A stretch of DNA of 64,000 nucleotides from a bacterium (GTDB taxonomy: Bacteria; Hinthialibacterota; Hinthialibacteria; Hinthialibacterales; Hinthialibacteraceae). The position numbers were made by a program, and so were the translations under genes. Positions 1 through 64,000 of the stretch are shown piece after piece. How positions within the stretch are numbered: the stretch's first letter is position 1; every line of letters begins with the position of its first letter. The notes below the pieces were generated by a model that did no database searches, was not told where the DNA came from, and saw only the letters and a program-made list of their open reading frames with translations. Where the stretch lies: the NCBI GenBank assembly GCA_963663405.2, contig CAXXSM010000160.1:11866-75865 (forward strand), written 5' to 3'.

Positions 1-185
1 GGGGCGAACGAGCCCTGGATGGAACCGATCGCCTGGCTGAATTTCACAAGGTCAAGTGTGGAGAGGGAAAAGAGGAGCACGAAAAAACAGAGTAATAAAG
101 ACATCATGTCGGAAAATGTGCACATCCATTCCGGCGCTCCGCCTCCACCGCCTTCATCACCTTTTTTTTTCTTTCTTGATGACAT
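1..185 (-). CDS. motB: Flagellar stator protein MotB, second paralogue (N-terminal part only; runs off the window edge)
   Basis: Not in the ORF track. Manual translation from ATG at 185 gives MSSRKKKKGDEGGGGGAPEWMCTFSDMMSLLLCFFVLLFSLSTLD..., the MotB W-x-x-T-F-x-D-x-x-x-L-L transmembrane signature. It starts 4 nt after the stop of the upstream motB. Confidence 0.9.
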   Translation of the reverse strand, partial: MSSRKKKKGDEGGGGGAPEWMCTFSDMMSLLLCFFVLLFSLSTLDLVKFSQAIGSIQGSFA

Positions 186-189
186 CTGC

Positions 190-1002
190 TCATCTCCGCT
201 CTTGAGGGGATTCTTCGATCAGCCCTGGGGCTAATAAAGGGGTACGGGGGTTTCTGACGGTCGAATCCCGGAAAAACGGACCATCGCCGTCATCCGTTTG
301 TATTAGAGTGATCTCTACCCGCCGGTTTAAGGAGCGGCCGATTTTCGTTGTGTTGTCTGTATCAGGAAGTGGATGGAACGAGCCGAAGGATTCGTATGTG
401 ATCTGCTTCGGTGACAACTGCCCCCATTCGGAACCGAACTGAATCATGTATTTCATCACTTCGTAGGCGCGCTCCGCTCCTAGAATCCAATTCTCATCCA
501 CTTCTCCCGTTGGATCAGTATGGCCTGCGATCGTAATGGGATTCAGTGGGAATTGGATCAATTCCTGTGCGATAAATTTGAGCGCGACAATGGCTTCGGC
601 TTTCAACTCCGCTTTCCCTGCATCGAACAGCGCGTCGCCGCTCAGACGGAAAGTGACGCCTAATTCTGTCCCCGTCACTTGAATGACATTCTGCAAGTTC
701 ATGGATCGAACCCGTCTCGCTTCCTCCCGGCGGAGTTCTTCCTTGGCGAAGGATTGCTTGCGGACGGGTTGATGGGGACGGGACATCTCTTCTTTGGGGG
801 ATTTGTCTGGAATGTTCTGTGAAATATAGGGCGCGGGAAGCCCCCCGAACGCCGCGCGCAGGGAACCCGCCGCTTCAATCAACTTTTTTTTCTCAATGTT
901 TGACATCGAGAATAAAAGCACAAAGAAGCATAACAGCAGGGACATCATGTCCGAGAACGTGCACATCCATTCCGGCGCGCCGCCACCTTCATCATCCGCC
1001 AT
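190..1002 (-). CDS. motB: Flagellar stator protein MotB (OmpA-like peptidoglycan-binding domain)
   Basis: WMCTFSDMMSLLLCFFVLL TM motif with the conserved Asp; GHTD, NWILGAERA and NRRVEI OmpA-like motifs; follows motA. Confidence 0.95.
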   Translation of the reverse strand: MADDEGGGAPEWMCTFSDMMSLLLCFFVLLFSMSNIEKKKLIEAAGSLRAAFGGLPAPYISQNIPDKSPKEEMSRPHQPVRKQSFAKEELRREEARRVRSMNLQNVIQVTGTELGVTFRLSGDALFDAGKAELKAEAIVALKFIAQELIQFPLNPITIAGHTDPTGEVDENWILGAERAYEVMKYMIQFGSEWGQLSPKQITYESFGSFHPLPDTDNTTKIGRSLNRRVEITLIQTDDGDGPFFRDSTVRNPRTPLLAPGLIEESPQERR

Positions 1003-1081
1003 TTGTTTTCTCTTTTTTTATATCGTGTCTAATTCCTTAAACAGGAATGATAAATTGTTGATCGAAATCGTGATTCGGTTA

Positions 1082-1846
1082 TTAATCATCCCGTGGGGGA
1101 CGAATGTTAGGTGGCAGAAACGCCAACAACTTTTGTTCGAGAATCCGGGGGTTATCACCGGCCTGAATTGACATAACGCCCTCGATCGCCACTTCCTTCA
1201 CCAGGATTTCGTCTTGAGATTTCACTTTTAGTTTGCCTTCGATGGGGATAAAGGCGACATTCGCCAAGACCGCTCCATAAAAAGTCGTCAAGAGCGCGAC
1301 CGCCATTGAAGGGCCGATGGTTGAAGGATCTTCGAGGTTTTGAAGCATATTGACCAAACCGATGAGAGTGCCGATCATCCCCATCGCGGGAGCGATTGAG
1401 CCCATGAAACTGAATATCTTCTGCCCGTTGCGATGTCGTTCTTCGATAAACGCCAATTCCGTCTGGAGAATGTCTTTAATCAATTCCGGTTCGACGCCAT
1501 CGACGGCTAGACGCAGCCCCGAACGGATAAAATCATCCTCCACTTCATCCATTGAACCTTCCAGCGCGAGGATCCCTTCCCGCCGGGCGCGTTCGGCGAA
1601 TGAAACCAGTGTGCTGACTGTGTCCAGGGGAGAGTGATCCTTCTGGAAAAATGCGTTCATCGCCACTCCCGGCGCCCCCATCACGATCTGCAAGGGAAAA
1701 CAGACCAGGGTGGTTCCTATTGTTCCCCCGATCACGATACAGATCGATGGTGGATCGATAAACGAGCCCAGGCTTCCACCTAACAAGATGCCCGTGACAA
1801 TCAATCCAGACGCGAGAACCAATCCAACGATTGTCGCAATATCCAT
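1082..1846 (-). CDS. motA: Flagellar stator protein MotA/PomA
   Basis: MDIATIVGL start, ARREGILALE, APAMGMIGTLIGLV, ALLTTFYG and GDNPR motifs. Confidence 0.96.
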   Translation of the reverse strand: MDIATIVGLVLASGLIVTGILLGGSLGSFIDPPSICIVIGGTIGTTLVCFPLQIVMGAPGVAMNAFFQKDHSPLDTVSTLVSFAERARREGILALEGSMDEVEDDFIRSGLRLAVDGVEPELIKDILQTELAFIEERHRNGQKIFSFMGSIAPAMGMIGTLIGLVNMLQNLEDPSTIGPSMAVALLTTFYGAVLANVAFIPIEGKLKVKSQDEILVKEVAIEGVMSIQAGDNPRILEQKLLAFLPPNIRPPRDD

Positions 1847-1879
1847 GAGATAGTGTCTCCCCGCCGCGATGGATGACGA

Positions 1880-2074
1880 TCAATTGATCCGGTTTTCAAA
1901 TATCGTCTTTTTATATTGGATACACTTGTCTTTCACTTCGTCAACCGGTTCGCGGACTATATATTTTCGGCCCGTCACCAGGGTTACTATCGTATCTGGT
2001 GTAGACTCGATCGTTTCTATTAATTCAGAATTGAGAACGAACTGCGTTCCGTTTAATTTTGTTAGCTGGATCAC
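1880..2074 (-). CDS. flbD: Flagellar protein FlbD family
   Basis: GTG start at 2074 behind an AGGAG RBS gives MIQLTKLNGTQFVLNSELIETIESTPDTIVTL, the FlbD signature, in the usual position between flgE and motA. The frame is open upstream to ATG 2206. Confidence 0.9.
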   Translation of the reverse strand: MIQLTKLNGTQFVLNSELIETIESTPDTIVTLVTGRKYIVREPVDEVKDKCIQYKKTIFENRIN

Positions 2075-2370
2075 TCCCGTTCTCCTAAAAGGGATTCCCG
2101 GAAGATACTTCTTGATCTCTTCCTCCGGAATGGGCCGCATGAATTGTTGTTCCAGTTCTATACGGATTCGTTGAATGCGATCTTCATCCACTGGATCAAG
2201 ATTCATGAAACCGCGCCCTTTTCTCTTTGCAATGACGCCGGGATGATCAGAAATCCATCCCCGGCGCTCTATTCATTGTATGACGAAACGGCCAAAAGCC
2301 GAATACCAAATATAGGCTATTTGAAAGGGATAATTTTTTCTCTGCTGGTAATGAGTCATTCCTCTTTCTG

Positions 2371-2406
2371 AAAAAACAGCCGGAGAATCTTTCCCTTCTC
2401 CGGCTG
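2371..2406 (-). terminator. Intrinsic terminator downstream of flgE
   Basis: Minus strand reads CAGCCGGAGAA-gggaaaga-TTCTCCGGCTG followed by T6 (11-bp perfect stem). Confidence 0.8.
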
Positions 2407-2451
2407 TGGCATGCGTATGAAATATACTCTATCTTAAAGCGATATTTGAGA

Positions 2452-5400
2452 TTAACGCTTCAGGTTTACAACTTCCGTAAGAATTTGGTCACCCGTTGTT
2501 ATGATACGTGAATTGGCTTGATAGGCCCGCTGCGCGATAATTAAATTCGTGAATTCTTCCGCCAGATCCACGTTGGAGAGTTCCAGCGCGCCCGAATTGA
2601 TGGATCCGGTTTCCACGTCCGGTTCTTTGTAGTAGAAATCACCCGAATTGGGACCGAGTGTAAACATGGTCGAACCTTGTTGGATCAATCCGCCTTCATT
2701 GGTGACTGTGCCCAGCAGCACTTGTCCCATAGTCTTTGTGTCACCGTTCGTGAACACGCCGAGGATTTCTCCATTGGACGCGATGCTGACATTGTCCAGA
2801 TAGCCAACCGCCCGTCCATTCTGATACTGCAGCTGCGCGGTGTTTTTGGAACTGTACTGAGTTATTCCTGTCAGGTCCAAATCAAAGGTGATCTGATCCA
2901 CACCGCCGTCTTCCGGATCGCCGTCGTCGGGATCGAAACTGATTTGTGGACTGCCGCTGACATTGTCATACCTTTCGAATCGGCCCTCGGAATTAAAGAT
3001 CAATGTCCCTGTCGTTCCACTGGGAGTTTCCCGGCTGTCGTTCGGGACGACGACCTGATAGTTGACCGTATTCCGTGTCGTTCCATCTTTGTGAATGGTG
3101 TTGGTGGTAAAGGGATCGGAGTCGGTGGATTTGGCTACAACTCCGATAGGAACGCCTTCTGTGCGTTCACCCGCTTCGATGGCGCCATCGTTGTCAACAT
3201 CCTGCGCGATCCCATAGCCCTGCTGGTTGAACAACGCCATGAACGCGCTGGTTTCTGGCGTGAACGCTTGATACTCATTGAACCGGGATTCCGTCATTGC
3301 GTCCGCATTGGATAAGGTTCCCGAACTGAGCGCGACCAATTGAACTCCGGAATCGTCAATCCCCGTTGGGAATGTATCGGGTGGATTGGAGCGAGGATCG
3401 CCATCCACGACGAAATTCCCATCCGCGTCGACGATTTCATAATCGTTATTACCGATCTGGAAGGCTTCATTCAGATCACCGAATGGATCGGCCGTGCGAA
3501 TAAATCCGGTTACGCCTCCCCCGTCTGTGTAATCGCTGTCTTCTTTCTGGTCCGCGAGATCATCCGCTGTGCTCGTCGCATTGGTCCCCGGTGAGACGGT
3601 GCTGACGCGCACGGAGCGGGTCAAAGCGGCCAGGTCGAGGACCATTCCCAGTTTGTCTTCTCCACCGGCCTGCGCCGCCAGGGCCGCCGCTTCTGTTTCA
3701 TCCGCGCCATCCGCCGCCGCGCCCAGGCTGCCCCCAGTTGATTGGAATTCAAAACTGCCGTCATCGTTCAAGACGACTTTGATTTCAACGGTGTCATCCG
3801 AGACTGCGAATCCACCTTTGTCGGCGACGGAAATGATGCCTGCAAGATTCGAATTCGTCCCGTTTAGATTTTCTAAATTGTCTTTCACTTGCTGGATTGA
3901 AGTGTTAATGCGGTTTTCCAGGGCGGAACGGATATCTTCCAACGTTGTGGATTCGGTGAAGCCTTCATCACCTAACAATCCACCTTTAATGTTTGTGCCG
4001 CCTTCCTCTTCCGACAAGGTGCGGGGGATATTCAAAAATGAGTCACCCGTGATGTCCAATCCAGCGGCTTCGATTTCGGCGTTGATTGTTCCATTGGCTT
4101 CGATGAGAGAATTGAACTCGTTGCCATTGAACGAAATCGCGCCGTCCGACAACCGGATGGCGATTAGATTATCATTCGCGTCCGTGAAGGAGTAAACACC
4201 CTGTGTGGCGACGATATTGTTGACTTGTGTGGCTGTGTAGACGGCTGTGTTATCGTCGCTTTCCAGTTTCACTTCACTGTATGTGATTGCGGGAGGAACC
4301 ACTCCATCTGGAATTAAGAAACGGCCTTCACTATCTTTAAGTTCACTGATTAATGTCGTGCTCTCCGCGGCCGGCGCTTCGGTATCCGCCGCAAGTCCAA
4401 CGCTGACCGTATGGGAATTGCCTTGTGTGTCATATACATCAATCGATGTCGTTGTATCCGCTTCCCGCAGCTGATTGGTGTTTACTTTCGTTTCGCCGGC
4501 CACGTTGAGTGTTTTGGTAAAATCGGGATCGCCGCTGTTCACAAAGAGATCGCCCACCAACCGGCTGGTTTCTGCCGGGGGCGTGTCTGAATTTTCACGG
4601 GGGGCTACGCCGATCCGGATTCCACTCAACGCGTCCTGACCAGTGTTGTTGAATTGAAACGAGCCCGTAGTGGAATCAAACGTCACATCGATGTCGCTGC
4701 TTGTCCCAGGATTTGTTTCTTCCATGACCGAGTTGAAGAAATCGCTCAAAGCGTTTTTTAAATCCTCGATTGTTGTCGTATCCGTGACAGTCAATATGGC
4801 GCCGTTTGCTTTGCCGGTGGATTGGCTGGTTGTTAAATCGATGGGCTCATTGATATTATCCGGTGGATTCGCTAGTTCAAGAAAACCTGTTTCAAATTGA
4901 ATAACATCGCCATTGACCAATCCAAACGGCGTGCCTCCGTCATCAAAGAGGCCCAGCAGGTTCGTGCTGCTTCTCGCGTAGGAGACCTGATTCACACTGC
5001 TGTCACTCTGCGGATCGCCGATGCGCGAATCGATATTGCCCTCCGCCCGGACCAGTGTCGTTTCCACTGGTTCGGATTCTTGATCGAAGTCGATTTGCAG
5101 CGGAACTTTATCATCCACCAGAACGCCGTTTTCGTCCGCCATGCGTCCGATGACGTAATAGCCGCTTCCAGGATCGACGAGGTAGCTTTCATTGTCCAAT
5201 GAAAAGCCACCTGCGCGGGTAAGAAATTCCTGGCCTGCGCCGTTTTTCAAAACAAAAAAGCCATTCCCTTCCACAGCAAGATCCAGGAGCCGTCCCGTTG
5301 TTTGGGAACTGCCCTGGGTGAATATGGTGTCGACGCTTCCCATCCTCACGCCATAGCCGATCTGATCTGGATTGACGCCACCACGGGCGTCAGTCGCTCC

Positions 5401-5562
5401 CTGGCCATAATTTAGAGTTTGGTAAAAGATATCGTCGAAGGACGCGCGTCCCGCCTTGAAACCGGTTGTGTTGACATTGGCGATGTTATTACTGATAACA
5501 TCGATCCCATGCCCCATGGCCGTCAGGCCCGTTAAGCCAACAAACATTGAACGAACTGTCAT
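2452..5562 (-). CDS. flgE: Flagellar hook protein FlgE, unusually long (1036 aa)
   Basis: N-terminal ISNNIANVNTTGFK, LDLAVEGNGFF and TRAGGF motifs; C-terminal GALELSNVDLAEEFTNLIIAQRAYQANSRIITT; lies downstream of flgD. Confidence 0.95.
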   Translation of the reverse strand: MTVRSMFVGLTGLTAMGHGIDVISNNIANVNTTGFKAGRASFDDIFYQTLNYGQGATDARGGVNPDQIGYGVRMGSVDTIFTQGSSQTTGRLLDLAVEGNGFFVLKNGAGQEFLTRAGGFSLDNESYLVDPGSGYYVIGRMADENGVLVDDKVPLQIDFDQESEPVETTLVRAEGNIDSRIGDPQSDSSVNQVSYARSSTNLLGLFDDGGTPFGLVNGDVIQFETGFLELANPPDNINEPIDLTTSQSTGKANGAILTVTDTTTIEDLKNALSDFFNSVMEETNPGTSSDIDVTFDSTTGSFQFNNTGQDALSGIRIGVAPRENSDTPPAETSRLVGDLFVNSGDPDFTKTLNVAGETKVNTNQLREADTTTSIDVYDTQGNSHTVSVGLAADTEAPAAESTTLISELKDSEGRFLIPDGVVPPAITYSEVKLESDDNTAVYTATQVNNIVATQGVYSFTDANDNLIAIRLSDGAISFNGNEFNSLIEANGTINAEIEAAGLDITGDSFLNIPRTLSEEEGGTNIKGGLLGDEGFTESTTLEDIRSALENRINTSIQQVKDNLENLNGTNSNLAGIISVADKGGFAVSDDTVEIKVVLNDDGSFEFQSTGGSLGAAADGADETEAAALAAQAGGEDKLGMVLDLAALTRSVRVSTVSPGTNATSTADDLADQKEDSDYTDGGGVTGFIRTADPFGDLNEAFQIGNNDYEIVDADGNFVVDGDPRSNPPDTFPTGIDDSGVQLVALSSGTLSNADAMTESRFNEYQAFTPETSAFMALFNQQGYGIAQDVDNDGAIEAGERTEGVPIGVVAKSTDSDPFTTNTIHKDGTTRNTVNYQVVVPNDSRETPSGTTGTLIFNSEGRFERYDNVSGSPQISFDPDDGDPEDGGVDQITFDLDLTGITQYSSKNTAQLQYQNGRAVGYLDNVSIASNGEILGVFTNGDTKTMGQVLLGTVTNEGGLIQQGSTMFTLGPNSGDFYYKEPDVETGSINSGALELSNVDLAEEFTNLIIAQRAYQANSRIITTGDQILTEVVNLKR

Positions 5563-5570
5563 TATTGTGT

Positions 5571-5721
5571 GACCTCCCTGTCGTAAAAAACTCGTTCATC
5601 CGTGAACGATATACCATCGGCCCCCAACCTGTTGGGGAGGAGAGAATCCTCTCTCGCTTGTCTTACCGTGGGCGCTGAACCAACCGGTTCCACCAGTCAA
5701 GTGCGCGGTTCGATCCATGAA
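5571..5721 (-). promoter_or_regulatory. flgE 5' leader with four GGA-loop hairpins (putative CsrA/RsmA sites)
   Basis: Minus strand: ttc-ATGGATC-gaa (5709-5721), gagaga-GGAT-tctctc (5640-5655), cgttc-ACGGAT-gaacg (5593-5608), and gac-AGGGAG-gtc overlapping the SD (5571-5582). Confidence 0.65.
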
Positions 5722-5767
5722 ACAGCGTTTCGCGCGTTCATTTCAACTCCGCTTTGTCTTCTATAGT

Positions 5768-6178
5768 TCAATTCTTGGACATAACAATTGTACTGTCTAT
5801 ATCCGTAATAAAATGATCTCCACTTTCCATTTGATTCATCGCTGACATAACAGTGCGGGTATCCACATTCACGATAAACGCTTTGTCATCGAGCAGCACA
5901 AGCGATTCATGCGCGCCTTTTTTCTTCGCTATATCCAGCGCCTTATCCAATTGCTTTATATCGTTTTGACTGAGTTTGATTCCTTGATTGGCTACACTGG
6001 ATTTGGCTTTTCCCGAAAACCGCACGTCCACGCCGGATGGATTGATCGTCTTGGATAGGACATCGGCGAACTCTTCCCCGTTTTTGTTGACGGACCGCAT
6101 GGCGACGGTTGACGATTGAAGAAAGTCTGTGATCGAGGGGGAAATCATCCCCGCCGCGGGTATATTGATAGGAGTCAT
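5768..6178 (-). CDS. Flagellar operon protein, TIGR02530-like family
   Basis: VRFSGKA...GIKLS...A.KKGAHESLVLLDDKAFIVNV..RTV...FITDIDS pattern and position between flgD and flgE. Confidence 0.85.
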   Translation of the reverse strand: MTPINIPAAGMISPSITDFLQSSTVAMRSVNKNGEEFADVLSKTINPSGVDVRFSGKAKSSVANQGIKLSQNDIKQLDKALDIAKKKGAHESLVLLDDKAFIVNVDTRTVMSAMNQMESGDHFITDIDSTIVMSKN

Positions 6179-6843
6179 TCTTCGCCGCCTCCTTCAAAAA
6201 CAGCCTGGACCGCGCCCATTTCCACAGGTTGTCCGTTGACTGTCAACACGGGAATTCCATCGTAATAGGACACGCCATCCACCGTGCCTCGCAGGTAAGG
6301 AGTGTATTCCGTCCGGTCTCCTTCACTGTCTATCGAAGAGAGGATTTGAATGCTGTAAATCCCCGCCGGTAAAACATCTCCCTGCGAATCCCGGCCGTCG
6401 AATGTGTATTCCTGCTGCCCGGATGGAACGGTAACAACATCGGTGAATACAGTGGTTCCCGAATCGGTCTTTACCTGAATAGTCACATCGCCATCCTGTT
6501 CGGCGTTATAGATAAACGTCTGCTCGTCGCCCGGTTCGAAATAAAATTCGTCTTGCGCGACTACGACCTCTTTGCCGATCAAGGACAACGCGTCAGTCTG
6601 CATTGTCGATTCCACGGTAGCAATCAAGTCTTCGAGCAACTGCGTTTGGTTGGTCTCTTGTTCGAGTGAGCTGAAAACGGCTAGTTCGGAAATGAATTCC
6701 TGGTTCTCCACTGGATTTAAGGGATCCTGATTCTGCAATTGGGCCACCAGCAGTGTAAGGAAATCTTCCTGACTCACTTGCGCGTCATTTGTGACGGATG
6801 AAGGGCTTGCCGCGCTGGACACGCTTGATGTTTCTGCGATCAT
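6175..6843 (-). CDS. flgD: Flagellar hook capping protein FlgD
   Basis: EDFLTLLVAQLQNQDPLNP and ELAVFSSLEQ motifs, C-terminal FDGRD..G.Y Ig-like segment. Confidence 0.95.
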   Translation of the reverse strand: MIAETSSVSSAASPSSVTNDAQVSQEDFLTLLVAQLQNQDPLNPVENQEFISELAVFSSLEQETNQTQLLEDLIATVESTMQTDALSLIGKEVVVAQDEFYFEPGDEQTFIYNAEQDGDVTIQVKTDSGTTVFTDVVTVPSGQQEYTFDGRDSQGDVLPAGIYSIQILSSIDSEGDRTEYTPYLRGTVDGVSYYDGIPVLTVNGQPVEMGAVQAVFEGGGEE

Positions 6844-6867
6844 GATCCATTCCCTGCCTTTTCTGAT

Positions 6868-9063
6868 TTAGAAGAAATAATCCATCGCGGACAACCGCTC
6901 GTTCCAGCGTCCCGGATTGTATGGAGAGCGTTCATTTTCCTGATCCCGCCCTTTCTGTTTGGACTGCCCGTTATCTTCACCGCCGGATTTCGTATAGCGT
7001 CCGGACGAACGGGCGTCCTTATCTTGTTCTTGATATTTCATATCAAATGTGTCTCGTGAGATGACTAATCGGTCCACTTTGATTCCCTGCTCGTCAAATG
7101 CGGCGCGCAGGGAAGAAAGATTCTGTTCCAGCAAAGCTTTTGTGCTCTCATGCTGTGCGGTGATCTGCGCGCTTAAAATATTGTTGGCCATCTTCAACTG
7201 GATAGATACCCGGCCCAGCGATTCGGGAACGAGTTGGATATTCACATGACTCCGGCCCGATCCGAGACTTCCATTGACAGAGCGAACGATCTGCCGCGCC
7301 GCCATTTCTTGGTGTTTCGCCACATCATCGGCGAATTGCTGCGCGTTGGATGGTTGTGAGGTTTCGGTTTGCGCAGCACGTGTATACTGCGCCGTCTCCT
7401 GCGCTCCAGTTTGTATGGGGGAAGCGTTCGTGATGGTCTGGGTGGACGGCGGCGTGGATTCCGGCGCGGGTTTGGGCGGCGTCTTCGCCAATTGACTGTC
7501 GTTCATGTTCTCCAGCGCCGTTCGATCGAGACTCAGCTGCGCCTGCGTCCGGACGATAGAACTCTCTTGGTCCAAACTGCGGGATACTTGAATGCTCGAT
7601 TCGTTCATCTGTAACGAATTTAAAACGTTTGTTGGTTTCGTCTTCTTGGATTCTTGGGATTGCGTGGCCTCAACTTTGACACTTGCTTCAGAATCCGTTT
7701 TGTTCTTCCGCGCGGGGATTTCGATTTCGAGTAATTCTGTTTTGGTTTTTTGCAGTAATTCACTCAGTTTAAAAAGGAGAGGCTTTTGTTCTTTCTCTCC
7801 GTTTTCCGTCCCTCCCTCCGGAAGATCTTCTGGATCGATGTAAAAGAGGATTTCCGGTTCTTGTTCCAGCGTAGTGACGTTCACTCGCGAGGAGTTCTGA
7901 GTTTGAGTTTTTTGTACTTGGGCGCCGCTGTAAGTGGAAATGTCTTTTTCTAGAGGAGTGGATAGAGTGTTTTCTTCATTTACCCGATCAAATTGTCCTT
8001 CAACCTGTGTGGGGGTAGAAGGATTTGCAGTAGTCTCTTTTGTATTACTGGATTGTGTCGATGAATTCAAAGAGGAATTCACCTTTTGAGATACATTTCG
8101 GTTGTTAGCCGAGACTGGTTTCTGTTCACTTTTTTTTGTGTCAATGTTTTGTTCTTCCGTAACGTTTTGCTCTTCTGTCTCTTTAGGTTCAATCTCAAAT
8201 TGTACTTTCACTTGCTGTGTTTTGGATGGATCTATGTCATCAATTTGGTGTTGTTTCGTCTTTGATTGATTTCCTTCTAGTTTTTCTTTTGAATGGTTCG
8301 ATTTTGTTGGTTTTTCATTAATGTCAGTTTTTGGAGTATCAATATCTTTTGCAGTTTCTGTGTCTATTATAGCTTCCAATTTGATATTCGTTGTTTGAAC
8401 GATTGGTTTGTCTGAAGCCGTTTCTAATTTTTTTCTAGTCTGATCGATGATTGAATCGTTTTGGTTCTGTTTTTCTGTTTCTATTATTGTATCGCCGCTG
8501 GATTTGAGATTGTTTTTTCGATCATAATTCGAATCTTCATCTGTGTTTGCGCTGCTTTTTTGTGTTTTGGATAGATCTATAGTTTTAACTTCATCAATCT
8601 CACTAGCTTGTAAGACGAGAGAAAGTTTGTTTGTAGTATTATCTTGGATTTTCGATTTGTTCTTCAATATGGCGTTGTTAGTTTCAAGCGTATCCGTTTG
8701 TTCGGTTTGTTTGGTTGCTTGAATGTCAGAATCGTTTGTCTTTAGATTGATTATGTTTGCGTTTGTATTTTCAGTTTTAAAAGAATAATGAATTGTTGGA
8801 TTCTTTTCAGGTTTTTCTTGATCGATCGATTTAGCCGCTGACTTTGATGGAAGTGTTTCCAGTTCTTCTTCCAGAACCACTTCATCAGTTTCGCTCGTTG
8901 TTGTTTGATTTGTGGGAACTTGTTTGGATATGGCCGATTCAAAATTCTCAACGAGATTTTTCTGTGGCTCAACCGGCGCCTTTTTCATTGATGCGGTATG
9001 TCTTTCATCCGTATCTTCGGTCTTCGTATTGTCCGAAGTTTTGTGGATTGAATTGCTTTTCAC
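6868..9063 (-). CDS. fliK: Flagellar hook-length control protein FliK (C-terminal portion; probably continuous with 9060-9884)
   Basis: Long low-complexity K/T/E/Q/S-rich region followed by the FliK C-terminal domain IQLVPESLGRVSIQL...LEQNLSSLRAAFDEQGI; lies upstream of flgD. Confidence 0.85.
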   Translation of the reverse strand: MKSNSIHKTSDNTKTEDTDERHTASMKKAPVEPQKNLVENFESAISKQVPTNQTTTSETDEVVLEEELETLPSKSAAKSIDQEKPEKNPTIHYSFKTENTNANIINLKTNDSDIQATKQTEQTDTLETNNAILKNKSKIQDNTTNKLSLVLQASEIDEVKTIDLSKTQKSSANTDEDSNYDRKNNLKSSGDTIIETEKQNQNDSIIDQTRKKLETASDKPIVQTTNIKLEAIIDTETAKDIDTPKTDINEKPTKSNHSKEKLEGNQSKTKQHQIDDIDPSKTQQVKVQFEIEPKETEEQNVTEEQNIDTKKSEQKPVSANNRNVSQKVNSSLNSSTQSSNTKETTANPSTPTQVEGQFDRVNEENTLSTPLEKDISTYSGAQVQKTQTQNSSRVNVTTLEQEPEILFYIDPEDLPEGGTENGEKEQKPLLFKLSELLQKTKTELLEIEIPARKNKTDSEASVKVEATQSQESKKTKPTNVLNSLQMNESSIQVSRSLDQESSIVRTQAQLSLDRTALENMNDSQLAKTPPKPAPESTPPSTQTITNASPIQTGAQETAQYTRAAQTETSQPSNAQQFADDVAKHQEMAARQIVRSVNGSLGSGRSHVNIQLVPESLGRVSIQLKMANNILSAQITAQHESTKALLEQNLSSLRAAFDEQGIKVDRLVISRDTFDMKYQEQDKDARSSGRYTKSGGEDNGQSKQKGRDQENERSPYNPGRWNERLSAMDYFF

Positions 9064-9884
9064 TTGATCGGATGTTCATGGGTTATTGTCGTTGGTTTTG
9101 AGTCCACCGATCCTGCTATGATGTCATCCGATTTTGAGGGAAAGGATACAATTTCATCTTTTGGTTTCTTCTCATCCGATGTTTTTGACTGGATGACTCC
9201 GTTGGATTGATCCTTAACTAACAAATCCGATTTAAAATTATTGACAGCGTTCTCTTTTATAGTCTCCTGCGTTGTCGATACATTTTCTTTTACCGGTTCG
9301 TCTATAAGGATTTGGAGACTGGACGTGTCAATCAATTGGCGTTCATTTCGGGAAGAGCCTTCGGCGTTTTCCTGCTTTTGGTTATCCGTGTCATCGCTGT
9401 TAATTTTCTTATCGTTGAACAGAACGCCGTCTTGTGAATGGGATTCGTTTTCTATTGTTGAATCAATCTCTTTCGATTCTTGAAGGAGTTGTTTTAGCGC
9501 TTGAATTGGGATATGGAGATTTCCATCCTCATCCTGCGTGATGACGTCTTTTGGAATTTTAATCAATAATACGGATTGTTCCCCCTCACTATCAGAGCCT
9601 TGTTTAAGCAGGGAAACGAGTTCATCCGGAAGCGCTTCCTTACTATCGGTGGAAAGTGTGAATTGACCGAGATCGCTGATTTCAATCGGAATGGTTTTTA
9701 GCGATAGATTCTGATTGTTTGAAGAGAGTATTTGGTCTTTCGAATGTTGAACGCCGTCTAATACCTGTTGAAAGGAAATCCCTTCGGCGCCTTTTTTGGG
9801 GGACACGCCTAATAGTGTGCCCACTGAAGCGCTTTTTGGAGTGGATATACTTTGCAATAAGGATAAAACCGCGTTTCCCATCAT
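9060..9884 (-). CDS. Probable N-terminal part of FliK (frameshift near 9075)
   Basis: First ORF after the sigma54 promoter, with RBS GGAAGG and the same low-complexity composition. Adding one A at GAA^CAT joins it to the downstream frame (about 1005 aa in total). Confidence 0.6.
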   Translation of the reverse strand: MMGNAVLSLLQSISTPKSASVGTLLGVSPKKGAEGISFQQVLDGVQHSKDQILSSNNQNLSLKTIPIEISDLGQFTLSTDSKEALPDELVSLLKQGSDSEGEQSVLLIKIPKDVITQDEDGNLHIPIQALKQLLQESKEIDSTIENESHSQDGVLFNDKKINSDDTDNQKQENAEGSSRNERQLIDTSSLQILIDEPVKENVSTTQETIKENAVNNFKSDLLVKDQSNGVIQSKTSDEKKPKDEIVSFPSKSDDIIAGSVDSKPTTITHEHPIK

Positions 9885-9949
9885 TACCTTCCATGGTATA
9901 CAAGAACGGCGCTCCGGCCTTTCAGGGAACCAGACTGATGATGAGATTT

Positions 9950-9966
9950 AGCAAACGCGGCGCCAA
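9950..9966 (-). promoter_or_regulatory. Sigma-54 (-24/-12) promoter of the fliK-flgD-flgE operon
   Basis: Minus strand TTGGCGCCGCGTTTGCT is GG-N10-GC, close to the TGGCACG-N4-TTGCW consensus, about 65 nt upstream of the first flagellar ATG. Confidence 0.8.
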
Positions 9967-10123
9967 GCGGTTGATTGAGGAAAAATCATGCAGTGGTTGA
10001 TTTAACTGACTGCTGAATCTATGTTTATGGTGTAGGGATGGGACGGACTATTTTTCCCGCATAATAAGAAAAAAGGCAAAATTTGCCCATTTCCCGCATG
10101 GAAAGGATGGATAGAGATCAATC

Positions 10124-10489
10124 GTGCAGCGTGATACCATCTGCCTGGAAGATTTTATACTCGATGTATATTTAGGAGTTTCGGCGAACGAGCGGAAAAC
10201 TTTACAACCAATTCACTTTGATGTGAGAATTGGATTTGACACACGCCGCGCGGCGGCTTCGGATAAACTCGCGGATACGTTGGATTACGAAGCCGTCTTC
10301 AATACGATCCAGCAGATCGCCCAAGAAAAACGGTATAATCTGTTAGAAACGTTATGCGCGCGCGCCGCGAAGGCGGTTCTGGAAATGGGCGCGGCACAGA
10401 TCTGGATCAAAGCGACGAAAATCAGCCCCCCCATTAAAGGAATGACAGGCCGCGTATCGGTTGAAATCGAACGCCATGCGGGTATCTGA
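10124..10489 (+). CDS. folB: Dihydroneopterin aldolase
   Basis: DTICLEDF..YLGV...ER...Q, DTLDY, NLLETL and K..PPI motifs; 121 aa. Confidence 0.92.
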   Translation: MQRDTICLEDFILDVYLGVSANERKTLQPIHFDVRIGFDTRRAAASDKLADTLDYEAVFNTIQQIAQEKRYNLLETLCARAAKAVLEMGAAQIWIKATKISPPIKGMTGRVSVEIERHAGI

Positions 10490-10524
10490 TAGCGGCCGGA
10501 TTTTATCCTGGAGCCGAGGCAGGA

Positions 10525-12804
10525 ATGAAGAAAAGCAAACCAGCGTCTCGTTCCCATACCAGCGATCAATCCAAAGGAATAGACACACCGATCCAATTTT
10601 GTCCTGGCGTGGGGCCTAAACGCGGACAACTGTTCCGGAAACTCGGCGTCGAAACGATCCGGGATCTCTTGTGGCTTCTACCAAGGGGGTATGAAGATTT
10701 CCACACGGTCACGCCCGCCGCCGGTCTGTGTCCCGGCGAAGTGGCCACGGTGTTGGGCACTGTCCAGCGTGTCTCCGAACGCCGCCCCTATTCGCGGGGG
10801 AAAGTGCGTCATATTCTCCGGGCGGAAATTGATGACCAAACCGGTTCACTGCTCGCTGTCTGGTTCAACCAGCCTTTTCTCACAAGTACAGTGCGAACCG
10901 GCGCCCGCCTGCGTCTGCACGGTAAAGTGGAGCTTTATGATCATATGATTCAACTCACGTCTCCCAAAGTGCAATCCGCCGATGACGAGGACGATAACAC
11001 GCAGGGATTGGCGCCTCTTTATCCGCTCTGCGAAGGATTGCGCCAGGGGAACGTGCGTAAAGCGGTCCAGAACGCGTTAGATCGATATGGATCGTTTTGT
11101 GTGGAATTTCTTCCAGATACGATTCTTCAACACAACCGGTTTCCCTCTCGTTTTGAGACGTTCCGGATTTTGCACGCTCCCAAACCCGGCGAAGGCGCGC
11201 CGTCGGATATTCCCATCTCCGAAGAGTCGCTTCTTCAATCCATTGATGGCCGGGAAGTTATTCAACCGTTTTTATTGCGTTCCAACGAATCCGAATCGCT
11301 TTGGGAACGGGCGCGGAAACGTCTGGTTTATGAGGAATTTTTACTCCATCAATTTATTTTCTGCCGGTACCGTGGACGGGTTAAAAGAGAGCCGGGTATC
11401 GCGCATCCACTGCCCGTTCCTGATCCTCTTGCTACAGACACAACCGTCTCCCTTTCGGCTTCAGGGCCGCAGGAATGGCCGGCGGTGTTTCTACGGAACC
11501 TTCCATTTCAACTCACTCCCAGTCAGCGGGAGGTTTGCCGGGAACTGCAGGAAGATCTTCATAATCCCTCACCTATGAATCGCCTGCTGCAAGGCGATGT
11601 CGGTTCCGGGAAAACCGTCGTTTCAGTCTACGCCATGCTCGTAGCCGCAGCGGGAGGCCGGCAGGCGGCGTTAATGGCGCCAACGGAGATTCTCGCCCGT
11701 CAACACGCCGCGAATATCCAGCGCATGACCGAAACGCTCCCTGGTTTAAACTCCGTCTTATTGACCGGCGGCGCCAAAACGGCCGAACGGCGGGAGGCGC
11801 TAAGCCTGATTGACAGCGGTGCCTCTCAAATCGTAATCGGCACGCACGCTCTCTTCCAAGAATCCGTCACGTTTCATAATCTAGGCATGGTTGTCGTGGA
11901 CGAGCAGCACAAATTTGGTGTCTCTCAACGGCAGCGGTTGATTGATAAAGGACTCCATCCGGATCTCCTTGTCTCGACCGCGACGCCCATTCCCCGCACA
12001 CTCTCCCTTACATGGTATGGGGACATGGATGTTTCCACCATCCGCGATCTACCCCCTGGGCGTCCCCCCCTCATCACCCGGTGGACCACCTGGGAGAACG
12101 GAACCAAACTTTGGAAATTCGTTGACGAAAAAATCGAGGAAGGACAGCAGGCGTATGTCGTCTGTCCGATTATTGAACCATCCGAAAACATGCCCCAACT
12201 TCCCTCGACCGAACAGGCCTTTGATGCGCTTTCCAAGACTTTTCTCCCTCACCGGCGCGTGGAAATCTTGCATGGCCGTCATTCCACCGAAGTGAAAACC
12301 GATCTGATGAGCCGCATGCGGGAGGGCGCTGTGGATGTGGTTGTGGCGACAACCGTGATAGAAGTCGGTGTGGATCTTCCTAATGCGACGATGATGGTGG
12401 TTCTCGGCGCTGAACGATTCGGTTTGGCGCAGCTGCACCAGCTGCGTGGCCGGGTGGGACGGGGAACAAAAAAATCGTACTGTGTTTTAATCACGCACAA
12501 CCGGATTCCACCATTCGCGCAGGATCGAATGCGAATTTTAGAACGGACCCGCGATGGATTCGAGATCGCGGAAGAAGACTGCCGCATGCGGGGGCCGGGG
12601 GAATATTTTGGGACGCGGCAGACCGGTCATCTCAACTTCCGCCTCGCCGATCCTATCCATGACAGTGATCTTCTTAAAGACGCTAATCTAGCCGCCACCG
12701 CGTTATATGAGGACGATCCCGATTTAACGCGGCCCCAGCACAGCCTTCTCAAAGAAGAGATTCGGCTCGCCTATGGCCGTCACGATTTCAATCGGCCTTC
12801 CTGA
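10525..12804 (+). CDS. recG: ATP-dependent DNA helicase RecG
   Basis: GVGPKR, wedge domain (AVWFNQ), MNRLLQGDVGSGKT, APTEILARQH, DEQHKFGV, TATPIPRTL, QLHQLRGRVGRG and RGPGE. Confidence 0.97.
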   Translation: MKKSKPASRSHTSDQSKGIDTPIQFCPGVGPKRGQLFRKLGVETIRDLLWLLPRGYEDFHTVTPAAGLCPGEVATVLGTVQRVSERRPYSRGKVRHILRAEIDDQTGSLLAVWFNQPFLTSTVRTGARLRLHGKVELYDHMIQLTSPKVQSADDEDDNTQGLAPLYPLCEGLRQGNVRKAVQNALDRYGSFCVEFLPDTILQHNRFPSRFETFRILHAPKPGEGAPSDIPISEESLLQSIDGREVIQPFLLRSNESESLWERARKRLVYEEFLLHQFIFCRYRGRVKREPGIAHPLPVPDPLATDTTVSLSASGPQEWPAVFLRNLPFQLTPSQREVCRELQEDLHNPSPMNRLLQGDVGSGKTVVSVYAMLVAAAGGRQAALMAPTEILARQHAANIQRMTETLPGLNSVLLTGGAKTAERREALSLIDSGASQIVIGTHALFQESVTFHNLGMVVVDEQHKFGVSQRQRLIDKGLHPDLLVSTATPIPRTLSLTWYGDMDVSTIRDLPPGRPPLITRWTTWENGTKLWKFVDEKIEEGQQAYVVCPIIEPSENMPQLPSTEQAFDALSKTFLPHRRVEILHGRHSTEVKTDLMSRMREGAVDVVVATTVIEVGVDLPNATMMVVLGAERFGLAQLHQLRGRVGRGTKKSYCVLITHNRIPPFAQDRMRILERTRDGFEIAEEDCRMRGPGEYFGTRQTGHLNFRLADPIHDSDLLKDANLAATALYEDDPDLTRPQHSLLKEEIRLAYGRHDFNRPS

Positions 12805-12807
12805 TAG

Positions 12808-12838
12808 AAGAGGGGCGGTCCGAAGAACCACCCCTCTT
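12808..12838. terminator. Hairpin between convergent genes (probable bidirectional terminator)
   Basis: AAGAGGGG(c)GGT...ACC(a)CCCCTCTT immediately after the recG stop. Confidence 0.6.
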
Positions 12839-12886
12839 TACGCTTGCTGTAGTTATTTATCATACGCCGCGAGCATTCATCATTGT

Positions 12887-13817
12887 TTAATGAAGTTCCC
12901 AATCACTAACTAGTGTAGGAATCGCGAAGTACGCTTCAGTCCAGGTTTGGTCATTGTCCCCATTACCGACCCACATGACTTGCGTGTCGAATCCACCTTC
13001 CGGTTTATCTACATCGATACATAAATGAGTCAATCCAATCGTGCTGCCCTCCAGCGGTTCGGGAAGCAGTGGATCCCAACCAAGCATATCCATTTCCTCG
13101 TCTGTCAGAGTACTGGGATCTTCTGGATCGCTATAATATTTGCTGGTTTTGATCGATTCCCAGGGAATCTTAACTTCGATGGTATAATTCGTTCCATCGA
13201 TGATGACTACGCTTTCCCATCCTTCGTTCACTTCACCCCGCACAATTGTTCCATCGGGCAGTGTGTAATCATACGAGTCAGAGCGTGAGCCTCTCCGGGT
13301 GCCGACGGGCCACATCCGTGTCATCGGACTTGTTTGATCTTCGATTGCGCCAATAACGATGATCATTTCACCGGGTAACCATTTTTCTCCAGATATGTTT
13401 TCAATATCTGATAAGAAATCAGGGTAGAGGATGATATCTTGTTCGTCATTATTCGTGAAATCGATGAACCATTGCACGCCATCGCGTTCCCACCAAGCGT
13501 AAGGAGTTGTCGTATCGACGAAGGAAATATAATCATCCTCCACCTGGGCTGCGCAATACAGCGCTTCATCGTTGTAGAGCATCGCGAAAGTACAGACCGC
13601 GTCTGTGCCGTTCCAGTCATATCCACCGGTTTCGGCGACTGTATCAGCGCCATAGGTTACCCATTCCGCGTTTGTCCAAATCGCCCAAATCCCCATCAAT
13701 GACGGGACCGCTTGTTGGATTGATCGTATACAACGGGCCCAATGGGTTCGTTCCCCATGCGTTTAATCCCATGATAAGAACTAAGCTGGTAATGAATATC
13801 GTCACATTTTTTTTCAT
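12887..13817 (-). CDS. Secreted CBM9/DOMON-like sugar-binding domain protein (1-bp frameshift near 13679)
   Basis: ATG 13817 with AGGAG RBS encodes signal peptide MKKNVTIFITSLVLIMGLNAWG then PVIDGDLGD. Removing one T gives IDGDLGDWTNAEW, continuous with ORF 12887-13699 (YNDEALYCAAQVEDD, DGVQWFID, YTIEVKIPW are DOMON-like/CBM9 motifs). Ends TLVSDWELH. Confidence 0.7.
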
Positions 13818-14088
13818 CGTACCGTCTCCTCAATTGATTTAAAATAACATACTTCTAACGTAACATAATTGTCACTTGATTTCTAGAAGAAAATGAAATG
13901 AAAGAATTATTTTTCGAAAATATGGTTTATCGCATGGGCTCGTTGATTTCGGAAAAATACAATGAATCGTGTTTCATAATCTCTTCCTATAGGCGTGTTG
14001 GGAGTTGTACGATATCATACGAAACGGATGGAACGAGATTGGATATTCCTGTTTCATCCAACGTGCCATTAACAGGAACGTAAAAATA

Positions 14089-14985
14089 ATGCAGAAGACT
14101 GACTTTGATTCAATTGTGGATAAGGGACTCTCACTTATTATCCCCGTTTATAATGAAAAAGAGAGCGCGCCGGATTTTTTGGCTTCATTGCGTTCATTCT
14201 CTCAATCCTGCCCTTTTCCTCTTGAAGTGATTCTGGTTGACGATGGATCAACCGATGGAACCGCCTCGCTTTTAGAAGACGCGCCGTATCAGGTTATCCG
14301 GCATGACACGAACCGGGGATATGGCGCCGCGATCAAAACCGGCGTCACACATGCGCGGTATGAAGCCGCCGCCATCGCCGACGCGGATGGGACATATAAT
14401 TTAGATGACCTGCTTGCAATGGTTCCACATCTGGATCAATGTGACATGGCGGTCGGCGCCCGGACCGGTCAGGATACCCAGATCCCACTCATGCGCCGTC
14501 CCGCGAAATGGTTGATCGGCGTCTTTGCGGCGTGGCTCACCCGCCGTTCGATCCCCGATCTCAATTCGGGACTGCGCGCGTTCCGGCGTAGTGAAGTGGA
14601 AAAGATTCTACGTCTATTGCCGGATGGATTCTCACTTACGACCACTCTGACGATTGCTTTTCTCACAGGTGGAAGACGTGTATACTATCAACCCATCCGA
14701 TATGGCAAGCGCGCGGGACGATCTAAGTTTCGTCCTTTGGCCGATACGTGGAACATGATTCTGTTAATCCTGCGGACGGTGGTTTTGATTCGCCCGTTGA
14801 ATTTCTTCGTTCCATTCAGTCTCTTTCTTTTCCTTTTGGCCTTGGGCGTGGGAATCGTCAGTAAATTCGTGTTCGATCATTTCATGGACGCCACGTTCAT
14901 CGTTCTCATGATGACCAGCATCCAGATGTTCGCGCTTGGATTAATCGCTGATTTGATTGTACGGACGAACTTATGGACGCATTGA
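14089..14985 (+). CDS. Glycosyltransferase family 2 (DPM1/GtrB-like) with two C-terminal TM helices
   Basis: LSLIIPVYNE, ILVDDGSTDGT, NRGYGAAIKTG, DADG and DLNSGLRAFR. Confidence 0.92.
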   Translation: MQKTDFDSIVDKGLSLIIPVYNEKESAPDFLASLRSFSQSCPFPLEVILVDDGSTDGTASLLEDAPYQVIRHDTNRGYGAAIKTGVTHARYEAAAIADADGTYNLDDLLAMVPHLDQCDMAVGARTGQDTQIPLMRRPAKWLIGVFAAWLTRRSIPDLNSGLRAFRRSEVEKILRLLPDGFSLTTTLTIAFLTGGRRVYYQPIRYGKRAGRSKFRPLADTWNMILLILRTVVLIRPLNFFVPFSLFLFLLALGVGIVSKFVFDHFMDATFIVLMMTSIQMFALGLIADLIVRTNLWTH

Positions 14986-15055
14986 AGGAATGATCGACCG
15001 ATCTCCAATCCATTACCGTTTCGGATCATGATTAGGGAGGATCACGAAAAGTCTC

Positions 15056-16879
15056 ATGAATTTGAAATCTCTTACGTGTATTACTGGTTTCTTTCTTATC
15101 TTGCTATTCAGCGCCTGTGGCTCAAAAGAGGAGGCGGTGAAATCGCCGGATCCGGATTTGATCCTTCTCACGTATGGAGACCGGACGATCGACGCGCGCG
15201 ATGTCTCAATCGCGTTTCAAGAATCTCATTCGTTCGAGGATCTACTCATCGCCAGTTTCACACAGACCGCCACAGATATTGTTCGGGATATTGCGGAAGA
15301 CCTCGCGTTCAAGCGGATCATAGGCGAACGAGCGAGAGCGCTTGGTCTGCATGAGAGAGAATCGTTCAAACAGATTCACGACCGGGTTGTGAAGGATGAA
15401 CTCTACCAAAAATTGATGATCGATGAGGTGTTGAGTAAAATCCGCTTTACCGAAAGAGACCTGAAGCGTTTTTATGATGAAAACAAAGAGAGTCTTTATC
15501 GGGAAAGCGATTCCAACGCCTATGTCATTAGGGCGATCTATACAATATTTTCAGACGAGGAATCGAAAAAGAAAGCCCGCGCGAAAATCGAAGAAGCCTA
15601 CCAGAAATTGGAAGCAGGGGAGCCGTTTGAGTCCGTCGCATTGAATTATTCGGAAGCGCTTCAACATAAACGTGGAAGAAAAAATTATTTTACGCCCGGC
15701 TTGGCGGCGCCGGAAGTGGAAAAACGGTGGAAGAGCCTGAAAAATGGCGCATACTCAGAGATCTTTGAACGGAGGAATATGTACCGGATTGATCAACGAG
15801 TTGAATTCATCGAACCGGCTTTCATCCCCTACCAGAAAGTGAAAACAAAAATCGTTGAACGGATGACGAACGAACAACGGGACCGGAATGTCTTGTTTCT
15901 CTCACAGGAATTAGCGCAAAAATATAATCTCAATGTTTTTCCCGATCTCATAAGCGGCGCCATTGAGGTGGAATCTTCAACAACCGTTTTATCAATTCCC
16001 GGCGTGCTTGAATTAACCCTCGCTCAATTTCAGGATCTCGCGGAGAGGGAACAAAAACGAACGGTTCAAGACCAGTTGGATTACCTGACTTTCTTGGCCA
16101 ATAAAACACTCTTTATCGAAGAGGCGCAACGCCGGGGATGGACCGAAGCGGATGTGGCCTTTACCACCGCCTATTGGGATACGTTGCAGTTGGAAAAGGA
16201 ATTTCTTTTTTCCGAACTTGAAAAATTCCTTGAGAAAAACAAACTCACCGACGCGTCGATGTTGACTTATTTCAACTCGAACAAAGACAAACCGGAATTT
16301 CAAACGCAACAAATCTATGATCTCAGCCGTTTATTCTTCCCGTCGGGATATCAGGAGGGAATGACTCGTTTTGAAACCCAAACGATGTCCCTTCGATCCC
16401 GGACCAACGCGTACCGGGCATATGAATCGATCGCTGCAGGGAGTTCGTTCAATACTGTCGGCGCGTTATTTTCCCTGGACGCTGATTTTGCGCAAACAGG
16501 GGGACGAATTGGACGTATTCCCTACGACCAACTTGACAGGGAAACACAATTGGCCGTCAGGCAGATGATCGCTGGCGAGATCAGCGAACCGCAAAGAAGA
16601 ACCGCTTCTGAATTGGAACGTGGGGGATATGCGATTTACTATGTTCGTGACCGGATTCCCTCGCGTTTGATGACGTTTAATGAAGCTAAAGAAGTAATCA
16701 AAATCAAAGTAAAAGATACTTTTTACGGACAAAGACGAACCGAACTCAAACAGGAATTCGAAGAACAATATCCCCTTTCCTTCAATGACTCCGCCGTATA
16801 TGAACTCGTAAAATATTTAACGAGCCTCGCCCAGCGCGCCGATTGGCAAAGCGATATTTCAAGATATACGAGACCGTAG
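15056..16879 (+). CDS. Parvulin-type peptidyl-prolyl isomerase / foldase lipoprotein (PrsA/SurA-like, two rotamase domains)
   Basis: Lipobox LFSAC; AYQKLEAGEPFESVALNYSE and AGSSF...FS.D...GGRIG...GEISEP rotamase-like segments. Confidence 0.75.
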   Translation: MNLKSLTCITGFFLILLFSACGSKEEAVKSPDPDLILLTYGDRTIDARDVSIAFQESHSFEDLLIASFTQTATDIVRDIAEDLAFKRIIGERARALGLHERESFKQIHDRVVKDELYQKLMIDEVLSKIRFTERDLKRFYDENKESLYRESDSNAYVIRAIYTIFSDEESKKKARAKIEEAYQKLEAGEPFESVALNYSEALQHKRGRKNYFTPGLAAPEVEKRWKSLKNGAYSEIFERRNMYRIDQRVEFIEPAFIPYQKVKTKIVERMTNEQRDRNVLFLSQELAQKYNLNVFPDLISGAIEVESSTTVLSIPGVLELTLAQFQDLAEREQKRTVQDQLDYLTFLANKTLFIEEAQRRGWTEADVAFTTAYWDTLQLEKEFLFSELEKFLEKNKLTDASMLTYFNSNKDKPEFQTQQIYDLSRLFFPSGYQEGMTRFETQTMSLRSRTNAYRAYESIAAGSSFNTVGALFSLDADFAQTGGRIGRIPYDQLDRETQLAVRQMIAGEISEPQRRTASELERGGYAIYYVRDRIPSRLMTFNEAKEVIKIKVKDTFYGQRRTELKQEFEEQYPLSFNDSAVYELVKYLTSLAQRADWQSDISRYTRP

Positions 16880-16976
16880 TATTTCGCTGCGATAGAAATC
16901 AGCGCTGGAATGTGCATAATGGAACACAATTCTAACGCATGAACGATCGATTCGCAAAAAAAGGGGGAAAGTGACG

Positions 16977-18767
16977 ATGAAGAACAAAGGATTTACTTGT
17001 TGTATCGCAGCGTTGCTTAGTATCTTCTGCGCGCAATTGGGTTGGGCGCAATTCGGTGTGTTTGAAGAGGAAATCGATTGGCCTCAGATTGGAGATGTGA
17101 AATTGCCGGGAAATACGTCTGTCTCGGGTTCGGGGGATGACGCCGTTTACACCGTCCAAGGCAACGGAAATGGTCTCAGCGCCGCTACCGATACGGATGA
17201 AGCCTACTTTGTTTATAAAGATATGACGGGCAGCTGGTCCCTTCAAGCCTTAGTCTCATGGGATGATCCCACGGGGATTCCATTCGGCACAGTCGGATTG
17301 ATGATCCGGGACGATGAGGAGAATCCCAGTTCGAGGTATTATTCACTTGTCCTGCGATCCGATGAGACAAGTGACCGTTTGGAAACCATCTTCCGTAACC
17401 TCTATTTCTATGGCAGCCTCCAAAACACGGAACACCGCACTCCCGATGATGAACCCATCTATGATCAAGGAAATGGAATATGGCTTCGCGTCACCCATAT
17501 CGCGCCGCTTCAGTTATTTATTGGTGAATACTCCTTTGATGGTGAAGAGTGGGTTTTAGCCCATATTCAAGTGCTTCCCTGGGGGAATGAGACTTTGGCG
17601 TATGGTGTCATGATCAGCAATGATGAAGATAATGATTTCATGGCGCAGGCGCAATTACAGAATGTAGAATTTCTCCCCGCGTTCCCCGTCGCGGAACGGA
17701 CATTATCCAAAGCGGCGTTCACGAGTGAGGATACGATTGATGTGTCCATTGAATTGTTCAATCCAGGGGATCCAGCGGCGATTGTGATTCAAGAAACAAT
17801 CCCCCAAGGGTGGACTCCTGCGAATATCAGTCATGATGGAACCTTTGCGGATGGTGTGATCACTTGGGATCTGGCGGATGTAGCCAACGGAAGTTTGGTT
17901 CTCACATACCAGGCTATCGCCCCGGCTTCTCCGGAAGACCGAGCTGATTGGACAGGAACGATTGTTGGTGGATTGGAAATACAAGGGAAAAGCGGTCTGC
18001 TCTTTACCGGTGGAAACGTAGAGCGGATCACGGATGGATTGCTCGCTCTCTATACATTCAAAGAAGGAGATGGCGATACGGTCCATGATGTATCGGAAGC
18101 AGGGGATCCTCTGAATTTGACCATCTCGAATTTATCGAATGTGGAATGGGGGCAAGGTTTTCTTGCGGTCAATGGCGCGGTCAAAATACGCTCTGGAGAT
18201 CCAGCCACTAAACTCATTGAAGGGATTCAAGAAACAAATGAGATCACAGTTGAAGCATGGATCGCTCCCGCCAATGATGTCCAATCCGGCCCCGCGCGAA
18301 TCGTCACGCTCTCGTATAACGCATCACTAAGAAACTTCACGCTGGGACAGGCCGGGACGGAATACCGGTTCCGCATCCGCACGCCAGACACCGGCAACAA
18401 TGGAAGTAATCCCGAACTCCGAAGCCCGCCCGATATTCTCACTACGGTTCTTACGCACGTAGTCTATACACGGGATGATTACTGGGCGACTTCCTTATAT
18501 GTGAATGGGGATGTGGTAGTAAATGATGACAATATCCTGGATATTATCGATAATTACATTAACGGAGATATTACCGGCTGGGATGACACCTATGAATTCG
18601 GTTTGGCGAATGAGATCAACGAAGAGCGACCCTGGTTGGGGGATCTTCATTTAGTCGCAGTCTACAATAAACCTTTGTCCGAAGATGAAATCGGTCAAAA
18701 TTTCGCCGCCGGCCCATCGGCGGGACCGGGTTTCATCGTGGATGTCGCCAATTGGTCCCTCTATTAA
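16977..18767 (+). CDS. Secreted protein with ConA/LamG-like jelly-roll domains
   Basis: Signal peptide (..AQLGWA|QFG); C-terminal LALYTFKEGDG...ITVEAWI...THVVYTRD...LYVNG...VAVYNKPLS is LamG-like; ends VDVANWSLY. Confidence 0.75.
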   Translation: MKNKGFTCCIAALLSIFCAQLGWAQFGVFEEEIDWPQIGDVKLPGNTSVSGSGDDAVYTVQGNGNGLSAATDTDEAYFVYKDMTGSWSLQALVSWDDPTGIPFGTVGLMIRDDEENPSSRYYSLVLRSDETSDRLETIFRNLYFYGSLQNTEHRTPDDEPIYDQGNGIWLRVTHIAPLQLFIGEYSFDGEEWVLAHIQVLPWGNETLAYGVMISNDEDNDFMAQAQLQNVEFLPAFPVAERTLSKAAFTSEDTIDVSIELFNPGDPAAIVIQETIPQGWTPANISHDGTFADGVITWDLADVANGSLVLTYQAIAPASPEDRADWTGTIVGGLEIQGKSGLLFTGGNVERITDGLLALYTFKEGDGDTVHDVSEAGDPLNLTISNLSNVEWGQGFLAVNGAVKIRSGDPATKLIEGIQETNEITVEAWIAPANDVQSGPARIVTLSYNASLRNFTLGQAGTEYRFRIRTPDTGNNGSNPELRSPPDILTTVLTHVVYTRDDYWATSLYVNGDVVVNDDNILDIIDNYINGDITGWDDTYEFGLANEINEERPWLGDLHLVAVYNKPLSEDEIGQNFAAGPSAGPGFIVDVANWSLY

Positions 18768-18782
18768 GAATTTTACACCGGT

Positions 18783-19565
18783 TTAAATCTGGGAATACTC
18801 TGTGGGCTTCAAAACGATATTGGTAATACCGCAGAGGATTCTCTTGTCCCCATATTCCGGAATCGCGCGCAATTTCTGCCAATCCGGATCGCCTCCGAAC
18901 CGCTTCCAACTGGCTTTCTGTTCCTCTGCGCTTTCAAAACCGAGCATATATGTGAGATTCGGCATCTTGGCGCCGGCCAGCGTCTCTCCAAAAAAGACAG
19001 GATTCAGGCCGACTTTACGGAATATCTTGATTTCCGCTGTGTTAAACATTTCAATTTTCTTCTGCCCGGTTTTAACGCTGGGACTCTCGTAGGTGCGCAG
19101 CTGAAAGACCCGGCCCGGTGATTTTACGGGGATTTCCATATTGGGCATACCCGTGAAAGCGATCATGACCGAACTCTCCATCCGCTTATAGGCGGGATTG
19201 GAGGATGGAGCGTTCAAGAAATCCGCCCCTTTGCTCAGGAATTCCTCATCAGCGAGCAGTTTCTGCGTTACGGAACCGAACGATTCCAACGATTTGTGCC
19301 GGAGCAGCATGTAAATTGGACTCATCTCTTTTTCCGATTGAAAAATGCCAACCGGCTTCACATCGATCCGGTTCAACGCTGGTATCATTGCGGATGTCAT
19401 AAATTCCCCAAAAGCTTTCTCCTGCGCTTCGCTCTCAATGTGGTACTGGCGCAGTTCGTAATAGTCTCTCCCATTCGCAGCCTTTGCTGTTCCTGCGGCG
19501 CTCAGAGCGCCTAACGATGCGGCTCCTACGATGCTCGTTCCCTTCATGAATGTTCTTCGATCCAT
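18783..19565 (-). CDS. NIPSNAP family protein with Tat signal peptide
   Basis: MDRRTFMK twin-arginine motif; two YELRQY / FQLRTYES NIPSNAP repeats; MPNLTYML; ends YSQI. Confidence 0.88.
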   Translation of the reverse strand: MDRRTFMKGTSIVGAASLGALSAAGTAKAANGRDYYELRQYHIESEAQEKAFGEFMTSAMIPALNRIDVKPVGIFQSEKEMSPIYMLLRHKSLESFGSVTQKLLADEEFLSKGADFLNAPSSNPAYKRMESSVMIAFTGMPNMEIPVKSPGRVFQLRTYESPSVKTGQKKIEMFNTAEIKIFRKVGLNPVFFGETLAGAKMPNLTYMLGFESAEEQKASWKRFGGDPDWQKLRAIPEYGDKRILCGITNIVLKPTEYSQI

Positions 19566-19802
19566 GATTGACCATTCCTTTCATTTGTATTGTTATTTCA
19601 AACAATCTACGTGCGTTAGTGATCGACTACTATACTTCGGCTGTTTGTGAAATTGAAGTTGTTTCCCAGACATTTTGATCCACAAATAGTAGAATGGCGC
19701 CAAAATGGGGATGAAATGGGGATGGTTGGTGGATGCTTTGGGGATGGGATTTCTTCTACGATTCTTCCTGAAAGTGTTATTGTGACTAGGAGGAATTGCA
19801 TT

Positions 19803-20590
19803 ATGAACAAAAGTTTAGAGAAATTTCATATCATAGGGGAAAGTCAAGCAATGCGGGAATTGGCGGAGTGGACATACACCGCCGCCCCTACATGGGATAC
19901 GATCCTCATGACGGGGTGAACGCGGAACCGGGAAGGAACTGCTCGCGAACGCCATCCATCTTCTCAGTCCAGTGAAAGGAAGCCATCTTGTGATTGTCGA
20001 TTGTGCGGCGTTGCAGCCGTCAACGGTAGAATCGGCTTTATTCGGCCACGAGCGTGGCTCGTTCACCGGCGCTGTCTACCGGCGGATCGGCTATTTGGAA
20101 TCAGCGGATGGAGGAACCGTGTTTCTGGATGAGATCAGCCGCTTGCCGTTGGATATTCAAGGACGTCTTCTCACGGTTTTTACAGGAGGGGACGATTACG
20201 CGGTTAGGTTCTTCTCAGCCGATTCAAGTCCGCGCCCGGATTCTGGCGGCGAGTAACCGTTGTCTACCAACGGAAGTGGCGGAAAACCGCTTTCATCCTG
20301 ATTTATACGATCGCTTGAACGTCCTGCCCGTTCATGTTCCACCGCTCCGGCGCCGGGAAAACGACGCGTTGCTTCTTTTTTCGCATTTTCTTCAACCCGA
20401 TGGAGTGGAACGATTGACTGAAGGGGCCTTGGAATTATTGCGCGATTATCCATTTCCAGGTAACATTCGTGAGTTGAAAAATCTCGCCCGCCGAATCCAA
20501 GTGTTTCATCCCAGCGGTTCTATTACAAGAGAAATTCTGTTGACACATCTTCAGGTTTCCCCCACTTCCGGAGATAATTTAAATTGTTGA
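19803..20590 (+). CDS. Sigma54-dependent activator (bEBP) AAA+ domain only; two 1-bp frameshifts (about 19914 and 20173)
   Basis: AGGAGG RBS; IIGESQAM, (G)ERGTGKELLA Walker A, ESALFGHERGSFTGA, GGTVFLDEI, RFLQEG, DLYDRLNV, PPLRRR and FPGNIRELKN are spread over three frames. Confidence 0.8.
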
Positions 20591-20635
20591 CTAGTGAATT
20601 ATTTTTTGGATACTATAAATGGAATGGGTAATGAT

Positions 20636-22204
20636 ATGAAATCAGTGGAAACAAAACAAGAGTTTGATACGTTAGCGGATATCGTTCAACTCTTCCCCGA
20701 ACGGGAAGAATGGGAAGCGATTCGATTTTTTAATGGATATCGGATCCAGCGGTATACCTATCGTGAAATCTATGAATTGACTCTGCGCTGTGTGCAGTGG
20801 TTTGATGATTCTGGTATCAAAAAAGGCGATGCGATTCTGATTTGGGCGCCGAACAGTCCCCAATGGGCGGTGGTGTATCTAGCTTGCGCGTTAAGCGGCG
20901 TAATTTTGGTCCCGCTCGACGCAAGAAACACCGCCGATTTCGTCCTGAAAGTACAACGTGAAACGGAAGCGAAGATGTTGCTTCGCACCCAATTCAAAAA
21001 AGATCCCGGCCTGCCCGTTTCTTCTATTCTTATTGAATCGCTTTTTGACCGGTTGGAAGAAACGTCTCCCACCCAGAAACTCCCATCGATTCAGCCGGAT
21101 GACTGCCTTGAGATTGTGTATACCTCCGGTACGACCGGCAATCCGAAGGGAGTCGTATTAAGCCACCGGAACTTGGCGAGCAACGTCAACGGCGTCAAGA
21201 AACGAATCCCCAATGCCGTTTACGATACCCTTTCCGTCCTGCCGCTCAGTCATGCGCTCGAACAGACCGGTGGCTTTTGGTTCATTCTCGCATGTGGTGG
21301 TTCCATACTCTATCTGCAAACTTTGAAACCGTCAGCGTTATTCGAAGTTTTTCAGCGCGAAAAAATCACAGCGATGATTTTAGTCCCCCGCCTGTTGTCT
21401 CTTTTGAAAAAACGAATTGAAACGATCCTGGAGGAGAAACGTCTTTCCTGGTATTTGAAATTTGGCCTACAAAGTCTAACTGGGACGCCTCGATGGCTGC
21501 GAAAAGGGTATTTCTATCCAATCCATAAACGCTTTAACACAGGCTTCCAATTGTTTGTCAGCGGCGGCGCTTCGCTGGATGCGAATGTGGAATCGTTCTG
21601 GCGGAGTTTGGGCTTCCAGGTTATGCAGGGATATGGATTGACGGAAACCAGCCCAGTGTTAACGGTCACGCCTCCAGAGCGTCTGCAGCCTGGTTCGGTA
21701 GGATTGCCGCTGGATCAAGTGGATATTCGATTGGGCGAGGGGAATGAAATCCTTGCGCGTGGCCCCAATGTGTTCGCGGGATATTACAAACGGCCGGAAT
21801 TGAATGATGAGGTCTTCAGCGATGGCTGGTTCAAGACTGGAGATATCGGAGAATTGGACGCGGAAGGATTTTTATACATCCGGGGACGGAGCAAGGATAC
21901 AATCGTCACCGCCGATGGGATCAACGTCTATCCGGAAGATATAGAACGCGCTCTGGAAAAAGAGAATGAAGTGAAAGAAGCCTGTGTGCTGGGAACGGGG
22001 GAGGACCAATCACAAATCCACGCCGCTGTCCTCTTGGAAAGCGATACAGTTTCTCTCGAAAACCTGATCGAGCGGGTTAACAAAACCTTGCCTCCCGAAC
22101 AGCGTATTGAATCCTTTAGCCGCTGGCCTGGGCTGGAATTTCCAAAAACCACGACATTAAAAATAAAAAAAACACGAAGTGCGAAAAGCCCTTCATACGG
22201 ATGA
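20636..22204 (+). CDS. Long-chain acyl-CoA/ACP synthetase (AMP-binding) domain; N-terminal part of an adenylation-ACP-acyltransferase fusion
   Basis: YTSGTTGNPKGV, QGYGLTETSP, GWFKTGDIG and G.NVYPEDIE; frame breaks at the A7 run near 22166-22172. Confidence 0.88.
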   Translation: MKSVETKQEFDTLADIVQLFPEREEWEAIRFFNGYRIQRYTYREIYELTLRCVQWFDDSGIKKGDAILIWAPNSPQWAVVYLACALSGVILVPLDARNTADFVLKVQRETEAKMLLRTQFKKDPGLPVSSILIESLFDRLEETSPTQKLPSIQPDDCLEIVYTSGTTGNPKGVVLSHRNLASNVNGVKKRIPNAVYDTLSVLPLSHALEQTGGFWFILACGGSILYLQTLKPSALFEVFQREKITAMILVPRLLSLLKKRIETILEEKRLSWYLKFGLQSLTGTPRWLRKGYFYPIHKRFNTGFQLFVSGGASLDANVESFWRSLGFQVMQGYGLTETSPVLTVTPPERLQPGSVGLPLDQVDIRLGEGNEILARGPNVFAGYYKRPELNDEVFSDGWFKTGDIGELDAEGFLYIRGRSKDTIVTADGINVYPEDIERALEKENEVKEACVLGTGEDQSQIHAAVLLESDTVSLENLIERVNKTLPPEQRIESFSRWPGLEFPKTTTLKIKKTRSAKSPSYG

Positions 22205-23163
22205 ATCCGCGCCAGCTTCATCTCCCGGACCAAACCGGAACTCCTCTGCAATTGATTCTCTGTGAATTGGCGAACGTATCGATTGACGATCTGCGAATGG
22301 ACGCCCGCCTGGGGAACGACCTGGGGTTGAGTTCTATGGACCGTGTGGAATTGATCTCGCGCTTGGAAGAGGAATTTCGGATCGACATCGACGACGCGTT
22401 CATCAAAGAAGAGACCACTGTCTCTGACCTGCAATCTATGATCGATGAACGCGGCACAGGACAATCGGATATCATCTTCCGGCGTTGGACGCGGTCGGCC
22501 CCCTGTCAATGGCTGCGCACGATGACCGAGTGGATTCTCCTTCACCCACTCAAATGGATCTTCTGTGATCTTCGTTGTATCGGATTGGAAAATCTCGAAG
22601 ATCTGAAAGGGCCGGTTCTCTTCGTCGCGAATCATACCAGCCATGTCGATGCGCTTCTTCTCAAAACTCTTCCTCCCAAACGTTTGCGAAGACGGATCTG
22701 TCCGGCGACCTTTAAAGAATACTTCGATGCGGAAGGACAGTCTCTGCGCGTTAAAATTGGGAAATGCTTCGCATGGAATATCAGCACCATTCTATTCAAT
22801 ATTTTTCCTTTCCCCCAAACGTCCGGATTCCGCCGCAGCATGGTCTATGCGGGAGAGTTGGTTGATGATGGATGGAACGTTCTCCTCTTTCCAGAAGGAT
22901 CGCGGACGGATGATGGTTCATTGGGTGAATTCCGGGAAGGTGTGGGAATGATGGCCAAAATTTTACAAATTCCCCTCGTCCCCGTAGCGATTGATGGAGG
23001 AGAAAAAATCTTGAAACACGGGCATGCGATCCCCAAACGTTCTATCGTAAAAATCGCTTTCGGAAAACCGTTCCTCCCTCCAAAAGGTTCTTTTGCGGAA
23101 ATATCGACGCATGTAAAAGGAGAAATAATCTCATTATTAAAAAAAATGGAAACCTTGGGATAA
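22201..23163 (+). CDS. Acyl carrier domain plus PlsC-type acyltransferase; C-terminal part of the same fusion
   Basis: DLGLSSMDRVEL phosphopantetheine site; NHTSHVD (HX4D) and LFPEGSRT acyltransferase motifs. Confidence 0.85.
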   Translation: MNPRQLHLPDQTGTPLQLILCELANVSIDDLRMDARLGNDLGLSSMDRVELISRLEEEFRIDIDDAFIKEETTVSDLQSMIDERGTGQSDIIFRRWTRSAPCQWLRTMTEWILLHPLKWIFCDLRCIGLENLEDLKGPVLFVANHTSHVDALLLKTLPPKRLRRRICPATFKEYFDAEGQSLRVKIGKCFAWNISTILFNIFPFPQTSGFRRSMVYAGELVDDGWNVLLFPEGSRTDDGSLGEFREGVGMMAKILQIPLVPVAIDGGEKILKHGHAIPKRSIVKIAFGKPFLPPKGSFAEISTHVKGEIISLLKKMETLG

Positions 23164-23270
23164 ACAAGATAGACATATAAGTATCTTAGGATTGGGCGCC
23201 TACAGGCCGTAAAATTAATGGTGATTTATATTTCTTTATATAAAGTTACAATCAATTTCGTTACGGGTAG

Positions 23271-23313
23271 TTGACAACTGAATGTTTTTCGGCTACATTG
23301 CTACAAAAGTAAC
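23271..23313 (+). promoter_or_regulatory. Sigma70 promoter with adjacent BlaI/MecI-like operator
   Basis: TTGACA(23271)-17 nt-TACATT(23294), immediately followed by GCTACAAAAGTAAC (TAC-N4-GTA, resembling the TACA-NN-TGTA BlaI/MecI box), upstream of the blaI-like gene. Confidence 0.65.
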
Positions 23314-23435
23314 CCGGAACAAACTCTAATGTCGGTAGAATTACATGTTGAGAACCACTTAAAACACAAAATTTGCATGCGTTTTGTCTTACTAGACTTT
23401 TTTTCATAAAATCAAACTAATAGGAGTGAATCGTT

Positions 23436-23825
23436 ATGCCGCGCCCAACAAATCCCATACTAACCGATTGGGAAATGAAATTAATGGATATCATTTGGGA
23501 AAAGGATACGGTGACCGCTAAGGAAATTCAATATATCCTTTTTAAGCAAAAAATCGTTTGCAGTGATTCTGCCATTCGAAAAACACTTAGGGTCTTGGAA
23601 ACGAAAGGTGTGTTAAAGCATAATCGTGAAGAGAAGGCGTATATCTATATGCCGGCTGTTGTCAAACGGTCTATACAAAGCAAGGCGATCCAGCATCTCG
23701 AAAATATCTTTTTCCGTGGATCAGGAGACGCCATGTTCCTCAAAATGGTTGAAGATACGGATATATCAGACGATGCGATCTCCGAAATGCGCCGGATTTT
23801 AGAAGAGAAAAAGAAAGACGAATAA
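23436..23825 (+). CDS. BlaI/MecI/CopY family transcriptional repressor
   Basis: LTDWEMKLMDIIW...TAKEI...LRVLETKG...AYIY.P...FFRGS pattern; 129 aa; translationally coupled (TAATG) to an M56 gene. Confidence 0.92.
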   Translation: MPRPTNPILTDWEMKLMDIIWEKDTVTAKEIQYILFKQKIVCSDSAIRKTLRVLETKGVLKHNREEKAYIYMPAVVKRSIQSKAIQHLENIFFRGSGDAMFLKMVEDTDISDDAISEMRRILEEKKKDE

Positions 23826-26053
23826 TGGGCATTTTTGATGTCTCTCAGTTCGTTAACGATTCCTTGAAATGGAAAGAGGTGTTGGAGTGTCTGTTCCTTT
23901 GGGCTCTCACAGCGTTCTTTATTCTTTTAATCTATTTTCTTGCGGACTGGTACAACATTAAAAATACAATACACACTCGTTCTAAACGATGGAAATTCAT
24001 TTTATGTTTGCTATTTTTCTTTCCGTTTCTATATACGATCGGTTTCTTTCATATTAATGTCTTTCTCCCGGTTCAATCTTTGTCTGGTGAATATTCGATT
24101 CTTTCCCGGTATGGTTTACTCGGTTTTTGGATTGTCTATTGTGTTGGATTCTTTTGCGCGTTCAGCCGATTTCTTTTGAAAAGAAGAGACTTATCTAGTT
24201 TCCTGAAAACCAGTGAAGCGTGTCATTGTGATTGGATTACAGAATGTGTACATGAAATGGTGTCCAAATTGGGGATCAATAAAAATATCCAAATTCGCAT
24301 TCACCAGGGAGACTTGATCCCTTGCATCATCGATGGTTTTCGACCCATATTGCTGATCCCCGCTTATTGTGTAACCGATTGGTCGAAAGAACAATTAAAA
24401 CCGGTTATCATCCATGAATTGAACCATATCAAATTCGGCGATTTCTTTTATACGAAAGTCATGGAACTGGTGACATTGTTTTTATGGTTTTTCCCGGGGA
24501 TTTATATGCTTCGTAAACAGATGAATCTCTGCAGGGAACGGTTGAATGACGAAGAAAGTGTAAAACACTGTTCGTCTCCAGCTGAATATGCGCAATCTTT
24601 TTTACTGCTATTAGAATGTGCGAAACGCCAACAATACGATCCTCTGCATATGAACTTTGCAAGTAGAAATGAGGCGGTCTATCGATTTAAAAAGATTTTT
24701 GAAGACCCACCGGTTCCAAATCGCATATCTCGTGCGCTGGAATGGACTTGCCTCGTTTGTGTCATTGCCTTTACTTTTTTTGCGGGAAATTTCCACTTCT
24801 CTTACGCCCAGGACGATTCCAATTCCATAGAAGCGGTCGCAATCCCTTACACTATTAATGAGGTGATGTTTCCCGAATATCCCGTACCATCGCCAGTGGC
24901 CGAATACAATCTTGACTTAAAAGAACAGTCGGATGAGGAATTCGTGGAAGGATTTACAGAGGGATTTTACGCCAATCATACTCTTTGGTATAGAAAAACC
25001 ATAGATTCTATCGTTGGATTTCAAGAACAGAACGGGAATTTCACCTCTTCTCCCTCTGTAGAAATTAAATTACCGAGTGCAAAAAAGTACTCAAACCGTA
25101 CTGGTCAATCTTCTGAAGCCTTATCTCATGATTTCATAGCTGCCAACGATTCATTTCTCATTCTGACAACAAGAGATAAAAGAGCCGGGATGGAAGGTTT
25201 TTTGGAGAACCAAGATTTAGAAGGCGGAATCTATTTAATCGATATAACTGATCCTTTGCATCCCATTCTATCCACTCATATCCCCGCGCAAGCGGCGGGT
25301 GGGATTACTCTTTTTGAAGATACATTGATTGCGCAGGTTACTCTCATCGAATCCTATTATGATGACATGTTTATAAAAAGTACTAATTACCTGATTGAGT
25401 ATGATCTTTCGGATTGGAAAACTCCTCGAGAACGCTGGCGGTATCCATTGCCGGACAATCAATATATCTATTCCGCATGCTTTCATCCTGGCAGACCGGA
25501 TATACTCTTTGCCGGGGGATCGGATTTGTTAGTTTTTGAGATCGCAGGTGAGACAATCGATCTGAAGCATCATTGGTCTATCGCGGAAGAACAATACCAT
25601 GTAATAAACATGCTAATGTTCCCGAATCATCTTGTTATCAGCTTGCAGAGCAAAGGTACAATGATCTTCGATGGAGAAGTAATGCGCTACTCAGCCTTGG
25701 GACTGATTCCTCTTGATTATGAAGGTGACGTGCCCAATATGCAAATCTACCCATTGATGAATCGGGATGAAAACAGATCCGTATTAATAAAAACAAATGT
25801 CCACGATCGGTTTATATTTACTGTGACATCCACTCAAGGATTAGGTAATTTTTACACGGCGCAACTTTTTGATGATAGTGGATTATTGCCAATCGCTTTC
25901 TTTCCACTGGGAACCTTGAATAACGCAGTAATCAAGGATGGAGAACGGATTTTCCTCGGAGAAAATCCCGTACAAGTATACGAATCCAGTAGCTTTTCGC
26001 CGGCAGTTAGTGTTTATAATTGGAAGCAATTAGATAACTTCGTCAAATTATGA
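23825..26053 (+). CDS. BlaR1-type peptidase M56 sensor with a non-penicillin-binding extracellular domain
   Basis: N-terminal TM helices, P.LLIP, IIHELNHIK.GD (HExxH), WFFP and RERLNDE; about 410-aa C-terminal ectodomain with LVIVD-like YLIDITDPLHP / EYDLSDWKTP repeats. Confidence 0.88.
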   Translation: MGIFDVSQFVNDSLKWKEVLECLFLWALTAFFILLIYFLADWYNIKNTIHTRSKRWKFILCLLFFFPFLYTIGFFHINVFLPVQSLSGEYSILSRYGLLGFWIVYCVGFFCAFSRFLLKRRDLSSFLKTSEACHCDWITECVHEMVSKLGINKNIQIRIHQGDLIPCIIDGFRPILLIPAYCVTDWSKEQLKPVIIHELNHIKFGDFFYTKVMELVTLFLWFFPGIYMLRKQMNLCRERLNDEESVKHCSSPAEYAQSFLLLLECAKRQQYDPLHMNFASRNEAVYRFKKIFEDPPVPNRISRALEWTCLVCVIAFTFFAGNFHFSYAQDDSNSIEAVAIPYTINEVMFPEYPVPSPVAEYNLDLKEQSDEEFVEGFTEGFYANHTLWYRKTIDSIVGFQEQNGNFTSSPSVEIKLPSAKKYSNRTGQSSEALSHDFIAANDSFLILTTRDKRAGMEGFLENQDLEGGIYLIDITDPLHPILSTHIPAQAAGGITLFEDTLIAQVTLIESYYDDMFIKSTNYLIEYDLSDWKTPRERWRYPLPDNQYIYSACFHPGRPDILFAGGSDLLVFEIAGETIDLKHHWSIAEEQYHVINMLMFPNHLVISLQSKGTMIFDGEVMRYSALGLIPLDYEGDVPNMQIYPLMNRDENRSVLIKTNVHDRFIFTVTSTQGLGNFYTAQLFDDSGLLPIAFFPLGTLNNAVIKDGERIFLGENPVQVYESSSFSPAVSVYNWKQLDNFVKL

Positions 26054-26087
26054 TTGGGATTAAGACGGGAAAAGATCCTTGTCTCTC

Positions 26088-26660
26088 ATGAAAAAGCAGT
26101 CTTTTACGCTAATAGAATTACTTGTGACAGTGACAATCGTTGGCCTATTGGCTATGATCGTCATTAATCTGTCACTTAACGCGAAAGTTCGCGCTGAAGT
26201 GGCGCGCGTACAGACTGATTTCCGTTCGATCGGTGAAGCCTTTTCCGAATATTGGATCGACCATTCGACCCTTCCAGGCGGCGGGTTGTCTGTTCTTGGT
26301 GGACAGCGGTATATCAGCGCATTGTCAGTCCTGACAACGCCGATCGCATATTTGAACGTACTTCCTGCTAGCCCCTGGGATAGGAACTCAATGTATTTAA
26401 ATGATACTTTGGTGATTCAGAATGTGTATAACTCTTATCAACGCAGGGGCATGCCTTTTGATCTTGAGGGTTGGAAAGAGAGTTGGATTGGGGGTTCAGA
26501 CTATCATTATTTCTCTGGGAAACTTGGAATCGATGGAGGTACATATGACTGGTTGTTAATTAGCAACGGTCCCACACAAATCCCTGAATCCAATCTATAT
26601 GATTCAACCAATGGAATCATCAGTCTTGGTAGAATATGGCGTCTCGGTGTGCTTGAATAG
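26088..26660 (+). CDS. Prepilin-type N-terminal cleavage/methylation protein (pseudopilin, GspG-like)
   Basis: MKKQS|FTLIELLVTVTIVGLLA; AKVRAEVARVQTDFRSI, LTTPIAYL, WLLISNGP and YDSTNGIISLGRI. Confidence 0.85.
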   Translation: MKKQSFTLIELLVTVTIVGLLAMIVINLSLNAKVRAEVARVQTDFRSIGEAFSEYWIDHSTLPGGGLSVLGGQRYISALSVLTTPIAYLNVLPASPWDRNSMYLNDTLVIQNVYNSYQRRGMPFDLEGWKESWIGGSDYHYFSGKLGIDGGTYDWLLISNGPTQIPESNLYDSTNGIISLGRIWRLGVLE

Positions 26661-26779
26661 TATATTTTTTTTATTATATGTGTTATATTGATAGCTTTAT
26701 TGAATGGTGTTATTTAATATAAATCGATGTCAAAGTTTGATGCGAGGATTATGAAAGCGAACATGGCAAAAGGAGAAGA

Positions 26780-27214
26780 ATGATGAGAGCGGAATTAAAA
26801 AGAATTGTTGTATGCGTAATTGTTGTAGGATCTTTCATTTTTATCCCATTTGGAAGCAATAATGTCGCTGACAGTGTGACATGTGATCGCTGTAAGGAAC
26901 TTAATTATGGTGGAGATTGGATTTGCTCGAACGCAGGCAGCAGCACTTGCGCATGGTACATAATACAAGGGTATACGGCGTGTTGCGCGGTGTCGGGTTC
27001 AGCCGATTGTGAAGATTTGGTCGGTGGTGAAAGTATCCCGTTCTATTATCGAAACACAACAGGAACTTCGGTGACATGCAAATGGCGTTGCGCTCAAACG
27101 ACCAATCCAGGTGATAAATGTGACGGTGCAGATACTGCTTATCCGATCAGTGGCAGCTGCACGGTGACTGGTTCAGAATTGCAAGGGTCAACATCATATG
27201 CAAGATGTGATTAA
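26780..27214 (+). CDS. Small secreted cysteine-rich protein
   Basis: AGGAG RBS, hydrophobic N-terminal signal, 12 Cys in the roughly 115-aa mature part, ends ARCD. Confidence 0.75.
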   Translation: MMRAELKRIVVCVIVVGSFIFIPFGSNNVADSVTCDRCKELNYGGDWICSNAGSSTCAWYIIQGYTACCAVSGSADCEDLVGGESIPFYYRNTTGTSVTCKWRCAQTTNPGDKCDGADTAYPISGSCTVTGSELQGSTSYARCD

Positions 27215-27270
27215 GGTGGCTGTAATCACCCTTTAATACAAATAATTGAAGAATGCGAGGTATAAATATC

Positions 27271-28215
27271 ATGATAATTAATAAAATTACATCTATAATT
27301 TTTGTGTTTTTCATCGTCTCTGTTTTTCTTTTCCCTATCGTATCCGATTCTGCCGAGTTGCTTGATGCCAGCCGGTCGGTTAACGATCTGATTCTTAATG
27401 GTGAAGTGGAATATCATTCAATCTATTCACACGAAGCCAGACCTCAGTATATGGGGGATGATGGAATTAAAGGGCTAATTGAGTACGCTGAACAAGCTCC
27501 AAAAATTCCGATTACTTATGAAACAAAAATTACCGCCTATTTTAAGGGTGATAAAATTAATTTTTTGATCGAAAAAGAACCTTGTCAATATTATCCAAAA
27601 CCCATCTATAGGTCATATATTTATAATGGGGAACAAACATATTGTTTCGATCATGCAATAAATTTAGTCACGCTGCGTAAGGCGATGCCATACAGAGAAA
27701 GCAATTTAGGCAATCTCTATTTCCCGCCGAAATCGCTCGGATACGATGTCGATAGTGTTCTTTTAATGGCTGGCAATGTTGTGAGCGCTTTGGGAAAATC
27801 CCCCTCGCTCACTATTGTGGAAAAGGAAAACATTGTTGAAGTCACCGGATCGTATGAAGGCGATTCCGCCGATGAAGTGATTGCGAGAATCGAATGGGAT
27901 CCGGATTCGAAAGGGATATTCAAACGATGCGTGTACCGCTTTCCTCCTCGTGGTGAGTTCATCGAAATCGTAACGGATGATTTGGAAGATTATGGTAACA
28001 TCCAATATCCCTCACGATCCGTTATCCGTCAAATCATTGCGCCCAGCATTGATCAATTGGAGCAAGGAAAAGTCGCGTCAGAACAAATTCTTCTTGTTAT
28101 GAGCGCTTCTTTCAACACAGATACAGTGACTGACGATTTATTCTCAACCGAAACGCCGGATGGATATTTCCTGCAAACCCCGGAAACATTACGAGCGAAG
28201 TATAGTCAAAAGTAG
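27271..28215 (+). CDS. Secreted hypothetical protein (beta-rich, possibly LolA-like fold)
   Basis: GAGG RBS, N-terminal signal/TM, YIYNGE motif, C-terminal YPSR...FNT..TDDLF...PDG resembling LolA-like/outer-membrane sorting folds. The fold call is inference. Confidence 0.65.
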   Translation: MIINKITSIIFVFFIVSVFLFPIVSDSAELLDASRSVNDLILNGEVEYHSIYSHEARPQYMGDDGIKGLIEYAEQAPKIPITYETKITAYFKGDKINFLIEKEPCQYYPKPIYRSYIYNGEQTYCFDHAINLVTLRKAMPYRESNLGNLYFPPKSLGYDVDSVLLMAGNVVSALGKSPSLTIVEKENIVEVTGSYEGDSADEVIARIEWDPDSKGIFKRCVYRFPPRGEFIEIVTDDLEDYGNIQYPSRSVIRQIIAPSIDQLEQGKVASEQILLVMSASFNTDTVTDDLFSTETPDGYFLQTPETLRAKYSQK

Positions 28216-28240
28216 ATAAAAAGAATTCAATTTGTCACTT

Positions 28241-28281
28241 GGGGGGGGGCTCTTATCCCCTTAATCCCCCCCCGTTTTTTT
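28241..28281 (+). terminator. Intrinsic terminator closing the BlaI island
   Basis: G9...C8 stem followed by G and T7, 25 nt after the stop codon at 28215. Confidence 0.65.
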
Positions 28282-28502
28282 ATTTCCTTAAATCATGCGA
28301 ATGAATTATATGTATTTTCCCCCATGTCAAGTGGAAGATTTTAATACGTATTTTTCATTATGACGCCGATAGAGAATGAGCGATTAATATTAATTATACT
28401 GAACGCGGGCATAAACTGAATTTTCAATCCATGTTTTTTAACGGGCTGTTTTTTTGGTTAACGAGAAACGCAGATTATGACTGCGCAGAGTATACATTTG
28501 GA

Positions 28503-29525
28503 TTATTCCAGCGTCTGTATCGATTGCGCTTCATCAGGCCTGAGCGCGAATTCGGCGCCATCTTCACCGGTCAGCACGAGGCGGCCCGCCTCGTCGATCG
28601 ATTTTGTAAATACCACCATTTCTCTACCACGTACTTTTAGCCGGATCGTCTTGCCCAGCGTGGAGGAGTATCGCTTCCAATAGCCTCTAACCGTCTCTCC
28701 CCCGTCGTAACGCATCGCTTCCCAAAGACTCTCCCAAGTTGAGCCGCACTGCGCGAGCAACAGATCCCGCCGCCATTCATCCGGGCGCAGCATGGCGAGA
28801 GAGACGGCGGTTGCGCGGAGATCGGGCGGCCAATCTTGCGGCGCGCTGTGGATATTCAATCCAAGGCTGATCAAAAGGCGCCGGTTTTGTTCATCCCGTT
28901 CCACTAGGACGCCGCCCAGTTTCTTTTTGTGTGCCATCAAATCATTGGGCCATTTTATTTTAACGGGAATTTGGTATGCGGTGTCCAGTACGCGCGCTAC
29001 TGCTGTCACCGCGTAAAGTGAGAGAAGGGAAGGGGATAGTTGCCATTCGGGGATAGCCGCGAGAAAGGTAAGGAGCAAGTCTTTGCCTTTAGGGGAAATC
29101 CACGGCGCCCCAAATCGCCCGCGTCCTTTTGTTTGCTGGTTGGCGGCGATAACGGTTCCATGCGAATCCGCCTGTCCCGCCAACGTCTTTGCGAGATCGA
29201 TTGTTGAGGTGATCTCATCGCCCACAAGAATCCGTTTACCCCACCACCGGGTTGAGAGACGCGCCGTGACTGTGTCTGGATGTAACAGCCGTTCCCGTGG
29301 TTCGTAATAGAATCCATAAGAGGGGCGGTAGTTAATCCGAATCCCTTCGGCCTGTAACACCGCAATAGTTTCGGTGACGGTCAATTCATCCAAGCCGGAT
29401 TTCCCCATGAGGGTATCCAGCGAATAAAACGCAAGTGGGCGATCGATCAAAAAGCGGAGAAGAGCGGTCTTCTCCGGCGTATTAATCAGACATTCCTGTC
29501 CGGCGATGGTGATGGTTTGTTTCAT
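28503..29525 (-). CDS. birA: Biotin--[acetyl-CoA-carboxylase] ligase with N-terminal HTH-like region
   Basis: ITSTIDLA, ANQQTKGRGRFG..W.SP, IKWPNDL, KKLGGVLVE and GLN motifs. Confidence 0.93.
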   Translation of the reverse strand: MKQTITIAGQECLINTPEKTALLRFLIDRPLAFYSLDTLMGKSGLDELTVTETIAVLQAEGIRINYRPSYGFYYEPRERLLHPDTVTARLSTRWWGKRILVGDEITSTIDLAKTLAGQADSHGTVIAANQQTKGRGRFGAPWISPKGKDLLLTFLAAIPEWQLSPSLLSLYAVTAVARVLDTAYQIPVKIKWPNDLMAHKKKLGGVLVERDEQNRRLLISLGLNIHSAPQDWPPDLRATAVSLAMLRPDEWRRDLLLAQCGSTWESLWEAMRYDGGETVRGYWKRYSSTLGKTIRLKVRGREMVVFTKSIDEAGRLVLTGEDGAEFALRPDEAQSIQTLE

Positions 29526-30949
29526 TTCTTTTTGGATCGATCCTCTTGCTTAAGCCGTTCTTTCCTGCGTTCGTCCCAAGTTTTCATGCGGTCTTGAATT
29601 TTCTTTTCAAACCCCCGGTCTGTGGGTTCATAAAAGACGGTTCCTTTTAATTTGTCCGGCAGATATTCTTGTGTAGTAATCGCGTCTTCGAAGTCATGCG
29701 CGTATTGATACCCTTTGCCATATCCAAGATTTTTCATCAATTGAGTCGGCGCGTTGCGGATATGCAGCGGTGTGGGTTGATAGCCGAATTCTTTCACCGC
29801 GGCGGTGGCTTTCGAGAAAGCCGTGTAGATGGCGTTGCTTTTGGGCGCGGTCGCGAGATAGACAGCGGCTTCCGCGAGCGCCAGTTCTCCTTCCGGTGAA
29901 CCAAGATATTGGTAGGCGTCGCGCGCGGCGAGCGCCAGCAGTAACGCATTTGGATCGGCCAGCCCAACGTCTTCATAGGCGAAGCGAACGATTCGCCGCG
30001 CCACATAGAGCGGATCTTCCCCCGCTTCCAACATCCGCGCCAGCCAATAGAGCGCGCCTTGGGGATCGCTGCCCCGCATGCTTTTATGCAGGGCGGAAAT
30101 CAGATTGTAGTGCTCCTCTCCTGATTTGTCATAAAGGATTCGCTTATCCTGCAGGGCTTTTGAGGTGTTCTCCCATGTCAACTGTGGTTCCGATGTTTCG
30201 TCTTGCAGCGAATGGACAATTCGTTCGAGCGATGTCAGCGCCACCCGCGCGTCTCCATGCGAGACGGAGACGATCGCCTGCAGGGCCTCATCGTCAGCGT
30301 GAACCTTTATTCCCTCTTTGGTAAGCGTCTCTAGTCCCCGTTTTAAAATGGTCGTCAGGTGTTCCGGTTCCAGAGTGGAAAGTGTGAAGACCGTCACACG
30401 GGAGAGAAGCGCGCCATTCACCTCGAACGATGGATTCTCCGTCGTCGCTCCGATTAAGGTGATCAGTCCGGTTTCGACGTGGGGCAGCAACGCGTCTTGT
30501 TGGCTTTTGTTCCAGCGGTGGATTTCATCGATAAAGAGGATTGTTTTTGTCTGCTGAATTGCTCGCGCCTGCTTGGCTCGTTCAATGATTTTTCGCAGAT
30601 CTTTGATTCCGCTATCCGTCGCTGATAGTTTCAGGAATAGGCTTTTAGAAATCTGCGCCAGCAGTAAAGCCAGGGTCGTTTTTCCACTTCCTGGTGGTCC
30701 CCATAAAATCATCGAAGGAATGCGGTCCCGTTCAATGGCTTTGCGAAGCGGGCGGTCTTCCCCCAGAATCGTATCCTGACCGGCTATGTCCTCCAACCGC
30801 TGGGGACGCGTCCGTTCCGCCAAAGGCGCGTTAGGAGATGGTTCCTTTCCCTCCTCTGAAAAATTCTCCCCCGTTGGGAAAAAAGTGCCTTGGTAATTGA
30901 TTGTATCCAAACGTTGATCTTTCCTGTATCTGGATTTTATCCGAAACAA
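29522..30949 (-). CDS. rarA: Replication-associated recombination protein A (RarA/MgsA); start uncertain
   Basis: PLAERTRP, ILWGPPGSGKTTLA, FIDEIHRWNKSQQD, GATTENPSF, HYNLISALHKSMRGSD and YLATAPKSN. Confidence 0.96.
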   Translation of the reverse strand: MFRIKSRYRKDQRLDTINYQGTFFPTGENFSEEGKEPSPNAPLAERTRPQRLEDIAGQDTILGEDRPLRKAIERDRIPSMILWGPPGSGKTTLALLLAQISKSLFLKLSATDSGIKDLRKIIERAKQARAIQQTKTILFIDEIHRWNKSQQDALLPHVETGLITLIGATTENPSFEVNGALLSRVTVFTLSTLEPEHLTTILKRGLETLTKEGIKVHADDEALQAIVSVSHGDARVALTSLERIVHSLQDETSEPQLTWENTSKALQDKRILYDKSGEEHYNLISALHKSMRGSDPQGALYWLARMLEAGEDPLYVARRIVRFAYEDVGLADPNALLLALAARDAYQYLGSPEGELALAEAAVYLATAPKSNAIYTAFSKATAAVKEFGYQPTPLHIRNAPTQLMKNLGYGKGYQYAHDFEDAITTQEYLPDKLKGTVFYEPTDRGFEKKIQDRMKTWDERRKERLKQEDRSKKK

Positions 30950-31075
30950 ATTGTGAGAATTATTTAATATGTTAAAAACATTTTATATCTGACTCTGTCT
31001 TCCAGGTACCTTTTTATCGCCTTGTCTTTAAAATAGGGAGAAATTATTAACAAATTATCAAATGAATTGTACTCC

Positions 31076-32620
31076 ATGACGAACCAATACTCTTCCTTTC
31101 CTTTTCTTGTCTTGACGACTTTTTTGGCTTGGGTGATCGCTGATCTAACGCCACTGGTTTTGTCTGGTTTTGTTCTGCCGTATTCAATCTTGGCGCTGGT
31201 CGAGGGAATTCTGCTCCTCCAGCTGCTTCTCGCATGGAATGCAAGCGAAAACCGGCTTTCCATTGGAATGTTGGTGTTATTCGTTCTTTTATTCGTTCTG
31301 CGGATTGGTTACCGGACGGTGGACTCGACAAGTTTGCTGTGGGGATTGCGCATGGCGGCGGTTCATAATCCTTTTCTCGGATTCATAGTGTATACCATTG
31401 GAATCGCGGCGCTTCATCCGGACGCGTATGCGGGTGTCCAGCGTATCGCTTTGGAGGTCGCGGCCTGGTCCAAGCAAAAACGAATCATCTATTTCACCGG
31501 TTGGCTGCTGATCCTTGGATTTCTGTTCTGGGCGCTGCGATCCAAGAATATTTCCCGCGATGGGCAGGATTGGATTCTCCGGACGATCCATCCAGTCTGG
31601 CATTTATACATGCGGGAACCTTTAACGATTGGTTTATATAGGCTGGTATTTTGTATTGCGCGGCCGTTGACGTACTGTACGAGTTACCATGTCATTGCAG
31701 GACTTTCGATGGTATCCGGAGTGTGGGGCCTCTTTTGGTACGACAGGTTCTTGAAAGATAAATGTGGGGATACGCATGAGCGTATTCTGGGTTGGCTCCT
31801 ACTCTTGTCGACAGGAGGCTTACTAGTCCTTTTCTTTGGACACATGGAGGTTTATCCCATCCTTATTGGAGGCTTGTTCCCCACCTTTTACTTTGCAAAT
31901 CGATATTTGACGGGGCAAGTAGGGATCGTTCCGGTTGCGCTCTTCTTTTCGATCGCGTTTTTGCTGCATCTCTCAGCGGGTTGGCTCTTGCCGGCGTTTC
32001 TTTTACTTCCATTTTTTAAGCGGAAACGAACTTCAACGGCGTGGGATTGCTTTCTCTTTCTCGCGTTGTATGGCTCTGTGCAGATTCTCTTTTGGACATT
32101 CCTTTTCACAATCTATTATGGAGCCGATCCAGCGCGATTCTTCGCTCGTTTGCATGAGACGTTTTTCGTCGGGCCTGATCGCGCGATGTTTCTGCCGGTG
32201 AGTGTGTGGTTTCATCCCTGGCGGTTGTGGGATTTATGCAATGAATATTTATATCTATCCATCCCTTCGATTCTATTGACGCCCATTGCGATGTGCGCCT
32301 GGTTCCGGCGCCGGCGCCGCGAGGATGGATTTTGGATTCTTGCGTTTGCAGGATATTTTGTATACAGCGCCGTCTGGAATCCCGATCGGGGTTTCCCAGA
32401 GGATTGGGATCTCTTTTCCCCTCTTACGCTCCTATCCCTTTATCTTTTGATTCATATGCTGATCGGCGCCGATCGATCACCCAACCAATCGAATGATTCA
32501 GAACCATCGATCCACAACCGGACGTGTCTTTATGTTTATCTCGTTTCGATGGGAACGTTCCCATTTGCTCTCGCGCAGATATGGTATCACCATATCACGC
32601 CGTTGTTTCGGTTTGGATGA
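31076..32620 (+). CDS. Polytopic membrane protein, possibly GT-C fold glycosyltransferase-like
   Basis: About 13 hydrophobic segments with periplasmic-loop motifs SRDG, FFGHMEVY, LLHLS and EDWDLF. The function is inference. Confidence 0.6.
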   Translation: MTNQYSSFPFLVLTTFLAWVIADLTPLVLSGFVLPYSILALVEGILLLQLLLAWNASENRLSIGMLVLFVLLFVLRIGYRTVDSTSLLWGLRMAAVHNPFLGFIVYTIGIAALHPDAYAGVQRIALEVAAWSKQKRIIYFTGWLLILGFLFWALRSKNISRDGQDWILRTIHPVWHLYMREPLTIGLYRLVFCIARPLTYCTSYHVIAGLSMVSGVWGLFWYDRFLKDKCGDTHERILGWLLLLSTGGLLVLFFGHMEVYPILIGGLFPTFYFANRYLTGQVGIVPVALFFSIAFLLHLSAGWLLPAFLLLPFFKRKRTSTAWDCFLFLALYGSVQILFWTFLFTIYYGADPARFFARLHETFFVGPDRAMFLPVSVWFHPWRLWDLCNEYLYLSIPSILLTPIAMCAWFRRRRREDGFWILAFAGYFVYSAVWNPDRGFPEDWDLFSPLTLLSLYLLIHMLIGADRSPNQSNDSEPSIHNRTCLYVYLVSMGTFPFALAQIWYHHITPLFRFG

Positions 32621-32675
32621 TCGCAACCGAAAAGATTTTCAATTACTAAGAAAAATACTAAGCAAGAAAAATGGA

Positions 32676-35600
32676 TTAATAAATCATCCAACACTCCACC
32701 TGTGTCGGCAGGTCCGTTGCGGTAATCGTTCCATTCTCGATATTGATGGGGATCTCGTTAAGATTGATATCATACGCCGCCAGGTTCGCGAATGTAAGTG
32801 GCGATGTCTTGACGTCGGCTTCAGGATCTAATTGATATTCCAGCGTCATGACGGAACCATCCCCCGTGAATCCCGATGCGCGAATCCAATTGAAGCGCGC
32901 AAGTCCCCGGATGGCAGGTAAAGATCCAGGATTGAATGTATGAAGCGTATTCGGCGCGAGAGGATCGATTGTCTCATCCATGAGCATGAGTTGAGACGCG
33001 TCGTATTCAATATCAAACGCCAGATTCCCCAACTCGGAAGCGTTTGAAACGGTTACATCGAGAGAGGTCGTTTCGCCACGGGAAATATCGGCGGAACTCA
33101 TAGATAGCGTAATCGGATCGCCGGTCGCGAGTGTCCGCAAAGATCGGTGGGACGCGGTTGCGTTCGATTGAGCGATTTCGTTGGAAAGCGCGCTCAACGC
33201 GCCCAGGTTTTTCAAGATAAATTTATCGAGTCCATAATTCGGTTGCATGGAATCGAACGCTGTATAGGTTAAACGGTTGGGAAGGCCGCTTGAACCGATG
33301 GCGTAAATCTCTTTTCCTCCATCCCGGTCAGAGGAGAAGAGAAGCGTTCCCTCATAATAATTCTCACTGATTCGGGCTAAAGCCCATTCCGGATCATCAT
33401 CGTTCGCGAGATTGTATGTATAGCGGCGGAGAGTTCCGGAAGTCAAATTGATTGAATAGATTTCCGGATTTCCATCCCGGTCGGAGACAAAGGCGATTTC
33501 ATCGCTCGTATGGGTACCCCAAACGGGCTTGTAATTATTTCCTACGCCGTCAGTCAGCTGCCGTGGATTGGCGCCATCCGCGTCCATAAGCCAAATATCC
33601 ATATTCCCGCCACGATCGGAAGTGAATGCGATCGTGCTTCCATCATAGGACTCTGCGGGATGCCGGTCGATCGCTGGATTGACTGTCAAACGCTCCGGTG
33701 GGGGTGGTGGAACGAAGGCGCGGATCATATAGGGATTCTCTATATCAAGCGTATCCCACCATTCATATTCACTCGACCAAATCCGGCTATTATAGTATTC
33801 ACCAGAGGCTGAACAGCCAATTTCGGGTCTATTGTCTTCTAGAAAAACAATAGCGACGAAAAAGTCTTCGGGAACTTCGATCGGTTCTAGATCGACGGAA
33901 AACCATCCGGTTTCAGCCGGATTCGCCGTTCCTTCCGCTAGAATCGTATCCGATGGAGAGAAACGATCCCATTCGTGTATTTTCCATCCAAACCGCGCCG
34001 GTTGTCCGGCGATGTAGAACGAGATGCGGCGCAGTGTAGACGGTTTGACAGAGAATCGCACACCCAACATATCGCCCGCGGCTCCAGTCGCAATGCTGCT
34101 GAAAATCCCATCATCATAGGCAATGCTTCCAAAAGGAGTTTCTAAATCGAGTTCGGAACGGTATATCTCCGGATTGCCATCTCGTTCAGAAACAAATACG
34201 ATGCTGGTTGATTCGTCGCGCCAGGATGGATCGTAATCCGCGGCGGGATCGATTGTAAACTGTTTGGGTTCTGTCTCATCCATCTGGAGGACCCATAGAT
34301 CCTGATTCCCGCTTCGCTCGGAGGTGAACAGCATTGTATCTCCGGATGGATTTAATTGCGGATCGAAATCGTTCGCGGGATCAGACGTTATTTGAATCGG
34401 TGTCTCCAGCGCGCGGGAGAAGAGATAAATATTTTGATTGTCCGGCGTCCCGGATGTAAAGACAAACGGTGGATCGTACGCCTCATTGCCTTCACTCAAA
34501 TTGACAGGGCCGAATTCCGATGTGTTGCCATTGGGATGAATGACGATCGCATGATATTCAAATCCCATCGGCCGGGCGCACTCGGCGTAGAATCGCTGAT
34601 TGCGGACGGTGGCTTTTCCTATCATCATTTCCCCTTCATCCGCGAAATCGGCGTAGATTTCAACTACGCTTCCATTCGGCGCGCCATCCGCCGCGCCACG
34701 CAGTTTTTCCGTTCTTCCTGGCAGAATCCAGTCGATCACGGGCGCGGTAATATTATTGTTGCCGCCTTGCAGATTAATTCCTTTCATATTGTTGTCTGTG
34801 ATCATATTGCGGCTGATGAAGTTACGATTCGAACTCCCTCCTTCGATCATAATTCCATCCCGCCGGTTTTCGAGGATCATATTCCCTACGATAACGTTGC
34901 TGTTGGCTCCGTCTCCGATCATGATTCCATGATCGCTGTTGCCTTGAATCACATTCTTTCTGATTTCCACTTTCTTGACGCCATCACTCAGTTGAATACC
35001 GTGTCCATTGGCGGTATAGCTGGAATCGAATAAGGAATAGGAGCCACCGATGATATTGTTATAAATAAAAACCTGCGTGTTGGCGCCCTCTGCGATAATC
35101 CCCGCCAGCCCATTGCCTTCGATATAGTTACCTTCCTGCTCGGTCAGACCACCGATCCAAATCCCTTTGCCTCCATCCACTTGAACGCCGATCCCATCAA
35201 AGAAGGTGTTATCAAAGATTTCGCATTCTGAAATTTGAACCGTGCGAGTGTTACTTCCCTGAATCCAAACACCATACGATTCATTGTCATGAATATATAC
35301 CTCACTCCCCTTGCCGCTGCTTCCTACATATATGTCTTGGGAATCTTTGATGTTCAATCCCGCGATCTGGTTGCTGTACAGTTCTAAGAGTTCATCATAT
35401 CCAGCTAGATAGACATGATCTGAATTTTCTATATATACTCCACTCTTATTGTTCCTTTCGCAGGTTACGCTCGTTAAATAGATTTCCGAGGAATTGTTAA
35501 TGATCGAAATTCCATCCCCCCGGTTTTGATCAATGATACAGCGGGTGACATCAATGAATTTGGAATCGTCGATCACCATTCCCGTCGAATTTTGTTGGTT

Positions 35601-38600
35601 ATTGAACGTGATTTCATCCACGAGAATGTCCGTGCAGCCACGCATGATCAGGCCTTCGTTGGTATTGACCCAGATAAGAGACGAATCTCCTTGTATAGTC
35701 ATATTGGCGCAGTTCTCTAAAACCATCCCCTTATCTGAACACCGGTAGATGACAGTGTCATCGAACAGGATGTCGTGCGCCTTCTCGGCGAGAACGCCGA
35801 TTTGGGTCGCGTCTTGGATGACATTGCCTGAGAAAAAGTGATTACTGCAATCTTCACCGGAGAGATATACATTCACATTAAAGGATTTAATTTCATTATC
35901 GAAGATATCAATTCCCCAGGAATTATCGATCAGCAGACCGTACCCATTGGGGTAATAGGGGTAGGATGGAAATTCTTCCCCCGCGGCTACGAACGGAATG
36001 AATCCGAGTGTATTGTCTTCTATCAATGCGGACGAGAAAGGAAGCCCCATTTCTGGAATTAGATCATCGATAAGGATCCCGCCTTCTCCGTTATTTCCAA
36101 TCGCATTGCTGAGAATCATGTTATAGGGCGCGTTGTTCATGATGGCGACGCCGAACAACCGGTTCAATTTTCGATCGGTCAAAACATGGGCTTCAGAACC
36201 GATTGTGCACTGTTCGATTACGTTGAACATCGTGCCGGCGCCATCGATCATTACACCATTCCCGTCATTATCTTTTATGATCAGGTTTTGGATTAAATTA
36301 AAATTGGCGCCTTCGTGAATCAATACACCATCGCCGCCGTTCATGGCGTTCGCGTTTGGGTATAGTTCTTCCGAATAGTTTTGAATGCCGATTGAACCTC
36401 CCACAAAAACATTTCCATACGTCATTTCCCCCTCGAGAACAATCCCGTGGCTTCCATTCCCCATGATCCAATTCTGATCGAACCGGTTCTGATTTGAGCC
36501 TCCAAGGATCCATACACCATACTTCTTATTCCCAGCAATAATTCCTGATGGAGTCGAATTGAAGTCCGTATCTTTCCATCCCCCTGCGTATAGGGAAGTA
36601 AATGTGTTTAATTGAGTTTTTTCTCCTGTAAGCGCAACTCCGCAGTCATTGTTATTGAGAAAGGCGCCATTCGTCTCGTTCATCTGAGAGCCGTTTAAAA
36701 TATATAGACCGTTCTTGGGATTGTTGGCGGATATAATGGATTCCAACTTGTTATAAGTGGAATCATCCAACACAATCCCATGCCCATCTTTGGTGTTGAT
36801 GGCTTGGATTGCGCTTAATGTGTTATCGTCACTTTGGTCGAGAGTGACTCCGCTGGTCTGGCATTTGTCAGCGGTAATCTTATTGCATTGGTTGCCATAC
36901 GATTTTTGGATATAGACGCCGTTCGCGCAGTTTTCAATCGTGAGAGTGTCACTCGTTTTTTCTGGATAATTTTGTGTCAAGCCAGAGACGGTATTCCCGT
37001 TTGTTTCTTTTAATTCCACGCCGTACTGGCTACAGTTATCGATTTTTTCAACTTCAATGACATTCAATTTCCCCTTGTTGACACTCACACCGCTGCTGTT
37101 CTGGAAGCCGGAGAGATGGAGAGTCATCAGAGTGTTTTCCTGTCCGTCTTCGATAAGAACGCCTTTCCCGTCCCAAGGATACAGTTTGGCCTTGACGATG
37201 TTTTTCCCTCCGCCGTTAATGTGAACAACATTGCCTCCACTGCCTTTCACAGTCACGGAATCATCAATCTGATTCCCAAAACCTTTTTCAATCCAAATCC
37301 CCGCTTGAGAGCCGGTCTGTAGAGACAATGTGCTGCCGCTGATGTGCGCTGAACTGCCTTCGAACTTGATGGGCTGTGAACTGTTTATGATCCCATTGAT
37401 GATGTAACATCCATCCAGCAACGCGATCGGCCGGGGGAATTGATATTGCAGAATTACATTGCTTGACATTTCAATCCGGTCCAACTGACCGAGGCGCAAC
37501 TCTTCCCCTGCGTTATATGTCCCTGGATTCAGAATTCGGATCAAATCGGCTACGTCTTTTCCCGTGTAACTCTTATAATCGGTGAGAGGGGAATTATAGA
37601 CGGAAACTAGATCCCCTTCTTCCAAGGTGTGTCCTGTATCGGTGTCCAGGTTCTCATCATACATGGGAACCAGTTCTTTTCTTCCCCCTTCCAGATTGTA
37701 GTGATTTTGACGGATGTGTTTTCGGATTTCATGGGCGGGGCCGTTACTGGTTCCTAGTTTTTTGGGAGGATCGATAGCGCCGGCGATCCATTGTTTATCA
37801 TAAATGGGTTTCCCATCCGCGTCTTCACCAATTTTTACATTCTGTTGGAAATAGTTATGTATTTGTTCTTCGTTTTCATCATCCCAGACGATTCCTCCAG
37901 ATAAGGCAAATGGATTCTCTTTTCCACTGGCGAACGCCACCGCCTCGTCAAATGATATGTTTCCATTAGGGTTGAGCCCGGAGGATGTATCGGTCACGGT
38001 GATCGTCGCGTTCCCACCCGTCAGCTGTGGCGCGGCGGGAATGACAACGCCTGGATTCTTTTTGATCGTAATTTGATTCGACAATCCCGCTGCATTCCAG
38101 ACCTTCACGGGCAGGGATTCATTATCATCACCTACGGTTGGCATCCGGAATGTAAGCCGGCTCTTTTGAGCCGAATCAGGACGGTACCACCGGTCTTTCA
38201 CGGATACCCATGTCTCGTGCAGATTGTCACCGGTGAGAACGATCGATTCCCCGGCCATCGCTTCGGTTACATTTTGATTTTGGATGACAGGTGGTCCCAG
38301 AACTTTGAAAGGGATATGAGTGGATTCTTTCCCCGTGATTGGCGAGCGGACGTAAATCTCTGTATCACCCGGATCGATCGCAGGGACGCGAACCCCCAGT
38401 TTGTTTCGATATTTCTCAACAATCGTGCCTTGTTTATCGCCGAAATAGACGTAATCGAGTCCGTCGAAAAAAAACTCGTAACCCGTAATTGTAATAATAC
38501 TGCCGCCGGTATCCGAGATATAAATTCCAGATGGAACGTTGGTGATTGCCGAGTAGCCCTCCGCTGGTTTGACGCTTTCGATGAATGGAGCAGGATCGTA

Positions 38601-41090
38601 AAGGAATTTCAGTGTCGCTTGCGCTGGTTTTTGTGACGCGACCGTATCGACGGTGAGCGCATACTCGCCCTTGGTCAATCCATCAGGAACTTTTACTTCC
38701 AGACGGGTAGTCCGGGCCGAGACGACTTCGGCTTTTTTATTTCCAAAATAGACATTGTTATTCTCCGGCTGGCCTGAAAAACGCTCTCCAGTAATAACCA
38801 CGGTCTCTCCCGCCGTTCCCTTTTCAGGAGAAAATGTATAGATCGAAGGTGAGAATGGATCTCCAACAACGACCAGCGCGGTTTCGAGGCATGTGGGGCC
38901 TTGCGCGATTTCCGCCCCATATACATTGATAATCTTCCCACACAGAGCAAGACCACGTTCAATGATCCGTCCAAAGGAGGAAATCTTATCCAGCGCTCCT
39001 AACAAAGACATCGCTGTGTTAAGAACTTTGGTGGTTGTATTTTGCACTTTTTCTTTCAATTGCTCCTTGAGTTCATTTTCTACATTATCTTTTATCTTTC
39101 CTTCATAATAGGATACGCCTCCTTGTGGAGCCGCCGTCATAAAACCAAGCGCCATATCGGCGGCGGTTACAAATATCAAACGCAGATATTCTTTCAATCC
39201 AGCTTTGGAGGATTCAATATTACTCAGTTCCTGAGAGATACGCCGGGCGCCGTTTTGAGCCGCTTTTTTCATCCCGGCCCGGTTCCACCGCTTGGCGTCC
39301 TTTGTGAATAAATCCCAAATATCCACCGCCATCATAACGAGATTGATGGCCATCGTTTCGTAGACCTGTTTCATTCCATCCGGCATGGCGTTAATCGCCA
39401 CCACATCTTCCGGTTCACTGCTATAATAGGGTTGTACCCCGCTGAATGCGCGAATTACATACACTCCATCGCCATACTGGAGCGGCAATACATTGCTTAC
39501 ACCGATGAAATAGTCCACGATTCCCCGGAACGCCATATCTACCAGTGTGTAGACTACATCGATTTTTGCGGTCCATTGGTTGGCAGGCACCAGCAGGGAG
39601 GCCTGATAGCCGGTCCGGTCGAATGATTCCTTCATCAGTTCCAGGAACGAAACGTTTAATCCGCGAGGCATGTCGTCCGGGTCGACACGGTATAGTGTGA
39701 CCATCCATTCCAACGGGCTGTAATCGCAAGCCCGATTCACTTGCACGCTGTCTTTCTCTTTTAAATACCGCAGGCGGATATAATCTGTGTCAATTCCCCA
39801 TACTTTGACGTTCGGCCGATAGTACTCGTCCTGTGTTGTGTTGCTTTGTGATTCACTGGCGAAGGGGACTTGGCGGTAGGGAAGTTTGTTGATGGGAGTG
39901 GATACGTGGGAGGCGCGTTTCCCAAAGGCCATAGTCTGATTCCCGTTAGCCGCTTCGTTGTCAAGAGAGATCATATATTCGTCTGGAATGGCGTTCAGCA
40001 GCGCATGTGTAGCCGCCGTCCATGCCGCTAGCACGTCTGGATCATTCAGCCCATCCGCGCCTTGAGGGTATCGTTCGGCAATGACGCGCTCGAGTTCTTT
40101 TACTTCTGGAACTGTATTCAATAAGTTTTCAACAATCCCGATGACATCCGGATCGTCAGTAAGGAGCATGGGATTCATAAAAAGCAACGCTTTCGCCGTC
40201 GTAAACGCGTTGATTTCAAACGGGGCCTGCCCATCAACACGCGGAGAACCCATGACTTGTGTGCTTTGAGAGGAATTCGATACGTAATAGGGATATAGGA
40301 ACACCAAGTACGTATTGTTCGCTTCCCCTGAAGAGGATGCGGCGATCAAGGTGAGTTGATCTTCAGGAATTTGCAGGGAAAACACGCCTTCATCATTATC
40401 GATATTCGCCGCGTGAAGATCGTAGCCTACAATGAAATCTTTCGGATCCAAATCACCATCAACAGTCAACACTCCATCGCGTAATTCCGTGACGTAAAAT
40501 ACGTCCTGGCTGACCGCTGTTCCACCCGGCGTTTGGATGGTGATAGAATTTGTTACCGCCCCATCCGGCATGGTCACGGTGATGGCCGTTCCCGTGGTTT
40601 CTATGATCGGCGCTGGAAGATCGACGAACAAAACGGTATTATCACCGGGAAGACCGGCTAGAAAATTTTGTCCGGTGATTGTCACTTCTGTCCCGATTGG
40701 CCCGGCGCGTGGCACGAAATCGTCGATCACTGGAGCGGATTCGCTGTAATCGCCTGTAATCTCACTCGTGGGGATTAAACCGACCGCTTGCAGCAGAATC
40801 CGGTAGGCGTCATCCTCCGTGAGCGTTCCATCACCCATGATACGTCCGTCAATGCCGGGGAATGGGAACACATCGCCTTGTGTGACTTCTTCAGCGTTCG
40901 CTGGCTCCAATCCCTCGACGGATCGCATGATTTTAAGCGCATCCCGGCCATCGATTGTTCCATCGCTTGTGATGTCACCTTTAAGAGCCGATTCCTGAGC
41001 GCCGGCGGGCGTCAAAAACAGTCCTGTCATAACAATGAGAAGTGAAAAAACGCGAATGTTCAGCTGAATTAAACAGGAAATACAATTCAT
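32676..41090 (-). CDS. Giant (about 2,800 aa) secreted multidomain protein: dockerin-like, IPT/TIG, parallel beta-helix, PD40/TolB-like propeller, cohesin-like
   Basis: Signal peptide (..TPAGA|QE); GDITSDGTIDGRDALKIMR and GDV...GDGTLTEDDAYRIL; P..GPIGTEVTITGQNF and FSPEKGTAGETVVITGERF; many N..GV.I beta-helix repeats; FVSERDGNPEIY-type repeats; terminal beta-sandwich; ends TQVECWMIY. Confidence 0.85.
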   Translation of the reverse strand: MNCISCLIQLNIRVFSLLIVMTGLFLTPAGAQESALKGDITSDGTIDGRDALKIMRSVEGLEPANAEEVTQGDVFPFPGIDGRIMGDGTLTEDDAYRILLQAVGLIPTSEITGDYSESAPVIDDFVPRAGPIGTEVTITGQNFLAGLPGDNTVLFVDLPAPIIETTGTAITVTMPDGAVTNSITIQTPGGTAVSQDVFYVTELRDGVLTVDGDLDPKDFIVGYDLHAANIDNDEGVFSLQIPEDQLTLIAASSSGEANNTYLVFLYPYYVSNSSQSTQVMGSPRVDGQAPFEINAFTTAKALLFMNPMLLTDDPDVIGIVENLLNTVPEVKELERVIAERYPQGADGLNDPDVLAAWTAATHALLNAIPDEYMISLDNEAANGNQTMAFGKRASHVSTPINKLPYRQVPFASESQSNTTQDEYYRPNVKVWGIDTDYIRLRYLKEKDSVQVNRACDYSPLEWMVTLYRVDPDDMPRGLNVSFLELMKESFDRTGYQASLLVPANQWTAKIDVVYTLVDMAFRGIVDYFIGVSNVLPLQYGDGVYVIRAFSGVQPYYSSEPEDVVAINAMPDGMKQVYETMAINLVMMAVDIWDLFTKDAKRWNRAGMKKAAQNGARRISQELSNIESSKAGLKEYLRLIFVTAADMALGFMTAAPQGGVSYYEGKIKDNVENELKEQLKEKVQNTTTKVLNTAMSLLGALDKISSFGRIIERGLALCGKIINVYGAEIAQGPTCLETALVVVGDPFSPSIYTFSPEKGTAGETVVITGERFSGQPENNNVYFGNKKAEVVSARTTRLEVKVPDGLTKGEYALTVDTVASQKPAQATLKFLYDPAPFIESVKPAEGYSAITNVPSGIYISDTGGSIITITGYEFFFDGLDYVYFGDKQGTIVEKYRNKLGVRVPAIDPGDTEIYVRSPITGKESTHIPFKVLGPPVIQNQNVTEAMAGESIVLTGDNLHETWVSVKDRWYRPDSAQKSRLTFRMPTVGDDNESLPVKVWNAAGLSNQITIKKNPGVVIPAAPQLTGGNATITVTDTSSGLNPNGNISFDEAVAFASGKENPFALSGGIVWDDENEEQIHNYFQQNVKIGEDADGKPIYDKQWIAGAIDPPKKLGTSNGPAHEIRKHIRQNHYNLEGGRKELVPMYDENLDTDTGHTLEEGDLVSVYNSPLTDYKSYTGKDVADLIRILNPGTYNAGEELRLGQLDRIEMSSNVILQYQFPRPIALLDGCYIINGIINSSQPIKFEGSSAHISGSTLSLQTGSQAGIWIEKGFGNQIDDSVTVKGSGGNVVHINGGGKNIVKAKLYPWDGKGVLIEDGQENTLMTLHLSGFQNSSGVSVNKGKLNVIEVEKIDNCSQYGVELKETNGNTVSGLTQNYPEKTSDTLTIENCANGVYIQKSYGNQCNKITADKCQTSGVTLDQSDDNTLSAIQAINTKDGHGIVLDDSTYNKLESIISANNPKNGLYILNGSQMNETNGAFLNNNDCGVALTGEKTQLNTFTSLYAGGWKDTDFNSTPSGIIAGNKKYGVWILGGSNQNRFDQNWIMGNGSHGIVLEGEMTYGNVFVGGSIGIQNYSEELYPNANAMNGGDGVLIHEGANFNLIQNLIIKDNDGNGVMIDGAGTMFNVIEQCTIGSEAHVLTDRKLNRLFGVAIMNNAPYNMILSNAIGNNGEGGILIDDLIPEMGLPFSSALIEDNTLGFIPFVAAGEEFPSYPYYPNGYGLLIDNSWGIDIFDNEIKSFNVNVYLSGEDCSNHFFSGNVIQDATQIGVLAEKAHDILFDDTVIYRCSDKGMVLENCANMTIQGDSSLIWVNTNEGLIMRGCTDILVDEITFNNQQNSTGMVIDDSKFIDVTRCIIDQNRGDGISIINNSSEIYLTSVTCERNNKSGVYIENSDHVYLAGYDELLELYSNQIAGLNIKDSQDIYVGSSGKGSEVYIHDNESYGVWIQGSNTRTVQISECEIFDNTFFDGIGVQVDGGKGIWIGGLTEQEGNYIEGNGLAGIIAEGANTQVFIYNNIIGGSYSLFDSSYTANGHGIQLSDGVKKVEIRKNVIQGNSDHGIMIGDGANSNVIVGNMILENRRDGIMIEGGSSNRNFISRNMITDNNMKGINLQGGNNNITAPVIDWILPGRTEKLRGAADGAPNGSVVEIYADFADEGEMMIGKATVRNQRFYAECARPMGFEYHAIVIHPNGNTSEFGPVNLSEGNEAYDPPFVFTSGTPDNQNIYLFSRALETPIQITSDPANDFDPQLNPSGDTMLFTSERSGNQDLWVLQMDETEPKQFTIDPAADYDPSWRDESTSIVFVSERDGNPEIYRSELDLETPFGSIAYDDGIFSSIATGAAGDMLGVRFSVKPSTLRRISFYIAGQPARFGWKIHEWDRFSPSDTILAEGTANPAETGWFSVDLEPIEVPEDFFVAIVFLEDNRPEIGCSASGEYYNSRIWSSEYEWWDTLDIENPYMIRAFVPPPPPERLTVNPAIDRHPAESYDGSTIAFTSDRGGNMDIWLMDADGANPRQLTDGVGNNYKPVWGTHTSDEIAFVSDRDGNPEIYSINLTSGTLRRYTYNLANDDDPEWALARISENYYEGTLLFSSDRDGGKEIYAIGSSGLPNRLTYTAFDSMQPNYGLDKFILKNLGALSALSNEIAQSNATASHRSLRTLATGDPITLSMSSADISRGETTSLDVTVSNASELGNLAFDIEYDASQLMLMDETIDPLAPNTLHTFNPGSLPAIRGLARFNWIRASGFTGDGSVMTLEYQLDPEADVKTSPLTFANLAAYDINLNEIPINIENGTITATDLPTQVECWMIY

Positions 41091-41455
41091 CGTATTGTTC
41101 ACCTTTATTGTTCAAATTAAGTAATTGATTTAGATTTAGAAATGAGTACTATTTCACCTTATTGTTAAGTTTTGAATAAATTCCTTCCGCGCCGATGGAA
41201 AGAAATCAAACGAATCAATAGGCTAAACATATTTTTATCTATGAAATTATTGCATCTATATATCGCTAAAGTTCATATTTGCACATTTTTTTTGACATTT
41301 CAAGAAGAATTTTCAGTAATTTGGGTTAATAATCGGGTAGAAATAAGTGTATGGAAATGGATCAATGGAATTTTTCTTCCTCTGCCAATAGGTTTTTTCA
41401 GGTTTGAATATATAGTTAAAAAGTAGAGTAGAATTTAAAAAAAAGGTTCAAGAAT

Positions 41456-43130
41456 ATGGCGCATGTGTCTTCGGGACGCGCTCTCTATATCCTTCTCATT
41501 CGCCTGCCGTTCCTGCAGATTCGTGGACGTTTTCTCCATCCAACCTTGGATGGCGTTTTGAAAAACTTGATTCTGTCGGGATTCGCCTTGGGTGTTGGTT
41601 GCGCGGAATACGCATTCTTTTACCGGTTTTGGCAGGTGCTGCTCCGAATCCCGATGGGCTTTGCAACCGTCTTTCCTCACACATTGTCCGTCATCGGATC
41701 GTTTTTATTTACTTTTCTCCTTTATTCAAGTATTCTCACGGCGCTTTCGGCGATTTATCGGTCGGATGATCTGAAACTGCTATTGACTTTTCCGGTTCCA
41801 ACACGATTGCTGTTAATTTATAAGTGGTTTGAGGTTTTTGTGCGGAGTGGATCGACTTTATTACTGCTGACAATTCCATTAATCGTATCTCTGGGCGTTG
41901 TTTTTCAAATGGGATTTGAATTTTACTTCGTCTTCACCATTGCGGTATTGGCGCTCTCAGCGCTGGCTGTCTCAATCGGAACGTTTGCGGGGATGGCGCT
42001 CATGACGCTTTTTCCGGAAAAGCGTCTTCATCAAACCATCGCGATTGTTGGCTTGTGTCTCGCCGCCCTGTTAATCGCAGGATTGCGTTTTCTTCACCTG
42101 GAAACACTTTGGAGTGAAGATCCGCTCTCTTCGCCATTGATAGCGTTTTTAAGTCAGAATCAATTAGGTTTTCCCTTGGTTTCCCCCGGCGCCGTTCTAT
42201 CCGGCGCCATTACGCCATTTCTTTCCGGCCAAACCGGTGGATGGAGCAGCGCGAGTGGGGGAATCATAGCCGCAAGCGCTGGATTCGCGTTCACAGTATT
42301 CATTGGTGAATGGATTTTTTCCCGGGGATGGCGCAGGAGCCAGGAAGCGGCCGACGCGGGTGTCCGGAGAACCGGTCTGGAAATGTCCGGCCGCCGGTTA
42401 CGGGTACCCGGCTCACCTTCTTTCCAATCCCTGATGTGGAAAGATTGGATTGTCCTGCGCCGTGACGCGGCCGTTTGGACGCAGCTATTTATGATGATCC
42501 CCCTCGCCATTATTTACATTATCAACTTGGCGTTTCTTCCACTTGAAGAGGCGTTCTTGATTGAATTTTTCGCTGTCGCCAATGTGGGTTTGATTGGATT
42601 GATCATCGCCGCAATCGGCGCGCGATACTTGTTCCCCGCCGCCTCCCGCGAAGGCAAATCGATCTGGATCACCGCCTGCGCGCCCCTTTCCCCCAGCCTG
42701 ATGATTGTAGAGAAAATACTGTTCTCTTCCCCTCCCGTGATCGCTTTGAGTGTGGTCTTGTTTTTGATTTCTTCTTGGATATTGGGAGTGGAGAGCGGCC
42801 TGTTTCTTTGGTGTTTCGTGTATGGAATACTTTCGACGGTTCTGCTCTGTGTGCTTGCGGTCTCGTTGGGATTCTGTTTCCCTTCATACGATCACCGTCA
42901 TCTTTTGGAAGTCTCATTGGGCAAGGGCGCCGTTTCTCTTTATGGCGGTCGCGGTAGTGGAGTTAGGCAGTTTGGTTTACATTGGATTACGTAATGTTTT
43001 CACTCAAACGGGAAAACCACCTTCCCTCTTTGAGGAATCCTACCTATATTGGCTGCTGGTCTGGATTCTTATCACCGGTTTCTGTTTTTACCAGGGGATC
43101 AAACATGTAAAAACGTTTGAATTGAAATAG
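41456..43130 (+). CDS. Putative ABC exporter permease subunit (frameshift near 42930)
   Basis: About 14 TM helices; S.DLKLLLTFPV, KDWIVLRRD..W.QL and RYLFPAASREGKSIW motifs. Removing one C gives GKGAFLFMAV, joining ORF 42822-43130. Confidence 0.78.
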
Positions 43131-43142
43131 GCGGAACACTGC

Positions 43143-43916
43143 CTATTGATTGTAAATCTCCGTATACGATCCGACGATTTCGGGATCGGGGGGTACAACG
43201 ACATCGGTATTTTTGTCCGTGTAGGGCAGGTGGTATAAGAGATGCCGCATGCAGTTGATCCGGGCGCGTTTTTTATCGTCGGATTTGACTACCCGCCAAG
43301 GTGCGTCGGCGGTGTCGGTATAAAAGAACATGGCTTCTTTCGCTTTCGTATATTCATCCCATTTGTCGAGAGACTGCTCATCGATCGAGCTCAATTTCCA
43401 CTGTTTAAGAGGATCGGTTTTCCGGGATTTAAAACGGCGGCGCTGTTCTTCTTGGCTGACCGAGAACCAATATTTGAATAGCCGAATCCCGTCGTTGACT
43501 AACATGCGTTCGAATTGTGGTGTCTGGCGCATGAATTCAAGGTACTCTTCCGGCGTACAGAATCCCATCACCCGTTCCACACCGGCCCGGTTGTACCAAG
43601 ACCGGTCAAACATTACAATTTCGCATTTTGTGGGAAGATGTTTGATATACCGTTGATAGTACCATTGCCCTCGTTCTTGTTCGGACGGTTTTTCCAAAGC
43701 GACGACCCGCGCCCCACGGGGATTGAGATGTTCCATCAATCGTTTAATAGTTCCCCCTTTTCCCGCCGCGTCCCGGCCTTCACAGAGAATAACGATGCGC
43801 TGCCCCGTCGCCTTCACCCAGCTCTGGACTTTCAGCAATTCGATCTGCAATTCCGCCTTCAGAACCTCGTATTCCGCTCGTTTCATCTTTTGGGGTGGAT
43901 TCGGGGAATTTTCCAT
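43143..43916 (-). CDS. ppk2: Polyphosphate kinase 2
   Basis: EGRDAAGKGGTIKR, QWYYQRY, FDRSWYNRAGVERVMGFC, KQWKLS and DDKKRAR. Confidence 0.96.
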   Translation of the reverse strand: MENSPNPPQKMKRAEYEVLKAELQIELLKVQSWVKATGQRIVILCEGRDAAGKGGTIKRLMEHLNPRGARVVALEKPSEQERGQWYYQRYIKHLPTKCEIVMFDRSWYNRAGVERVMGFCTPEEYLEFMRQTPQFERMLVNDGIRLFKYWFSVSQEEQRRRFKSRKTDPLKQWKLSSIDEQSLDKWDEYTKAKEAMFFYTDTADAPWRVVKSDDKKRARINCMRHLLYHLPYTDKNTDVVVPPDPEIVGSYTEIYNQ

Positions 43917-44152
43917 GATTGAACGGCTGTTCCTTTCTATGACGATAAAGTTCGGCATGAGTCGAATATTAAAAATTTTGCACTTGACTGTAGTTGTAGA
44001 AATTTTATGTCAAAGTATTAATTTAATATTCGATTCGCTGGGCTATTGCTGCTGTATCTTAAATGAATATTCTAAAAAAAATCTATTATCCGTAGGATAA
44101 ATCTTCTTCTATATACGATACCTAATCTCATGTGTTAGGTCAATGTTAAGAT

Positions 44153-45067
44153 TTAATTTGAAATGGATTGGTAGAGGTCCGCATATGTGCAGGGGTTTAG
44201 CCTGGTTTTATGGACATAGGCGAACGTCAGTTCCAGCATTTTCATCGCGGGATCAAACGCGTCCAGCGACCAGGGATGCCAGATCAGCGAGACAAAGGGC
44301 TTCTTTTTTGTGATCGCACGGTCGAGAAAGATCTTGTTGATGGCGAATTCCTCTTCGGGTTTCGTGATATAATCGTTAGGGATCGCTTCAGGAATGGCGG
44401 GCGGCCAGAGCGTGATTCGTTTCGGCCCCATTTTATTGTTGTTTTTCAATAGGTTCTCATGCCATCCATGTCCCGGCAGTTCCCAGAGATTGGGATATCC
44501 ATCGGATGTGTAAGTAAACGGTTCCGTGAGCAAAGTGGGAAGGGAATAATCCGGTCCCCAAAGTAGACTGCTGACATATTTTAATCCCGCTTCTTGGATG
44601 AGTTCCAGAACACGGGGCGCGTTTCTGAATCCATTCTCGAAACCGCACCCCGGCCGAAGGCCCAGACAGGGGCGCTCGAAAACGCGTTCGACAATCTCCT
44701 TGCCTTTGAAGATCTCAATCCGTTTCTCTTCATCTGGTATGGCGTCTCCGCAGAATGGATTGTCTCGCAGCATTCGATGAGAATACGTATGAGTCGCGAT
44801 CTCAAATAGAGGATCCTCCAATAGTTTTCTATATTCGGAAGCGTTCGCCTCCAGTGTTTTCCCTACGATAAAAAAAGTCGCCGGCATTTGAAATCGCTTG
44901 TGGACATCGACGATTTTCCGGCAGGCTTCCAAACAACGGGGCGATTCGGTATCGTAGGCGGCGATATATTTGGTTGTGGATGATTCGGCGCCGCTGGTCC
45001 CTCTTGACGCCAACATCCCTGCCGCGCTCAACGTAGTGAATCGAACAAAATTTCTTCTGGTTATCAT
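44153..45067 (-). CDS. Polysaccharide deacetylase (NodB-like) with Tat signal
   Basis: MITRRNFVR twin-arginine motif, AYDTE, ATFFIVG, EIATHTYSH, GLRPG and WHPW; AAGGAGG RBS. Confidence 0.85.
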   Translation of the reverse strand: MITRRNFVRFTTLSAAGMLASRGTSGAESSTTKYIAAYDTESPRCLEACRKIVDVHKRFQMPATFFIVGKTLEANASEYRKLLEDPLFEIATHTYSHRMLRDNPFCGDAIPDEEKRIEIFKGKEIVERVFERPCLGLRPGCGFENGFRNAPRVLELIQEAGLKYVSSLLWGPDYSLPTLLTEPFTYTSDGYPNLWELPGHGWHENLLKNNNKMGPKRITLWPPAIPEAIPNDYITKPEEEFAINKIFLDRAITKKKPFVSLIWHPWSLDAFDPAMKMLELTFAYVHKTRLNPCTYADLYQSISN

Positions 45068-45095
45068 ATACACCTCCTTGTTAATTGAACGCCGT

Positions 45096-45503
45096 TTAAT
45101 GATCATTTATAAATTGAGTCATTGATACAGCAGTGTCGGGGAACTGTTTAATAATCTTTTTATCTTCTGTAATCAATCTGACATCTAAATGTCTTGCTAA
45201 ATAGACATATTCGCAATCATATGCCGAACAACCACTTTCATGTGATAGTCTTATGACCTGGGAAGAACTGACATCATATTCGTTCCCTTTCATTAATAGT
45301 TCCGCTACCTTAAAAATATCGATGGATTCAGCAAAGGTAAGCCTCTTTTTTCGAATGTGAGAAATGAGAACATTCCTGAACTCGCTTCTCCATAAACGAG
45401 GAGCGGCCCATATCGAATCAATTTCGTGTATTCTTTCGGCCTGTCCGTTGAAATTAGAATGTATGTAAAAATAACTGATAATATTGGTGTCCACAACAAT
45501 CAT
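45096..45503 (-). CDS. vapC: VapC family PIN-domain toxin
   Basis: MIVVDTNII, LWRSEFRNVL, SAYDCEYV.LA and LITED PIN motifs; overlaps the antitoxin (ATGA). Confidence 0.92.
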   Translation of the reverse strand: MIVVDTNIISYFYIHSNFNGQAERIHEIDSIWAAPRLWRSEFRNVLISHIRKKRLTFAESIDIFKVAELLMKGNEYDVSSSQVIRLSHESGCSAYDCEYVYLARHLDVRLITEDKKIIKQFPDTAVSMTQFINDH

Positions 45504-45742
45504 GACCGGCCTTCATTTTTAAACTCATTTAATTGCTCTTGCGTTAAATTGTATTTTTTCGTTTTTTCCCGCAGACGGCGGGCGATGGCCCGATGCTGTT
45601 CAGGATCGATTGAATCATGTTTAACCGCTTGATCGATGAGATAGAGAATTTCACCATTTACGCTTCGGAAATGGGATGAAGCCATTTGTTTGAGATCCGC
45701 ATAGGTGTCATCGGGGATGTTTTTCAGAGTTATTGTAGCCAT
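45500..45742 (-). CDS. Ribbon-helix-helix (Arc/FitA-like) antitoxin
   Basis: MATITLKNIPDDTY..LK..A..HFRSVNGEI...EGRS; directly upstream of the PIN toxin. Confidence 0.88.
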   Translation of the reverse strand: MATITLKNIPDDTYADLKQMASSHFRSVNGEILYLIDQAVKHDSIDPEQHRAIARRLREKTKKYNLTQEQLNEFKNEGRS

Positions 45743-45757
45743 AATCGTCTCCATTGA

Positions 45758-45803
45758 GGTTCCTTATTGGTTTTATTATGGTTGCGCAAATAGATGTTGT
45801 CAA
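45758..45803 (-). promoter_or_regulatory. Sigma70 promoter and repeated operator of the TA module
   Basis: Minus strand TTGACA(45803-45798)-17 nt-CATAAT(45780-45775); AACC repeats at exact 11-bp spacing (GGTT at 45758, 45769, 45780). Confidence 0.7.
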
Positions 45804-45849
45804 CGTAAAATTCATTGTTGTGATTCACCGTAACAACAATCTCCAAGTT

Positions 45850-46503
45850 TTAATTCAACGGCAGCACATAAAACAAAATCGCGAAATATTGACAGATACT
45901 TCCCGCCAGTACAAACAGATGCCATATGGCGTGATTGTATGGTATCGTTTTCCAGCAGTAGAAGAGGATTCCGGATGTATAGAAACATCCACCCACCAGA
46001 AGCCAGATGAATCCTTCGAATGGGAAATTCAACAACAAAGGCCGTAGCGCGATCAATACGAACCAGCCCATCGCGATGTAGACGATCGATGAAAAGATCC
46101 GCATACGGCCTGTGAAAAATACCTTCAGAACGATCCCAATAATCGCCAATCCCCAAATGATCCCAAACAGAGACCATCCCCACGCCCCCCGCAGCGTGAC
46201 TAATGTAAAAGGCGTATAACTGCCCGCGATCAGCAGATAGATAGAACTATGATCCAGGATTTGAAACACCCGTTTGACGCGTGGTGATTGCAGGCTGTGA
46301 TAGAGAGTCGACATTAAATAGAGGAGTACCAATGTCGCTCCGTAGACGCTCACACTGACGATGTGCCAAGCGTCGCCGTACAGCGCGGCGAATACAACGA
46401 GCACGACTAAACCGGCGGCGCCCAGAATGGCGCCGATACCATGCGTTATACTGCTGGCTAATTCCTCACCAAAAGTATTCTGAATCGGTTGATTTTCATT
46501 CAT
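45850..46503 (-). CDS. Hemolysin III / PAQR family membrane protein
   Basis: EELASSITHG, STLYHS, LDHSSIYLLIAGSYTPF and HAIWHLFVL. Confidence 0.93.
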   Translation of the reverse strand: MNENQPIQNTFGEELASSITHGIGAILGAAGLVVLVVFAALYGDAWHIVSVSVYGATLVLLYLMSTLYHSLQSPRVKRVFQILDHSSIYLLIAGSYTPFTLVTLRGAWGWSLFGIIWGLAIIGIVLKVFFTGRMRIFSSIVYIAMGWFVLIALRPLLLNFPFEGFIWLLVGGCFYTSGILFYCWKTIPYNHAIWHLFVLAGSICQYFAILFYVLPLN

Positions 46504-46553
46504 CGGACAAAAGACCAATGTAAAACTCGCTTTCTTCAATGGATTGAATCCGC

Positions 46554-47624
46554 TTATTCCTGGTTTTTAAGGCACGCCATACAGATTCGAATTTGATCGT
46601 ATGGAACCGTGCCGTTGAGGGCTTCGAAGACCGGTTTCATTCGGTCTGTATCCTGTTCCCGTACGATGGCCGCCACCCGCTGAAATGTTTCCCGATCGAC
46701 CCAAGGTTCCGGTTCATCAATATTTTCCCGATTGATAAATTCGACTAAATACTGAAGTGTCGTCGAACCAGCCCGGTCGATGATTTTTTGCACTTCTTCA
46801 ATCGCCGTTCCCTTCGCAAAGAATTCGAAGGCTGTCTGACGGGCTTGGATTTGTGGTTTCTTTTTTACTGGTCTGGTTTTCTGGATTTCATCCGCAATGG
46901 ATTTCACATCCATTTCGATGGAATGTTCAAGGCAGTATTTCTCGATCGCGGTGAGGAACAACGAGCCATAGGCGCGGCATTTGGCTTCTCCCACCCCACT
47001 GACATTCAGGAATTCTTCTTCCGTTGATGGGCGTTTCCGGGCCATGTCACGCAGCGCGGCGTCGCTGAATACAATAAACGCCGCGACATTCTTCTCGTTA
47101 GCGGTCTCCCGCCGAAGCGCCCGCAGTTCTTCAAACAATCCCCGGTCAACGCCTTCCCATGAGCCTTTCGGCGTTACCGTTTTCTTTATGGGTGTTTGGC
47201 TAGTTTGGAGCAAACGCGGCGTTTCTTTTCCCTGCAGAACGCGCCATCCCCGGTCTGTTACCTGCAGCACGTTATATTCACCCGTCTTCTGCGCGTAATC
47301 CTGGGCCGTCAATTGCTCGATCCAATCCCGGACATTGGTTTTCGAAAATTCGCTCAATATTCCATACGTGCTCAATTGATCGTGCCGGTTTTCTAAAATC
47401 CGCTTCTCTTGGGAACCAATCAGGACCAACGATGTGTATTCCGCGCCATAATTTTCCCCTAGCCGTTTAACGCAGGAAAGAATCTTCTGCGCGATGACCA
47501 GCGAATCGTCCCGCGTGTCCAGATCTCCCGCGCATACATCGCACGCGCCGCAATTTTCGTCCGCCAATGATTGCCCAAAATAGTTGAGAATCATCTGCCG
47601 CCGACAGTATTTACCCCCGTACAA
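46554..47624 (-). CDS. recQ: RecQ helicase, C-terminal part (Zn-binding, RQC, HRDC, HTH)
   Basis: CRRQMILNYFG..NCGACDVC, AQKILSCV, LFEELRALRR..A...FIVFSDAAL..M and GVGEAK. Confidence 0.9.
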   Translation of the reverse strand: MYGGKYCRRQMILNYFGQSLADENCGACDVCAGDLDTRDDSLVIAQKILSCVKRLGENYGAEYTSLVLIGSQEKRILENRHDQLSTYGILSEFSKTNVRDWIEQLTAQDYAQKTGEYNVLQVTDRGWRVLQGKETPRLLQTSQTPIKKTVTPKGSWEGVDRGLFEELRALRRETANEKNVAAFIVFSDAALRDMARKRPSTEEEFLNVSGVGEAKCRAYGSLFLTAIEKYCLEHSIEMDVKSIADEIQKTRPVKKKPQIQARQTAFEFFAKGTAIEEVQKIIDRAGSTTLQYLVEFINRENIDEPEPWVDRETFQRVAAIVREQDTDRMKPVFEALNGTVPYDQIRICMACLKNQE

Positions 47625-48709
47625 TAGTTATACATTTCATTCAACTTGTTCAGCGCGGCGCGCATCGCTTCCGGCTCCAGTCCCCGGAGCAATGATTTCC
47701 AAACGCCGTAATCACCGCCGGAATAGATAAGCGTACATTCGGCTTCGAGACCATCCCGGCCCGCCCGGCCGCTTTCTTGTTGGTAGTGTTCCAGCGATTT
47801 GGGCATGCCGGTATGGATCACGTATCGCACGTTCGATTTATCGACTCCCATGCCAAACGCGACCGTGGCGACCATGATATCGGCTTTTTCTTGGAAGAAT
47901 GTTTCTTGATTTTTCTTCCGGTCTGCGTCATTCATCCCCGCATGATAGGGCAGCGCGTTATAGCCCCGTTGCGACAACTCCGCGCAGAGCGAGTCCACGT
48001 CGTTCCGGCGGATACAATAGATTATACCTGACTCGTTCTTGTGCCGGTCAAGAATTCCACAGACTTGATTGATGAGATCTGTCCGCCGTTCCGTTTGATA
48101 AAACAGATTCGGTCGATCGAACGAGCCGGTGATGATTTTTGGATTCTCCAAACGCAGTTGTTTGGCGATATCGTTGCGCACGGGCTGAGTCGCGGTGGCA
48201 GTGTAGGCGTGGATCGCGATCCCAGGGATCGCTTCTTTTAATTGGCCCAGCTGGCGGTATTCGGGTCGGAAATCATGTCCCCACATACTGACGCAGTGCG
48301 CTTCATCAATGGCGATAAAAGCCAGGTCGATTTGTTTGAGAAAATCGATAAATCCTTTCGAAAACAATCGTTCGGGTGAAAGGTATAACAGAGAAATCTC
48401 TCCATTCAGGATTTGATCATAGAGGTATTTTCGATCTATGTAAGACTGTTCGCTGTCGATCCGCGCCGCCGCAACGCCGCATTCCTTCAGCGAATCCACT
48501 TGATCCTTCATCAAAGAAATCAGGGGGGAAACGACGAGACCGGTTCCCTTCATCGCCAGCGCCGGCGCTTGAAAACAGAGAGATTTTCCACCCCCTGTCG
48601 GCAGAACCACAATCGATTCCCGCCCCTCGAGGACGCACTCCATCGCCTCTTTTTGAAAAGGACGGAATTGAGTATACCCCCAGTATTGTTCTAACACACG
48701 CTCAATCAT
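47591..48709 (-). CDS. recQ: RecQ helicase, N-terminal part (frameshift at the G5 run near 47615)
   Basis: PTGGGKSLCFQ, SPLISLMKDQV, DEAHCVSMWGHDFRPEY, TATAT, ATVAFGMGVDK and QESGRAGRDG. Confidence 0.93.
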   Translation of the reverse strand: MIERVLEQYWGYTQFRPFQKEAMECVLEGRESIVVLPTGGGKSLCFQAPALAMKGTGLVVSPLISLMKDQVDSLKECGVAAARIDSEQSYIDRKYLYDQILNGEISLLYLSPERLFSKGFIDFLKQIDLAFIAIDEAHCVSMWGHDFRPEYRQLGQLKEAIPGIAIHAYTATATQPVRNDIAKQLRLENPKIITGSFDRPNLFYQTERRTDLINQVCGILDRHKNESGIIYCIRRNDVDSLCAELSQRGYNALPYHAGMNDADRKKNQETFFQEKADIMVATVAFGMGVDKSNVRYVIHTGMPKSLEHYQQESGRAGRDGLEAECTLIYSGGDYGVWKSLLRGLEPEAMRAALNKLNEMYNYCTGVNTVGGR

Positions 48710-48999
48710 GATGATTATGACGATAGGAATCGGCTTGCGATTCAACTCGATCCAAGTTCACTTCAAATATTATTAAAAGTATAGGCAGGACCGTGGCGGG
48801 TGACCAGACGAAGAGAAATAGGAGCGTAAAAAAAACAACGTGGAAGCTATGATGAAATATGAATTCTCCACCTTATCAAAAAATGGGTGTTGGAACTATG
48901 CTGAAAACAACGATGCAGTTATTCTAAATTTGATCTCACTAAGTAAAAATCATGTGGCTTTGATCGACATGGATAAGCCATTTATTGAGGAGAAATGTA

Positions 49000-50544
49000 A
49001 TGTTGACAAAACGCCGTTTTCAAATCGCTCTCACTGCGTTGTTCGCCTGTTGGCTATCAATGATAACGACTTGGACACTGGGCGCGGAACCGGAGGAAGA
49101 AAGCGCCTCCATCGCGCAATGGATCTGGCCGGATTTAAACGATCCGGCGCCGAAGAACCGGTTCACCTATTTCCGTAAAGTTGTGGATCTGGAAGAACAG
49201 CCTTCAGCGCATGAACTTTATTTCGCCGCCGATAGCAACGCGCGGCTCTGGATCAATGGAAATCTCGTCCGCCGGAAAGTGGCGCGGTATCACGAAGAAC
49301 AGATCACCGCCGAGGTTATCAACGCCGCCCCGTATTTACGAATAGGAAAAAACGTTGTCGTGGTTCTACATCATAATTGGGGAGACATCACAACGTTTCA
49401 ACGCACCGGCAACCAACACGCCGGCCTTTATATCAATAGCGAATGGCTCGTGAGTGACTCCACATGGCGCTGTGTGACGGCGCCCGAATTTCTTGCGCAC
49501 GAGAAACAGATCGTCGGCGTGATCGGACATGCCCGCATCCGCTATCCCATCATCCTGGATGGAAGAAACGTCCTAGCGGGAGATATCCACGATCCCACTT
49601 TTGACGACGGCTCCTGGGAACAGGCGGTAATCGTTCCAGATGGTCCCTGGCCGGAGAAACCGGACGCGGTCGAGACTCCAGGACAGCGAGAATATCCTGT
49701 CATCCCGCTGAGTGTGTTAGCCGCCGGACAAGTTGAGTCTGATAAGCCGCTCTCGGATGATCCTCTTTCCATAGCGGCGCGAATACGAACCTCCAAATGC
49801 GTTCCGGATGAGACGTCTACGAACCAAGCCGGTCAAGTGTTAGTGGGCCATTCAACCATCATTTCGGGCCACGCTGGTGAGACTCGTTATCTCACCTTTG
49901 ATTTCGGCGCGCCCACACATGGGTATCCTTTCTTCGAACTGGATGACGCGTCCGAAGGGGTGATGATCGATTTGGGTTATTGTGAAATCGCCCGGTCTTT
50001 GTACAGCGGAGAGGAGCATGTGAAACCTTCCGGCTGGATCAATGCCGAAGGCGTTGTTGGGCCAGGATACGCCGACCGGTACATCACCCGGTCCGGCGCG
50101 CAATCGGCTGAAATGCCAGATGAACGCACCGCCCGTTGGCTTACGCTGCATATTCATTTTGAAAATGACGGCGAAATCGAACTGCGCCGGGTGGGGATTG
50201 TGAAATCGCAGTACCCCATCAAGCCCATCGGCAGTTTCGATTGTGGCGATGAGCGGATGAATCAGATCGTCAAACTCTGTCTGATCCACGCCGAGGTCAC
50301 GATGACCGACGCGTATGTCGATACGCCTGGCCGTGAAGACGGTCAATGGATCGAAGATGACCGCCCCCCGCGCGCAGATCGCCGCGTCGTGGTTCGGCGA
50401 TTATCAACTGCGCCGGTTCCTAATCCGCACGCACGCCCAGGGGCAGGGCGAAGACGGGAACCTGCATCCCTTCTCTCCCAGCAACTATCCTGCCTATCCC
50501 GCGACCTTCGATTGGAGCGTCCAGTGGATCGCCTGTCTCTATGA
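49000..50544 (+). CDS. Secreted alpha-L-rhamnosidase-like (GH78) protein, N-terminal part
   Basis: GAGGAG RBS, signal peptide, AQWIW, YFRK, ADS...WING, TFDFG, GSFDCGDE.MNQI and DTPGREDGQWIED; breaks at the C6 run 50364-50369. Confidence 0.8.
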   Translation: MLTKRRFQIALTALFACWLSMITTWTLGAEPEEESASIAQWIWPDLNDPAPKNRFTYFRKVVDLEEQPSAHELYFAADSNARLWINGNLVRRKVARYHEEQITAEVINAAPYLRIGKNVVVVLHHNWGDITTFQRTGNQHAGLYINSEWLVSDSTWRCVTAPEFLAHEKQIVGVIGHARIRYPIILDGRNVLAGDIHDPTFDDGSWEQAVIVPDGPWPEKPDAVETPGQREYPVIPLSVLAAGQVESDKPLSDDPLSIAARIRTSKCVPDETSTNQAGQVLVGHSTIISGHAGETRYLTFDFGAPTHGYPFFELDDASEGVMIDLGYCEIARSLYSGEEHVKPSGWINAEGVVGPGYADRYITRSGAQSAEMPDERTARWLTLHIHFENDGEIELRRVGIVKSQYPIKPIGSFDCGDERMNQIVKLCLIHAEVTMTDAYVDTPGREDGQWIEDDRPPRADRRVVVRRLSTAPVPNPHARPGAGRRREPASLLSQQLSCLSRDLRLERPVDRLSL

Positions 50545-51652
50545 TGATTACATGTGGACGGGAGAGACGGATCTGCTCGAACGCTATTGGGGCAATATCT
50601 GCTTGTATTGGGATCGCGTTCTCTCCCATGTCAACGATGAGGGGCTCTGGACAACCAATCAGGTATTGGCCGATATTCGTGTAGGCCTGCATCCTGAGAA
50701 CGGGAAACAATCGAGCGGGATCGTCACGCCGTGGATCATCGAACGGCTCCATTGGAGCGCGGATATGGCTTCCGCCATAGGCCGGAGTGAGAAAGCGAAA
50801 GCCTGGAAAAAGACCGCCGCCACGATGGAACAGGCGTTCCGGAAATTCCATATTGTTCCCGCCAGCGACACCATTCCCGCGCATGTGGGAGACCGCTTCG
50901 ATCCAACGAATCCAAAATTGAGCCGCGGCTACAGCCAGGCGGGGCAGACGATCGCGATCACAACCGGTCTGATGAGCGGCCCGGACGCGCGCAAGAATAT
51001 CAACTACGCGTTTCCCGCGCCCGATGGAACGCCCCCGGAAGGTGTCACGCGCTGGAATAATCCCACGTATGGATACCGGGTGCTGCGGGCGCTTTCCACG
51101 CTGGGCTTTACCGAACGCGCCGCCGCGCATTGCATTGAACGCTATTCCCCCTACCTGCCCGGCAATCCCCGTAATCCGGTTCCTTTGATCCTGCAGGGCC
51201 CCTACGGCGGTCCGCTGCCGGAATATTGGGTCTCCCGCGAAGACCTGAATCTAAAACCCGGTCAAAAGAATCCTGCTCAGCCCCATGACGAAACCGGCTC
51301 CCACGGCTGGCAGTCGGTTCCCTTGCTCTGGCTGCATGATACGCTGCTCGGAGTCAAGATTATCGAACCAGGCGGAGGCCGCATCCGCATCACCCCCGAT
51401 GACGCCGGATTCCCCTATGTTGCCGGACATGTCTTAACACCGAAAGGCCTTGTCTGGGTGGACTGGGACGCGCAGACATTCACCCTGGAAATCGAAATTC
51501 CTGACGATGTCATCACCGAAGTCCTCATGCCCAAAGCCTGCCGTGGAAAACCACTTCAAATCATTGAAAAAGCGGGGAAAGTGAATACGCTTCCTCCTGG
51601 ATTCAATTATGCTATTTATGAAGGTGGAAAGTATGTGTTTGGGGTGCGGTAA
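50315..51652 (+). CDS. GH78-like protein, C-terminal (alpha/alpha)6 catalytic part
   Basis: Continues in frame after removing one C (DDRPRAQI); DYMWTG, PEYW, SHGW...P, LLGVK..PG and TPKG.V.V.W. Confidence 0.8.
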   Translation: MSIRLAVKTVNGSKMTAPRAQIAASWFGDYQLRRFLIRTHAQGQGEDGNLHPFSPSNYPAYPATFDWSVQWIACLYDDYMWTGETDLLERYWGNICLYWDRVLSHVNDEGLWTTNQVLADIRVGLHPENGKQSSGIVTPWIIERLHWSADMASAIGRSEKAKAWKKTAATMEQAFRKFHIVPASDTIPAHVGDRFDPTNPKLSRGYSQAGQTIAITTGLMSGPDARKNINYAFPAPDGTPPEGVTRWNNPTYGYRVLRALSTLGFTERAAAHCIERYSPYLPGNPRNPVPLILQGPYGGPLPEYWVSREDLNLKPGQKNPAQPHDETGSHGWQSVPLLWLHDTLLGVKIIEPGGGRIRITPDDAGFPYVAGHVLTPKGLVWVDWDAQTFTLEIEIPDDVITEVLMPKACRGKPLQIIEKAGKVNTLPPGFNYAIYEGGKYVFGVR

Positions 51653-51721
51653 ATACGGATGGTGTTTTTTTATACCGTGTAGATGATATTCGTATAGAAT
51701 AACACCGAATGGATAGAAACG

Positions 51722-52288
51722 ATGCCCGTACAGGAAGAAACAAATCTCTATACGTACCAAGATTATCTATCCTGGCCCGATGAAGAACGTTGTGAACTGA
51801 TCGGCGGGCGCGTTTATAGCATGACACCTGCGCCCAATACCAAGCATCAACGAATCGCCCTTCGTTTAGGCTCTTATCTTGAACGCGCTTTTCGCGATAA
51901 ACCTTGCGAGCCGTGGATGGCTCCGACGGACGTGATTCTCTCGGATTGTGATATTGTGCAACCGGATTTGTTTGTCATTTGTAATCCCGAGAAAGTAAAG
52001 GATAGAGGAATAGAAGGCGCGCCGGATCTTGTAATCGAAATTCTCAGCCCCGCCACTGCCCGCAAAGACCGGTGGGAAAAGAAAAAACTCTATGAAAAAG
52101 CGGGGGTGAAAGAATATATTTTAATCGATCCCGATGGCGCCTACGCGGAACGCTATCTCCTAGATCAAGATGGTTTATTCGATAAAGGGGAGATGTTTGA
52201 TAAACAAGAGACGATTAACCTGCGCTCCATCAATGAGATCGATATTCCGCTAGTGGTGATTTTTGGAATTGAGAAGCAGAATGGTTAA
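51722..52288 (+). CDS. Uma2 family endonuclease (DUF820)
   Basis: YTYQDY, ELIGG, PAP..HQ, VQPDL, GAPDLVIEILSP and K..LYEKAGVKEY. Confidence 0.93.
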   Translation: MPVQEETNLYTYQDYLSWPDEERCELIGGRVYSMTPAPNTKHQRIALRLGSYLERAFRDKPCEPWMAPTDVILSDCDIVQPDLFVICNPEKVKDRGIEGAPDLVIEILSPATARKDRWEKKKLYEKAGVKEYILIDPDGAYAERYLLDQDGLFDKGEMFDKQETINLRSINEIDIPLVVIFGIEKQNG

Positions 52289-52336
52289 AAATAGGTGGTA
52301 AAGTAATGTCTTTTATCTGACAGTGATGGATATCAA

Positions 52337-52534
52337 TTAAATATTCAATTCTCTTCTTGCTTCAGACAAACTCATTCCCCTACTATCTTTTTCCTTTGAT
52401 TTTGCTTCGCGTAAATCTTTCAAATCTTCAAAATCCATAAGCGCATCCTGAATTTCTAAGAATTCCTCGTAGGGGATTACGACAAATTCTTTTTTGCCGT
52501 CTTTTTCCAGTATTTGGGGATGTATAGGAATCAT
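52337..52534 (-). CDS. Small Phd/YefM-like antitoxin, apparently orphan
   Basis: IHPQILEKDGKKEFVVIPYEEF...EDLKDLREAK...SLSEA..L pattern typical of antitoxins that precede RelE/ParE toxins. Confidence 0.7.
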   Translation of the reverse strand: MIPIHPQILEKDGKKEFVVIPYEEFLEIQDALMDFEDLKDLREAKSKEKDSRGMSLSEARRELNI

Positions 52535-52576
52535 CGTATGTTCTGCTTTGCGGGATAAATGATAAATTCTATGAAC

Positions 52577-53845
52577 TCAATCCAAAACCTGATGCCGCAG
52601 AAGATCCTCATATGTCTCCCGTTCCCGGATCAGACGATGTTCGCTTCCATTAACAAGAACTTCGGCGGGGCGGACGCGGCCGTTGTAGTAGGAGGCCATG
52701 GCGAAGCCGTAGGCGCCGGCTGAACCGATCGCTAGGAGATCGCCCGCTTTGCAGGGTGGCAGCAGGCGTTTTTTTCCGAACACATCGCTGCTTTCGCAGA
52801 TTGGGCCGACGATATCAACCGGTTCTTGTTTGTCATCGGAGAGGGTAACGGGATCGATGCGGTGATACGCGTTGTAAATCGCTGGACGGGCCAAGTCGTT
52901 CATTCCCGCGTCGACAACGGCGAAGGAGTGTTCATCATTCTGCTTGACATAGGTCACTTTGCAGAGAAGAATCCCGGCGTTTCCGATGATGGAACGTCCC
53001 GGTTCCGCGACGAGAGTGAGCGGCGCCGAACCAACCATCTCTTTTACTTTCGCCGCGAAGGCTTCCGGCGTGTCGGGGGATTCTTGATCGTAGCGGATTC
53101 CCAATCCTCCACCAATGTCCAAATGCGTGATCGCAATCCCATTTCCTTTAAGGATCTCATAGAGCGCCAACAGCCGTTCAAGAGTATGCAACAGCGGTGT
53201 GGTATCCGCCAGCGAGGAGCCGATATGGGCCGCGATACCCCGCACGGTGAGGTTTGGCAGTCCGGCGGCTTCTTCATAGAGTGGCTCCGCCTGTTCCCAG
53301 GGTACGCCGAATTTGTTGTTTTTGAGGCCCGTTGTAATTTTTGGATGGGTTTTCGGGTCGATGTTGGGATTCACGCGGATCGCGATGGGCGCGGTTTTGC
53401 CCATCGATTTTGCGATTTCTGAAATCGCGCGCAGCTCCGCCGCCGATTCGACATTCAACATTAGTATACCTGTGTCGATCGCCTGTCGGATTTCCATTTC
53501 ACTTTTGCCTACGCCGGAGAAAATCATCCGGTTCGCCGGGATGCCGCCTTTTTCCGCTAGAAACATCTCACCACCGGAGGTTAAATCGGCACCCGCGCCC
53601 TGCCGGGCGAGCAGGTTCAAAAGAGCAATGTTTCCATTCGCCTTGACGGCGAAGGCGATCAGGTGAGGGATTCCATCGAGCCCTTTTTCGTAACCTTGAT
53701 ACGCGTCGAGTATGGATCGCTGAGAATAAATGTACGTGGGGGTTCCGTAAGTTTCCGCGAGGGTCTTCAAATCCACGCCATCGGCGTATAGCGAACCATC
53801 CCGGTATGGGAAATACCGGGAAATACAAGTGTCCGTCTCTGTCAT
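52577..53845 (-). CDS. lysA: Diaminopimelate decarboxylase
   Basis: YGTPTYIYS, FAVKAN (PLP Lys), RVNP, HIGS, DIGGGLG, EPGRSI, GPICESSD and GAYG..MAS.YN.R. Confidence 0.97.
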   Translation of the reverse strand: MTETDTCISRYFPYRDGSLYADGVDLKTLAETYGTPTYIYSQRSILDAYQGYEKGLDGIPHLIAFAVKANGNIALLNLLARQGAGADLTSGGEMFLAEKGGIPANRMIFSGVGKSEMEIRQAIDTGILMLNVESAAELRAISEIAKSMGKTAPIAIRVNPNIDPKTHPKITTGLKNNKFGVPWEQAEPLYEEAAGLPNLTVRGIAAHIGSSLADTTPLLHTLERLLALYEILKGNGIAITHLDIGGGLGIRYDQESPDTPEAFAAKVKEMVGSAPLTLVAEPGRSIIGNAGILLCKVTYVKQNDEHSFAVVDAGMNDLARPAIYNAYHRIDPVTLSDDKQEPVDIVGPICESSDVFGKKRLLPPCKAGDLLAIGSAGAYGFAMASYYNGRVRPAEVLVNGSEHRLIRERETYEDLLRHQVLD

Positions 53846-53850
53846 TCAGA

Positions 53851-55107
53851 TTATCCTTCCTCTTTGATATCAAAATCGGTGAGGTCATTGCCTTGCAGGA
53901 CGCGCTGGATCCGTTTCAATCGCGTTTTATTTTTCTGCGCGCTCATCATATTGGCGGCTTTGGCGAGAGCGGATCCTTCTTTCATGTTGCAATGAAAGAT
54001 CAAATCGTCGTTGAGGGGCAAACCCAATTTTACTTTGAAATTCAGATAATGGTTTAATATTTTAGCCCGTTCCAGCGAGATATACGAGCGCTCCATGTTG
54101 CCGCTGACCCCATCAGAGGCGAAGCAGGATTTGATATAGCGGCTGAACGCATTGTGTCCCTTGGCGTATTCATAAATCTGCATCGCGAAGGATGAGGGCA
54201 GAAGCGTTATGAATTGCCCCAATTGATCCTTGAACAGAATCATGCGCTCCAAAGCGTTTTCTTTGGTCCAGCCTTCGTAGAAAAATGTGGCGATTTGATC
54301 GGTGACGATCAACGCGTTTGGATTTTCGACGCTGGGATCGTGTTTCAAATTCACGATCCGGGCGCGTTCGAAATAGTCCGCCAGTTCATAGATCAAATCA
54401 AAGAGGATGCACAATCCTTCCCGCAGTGTCCACATTAACATCCGGTAGCGCTCAATCCCCATGTCAAACCAGGTGTCGCACATGGAGTAGACGGTTTGCA
54501 TATACGTGTCCCAGCGAGGCGTGTCATTCTTTCGCAGGATGATTTTGGCCATATCGACCAACCGCCGCAGCCGTTTCAACTTCCACAGCGCCTCGCGGGT
54601 ATTCACATCCCGGTCTGATTCCCAGACGACGAAATCGCGTAGAAAACCGCTGGTCAAAAGGTCAAGCACACGCGCGATATGGAAGAACCGCACTTCTCCA
54701 GTCGAGGGCGTTTGAATATTGATCTTTTTCCCCATCACCCATTGCGGCTGCATTAAACAGTCAAACTTGGGGATGTTTTCCAACATCTTTTGATCGAGGG
54801 ACAACAGATTCTCATCTACAACATTGCGGGTGCCGATCGTTCGCAGCACTTCTTCAAATTTCAAGTTTTTATCATCACAGGTTTCCGCGTTGTAGACGAC
54901 GATCAATTTAATTTGCGAGATCGAGCGTCCAAATGATATTTCATCCATATAAATAGAGAGAAGTCCGGCCAGACGCTTCGCTTCGTGGACCATATCTTCC
55001 AGCAGATTCTTATACCGGTCCTCGCTAATACGCACCGGTTCGCTGGAAAAAGCGTAATCCTTCTCTCCTAAACGGCCAATAATTTCCGCACAGGTTGTCT
55101 GATCCAT
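53851..55107 (-). CDS. Hypothetical cytoplasmic protein (418 aa), co-transcribed with lysA
   Basis: Long ORF ending 5 nt before lysA, with the lysA RBS inside its 3' end; no confidently recognised family. Confidence 0.75.
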   Translation of the reverse strand: MDQTTCAEIIGRLGEKDYAFSSEPVRISEDRYKNLLEDMVHEAKRLAGLLSIYMDEISFGRSISQIKLIVVYNAETCDDKNLKFEEVLRTIGTRNVVDENLLSLDQKMLENIPKFDCLMQPQWVMGKKINIQTPSTGEVRFFHIARVLDLLTSGFLRDFVVWESDRDVNTREALWKLKRLRRLVDMAKIILRKNDTPRWDTYMQTVYSMCDTWFDMGIERYRMLMWTLREGLCILFDLIYELADYFERARIVNLKHDPSVENPNALIVTDQIATFFYEGWTKENALERMILFKDQLGQFITLLPSSFAMQIYEYAKGHNAFSRYIKSCFASDGVSGNMERSYISLERAKILNHYLNFKVKLGLPLNDDLIFHCNMKEGSALAKAANMMSAQKNKTRLKRIQRVLQGNDLTDFDIKEEG

Positions 55108-55519
55108 TGTTTAGAGTGATGTGATCCTAAATATAATGTAATGAATTAGAAAGACAAATCGGCCAACAAACCGATACCCGAATTATAGACTCCTATCTTC
55201 ATGTGTGAAAGATAGAAGTCGGTATTAACCATTTTGTTCTACTATAAACCATCATGATTAAGATCACAACCGCAGATGAAAGTGAGTCGCGGTAGAAATC
55301 ACAAATGAGAAAACCTTAGATACTCATTTTCATATAAAAGACCAGAAATTGATCGTTCTGTCAAGAATGATTGAAAAATTCGATGGAAAAATCACCGTTT
55401 TACTGAAAGAACAATTCTTTGGTGTATTGTAAAATACTTGTGTTTCAGGGAAGGTTCCGCTTGATTCTACGCGGTATTCTGAAAAAATATGAGTGAAACC
55501 GAACTTAATTTGGAGTGAG

Positions 55520-58072
55520 ATGATGAAGATACGACCTTTTTACGTGGCTCCAGTTTTGCCGGAAGCGCTGAAACCGCTGCAGGAAATAGCAACGAACGTT
55601 TGGTTCTCGTGGAACTGGGAAGCGGTGAGGCTGTTTATCCGCATTGACGCCGAACTATGGGAAAAAGGATATCAGAATCCTGTCGCCATGCTTGGACGCG
55701 TCTCCCAGGAACGGCTCAAACATTTGGCCCAGGACGATAGCTACGTCACCCAAGTCGAGCGCGTCCACGCCAGTATGCAGGAATATTTAACGACGAAAAA
55801 ATGGTTCGCTCGAAAATATCCTAATGTGGATGATATGAAGGTCGCCTATTTTTCGTGTGAGTACGGACTTGATGAAGGACTGCCGATCTATTCCGGTGGG
55901 CTGGGAATCCTTTCCGGCGATCATTTGAAATCGGCGTCCGATCTGGGAATTCCTCTTGTAGCGGTAGGATTGCTTTACCGGCAGGGCTATTTCCGCCAAC
56001 GGCTCAACGCCGATGGCTGGCAAATGGAAGAATATCCCGAAAACGATTGGTATAACATGCCAGTGAAACGGGTGACCAACGAATCCGGCGAACCGGCCTT
56101 GATTACGGTCATGATGGGAAGTATGCCCGTTTTTGCCCAAATCTGGCAAGTCCAGGTCGGATCCACATCCCTCTACCTCCTCGATACCAACTTTGAAACC
56201 AATGAGCCACGCGCGCGGGAGATTACAACGCAACTATATGGCGGGGACCGGGATATGCGGCTGCGTCAGGAACTTCTTTTAGGCATCGGCGGCATCCGCG
56301 CGTTAAAAATAGTCGGCGTTAATCCAACGGTTTTTCATATTAATGAAGGCCATTCCGCATTTCTTCTTTTGGAACGAATGCGGGATTTGATCGAAACGAA
56401 AAAACTGACATTCGAAGAAGCAAAAGAAATCGTCTGGTCTTCCACGGTCTTCACTACCCACACCCCCGTCCCGGCGGGAAACGAACAATTTGACGCAGGG
56501 TTGTTGAAACGGTACGGGGAATCCAAGGTCGCGCGGTTGGGGATCACATGGAACGACTTCTTAAAACTGGGCCGGATCGAACCGAAAAATCAGAACGAAT
56601 TGTTCGGCATGACGGTCTTCGCGCTGCGGCACTGCGCGTTTAACAATGGGGTCAGCGCGCTGCATGGAACCGTGTCGCGTAAAATGTGGAACTCGATCTG
56701 GCCCAATGTGCCCGTCAATGAAGTGCCTATCACCCACATCACCAACGGAATCCATACACGCTCCTGGTTGAGTCATGACATGGGAGAACTCTTCGATTCG
56801 TACTTGGGACCGCGGTTTGTCACTCGTCCCTGGGAGTTCGATGTGTGGGAACGGGTGGATCGAATTCCCGACGTGGAACTTTGGCGAACCCATCAACGCC
56901 GCCGCGAACGGCTTGTTTTCTTTGTGCGGCAGCGCTTAAAACGACAATTGGAGCGGCGAGGCGCCCATCGTTCAGAAATTATCCGCGCTGAGGAAGTCTT
57001 GGATCCACACGCGATCACCATCGGTTTTGCGCGCCGGTTCGCCACCTACAAACGCGCCCATCTCCTGTTCCGTGACCGGGAACGCCTCCGGAAGATCATT
57101 TCCGATTCTGAACGGCCGGTCCAATTTATTTTCGCGGGGAAAGCCCATCCGCAGGATCATCCCGGAAAAGAAATCATCAAATCGATTATTCACATGATCC
57201 GGGAAGAGCCGTTCCGGTCTCATATCGCCTTCATTGAAGATTACGACATCAATGTCGCGCGTTATTTGGTGCAGGGAGTGGATGTCTGGTTAAACACGCC
57301 GATCCTTCCCTTGGAAGCGTCGGGAACGAGTGGTATGAAAGTCGCCACCAATGGTGGATTAAATTTAAGTATCCTCGATGGCTGGTGGGCCGAGGGATAC
57401 CATCCGGATGTAGGATGGGCGATCGACAGCGGTGAGAATTATGAATCCTCTGAACGGCAAGATACCGTTGAAAGCGAGTCGCTCTACAATTGCCTGGAGA
57501 AAGACGTTGTGCCTCTCTTCTATCACCGGGAAGGCGCCGGATTGCCGCGGGAGTGGATTGAAAAAATGAAGGCCTCGATGAAGCAGCTCGGCCGTCAATT
57601 CAATACCCACCGGATGCTTGAGGAATATACGGAACAACTCTATTTACACGCTCATCACTTTGGCGTCTCCATGCGTGAAAATGAGTATCAGCGGGGGAAG
57701 AATATCGCGGCGTTCCGGAAAAAGATCAACCAAGCCTGGGAAGATGTCGAAGTTGTCAAGGTGAATATGCGTTCAGACCTAATGAGCGTGGGGAGCGAAC
57801 TGCCCATTGCGGTTGAGGTTCAACTGGGAAGTTTGGCGCCGGAAGATGTCGTTGTGGAAGCGCACTGCGGCGTGCTTGATTCCCAAGGCAATTTTCAGGA
57901 TGGGACGATCTATCAAACCAGTTATGCGGGGAAGAATGATAACGGGACGCATAACTTCACCCTTGAAATTCCATTTAAAGAAAGTGGCCGGCATGGACTG
58001 GCCATTCGGGTTCGCCCCTATCATTCTGATCTCGGCTCAAAAATTATGACGGAATTCATTTCTTGGGGTTGA
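55520..58072 (+). CDS. glgP: Alpha-glucan (glycogen) phosphorylase
   Basis: YSGGLGILSGDHLKSASD, NEGH, FTTHTPVPAG, ITNGIH, GFARRFATYKR, AGKAHP and EASGTSGMK. Confidence 0.97.
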   Translation: MMKIRPFYVAPVLPEALKPLQEIATNVWFSWNWEAVRLFIRIDAELWEKGYQNPVAMLGRVSQERLKHLAQDDSYVTQVERVHASMQEYLTTKKWFARKYPNVDDMKVAYFSCEYGLDEGLPIYSGGLGILSGDHLKSASDLGIPLVAVGLLYRQGYFRQRLNADGWQMEEYPENDWYNMPVKRVTNESGEPALITVMMGSMPVFAQIWQVQVGSTSLYLLDTNFETNEPRAREITTQLYGGDRDMRLRQELLLGIGGIRALKIVGVNPTVFHINEGHSAFLLLERMRDLIETKKLTFEEAKEIVWSSTVFTTHTPVPAGNEQFDAGLLKRYGESKVARLGITWNDFLKLGRIEPKNQNELFGMTVFALRHCAFNNGVSALHGTVSRKMWNSIWPNVPVNEVPITHITNGIHTRSWLSHDMGELFDSYLGPRFVTRPWEFDVWERVDRIPDVELWRTHQRRRERLVFFVRQRLKRQLERRGAHRSEIIRAEEVLDPHAITIGFARRFATYKRAHLLFRDRERLRKIISDSERPVQFIFAGKAHPQDHPGKEIIKSIIHMIREEPFRSHIAFIEDYDINVARYLVQGVDVWLNTPILPLEASGTSGMKVATNGGLNLSILDGWWAEGYHPDVGWAIDSGENYESSERQDTVESESLYNCLEKDVVPLFYHREGAGLPREWIEKMKASMKQLGRQFNTHRMLEEYTEQLYLHAHHFGVSMRENEYQRGKNIAAFRKKINQAWEDVEVVKVNMRSDLMSVGSELPIAVEVQLGSLAPEDVVVEAHCGVLDSQGNFQDGTIYQTSYAGKNDNGTHNFTLEIPFKESGRHGLAIRVRPYHSDLGSKIMTEFISWG

Positions 58073-58096
58073 TTCACAGCGGAAGGAGATAAACCA

Positions 58097-59524
58097 ATGG
58101 CGCGCCGTTTTGGATTGTGGATCCGGGGTGAATATGTGGATACGGACAACGTCGAACCGATCCGCAATCCCTATTCCGGTGAAATATTCGCGGAAGCCTG
58201 TCTCGCGGGAAACGAAGAAATTGAGGCCGCGATCCACGCGGCGCAGGACGCGTTTCCGGTGATGCGGGCCCTCTCGCGCGGGGAACGGGCGGATATCCTG
58301 CGCGGCGTTTCTCACGGCATTCAAAAACATAGTGAAGAATTGGCCCTTTGGTTGGCGCAGGAATCCGGCAAACCGATCGACGCCTGCAATTTAGAAATCA
58401 AGCGGACAAGTTACACGTTTTCTCTCAGCGCGGAAGAAGCGGTCCGGAACGCCGGAGAAATCATCCCGATCGATCTATCAGAAGCGGCGCGGCGCGTACG
58501 GGGACAGTACGAACGCTTCCCACTAGGGCCGATCGCCGCCATTACTCCATTCAATTTCCCTCTAAACCTTTCGGCGCATAAAATCGGTCCCGCTCTAGCG
58601 GTGGGGAATACGGTTCTCCTTAAACCCGCCGTGCAGTGTCCCACGCTTCTCTATCGCTTCGCGGAAATCGCTCAGGAAGCGGGCGCCCCGCCGGGCGCGT
58701 TGAATGTTCTGCATTGCAAACCACCCACCGCGGAAAAACTCGCGGCCGACGAACGAATTAAACTGCTCTCGTTTACGGGAAGCGACAACGTTGGATGGCG
58801 TCTCAAAAGTCTCGCGGGGAAGAAAAAAGTCCTCCTTGAACTCGGTGGAAACGCGGCCGCCATTGTTCATGAAGACGCGAACGTGGCCCGTACGGCGAAG
58901 CGGCTCGCATTGGGCGCGTTTTTTCAGGCGGGGCAGGTCTGCATTTCCGCCCAGCGTCTTTACATTCATCAAAACGTCTTTGATGCGTTCACGGAACAAT
59001 TTCTCAAAGAAACGCAGGCTCTACCCGTTGGCAATCCTCTCTCCCCTGGAACCGTGATCGGCCCTATGATCGACCGTGGGGCTGTGGAACGCGTTCTGCA
59101 ATGGGTGGAGGAAGCGAAACAAGCCGGGGCCAATGTTCTTCTCGAAGGAAAAGCCAACGAAACGATTCTTTCTCCCTTTGTTTTAAACCAGGTCCCACCA
59201 GACCAGAAACTGTGCTGTGAAGAAGTCTTCGGCCCTGTCGCGGTTTTAGAGACCTATATTGATTTTGAGGATGCTTTGAATCGTGTAAACACAAGCCGCT
59301 ATGGTCTCCAGGCGGCGGTATTCACCAAAGACATTCACCGGATTGATCAAGCGTACCGGACGTTAGAAACCGGCGGTGTAATCGTTAATGACTTCCCCAA
59401 CTTCCGCACAGATAATTTCCCCTATGGCGGCGTCAAAGATTCCGGTCTTGGCCGCGAGGGTGTCCGTTACGCCATGCAAGAAATGACCGAAATGAAAATG
59501 CTGGTCCTCAACTTGGATGAATAA
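58097..59524 (+). CDS. Aldehyde dehydrogenase family protein
   Basis: ITPFNFPLNL, SFTGS, LELGGN, AGQVCIS (catalytic Cys), EEVFGP and PYGGVKDSGLGREG. Confidence 0.95.
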   Translation: MARRFGLWIRGEYVDTDNVEPIRNPYSGEIFAEACLAGNEEIEAAIHAAQDAFPVMRALSRGERADILRGVSHGIQKHSEELALWLAQESGKPIDACNLEIKRTSYTFSLSAEEAVRNAGEIIPIDLSEAARRVRGQYERFPLGPIAAITPFNFPLNLSAHKIGPALAVGNTVLLKPAVQCPTLLYRFAEIAQEAGAPPGALNVLHCKPPTAEKLAADERIKLLSFTGSDNVGWRLKSLAGKKKVLLELGGNAAAIVHEDANVARTAKRLALGAFFQAGQVCISAQRLYIHQNVFDAFTEQFLKETQALPVGNPLSPGTVIGPMIDRGAVERVLQWVEEAKQAGANVLLEGKANETILSPFVLNQVPPDQKLCCEEVFGPVAVLETYIDFEDALNRVNTSRYGLQAAVFTKDIHRIDQAYRTLETGGVIVNDFPNFRTDNFPYGGVKDSGLGREGVRYAMQEMTEMKMLVLNLDE

Positions 59525-59684
59525 ATCCCCCTCATTGAATTACAACTTGTAATAACAAGTTCGATCGTCTCGTCTCTAAAAAAAATTTTAATCATTAACT
59601 CAAAATCACAATTCTCTTCGTATTTCATATAAGAAAGGTTAGAACAGATCCTTTCCCCTTATTAAATCTTTGCAGGAGGATTGT

Positions 59685-61481
59685 ATGAAACGTTCGATTA
59701 TATCCATCTTAATTTTCTCCCTTGCCAATATTTTTGTATTCCAAGCATGTGTAGAGACTGGTTATTCAGACACGCAAGACTTGGCGGAATTAAAACAGGC
59801 TCTTTCGAGTTATGAATGGAAAGATCGTGAACAGGCGGCGATTTCGATCGGTCAACTTGGCGTAAAAGCAAAGGGAATGATTCCAGCCCTTATCAACTGT
59901 TTGAGTGATGAAGAATGGTTTGTGCGCAAAGCCGCCGCCAATGCCTTAATCGATATGGGATCGGAAGCCAAACCGGCTGTTCCCGCTTTGATCAGCGCGC
60001 TGAATGACGAGGAATGGCAGGTTCGAAAACCGGCCGCGTATGCTTTAGAGGCAATTGGTCCCGCGTCAGTTCCCGCGGTCACGGATTTGATTCACGCGCT
60101 CAATGACGAAGAATGGCATGTGCGGAAACCCGCTGCGCTGGCTTTAGGAGCGGTTGGTCCCGCAGCTATGCAAGCGGTTCCAAACCTCATCCTGTCGCTT
60201 AATGATGAAGAGTGGCATGTGCGGAAAGCGGCTGTTATGGCTTTGGGCGCCATCGGTTCCAAACAAGCGATTCCTGCTTTGAAACTGAGAATCAATGATC
60301 CTGAAGAACAGGTGCAAGACGCCGCCATTGATGCGTTGAAAACGATTGAACGTTCATGCGCCGCGAATGATAAAATGCAGTTTTGGGAAACACAGCGAAA
60401 AGGCGCGAATGGGTGTGGGGGGATCAACCACCGCGCGTGGTTTCAAGCCGCCAGTGAACTTGGATTGGAATTTATCCGCCTTTCGCCTGTCACATGGAAA
60501 GCCGCCCAGCGGGATTTTCTGATCGGCGACGCCGATGAATACACAGGCATTCCTGAACCGGACCTGGAGAAGCTGATTCAGGTCTTGGATATCGCCGATT
60601 CGTGTGGAGTGAAAATCGTGTTGACGATGTTTGGGCTTCCCGGCGCGCGATACCGGCAGCACAATGATTACAAATTTGATTACCGCTTATGGATAGATGA
60701 AAAATATCAAAAGCAGGCTTTGCAGTTTTGGAAGGACTTGGCGAAGGAACTTAAAAATCATCCTGCGATCGTCGCGTATAATCCTTTGAACGAACCGCAT
60801 CCCGCCCGGAAAGATGGTTTTGAGTCTGGCTCCAAAGAATTTGAAGCATGGCTCGAAAAGAACCAAGATGGAACGGCGGATTTGAACCGGTTTAATCGCC
60901 GCATGGTGAATGCGATCAGGGAAGTAGATCCCGATACGCCGATTCTACTCGACTGCTGGTTTCACGCCTGTCCCGATGGGATGCGGTATTTGCAGCCTTT
61001 GAAGGATGAAAACATCATTTATTCTTTTCATTTCTATGAACCGTGGATTTTTGTCACCTACCGTGTGAATAAGGACCGGTTTTCTTATCCTGCTAAAATG
61101 CCTGTTGGCGGTACCGATGAGACACAAGCCTGGACACTCAACACATTGCGCGATCGCTTGCAACCTGTTGTTGATTGGGCGAAACGTCATACGATACCCG
61201 CGAACCGGATTGCCGCCGGTGAATTTGGGTGTGACCGCCGTGTGTCCGGCGCAAAGCAATATATTGGTGATTTGATCGATCAATTCAACGCGCGTCAATG
61301 GCACTGGGCTTTCTATTCGTTTCGTTCTCCAGATTGGGATGGCTTGGACTACGAACTGGGGACCGAAAAACTTGGATGGAAATATTGGCAGGCTCGCGAA
61401 TCAGGTAAATCACACGAAGAATTGATCCAACGCAGGGACAATCCATTATTCGATGTGATCAAAAAAGAATTTAAAAAGTAA
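59685..61481 (+). CDS. Exported HEAT-repeat / glycoside hydrolase family 5 fusion
   Basis: AGGAGG RBS, signal peptide, about six HEAT repeats, then a GH5 domain with LNEPH (acid/base), YSFHFYEP and GEFG (nucleophile). Confidence 0.85.
   Translation: MKRSIISILIFSLANIFVFQACVETGYSDTQDLAELKQALSSYEWKDREQAAISIGQLGVKAKGMIPALINCLSDEEWFVRKAAANALIDMGSEAKPAVPALISALNDEEWQVRKPAAYALEAIGPASVPAVTDLIHALNDEEWHVRKPAALALGAVGPAAMQAVPNLILSLNDEEWHVRKAAVMALGAIGSKQAIPALKLRINDPEEQVQDAAIDALKTIERSCAANDKMQFWETQRKGANGCGGINHRAWFQAASELGLEFIRLSPVTWKAAQRDFLIGDADEYTGIPEPDLEKLIQVLDIADSCGVKIVLTMFGLPGARYRQHNDYKFDYRLWIDEKYQKQALQFWKDLAKELKNHPAIVAYNPLNEPHPARKDGFESGSKEFEAWLEKNQDGTADLNRFNRRMVNAIREVDPDTPILLDCWFHACPDGMRYLQPLKDENIIYSFHFYEPWIFVTYRVNKDRFSYPAKMPVGGTDETQAWTLNTLRDRLQPVVDWAKRHTIPANRIAAGEFGCDRRVSGAKQYIGDLIDQFNARQWHWAFYSFRSPDWDGLDYELGTEKLGWKYWQARESGKSHEELIQRRDNPLFDVIKKEFKK
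59880..60345 (+). repeat. Tandem 93-bp (31-aa) intragenic HEAT repeats
   Basis: (L)SDEEWFVRKAAA, LNDEEWQVRKPAA, LNDEEWHVRKPAA, LNDEEWHVRKAAV and INDPEEQVQDAA at 31-residue spacing. Confidence 0.85.
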
Positions 61482-61572
61482 AAATATTTTACTCCTATCA
61501 AATAAGAAAGTGTTGGGATTTATAACGGAAGAGATGGTATTCACTCAAACCCAGACGGATATTGGAGATATA

Positions 61573-62148
61573 GTGATTTCCCGTTCAGTGGAAATCCAAC
61601 AAAATCCTTCTCTCTCTGAATTATGGGATGGTGGTTGGCCCCAAACTCTGTCTGAATTTGAAGCCTTTACCGGAGTATTCCAGGAACGTCTTTACCGGTT
61701 TATTTACTACCGGTTGAAAAATCCACAGGACGCCGAAGATGTGTTGCAGAAGGTGCTTTTAAAAGCGTATCGCAGACGGATTCAATTGCAGAAAGTAAAA
61801 ACACAGGCTGGATCGTATTTATTCCGCATGGCGGCGAACGCCTGTATCGATCATCATCGCAAGCAGAAGCGTGTATCCCATATTTCGATTGACGATCCAG
61901 CCCATAATTTACAGATTCCTTATGATTTAAGAACAAGGCGCTGTGGGGAACTTGACCGGATTGATAGTCTCTTAAATCATATCCCGGCGAAACAAGCGGA
62001 AGTGATCCGTTTGCGTGTCATGGACAGCCTTGCATTTTCCGAAATCGCGCAAATTCTTAATTGTTTTGAAACGACCGCGCGCACACGCTACCGGTATGGA
62101 GTGAGAAAACTCCGGCAAATTATCCGCAAGGAAGAAATCGATCCATGA
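61573..62148 (+). CDS. ECF RNA polymerase sigma factor (start uncertain; frame open from 61510)
   Basis: DAEDVLQ, YLFRMAANACIDHHRK (region 2) and LAFSEIAQIL...TARTR (region 4); overlaps the anti-sigma gene. Confidence 0.9.
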   Translation: MISRSVEIQQNPSLSELWDGGWPQTLSEFEAFTGVFQERLYRFIYYRLKNPQDAEDVLQKVLLKAYRRRIQLQKVKTQAGSYLFRMAANACIDHHRKQKRVSHISIDDPAHNLQIPYDLRTRRCGELDRIDSLLNHIPAKQAEVIRLRVMDSLAFSEIAQILNCFETTARTRYRYGVRKLRQIIRKEEIDP

Positions 62149-63764
62149 ATTGCCACCGCATCCAAAACCGCATACTCGATTGGCTCCCTTTGCCTCCGGG
62201 AGAAGATTTTCCGGAAGACATACGGCGCCACCTTATGGATTGTCCGGATTGCCAAGCGTTTTACCGGGAACATGCGCAAGCGATTGAGGCAATCCAGCCC
62301 CCTGCGCCTCCTTCTCTCTCGACGGATTTTAAAGCAAATCTCATGTGTCGAATCCGGGCTGGTGAGAGCCAAAAAGAGGCCATTCCATTGATTCCTACAG
62401 CAAGATTCAAAATAGGGAAACCTCTATTTATCGGGGCGTTGTCCGTTGTGATTGTGATTGGTTTTATCTTGTTTGATCCGCAAGAATGGATCCCGCTGAT
62501 CTGGAACAGTGGAGTGAGTATTCCCGCCGATCTGCGTCTCGCACAAGCGTTCGCAGGAGAAATTACGCCCGCTCCACGGTCTGGAGTTCTTTACCAGTCA
62601 CGTGAGATCGTGTTTCAACCACAAAAAAACGATTATTGGCAGGAAAAACAATGGTACCCAATCGCAATAATTGGTGAAGAAGGAAAAATCGAATACCTAA
62701 AATGTTCCTTTAGTAAGGAACATGATAGGAAACGAATCATTTTGGATGAATCCTGGTATGACTTCGACCGGCGTTGTTTTCTCCGGATGTTGTCCATTGA
62801 TCGAAAAGTGTTTTTCATAAATGCTTATGATGAAAATGGAATCACGCTTACCTGTCGCCGGGACTCTTCTACAGAAATCAGCCTGCAGCGATTCCATGTG
62901 GACCGGTTTGCGCTTCCCCAACCGGAAGAATTCTTAAATTTGGCGGCCACTCTCTCCGCTTTTTGGGTGGATAGCGCTGATGTGAAAATCGTCAATTCCA
63001 AAACAGGCAAGAAACACCAAGGAAATCCTATTCAGCAGGTCAAGTCTACAATTCATAAAAACGATGATTGTACTTATTATTATTACTTCGACCTGGACCG
63101 GGACACCAATTCGATTCTCGAAGTCAATACATTCATTCACAAAACCCCTTTGTTAACCATACGGCCTGTCGATACGATCGGGGAACGCGCGAGCGCATAC
63201 CCTCGAAACATAAACCATATTCAATTACACAAGGAATATACAAAGCGGTTTCGTTTCGAGAAACTCAACGCTCCTTCCTACATTCGCAAAATCGAATGGG
63301 AAGATATCCGCGAGTCTGTTTGGGAGGGATTTCTTTATCCAGAATCCAATTCAATTCATTTTCCAATCACCGGCATGGCCAGCATTCTCGATTTTGGATA
63401 TCCCTCCAAACGGATGATCGCGTCTGTTTTTAATGTCCCCGGCGGGCAATCGGTTCTGTTGCTGCAATCCTTCTCCTTAAATCAACGCTATGGGTCGAAA
63501 CTGAAAATGATAAGCCATCCAGTTGATAAAACAAAAAACAAAGGATGGGGCGTTTGGAAATGTCCTTTTCTTGATTCTTCAGTAGGTCAAATTGTACAAA
63601 TCATCCAACCTGACGCCGCTTCTCAACTGTATGATCCCCACGGGTACCTGCTGGAGCGCATGGAGGGTTCCTATGCCATTTTGATCACCAGCGGAGCCAT
63701 ACGGAATGAGATGTTTACCCAACTGCTAGAAAACCTTCATTCAATAAAAAGGCTCATCCGGTAA
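62145..63764 (+). CDS. Zinc-binding anti-sigma factor (zf-HC2) with TM helix and large extracytoplasmic domain
   Basis: MNC...HLMDCPDC (HxxxCxxC), one TM helix (LFIGALSVVIVIGFILF), about 420-aa C-terminal domain; ATGA overlap with the ECF gene. Confidence 0.85.
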   Translation: MNCHRIQNRILDWLPLPPGEDFPEDIRRHLMDCPDCQAFYREHAQAIEAIQPPAPPSLSTDFKANLMCRIRAGESQKEAIPLIPTARFKIGKPLFIGALSVVIVIGFILFDPQEWIPLIWNSGVSIPADLRLAQAFAGEITPAPRSGVLYQSREIVFQPQKNDYWQEKQWYPIAIIGEEGKIEYLKCSFSKEHDRKRIILDESWYDFDRRCFLRMLSIDRKVFFINAYDENGITLTCRRDSSTEISLQRFHVDRFALPQPEEFLNLAATLSAFWVDSADVKIVNSKTGKKHQGNPIQQVKSTIHKNDDCTYYYYFDLDRDTNSILEVNTFIHKTPLLTIRPVDTIGERASAYPRNINHIQLHKEYTKRFRFEKLNAPSYIRKIEWEDIRESVWEGFLYPESNSIHFPITGMASILDFGYPSKRMIASVFNVPGGQSVLLLQSFSLNQRYGSKLKMISHPVDKTKNKGWGVWKCPFLDSSVGQIVQIIQPDAASQLYDPHGYLLERMEGSYAILITSGAIRNEMFTQLLENLHSIKRLIR

Positions 63765-63824
63765 GTGTATTCGTTAAGCATAAAAAAAATTGCCTTTTCA
63801 TGAAAGAATGCGGAACAATGTTTA

Positions 63825-63920
63825 CCCAGACTTCATGCTCCGGCGCAAGCGCCAGTATCTGGGCTAGTATTTTATGTTCCTCCGGGACAAAAGAAAATAG
63901 CCCAGGATTTCAATCCTGGG
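63825..63920. repeat. REP-like palindromic elements
   Basis: CCCAGA...TCTGGG hairpin (63825-63863) with inner GGCGC-AA-GCGCC, and TAGCCCAGGAT-TTCA-ATCCTGGG (63898-63920); CTGGGCTA and TAGCCCAG are inverted copies. Confidence 0.55.
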
Positions 63921-64000
63921 GATAGAGGAATGCGCTTTCTCATTAGAAATAACATTCACTAATAGTACTCACTTACCGGATGAACCATAAAAAAGTCTGG

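Follow-up and report, generated by a model that had tools for sequence, protein, structure and literature searches.

A nine-residue C-terminal tail of the form [T/V/S]-x-V-x-[D/N]-W-x-L-[Y/F/H]-stop recurs on 196 of the 7,236 genes called de novo in genome G000 (8.44 Mb, 82% complete), a member of the Hinthialibacterota from which the window analyzed here, a stretch of 64,000 nucleotides, was taken. The tail is a real C-terminal signal without a catalogue entry, and it is very probably a sorting or docking tag. New here is its link, in both gene order and taxonomic range, to an expanded family of GspG-like pilins. In two phyla, pilin genes adjoin tagged genes far more often than expected by chance, which makes the tail a likely pilus-type docking label; a more specific proposal, to which we give about an even chance, is that a type 4 filament (a pilus or a T2SS-like endopilus) reads it as a docking peptide. 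Gene counts for G000 are approximate because of many frameshifts, which affect the window CBM9 gene, the giant GspK gene, a long C25 gene, and several carriers and pilins.

The terminal tag and its carriers

The window holds the following relevant features, with no RNA holder listed for it.

12887..13817, minus strand: CBM9-like (PF06452) secreted-protein gene, frameshifted near 13678, with the signal peptide in the upstream frame (Pfam, ORFs)
12890..12916, minus strand: nine-residue tag of the CBM9-like/DOMON protein (sequence; PSSM 22.8 bits)
16977..18767, plus strand: LamG-domain (PF13385) protein with a signal peptide, tag carrier (Pfam, AF2 model)
18738..18764, plus strand: nine-residue tag of the LamG protein, predicted to be disordered and outside the domain (PSSM 21.7 bits; pLDDT)
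23825..26053, plus strand: BlaR1/M56-type membrane protein with a tag-resembling ending below threshold (PF05569; 6.1 bits)
26079..26660, plus strand: GspG-like pilin, a divergent copy within the expanded family and a candidate part of the reader system (PF07963; family HMM 104.8 bits)
32676..41102, minus strand: 2,808-aa protein (TIG, beta-helix, PD40 propeller) with a signal-peptide-like start, tag carrier (sequence, Pfam)
32679..32705, minus strand: nine-residue tag of the giant 2,808-aa protein (PSSM 21.9 bits)

The initial annotation had noticed matching C-termini at the stops at 12887, 18767, and 32676, and all three are present, at 22.8, 21.7, and 21.9 bits; its remark that no cytoplasmic, Tat, or lipoprotein product of the window shares this ending agrees with the scores, as none of the others among the 44 window ORFs of at least 100 aa scores above 0. 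The ending of the BlaR1 ectodomain, which had been read as a variant of the tag, is not counted here, scoring 6.1 bits with six extra residues, below both the 10-bit threshold and the lowest carrier (11.2 bits; carrier median 20.4). Sec signal peptides, assigned earlier to all three carriers, are found on the LamG protein and, as a signal-peptide-like start, on the giant protein, but the DOMON ORF (12887-13699) has none in its own frame. The signal peptide of that gene begins at 13817 in another frame, which stops after 57 codons; a single low-depth contig of a related strain has one base fewer at 13678, with which the CBM9 frame would stay open.

The PSSM was iterated and trained on these 196 carriers, whereas the pseudo-terminus null was kept out of the training, and 0 of 35,111 pseudo-termini in G000 pass it. 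Of the carriers, 156 end exactly at the tag and 35 have one residue added. The regular expression [VI]..W.[LIVMF][YHF], applied to the 7,236 genes, places the motif just as sharply, with 133 genes at offset 0, 16 at +1, 4 at +2, and 0 to 2 genes at each of the offsets 3-11; seven internal look-alikes occur in the genome, none of them clearly a functional tag. Position -9 is T in 89, V in 48, and S in 48 of the 196 carriers, a mixture that would fit a docking strand more readily than a cleavage site. In the same set, position -8 is S, P, or A, position -7 is V in 72% and I in 16% (88% Val/Ile), position -4 is Trp, as demanded by the PSSM model itself, position -3, directly after the Trp, is E, S, M, or A (mostly E/S), position -2 is L/I/V in 90%, and position -1 is Y/F/H in 95%. 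The pattern first read from the window, V-x-[DNC]-W-x-[LI]-[YH], therefore stands in its overall form but not in its detail at position -5, where D or N occurs in merely 52% of carriers, and the Pro-containing linker that had been described with it is no distinguishing feature, Pro (12%) being flanked in frequency by Glu (13%) and Gly (10%). An ESM Atlas search with the tail was uninformative, with a best score of 0.80 and clusters without names. Two versions of the tail were observed, one with an aromatic end and the other with an extra basic residue and a shifted Val (loci L344, L356, L357, and L361 of genome G028; also in G000).

A proteome-wide regular-expression test for enrichment among exported proteins had been proposed along with the motif, and the enrichment is pronounced. 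Export-like N-termini were scored with two heuristics of our own, one strict and one looser, in place of SignalP. By the strict one, the tag is found on 125 of 1,510 signal-peptide proteins versus 57 of 3,767 others (OR 5.9, p=4e-30); by the looser one, 153 of 182 carriers have an export-like start versus 1,888 of 4,619 other proteins (OR 7.6). In 24 of the 38 carriers whose complete start is not export-like, a coding ORF abuts or overlaps the gene on its upstream side; it overlaps in 14 of the 38, versus 58 of 400 controls, as is expected of split genes in an indel-prone assembly. A few of the weak carriers appear to be cytoplasmic. The carrier proteins are acidic (median -9.3 versus -2.2 charges per 100 aa), and 183 of the 196 have no predicted transmembrane (TM) segment. 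In a side observation, 83 of 124 carriers have a Gln close to the point where the signal peptide is cleaved, versus 369 of 1,142 other secreted proteins, which resembles the pyroglutamate rule of Bacteroidota.

The carriers fall into 86 homology groups, or 108 when grouped by the domain adjacent to the tag; annotated domains include CBM9-like, LamG, FG-GAP, lamin-tail, and WD40, and 14 of the 28 proteins scanned in one carrier domain survey had no Pfam match. The claim that the tail is not the last strand of each domain agrees both with these 108 different adjacent domains and with the structure predicted for the window LamG protein, the sole carrier folded (AlphaFold2, 30-row alignment, mean pLDDT 81.6), in which residues 582-596 have pLDDT < 50 and lie outside the sandwich; in this one model the tag is thus placed outside the domain fold. 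Among the LamG homologues listed, 15 of 120 end in the tag; full-length homologues keep it, LamG domains in other taxa end at the equivalent position and lack the tag, and four homologues elsewhere bear a T9SS-type domain. A homologue search with a small tagged protein gave 23 hits, nearly all within the phylum and none with a Pfam domain; a swap for PEP-CTERM had been sought, and one of the 23 ends in a different C-terminal segment.

The giant window carrier has a full-length paralogue (G000:C85:20528-28882, 34% identical) in which an ending that is dockerin-like by eye replaces the tag, which suggests that the two endings may be interchangeable attachment modules. The window protein itself has, by eye, a dockerin-like start and a cohesin-like end, neither of which is reported by Pfam.

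Taxonomic range and catalogued signals

The tag recurs across Hinthialibacterota and Sumerlaeota and, in the genomes searched, is restricted to these two lineages, in line with the initial annotation, which had called it lineage-specific. A back-translated pattern of the tag matched 76 times in G000 versus 9 for the control, 5 to 87 times in 19 family members, 0 to 2 times in six outgroups, and 9 to 51 times versus 0 to 10 for the control in nine Sumerlaeota genomes. Because the pattern omitted TGA stops, counts were low in three genomes (G019, G006, and G028); loss of the tag there was considered and rejected, as ordinary tags are read in these genomes. Apparent tags outside the two phyla (G067, G076, G077, and G081) proved to be short non-genic frames in 17 of the 17 stretches fetched. 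A scan of one genome per species matched at least 109 stretches; among the matches listed, 80 had flanks, and 52 of these end a long ORF in frame, 49 of them in records titled Sumerlaeota, Hinthialibacteria, 'Omnitrophota', or unnamed bacteria and 3 in other named groups, which we take as chance. In a single case, a Gemmatimonadaceae-titled record (L051), an ORF that is PilX-like by its N-terminus has a perfect tag end, which may be chance or a natural last strand.

That the tail corresponds to no named signal was confirmed against the curated sorting families of NCBIfam and Pfam: none of 51 tails matched an NCBIfam model, and no Pfam family recurred. Tripartite sorting signals consist of a signature motif followed by a TM helix and a basic cluster (in the accessible part of 10.1101/2023.06.07.544157). 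Like LPXTG, PEP-CTERM, IPTL-CTERM, GlyGly-CTERM, and MYXO-CTERM, the tag is a short C-terminal motif present in many copies per genome on signal-peptide proteins; unlike them, it ends the protein, without a TM helix (183 of 196 carriers) or a basic tail. The exosortase model PF09721, whose positive control was detected, is absent from G000 (82% complete). The model TIGR04174, for IPTL-CTERM, which we take to be a similar-looking known signal, stayed under its cut-off in 5 of 5 genomes, with no control over the cut-off either. The beta-signal of the BAM system, carried by beta-barrel proteins, also consists of alternating hydrophobics ending in an aromatic; we rejected it, as position -3 of the tag is mostly E/S and the annotated carriers have soluble domains and are not barrels. 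No published paper describing the tag or the pilin expansion was found in a search of openly accessible main texts; in the accessible parts of the Hinthialibacter paper (PMC9324843), 'C-terminal' and 'secretion' are used 0 times, as are 'pili' and 'C-terminal' in those of the Sumerlaeota paper (PMC8092238).

Gene linkage to an expanded pilin family

In G000, one GspG-like pilin family has expanded to 142 paralogues, whose N-termini are nearly invariant, and the family pattern matches 25 to 203 times per genome across the class. The family is present in 35 of 35 class genomes and 9 of 9 Sumerlaeota genomes (16-58 copies), versus 0 of 17 others (44 of 44 versus 0 of 17 in total). The 17 outgroups were not selected as near kin, sister phyla fall outside the sample, and kin genomes are not independent, so the shared range of tag and pilins across these two lineages is not a statistical test. 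One family pilin was modelled (pLDDT 94): its nearest fold is a type IVb pilin chain (9iuf, Z 8.2, rmsd 3.4, 149 aligned residues), with EpsG within 1 Z of it (Z 7.5, rmsd 2.4, 98 aligned), and the GspG-like assignment is tentative, GspG being listed only at Z 7.5/6.6.

Gene order ties the two together. In an unbiased neighbour test, whose blast clustering was limited to neighbour genes, the pilin family ranked first among all families, with 35 of 124 members within two genes of a carrier against a background of 9.2% (p=8e-10); the only other enriched families were two 4-member sets labelled by eye as sigma/anti-sigma-like. Pilins abut 24 of 196 carriers versus 45 of 993 other signal-peptide proteins (p=1.4e-4), and the number of carrier-abutting pilins, 25, exceeds the permutation maximum of 21. 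Among soluble secreted genes lying close to a pilin on the same strand, 15 of 28 are tagged, versus 196 of 1,374 (14%) genome-wide (p=8e-7). Transporter, regulator, and hydrolase families of the kind found in utilisation loci showed no comparable enrichment near pilins.

The same arrangement is seen beyond G000, in two relatives (G019 and G028) and in Sumerlaeota. In G019, 5 of the 25 listed tags abut one of the 53 listed pilins where 0.46 would be expected, both lists being partial. In G028, a tagged gene abuts the pilin in 5 of 19 pilin-centred regions, one of these tags scoring 5.2 bits, under threshold; three of the five consist of two tagged genes, with the two tail versions as an ordered pair, followed by the pilin. 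In regions of the Sumerlaeota genomes G051 and G048, centred on top-scoring pilins, a tagged gene abuts 7 of 20 pilins, always on the same strand, and 8 of the 10 tagged genes seen there abut one. The stop of a carrier overlaps the start of a pilin in a further Sumerlaeota pair, and one pair of carrier and pilin genes persists in 3 of 3 genomes that encode this carrier. Gene linkage between tag and pilin thus exceeds chance in two phyla and favours tagged proteins rather than all secreted proteins, while 88% of the carriers in G000 have no adjacent pilin. The earlier guess of a T2SS-like machine gains genomic support from this linkage, at the level of genes.

In the window, the family pilin (26079-26660) starts 25 nt downstream of the BlaR1-like gene. 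The order at 23436-27214 is a BlaI-like repressor, the BlaR1-like protein, with an ectodomain of the non-penicillin-binding type, the pilin, and, last, a small secreted protein rich in Cys; the arrangement may couple a sensor to the pilin. Elsewhere in G000, two secreted proteins of 701 and 636 aa (L286:245-4675, contig C22) carry a C-terminal family-pilin head without a membrane helix, behind a start that is thioredoxin-like by eye.

Candidate readers of the tag

If a type 4 filament does read the tail as a docking peptide, Sec would export the tagged proteins to the periplasm, where the filament would capture them via the tail. The W, V, L, and Y side chains may plug a hydrophobic groove, as a short strand or a one-turn helix, located on the family pilins or on a tip complex; cargo would be loaded during filament extension and would then leave through a secretin or stay at the surface. 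Against this, the linkage is compatible with shared substrate-specific loci without contact between tag and pilin, and PorU-like peptidases show the same presence pattern in tag-bearing genomes. The boldest form of the proposal, in which a universal tag clips hundreds of unrelated enzymes and binding proteins onto filaments of 20-200 interchangeable GspG-like pilins in two phyla, we regard as tentative and rather unlikely.

Substrate choice by type II secretion and type IV pili is described as poorly understood (PMC10120004), and the known linear pilus/T2SS signals serve one substrate each. Mass loading of pili, if true, would give type 4 filament/T2SS-like secretion, in the tag, its first general linear signal. 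With a tag present on about 200 proteins and linked genetically, in two phyla, to a pilin family of 140 members, substrate recognition would become directly testable by means of a synthetic peptide, and the nine residues might be used as a minimal handle for export or display. Even with a PorU-like or other reader, an uncatalogued sorting signal would mark the surface proteome of two poorly known phyla, and whatever its reader, the tag can be modelled for genome annotation.

Two precedents come close. The 10-residue, W-containing tail of PilC/PilY docks on PilX, and that of PilC/PilY1 docks on PilX/PilK by beta-strand augmentation (accessible part of PMC13711793). Like the tag, it comprises about ten terminal residues of a Sec-exported protein, a conserved Trp followed by hydrophobics, and a potential counterpart of PilX/PilK exists here in a class-wide minor-pilin operon with a GspK/PilX-like subunit that, judged by sequence, apparently lacks the last strand. 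In contrast, PilY1 tails run W-R-E-hydrophobic, according to the same source, and sit on one or a few propeller adhesins, whereas the tag runs W-x-L-Y and sits on about 200 unrelated proteins; the PilY1 propeller PF05567 was not found (control silent), and the tip subunit here has its own likely plug gene. The export signal of TcpF binds the tip pilin TcpB and is sufficient for export (accessible part of PMC10120004). The TcpF/CofJ signal is a short disordered terminal peptide by which a pilin reads a periplasmic protein for pilus-dependent export, as it would the tag, and the nearest fold of the family pilin is type IVb. It differs in being N-terminal, in serving one substrate per system, in addressing a trimeric tip pilin, and in being cut off after export (same source, same part), whereas the tag occupies a strictly C-terminal position in hundreds of proteins. 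By analogy, we infer that the tag may work like the PilY1 tail or the TcpF signal while being a member of neither.

Two candidate grooves were considered. In the pilin family, 31 of 128 members stop seven residues after a conserved motif, and one subfamily has a Gly-linked C-terminal extension with an invariant Trp and a terminal Tyr that packs at high confidence in the model; short pilins may offer in trans the site that this extension fills in cis. The likeness between this extension and the tag is loose, the tag PSSM giving it no more than 3.4 bits. The second candidate is the operon of FimT/PilV/PilW-like genes with a giant GspK/PilX-like subunit, present in 35 of 35 class genomes, in which 30 of 30 aligned giant copies terminate at the position from which the ordinary GspKs encoded in those genomes go on to form a last strand. 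Directly downstream, in five of the six families, lies a secreted gene with a conserved terminal segment of its own, which is likely, from its sequence and position, the cognate plug of the giant GspK; it was not found in 5 of 5 genomes searched for the sixth family. The giant GspK profile gave strong matches in 0 of 9 Sumerlaeota genomes and three weak ones, and Sumerlaeota PilX/GspK-like proteins keep the terminal segment. On the tag PSSM (carrier median 20.4), negative scores are obtained for the last strands of GspK, PilX, and GspG and for the plug alike. The plug gene, the Sumerlaeota endings, and these sub-zero scores weaken the strand-less giant GspK as sole reader. No tagged gene occurs in 10 giant-GspK loci or 3 T2SS loci; G000 has at least seven secretin loci and three T2SS-like operons.

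In G000 the minor-pilin operon (L139:1432-13258, contig C143) stands alone, neighbouring neither an ATPase gene nor a secretin gene; its FimT/PilV/PilW-like genes and the giant GspK-like gene are followed by one for a secreted protein whose ending is plug-like, and the operon is conserved across the class. The giant subunit is about 2,200 aa long and rich in Asp/Gly repeats, and its gene is frameshifted in G000.

Alternatively, the tail may be a non-covalent docking peptide for some other envelope protein, such as a scaffold, an outer-membrane translocon, or a PDZ/TPR-type binder, the pilin linkage then reflecting shared function. With 156 of 196 tags at offset 0 and 35 at +1, the tail is strictly terminal, which would suit a carboxylate-capped pocket; most carriers have no pilin neighbour, and no clear functional tag was seen among the seven internal hits. 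We consider this reading unlikely: pilin neighbours are specifically tagged proteins and not secreted proteins in general, neighbour families other than pilins are unenriched save for the two sigma/anti-sigma-like sets, and no alternative receptor candidate was identified.

The main rival, improbable in our judgement, is that a PorU-like C25 transpeptidase cuts near the start of the tail and attaches the protein to an envelope glycan or lipid, as a T9SS-type sortase without the folded CTD would. All 35 of the 35 class genomes, together with 5 of 5 Sumerlaeota genomes, encode C25 peptidases, 34 of 34 aligned sequences retain the catalytic His and Cys, and no exosortase was found as an alternative anchoring enzyme; PorU has been described as a sortase that cuts at a moderately conserved site (accessible part of PMC7468200). 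However, C25 genes are also found in 4 of 6 tag-less outgroups, and their best matches between the phyla are mostly 22-37% identical, without clear one-to-one orthology. At C25 loci 3 of 176 ORFs are tagged, a background level, 0 of 12 full-length C25 copies carry the tag, Val occupies position -9 in a quarter of carriers (48 of 196), and the pilin linkage would stay unexplained. The T9SS CTD with PorU (PF18962/TIGR04183, PF01364) is similar to the tag system in placing a terminal signal on many unrelated Sec-exported proteins, and intact PorU-like peptidases are present in all tag-bearing genomes searched; it differs in that the CTD is an Ig-like fold of about 80 residues, whereas the tag has nine and is unfolded in the model. 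The CTD model PF18962 had 0 matches and SprA stayed under cut-off in 5 of 5 genomes (both controls silent), PF13860 (FlgD-Ig) matched 0 to 2 times per genome, and the two PorV-like barrels were both sub-threshold; weak SprA-model hits were set aside as fragments of 38-49 residues without a homologue in their own genome.

It is very improbable that the tail has no sorting role, as a last structural element, a stability or degradation tag, or a product of chance: only one carrier was folded and a few weak ones appear cytoplasmic, but the absence of the motif from all 35,111 pseudo-termini, its 108 adjacent domains, the pLDDT below 50 predicted for the tail, the LamG homologues that end without it, and its conservation in two phyla speak against this, and the chance and structural-element readings are already refuted by these observations together with the model.

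At two further loci (L140:4410-8662 and L141:3862-7919), secreted proteins of the cohesin/dockerin type are followed by an outer-membrane barrel resembling FadL/PorV; these loci may represent a surface-scaffold system of their own.
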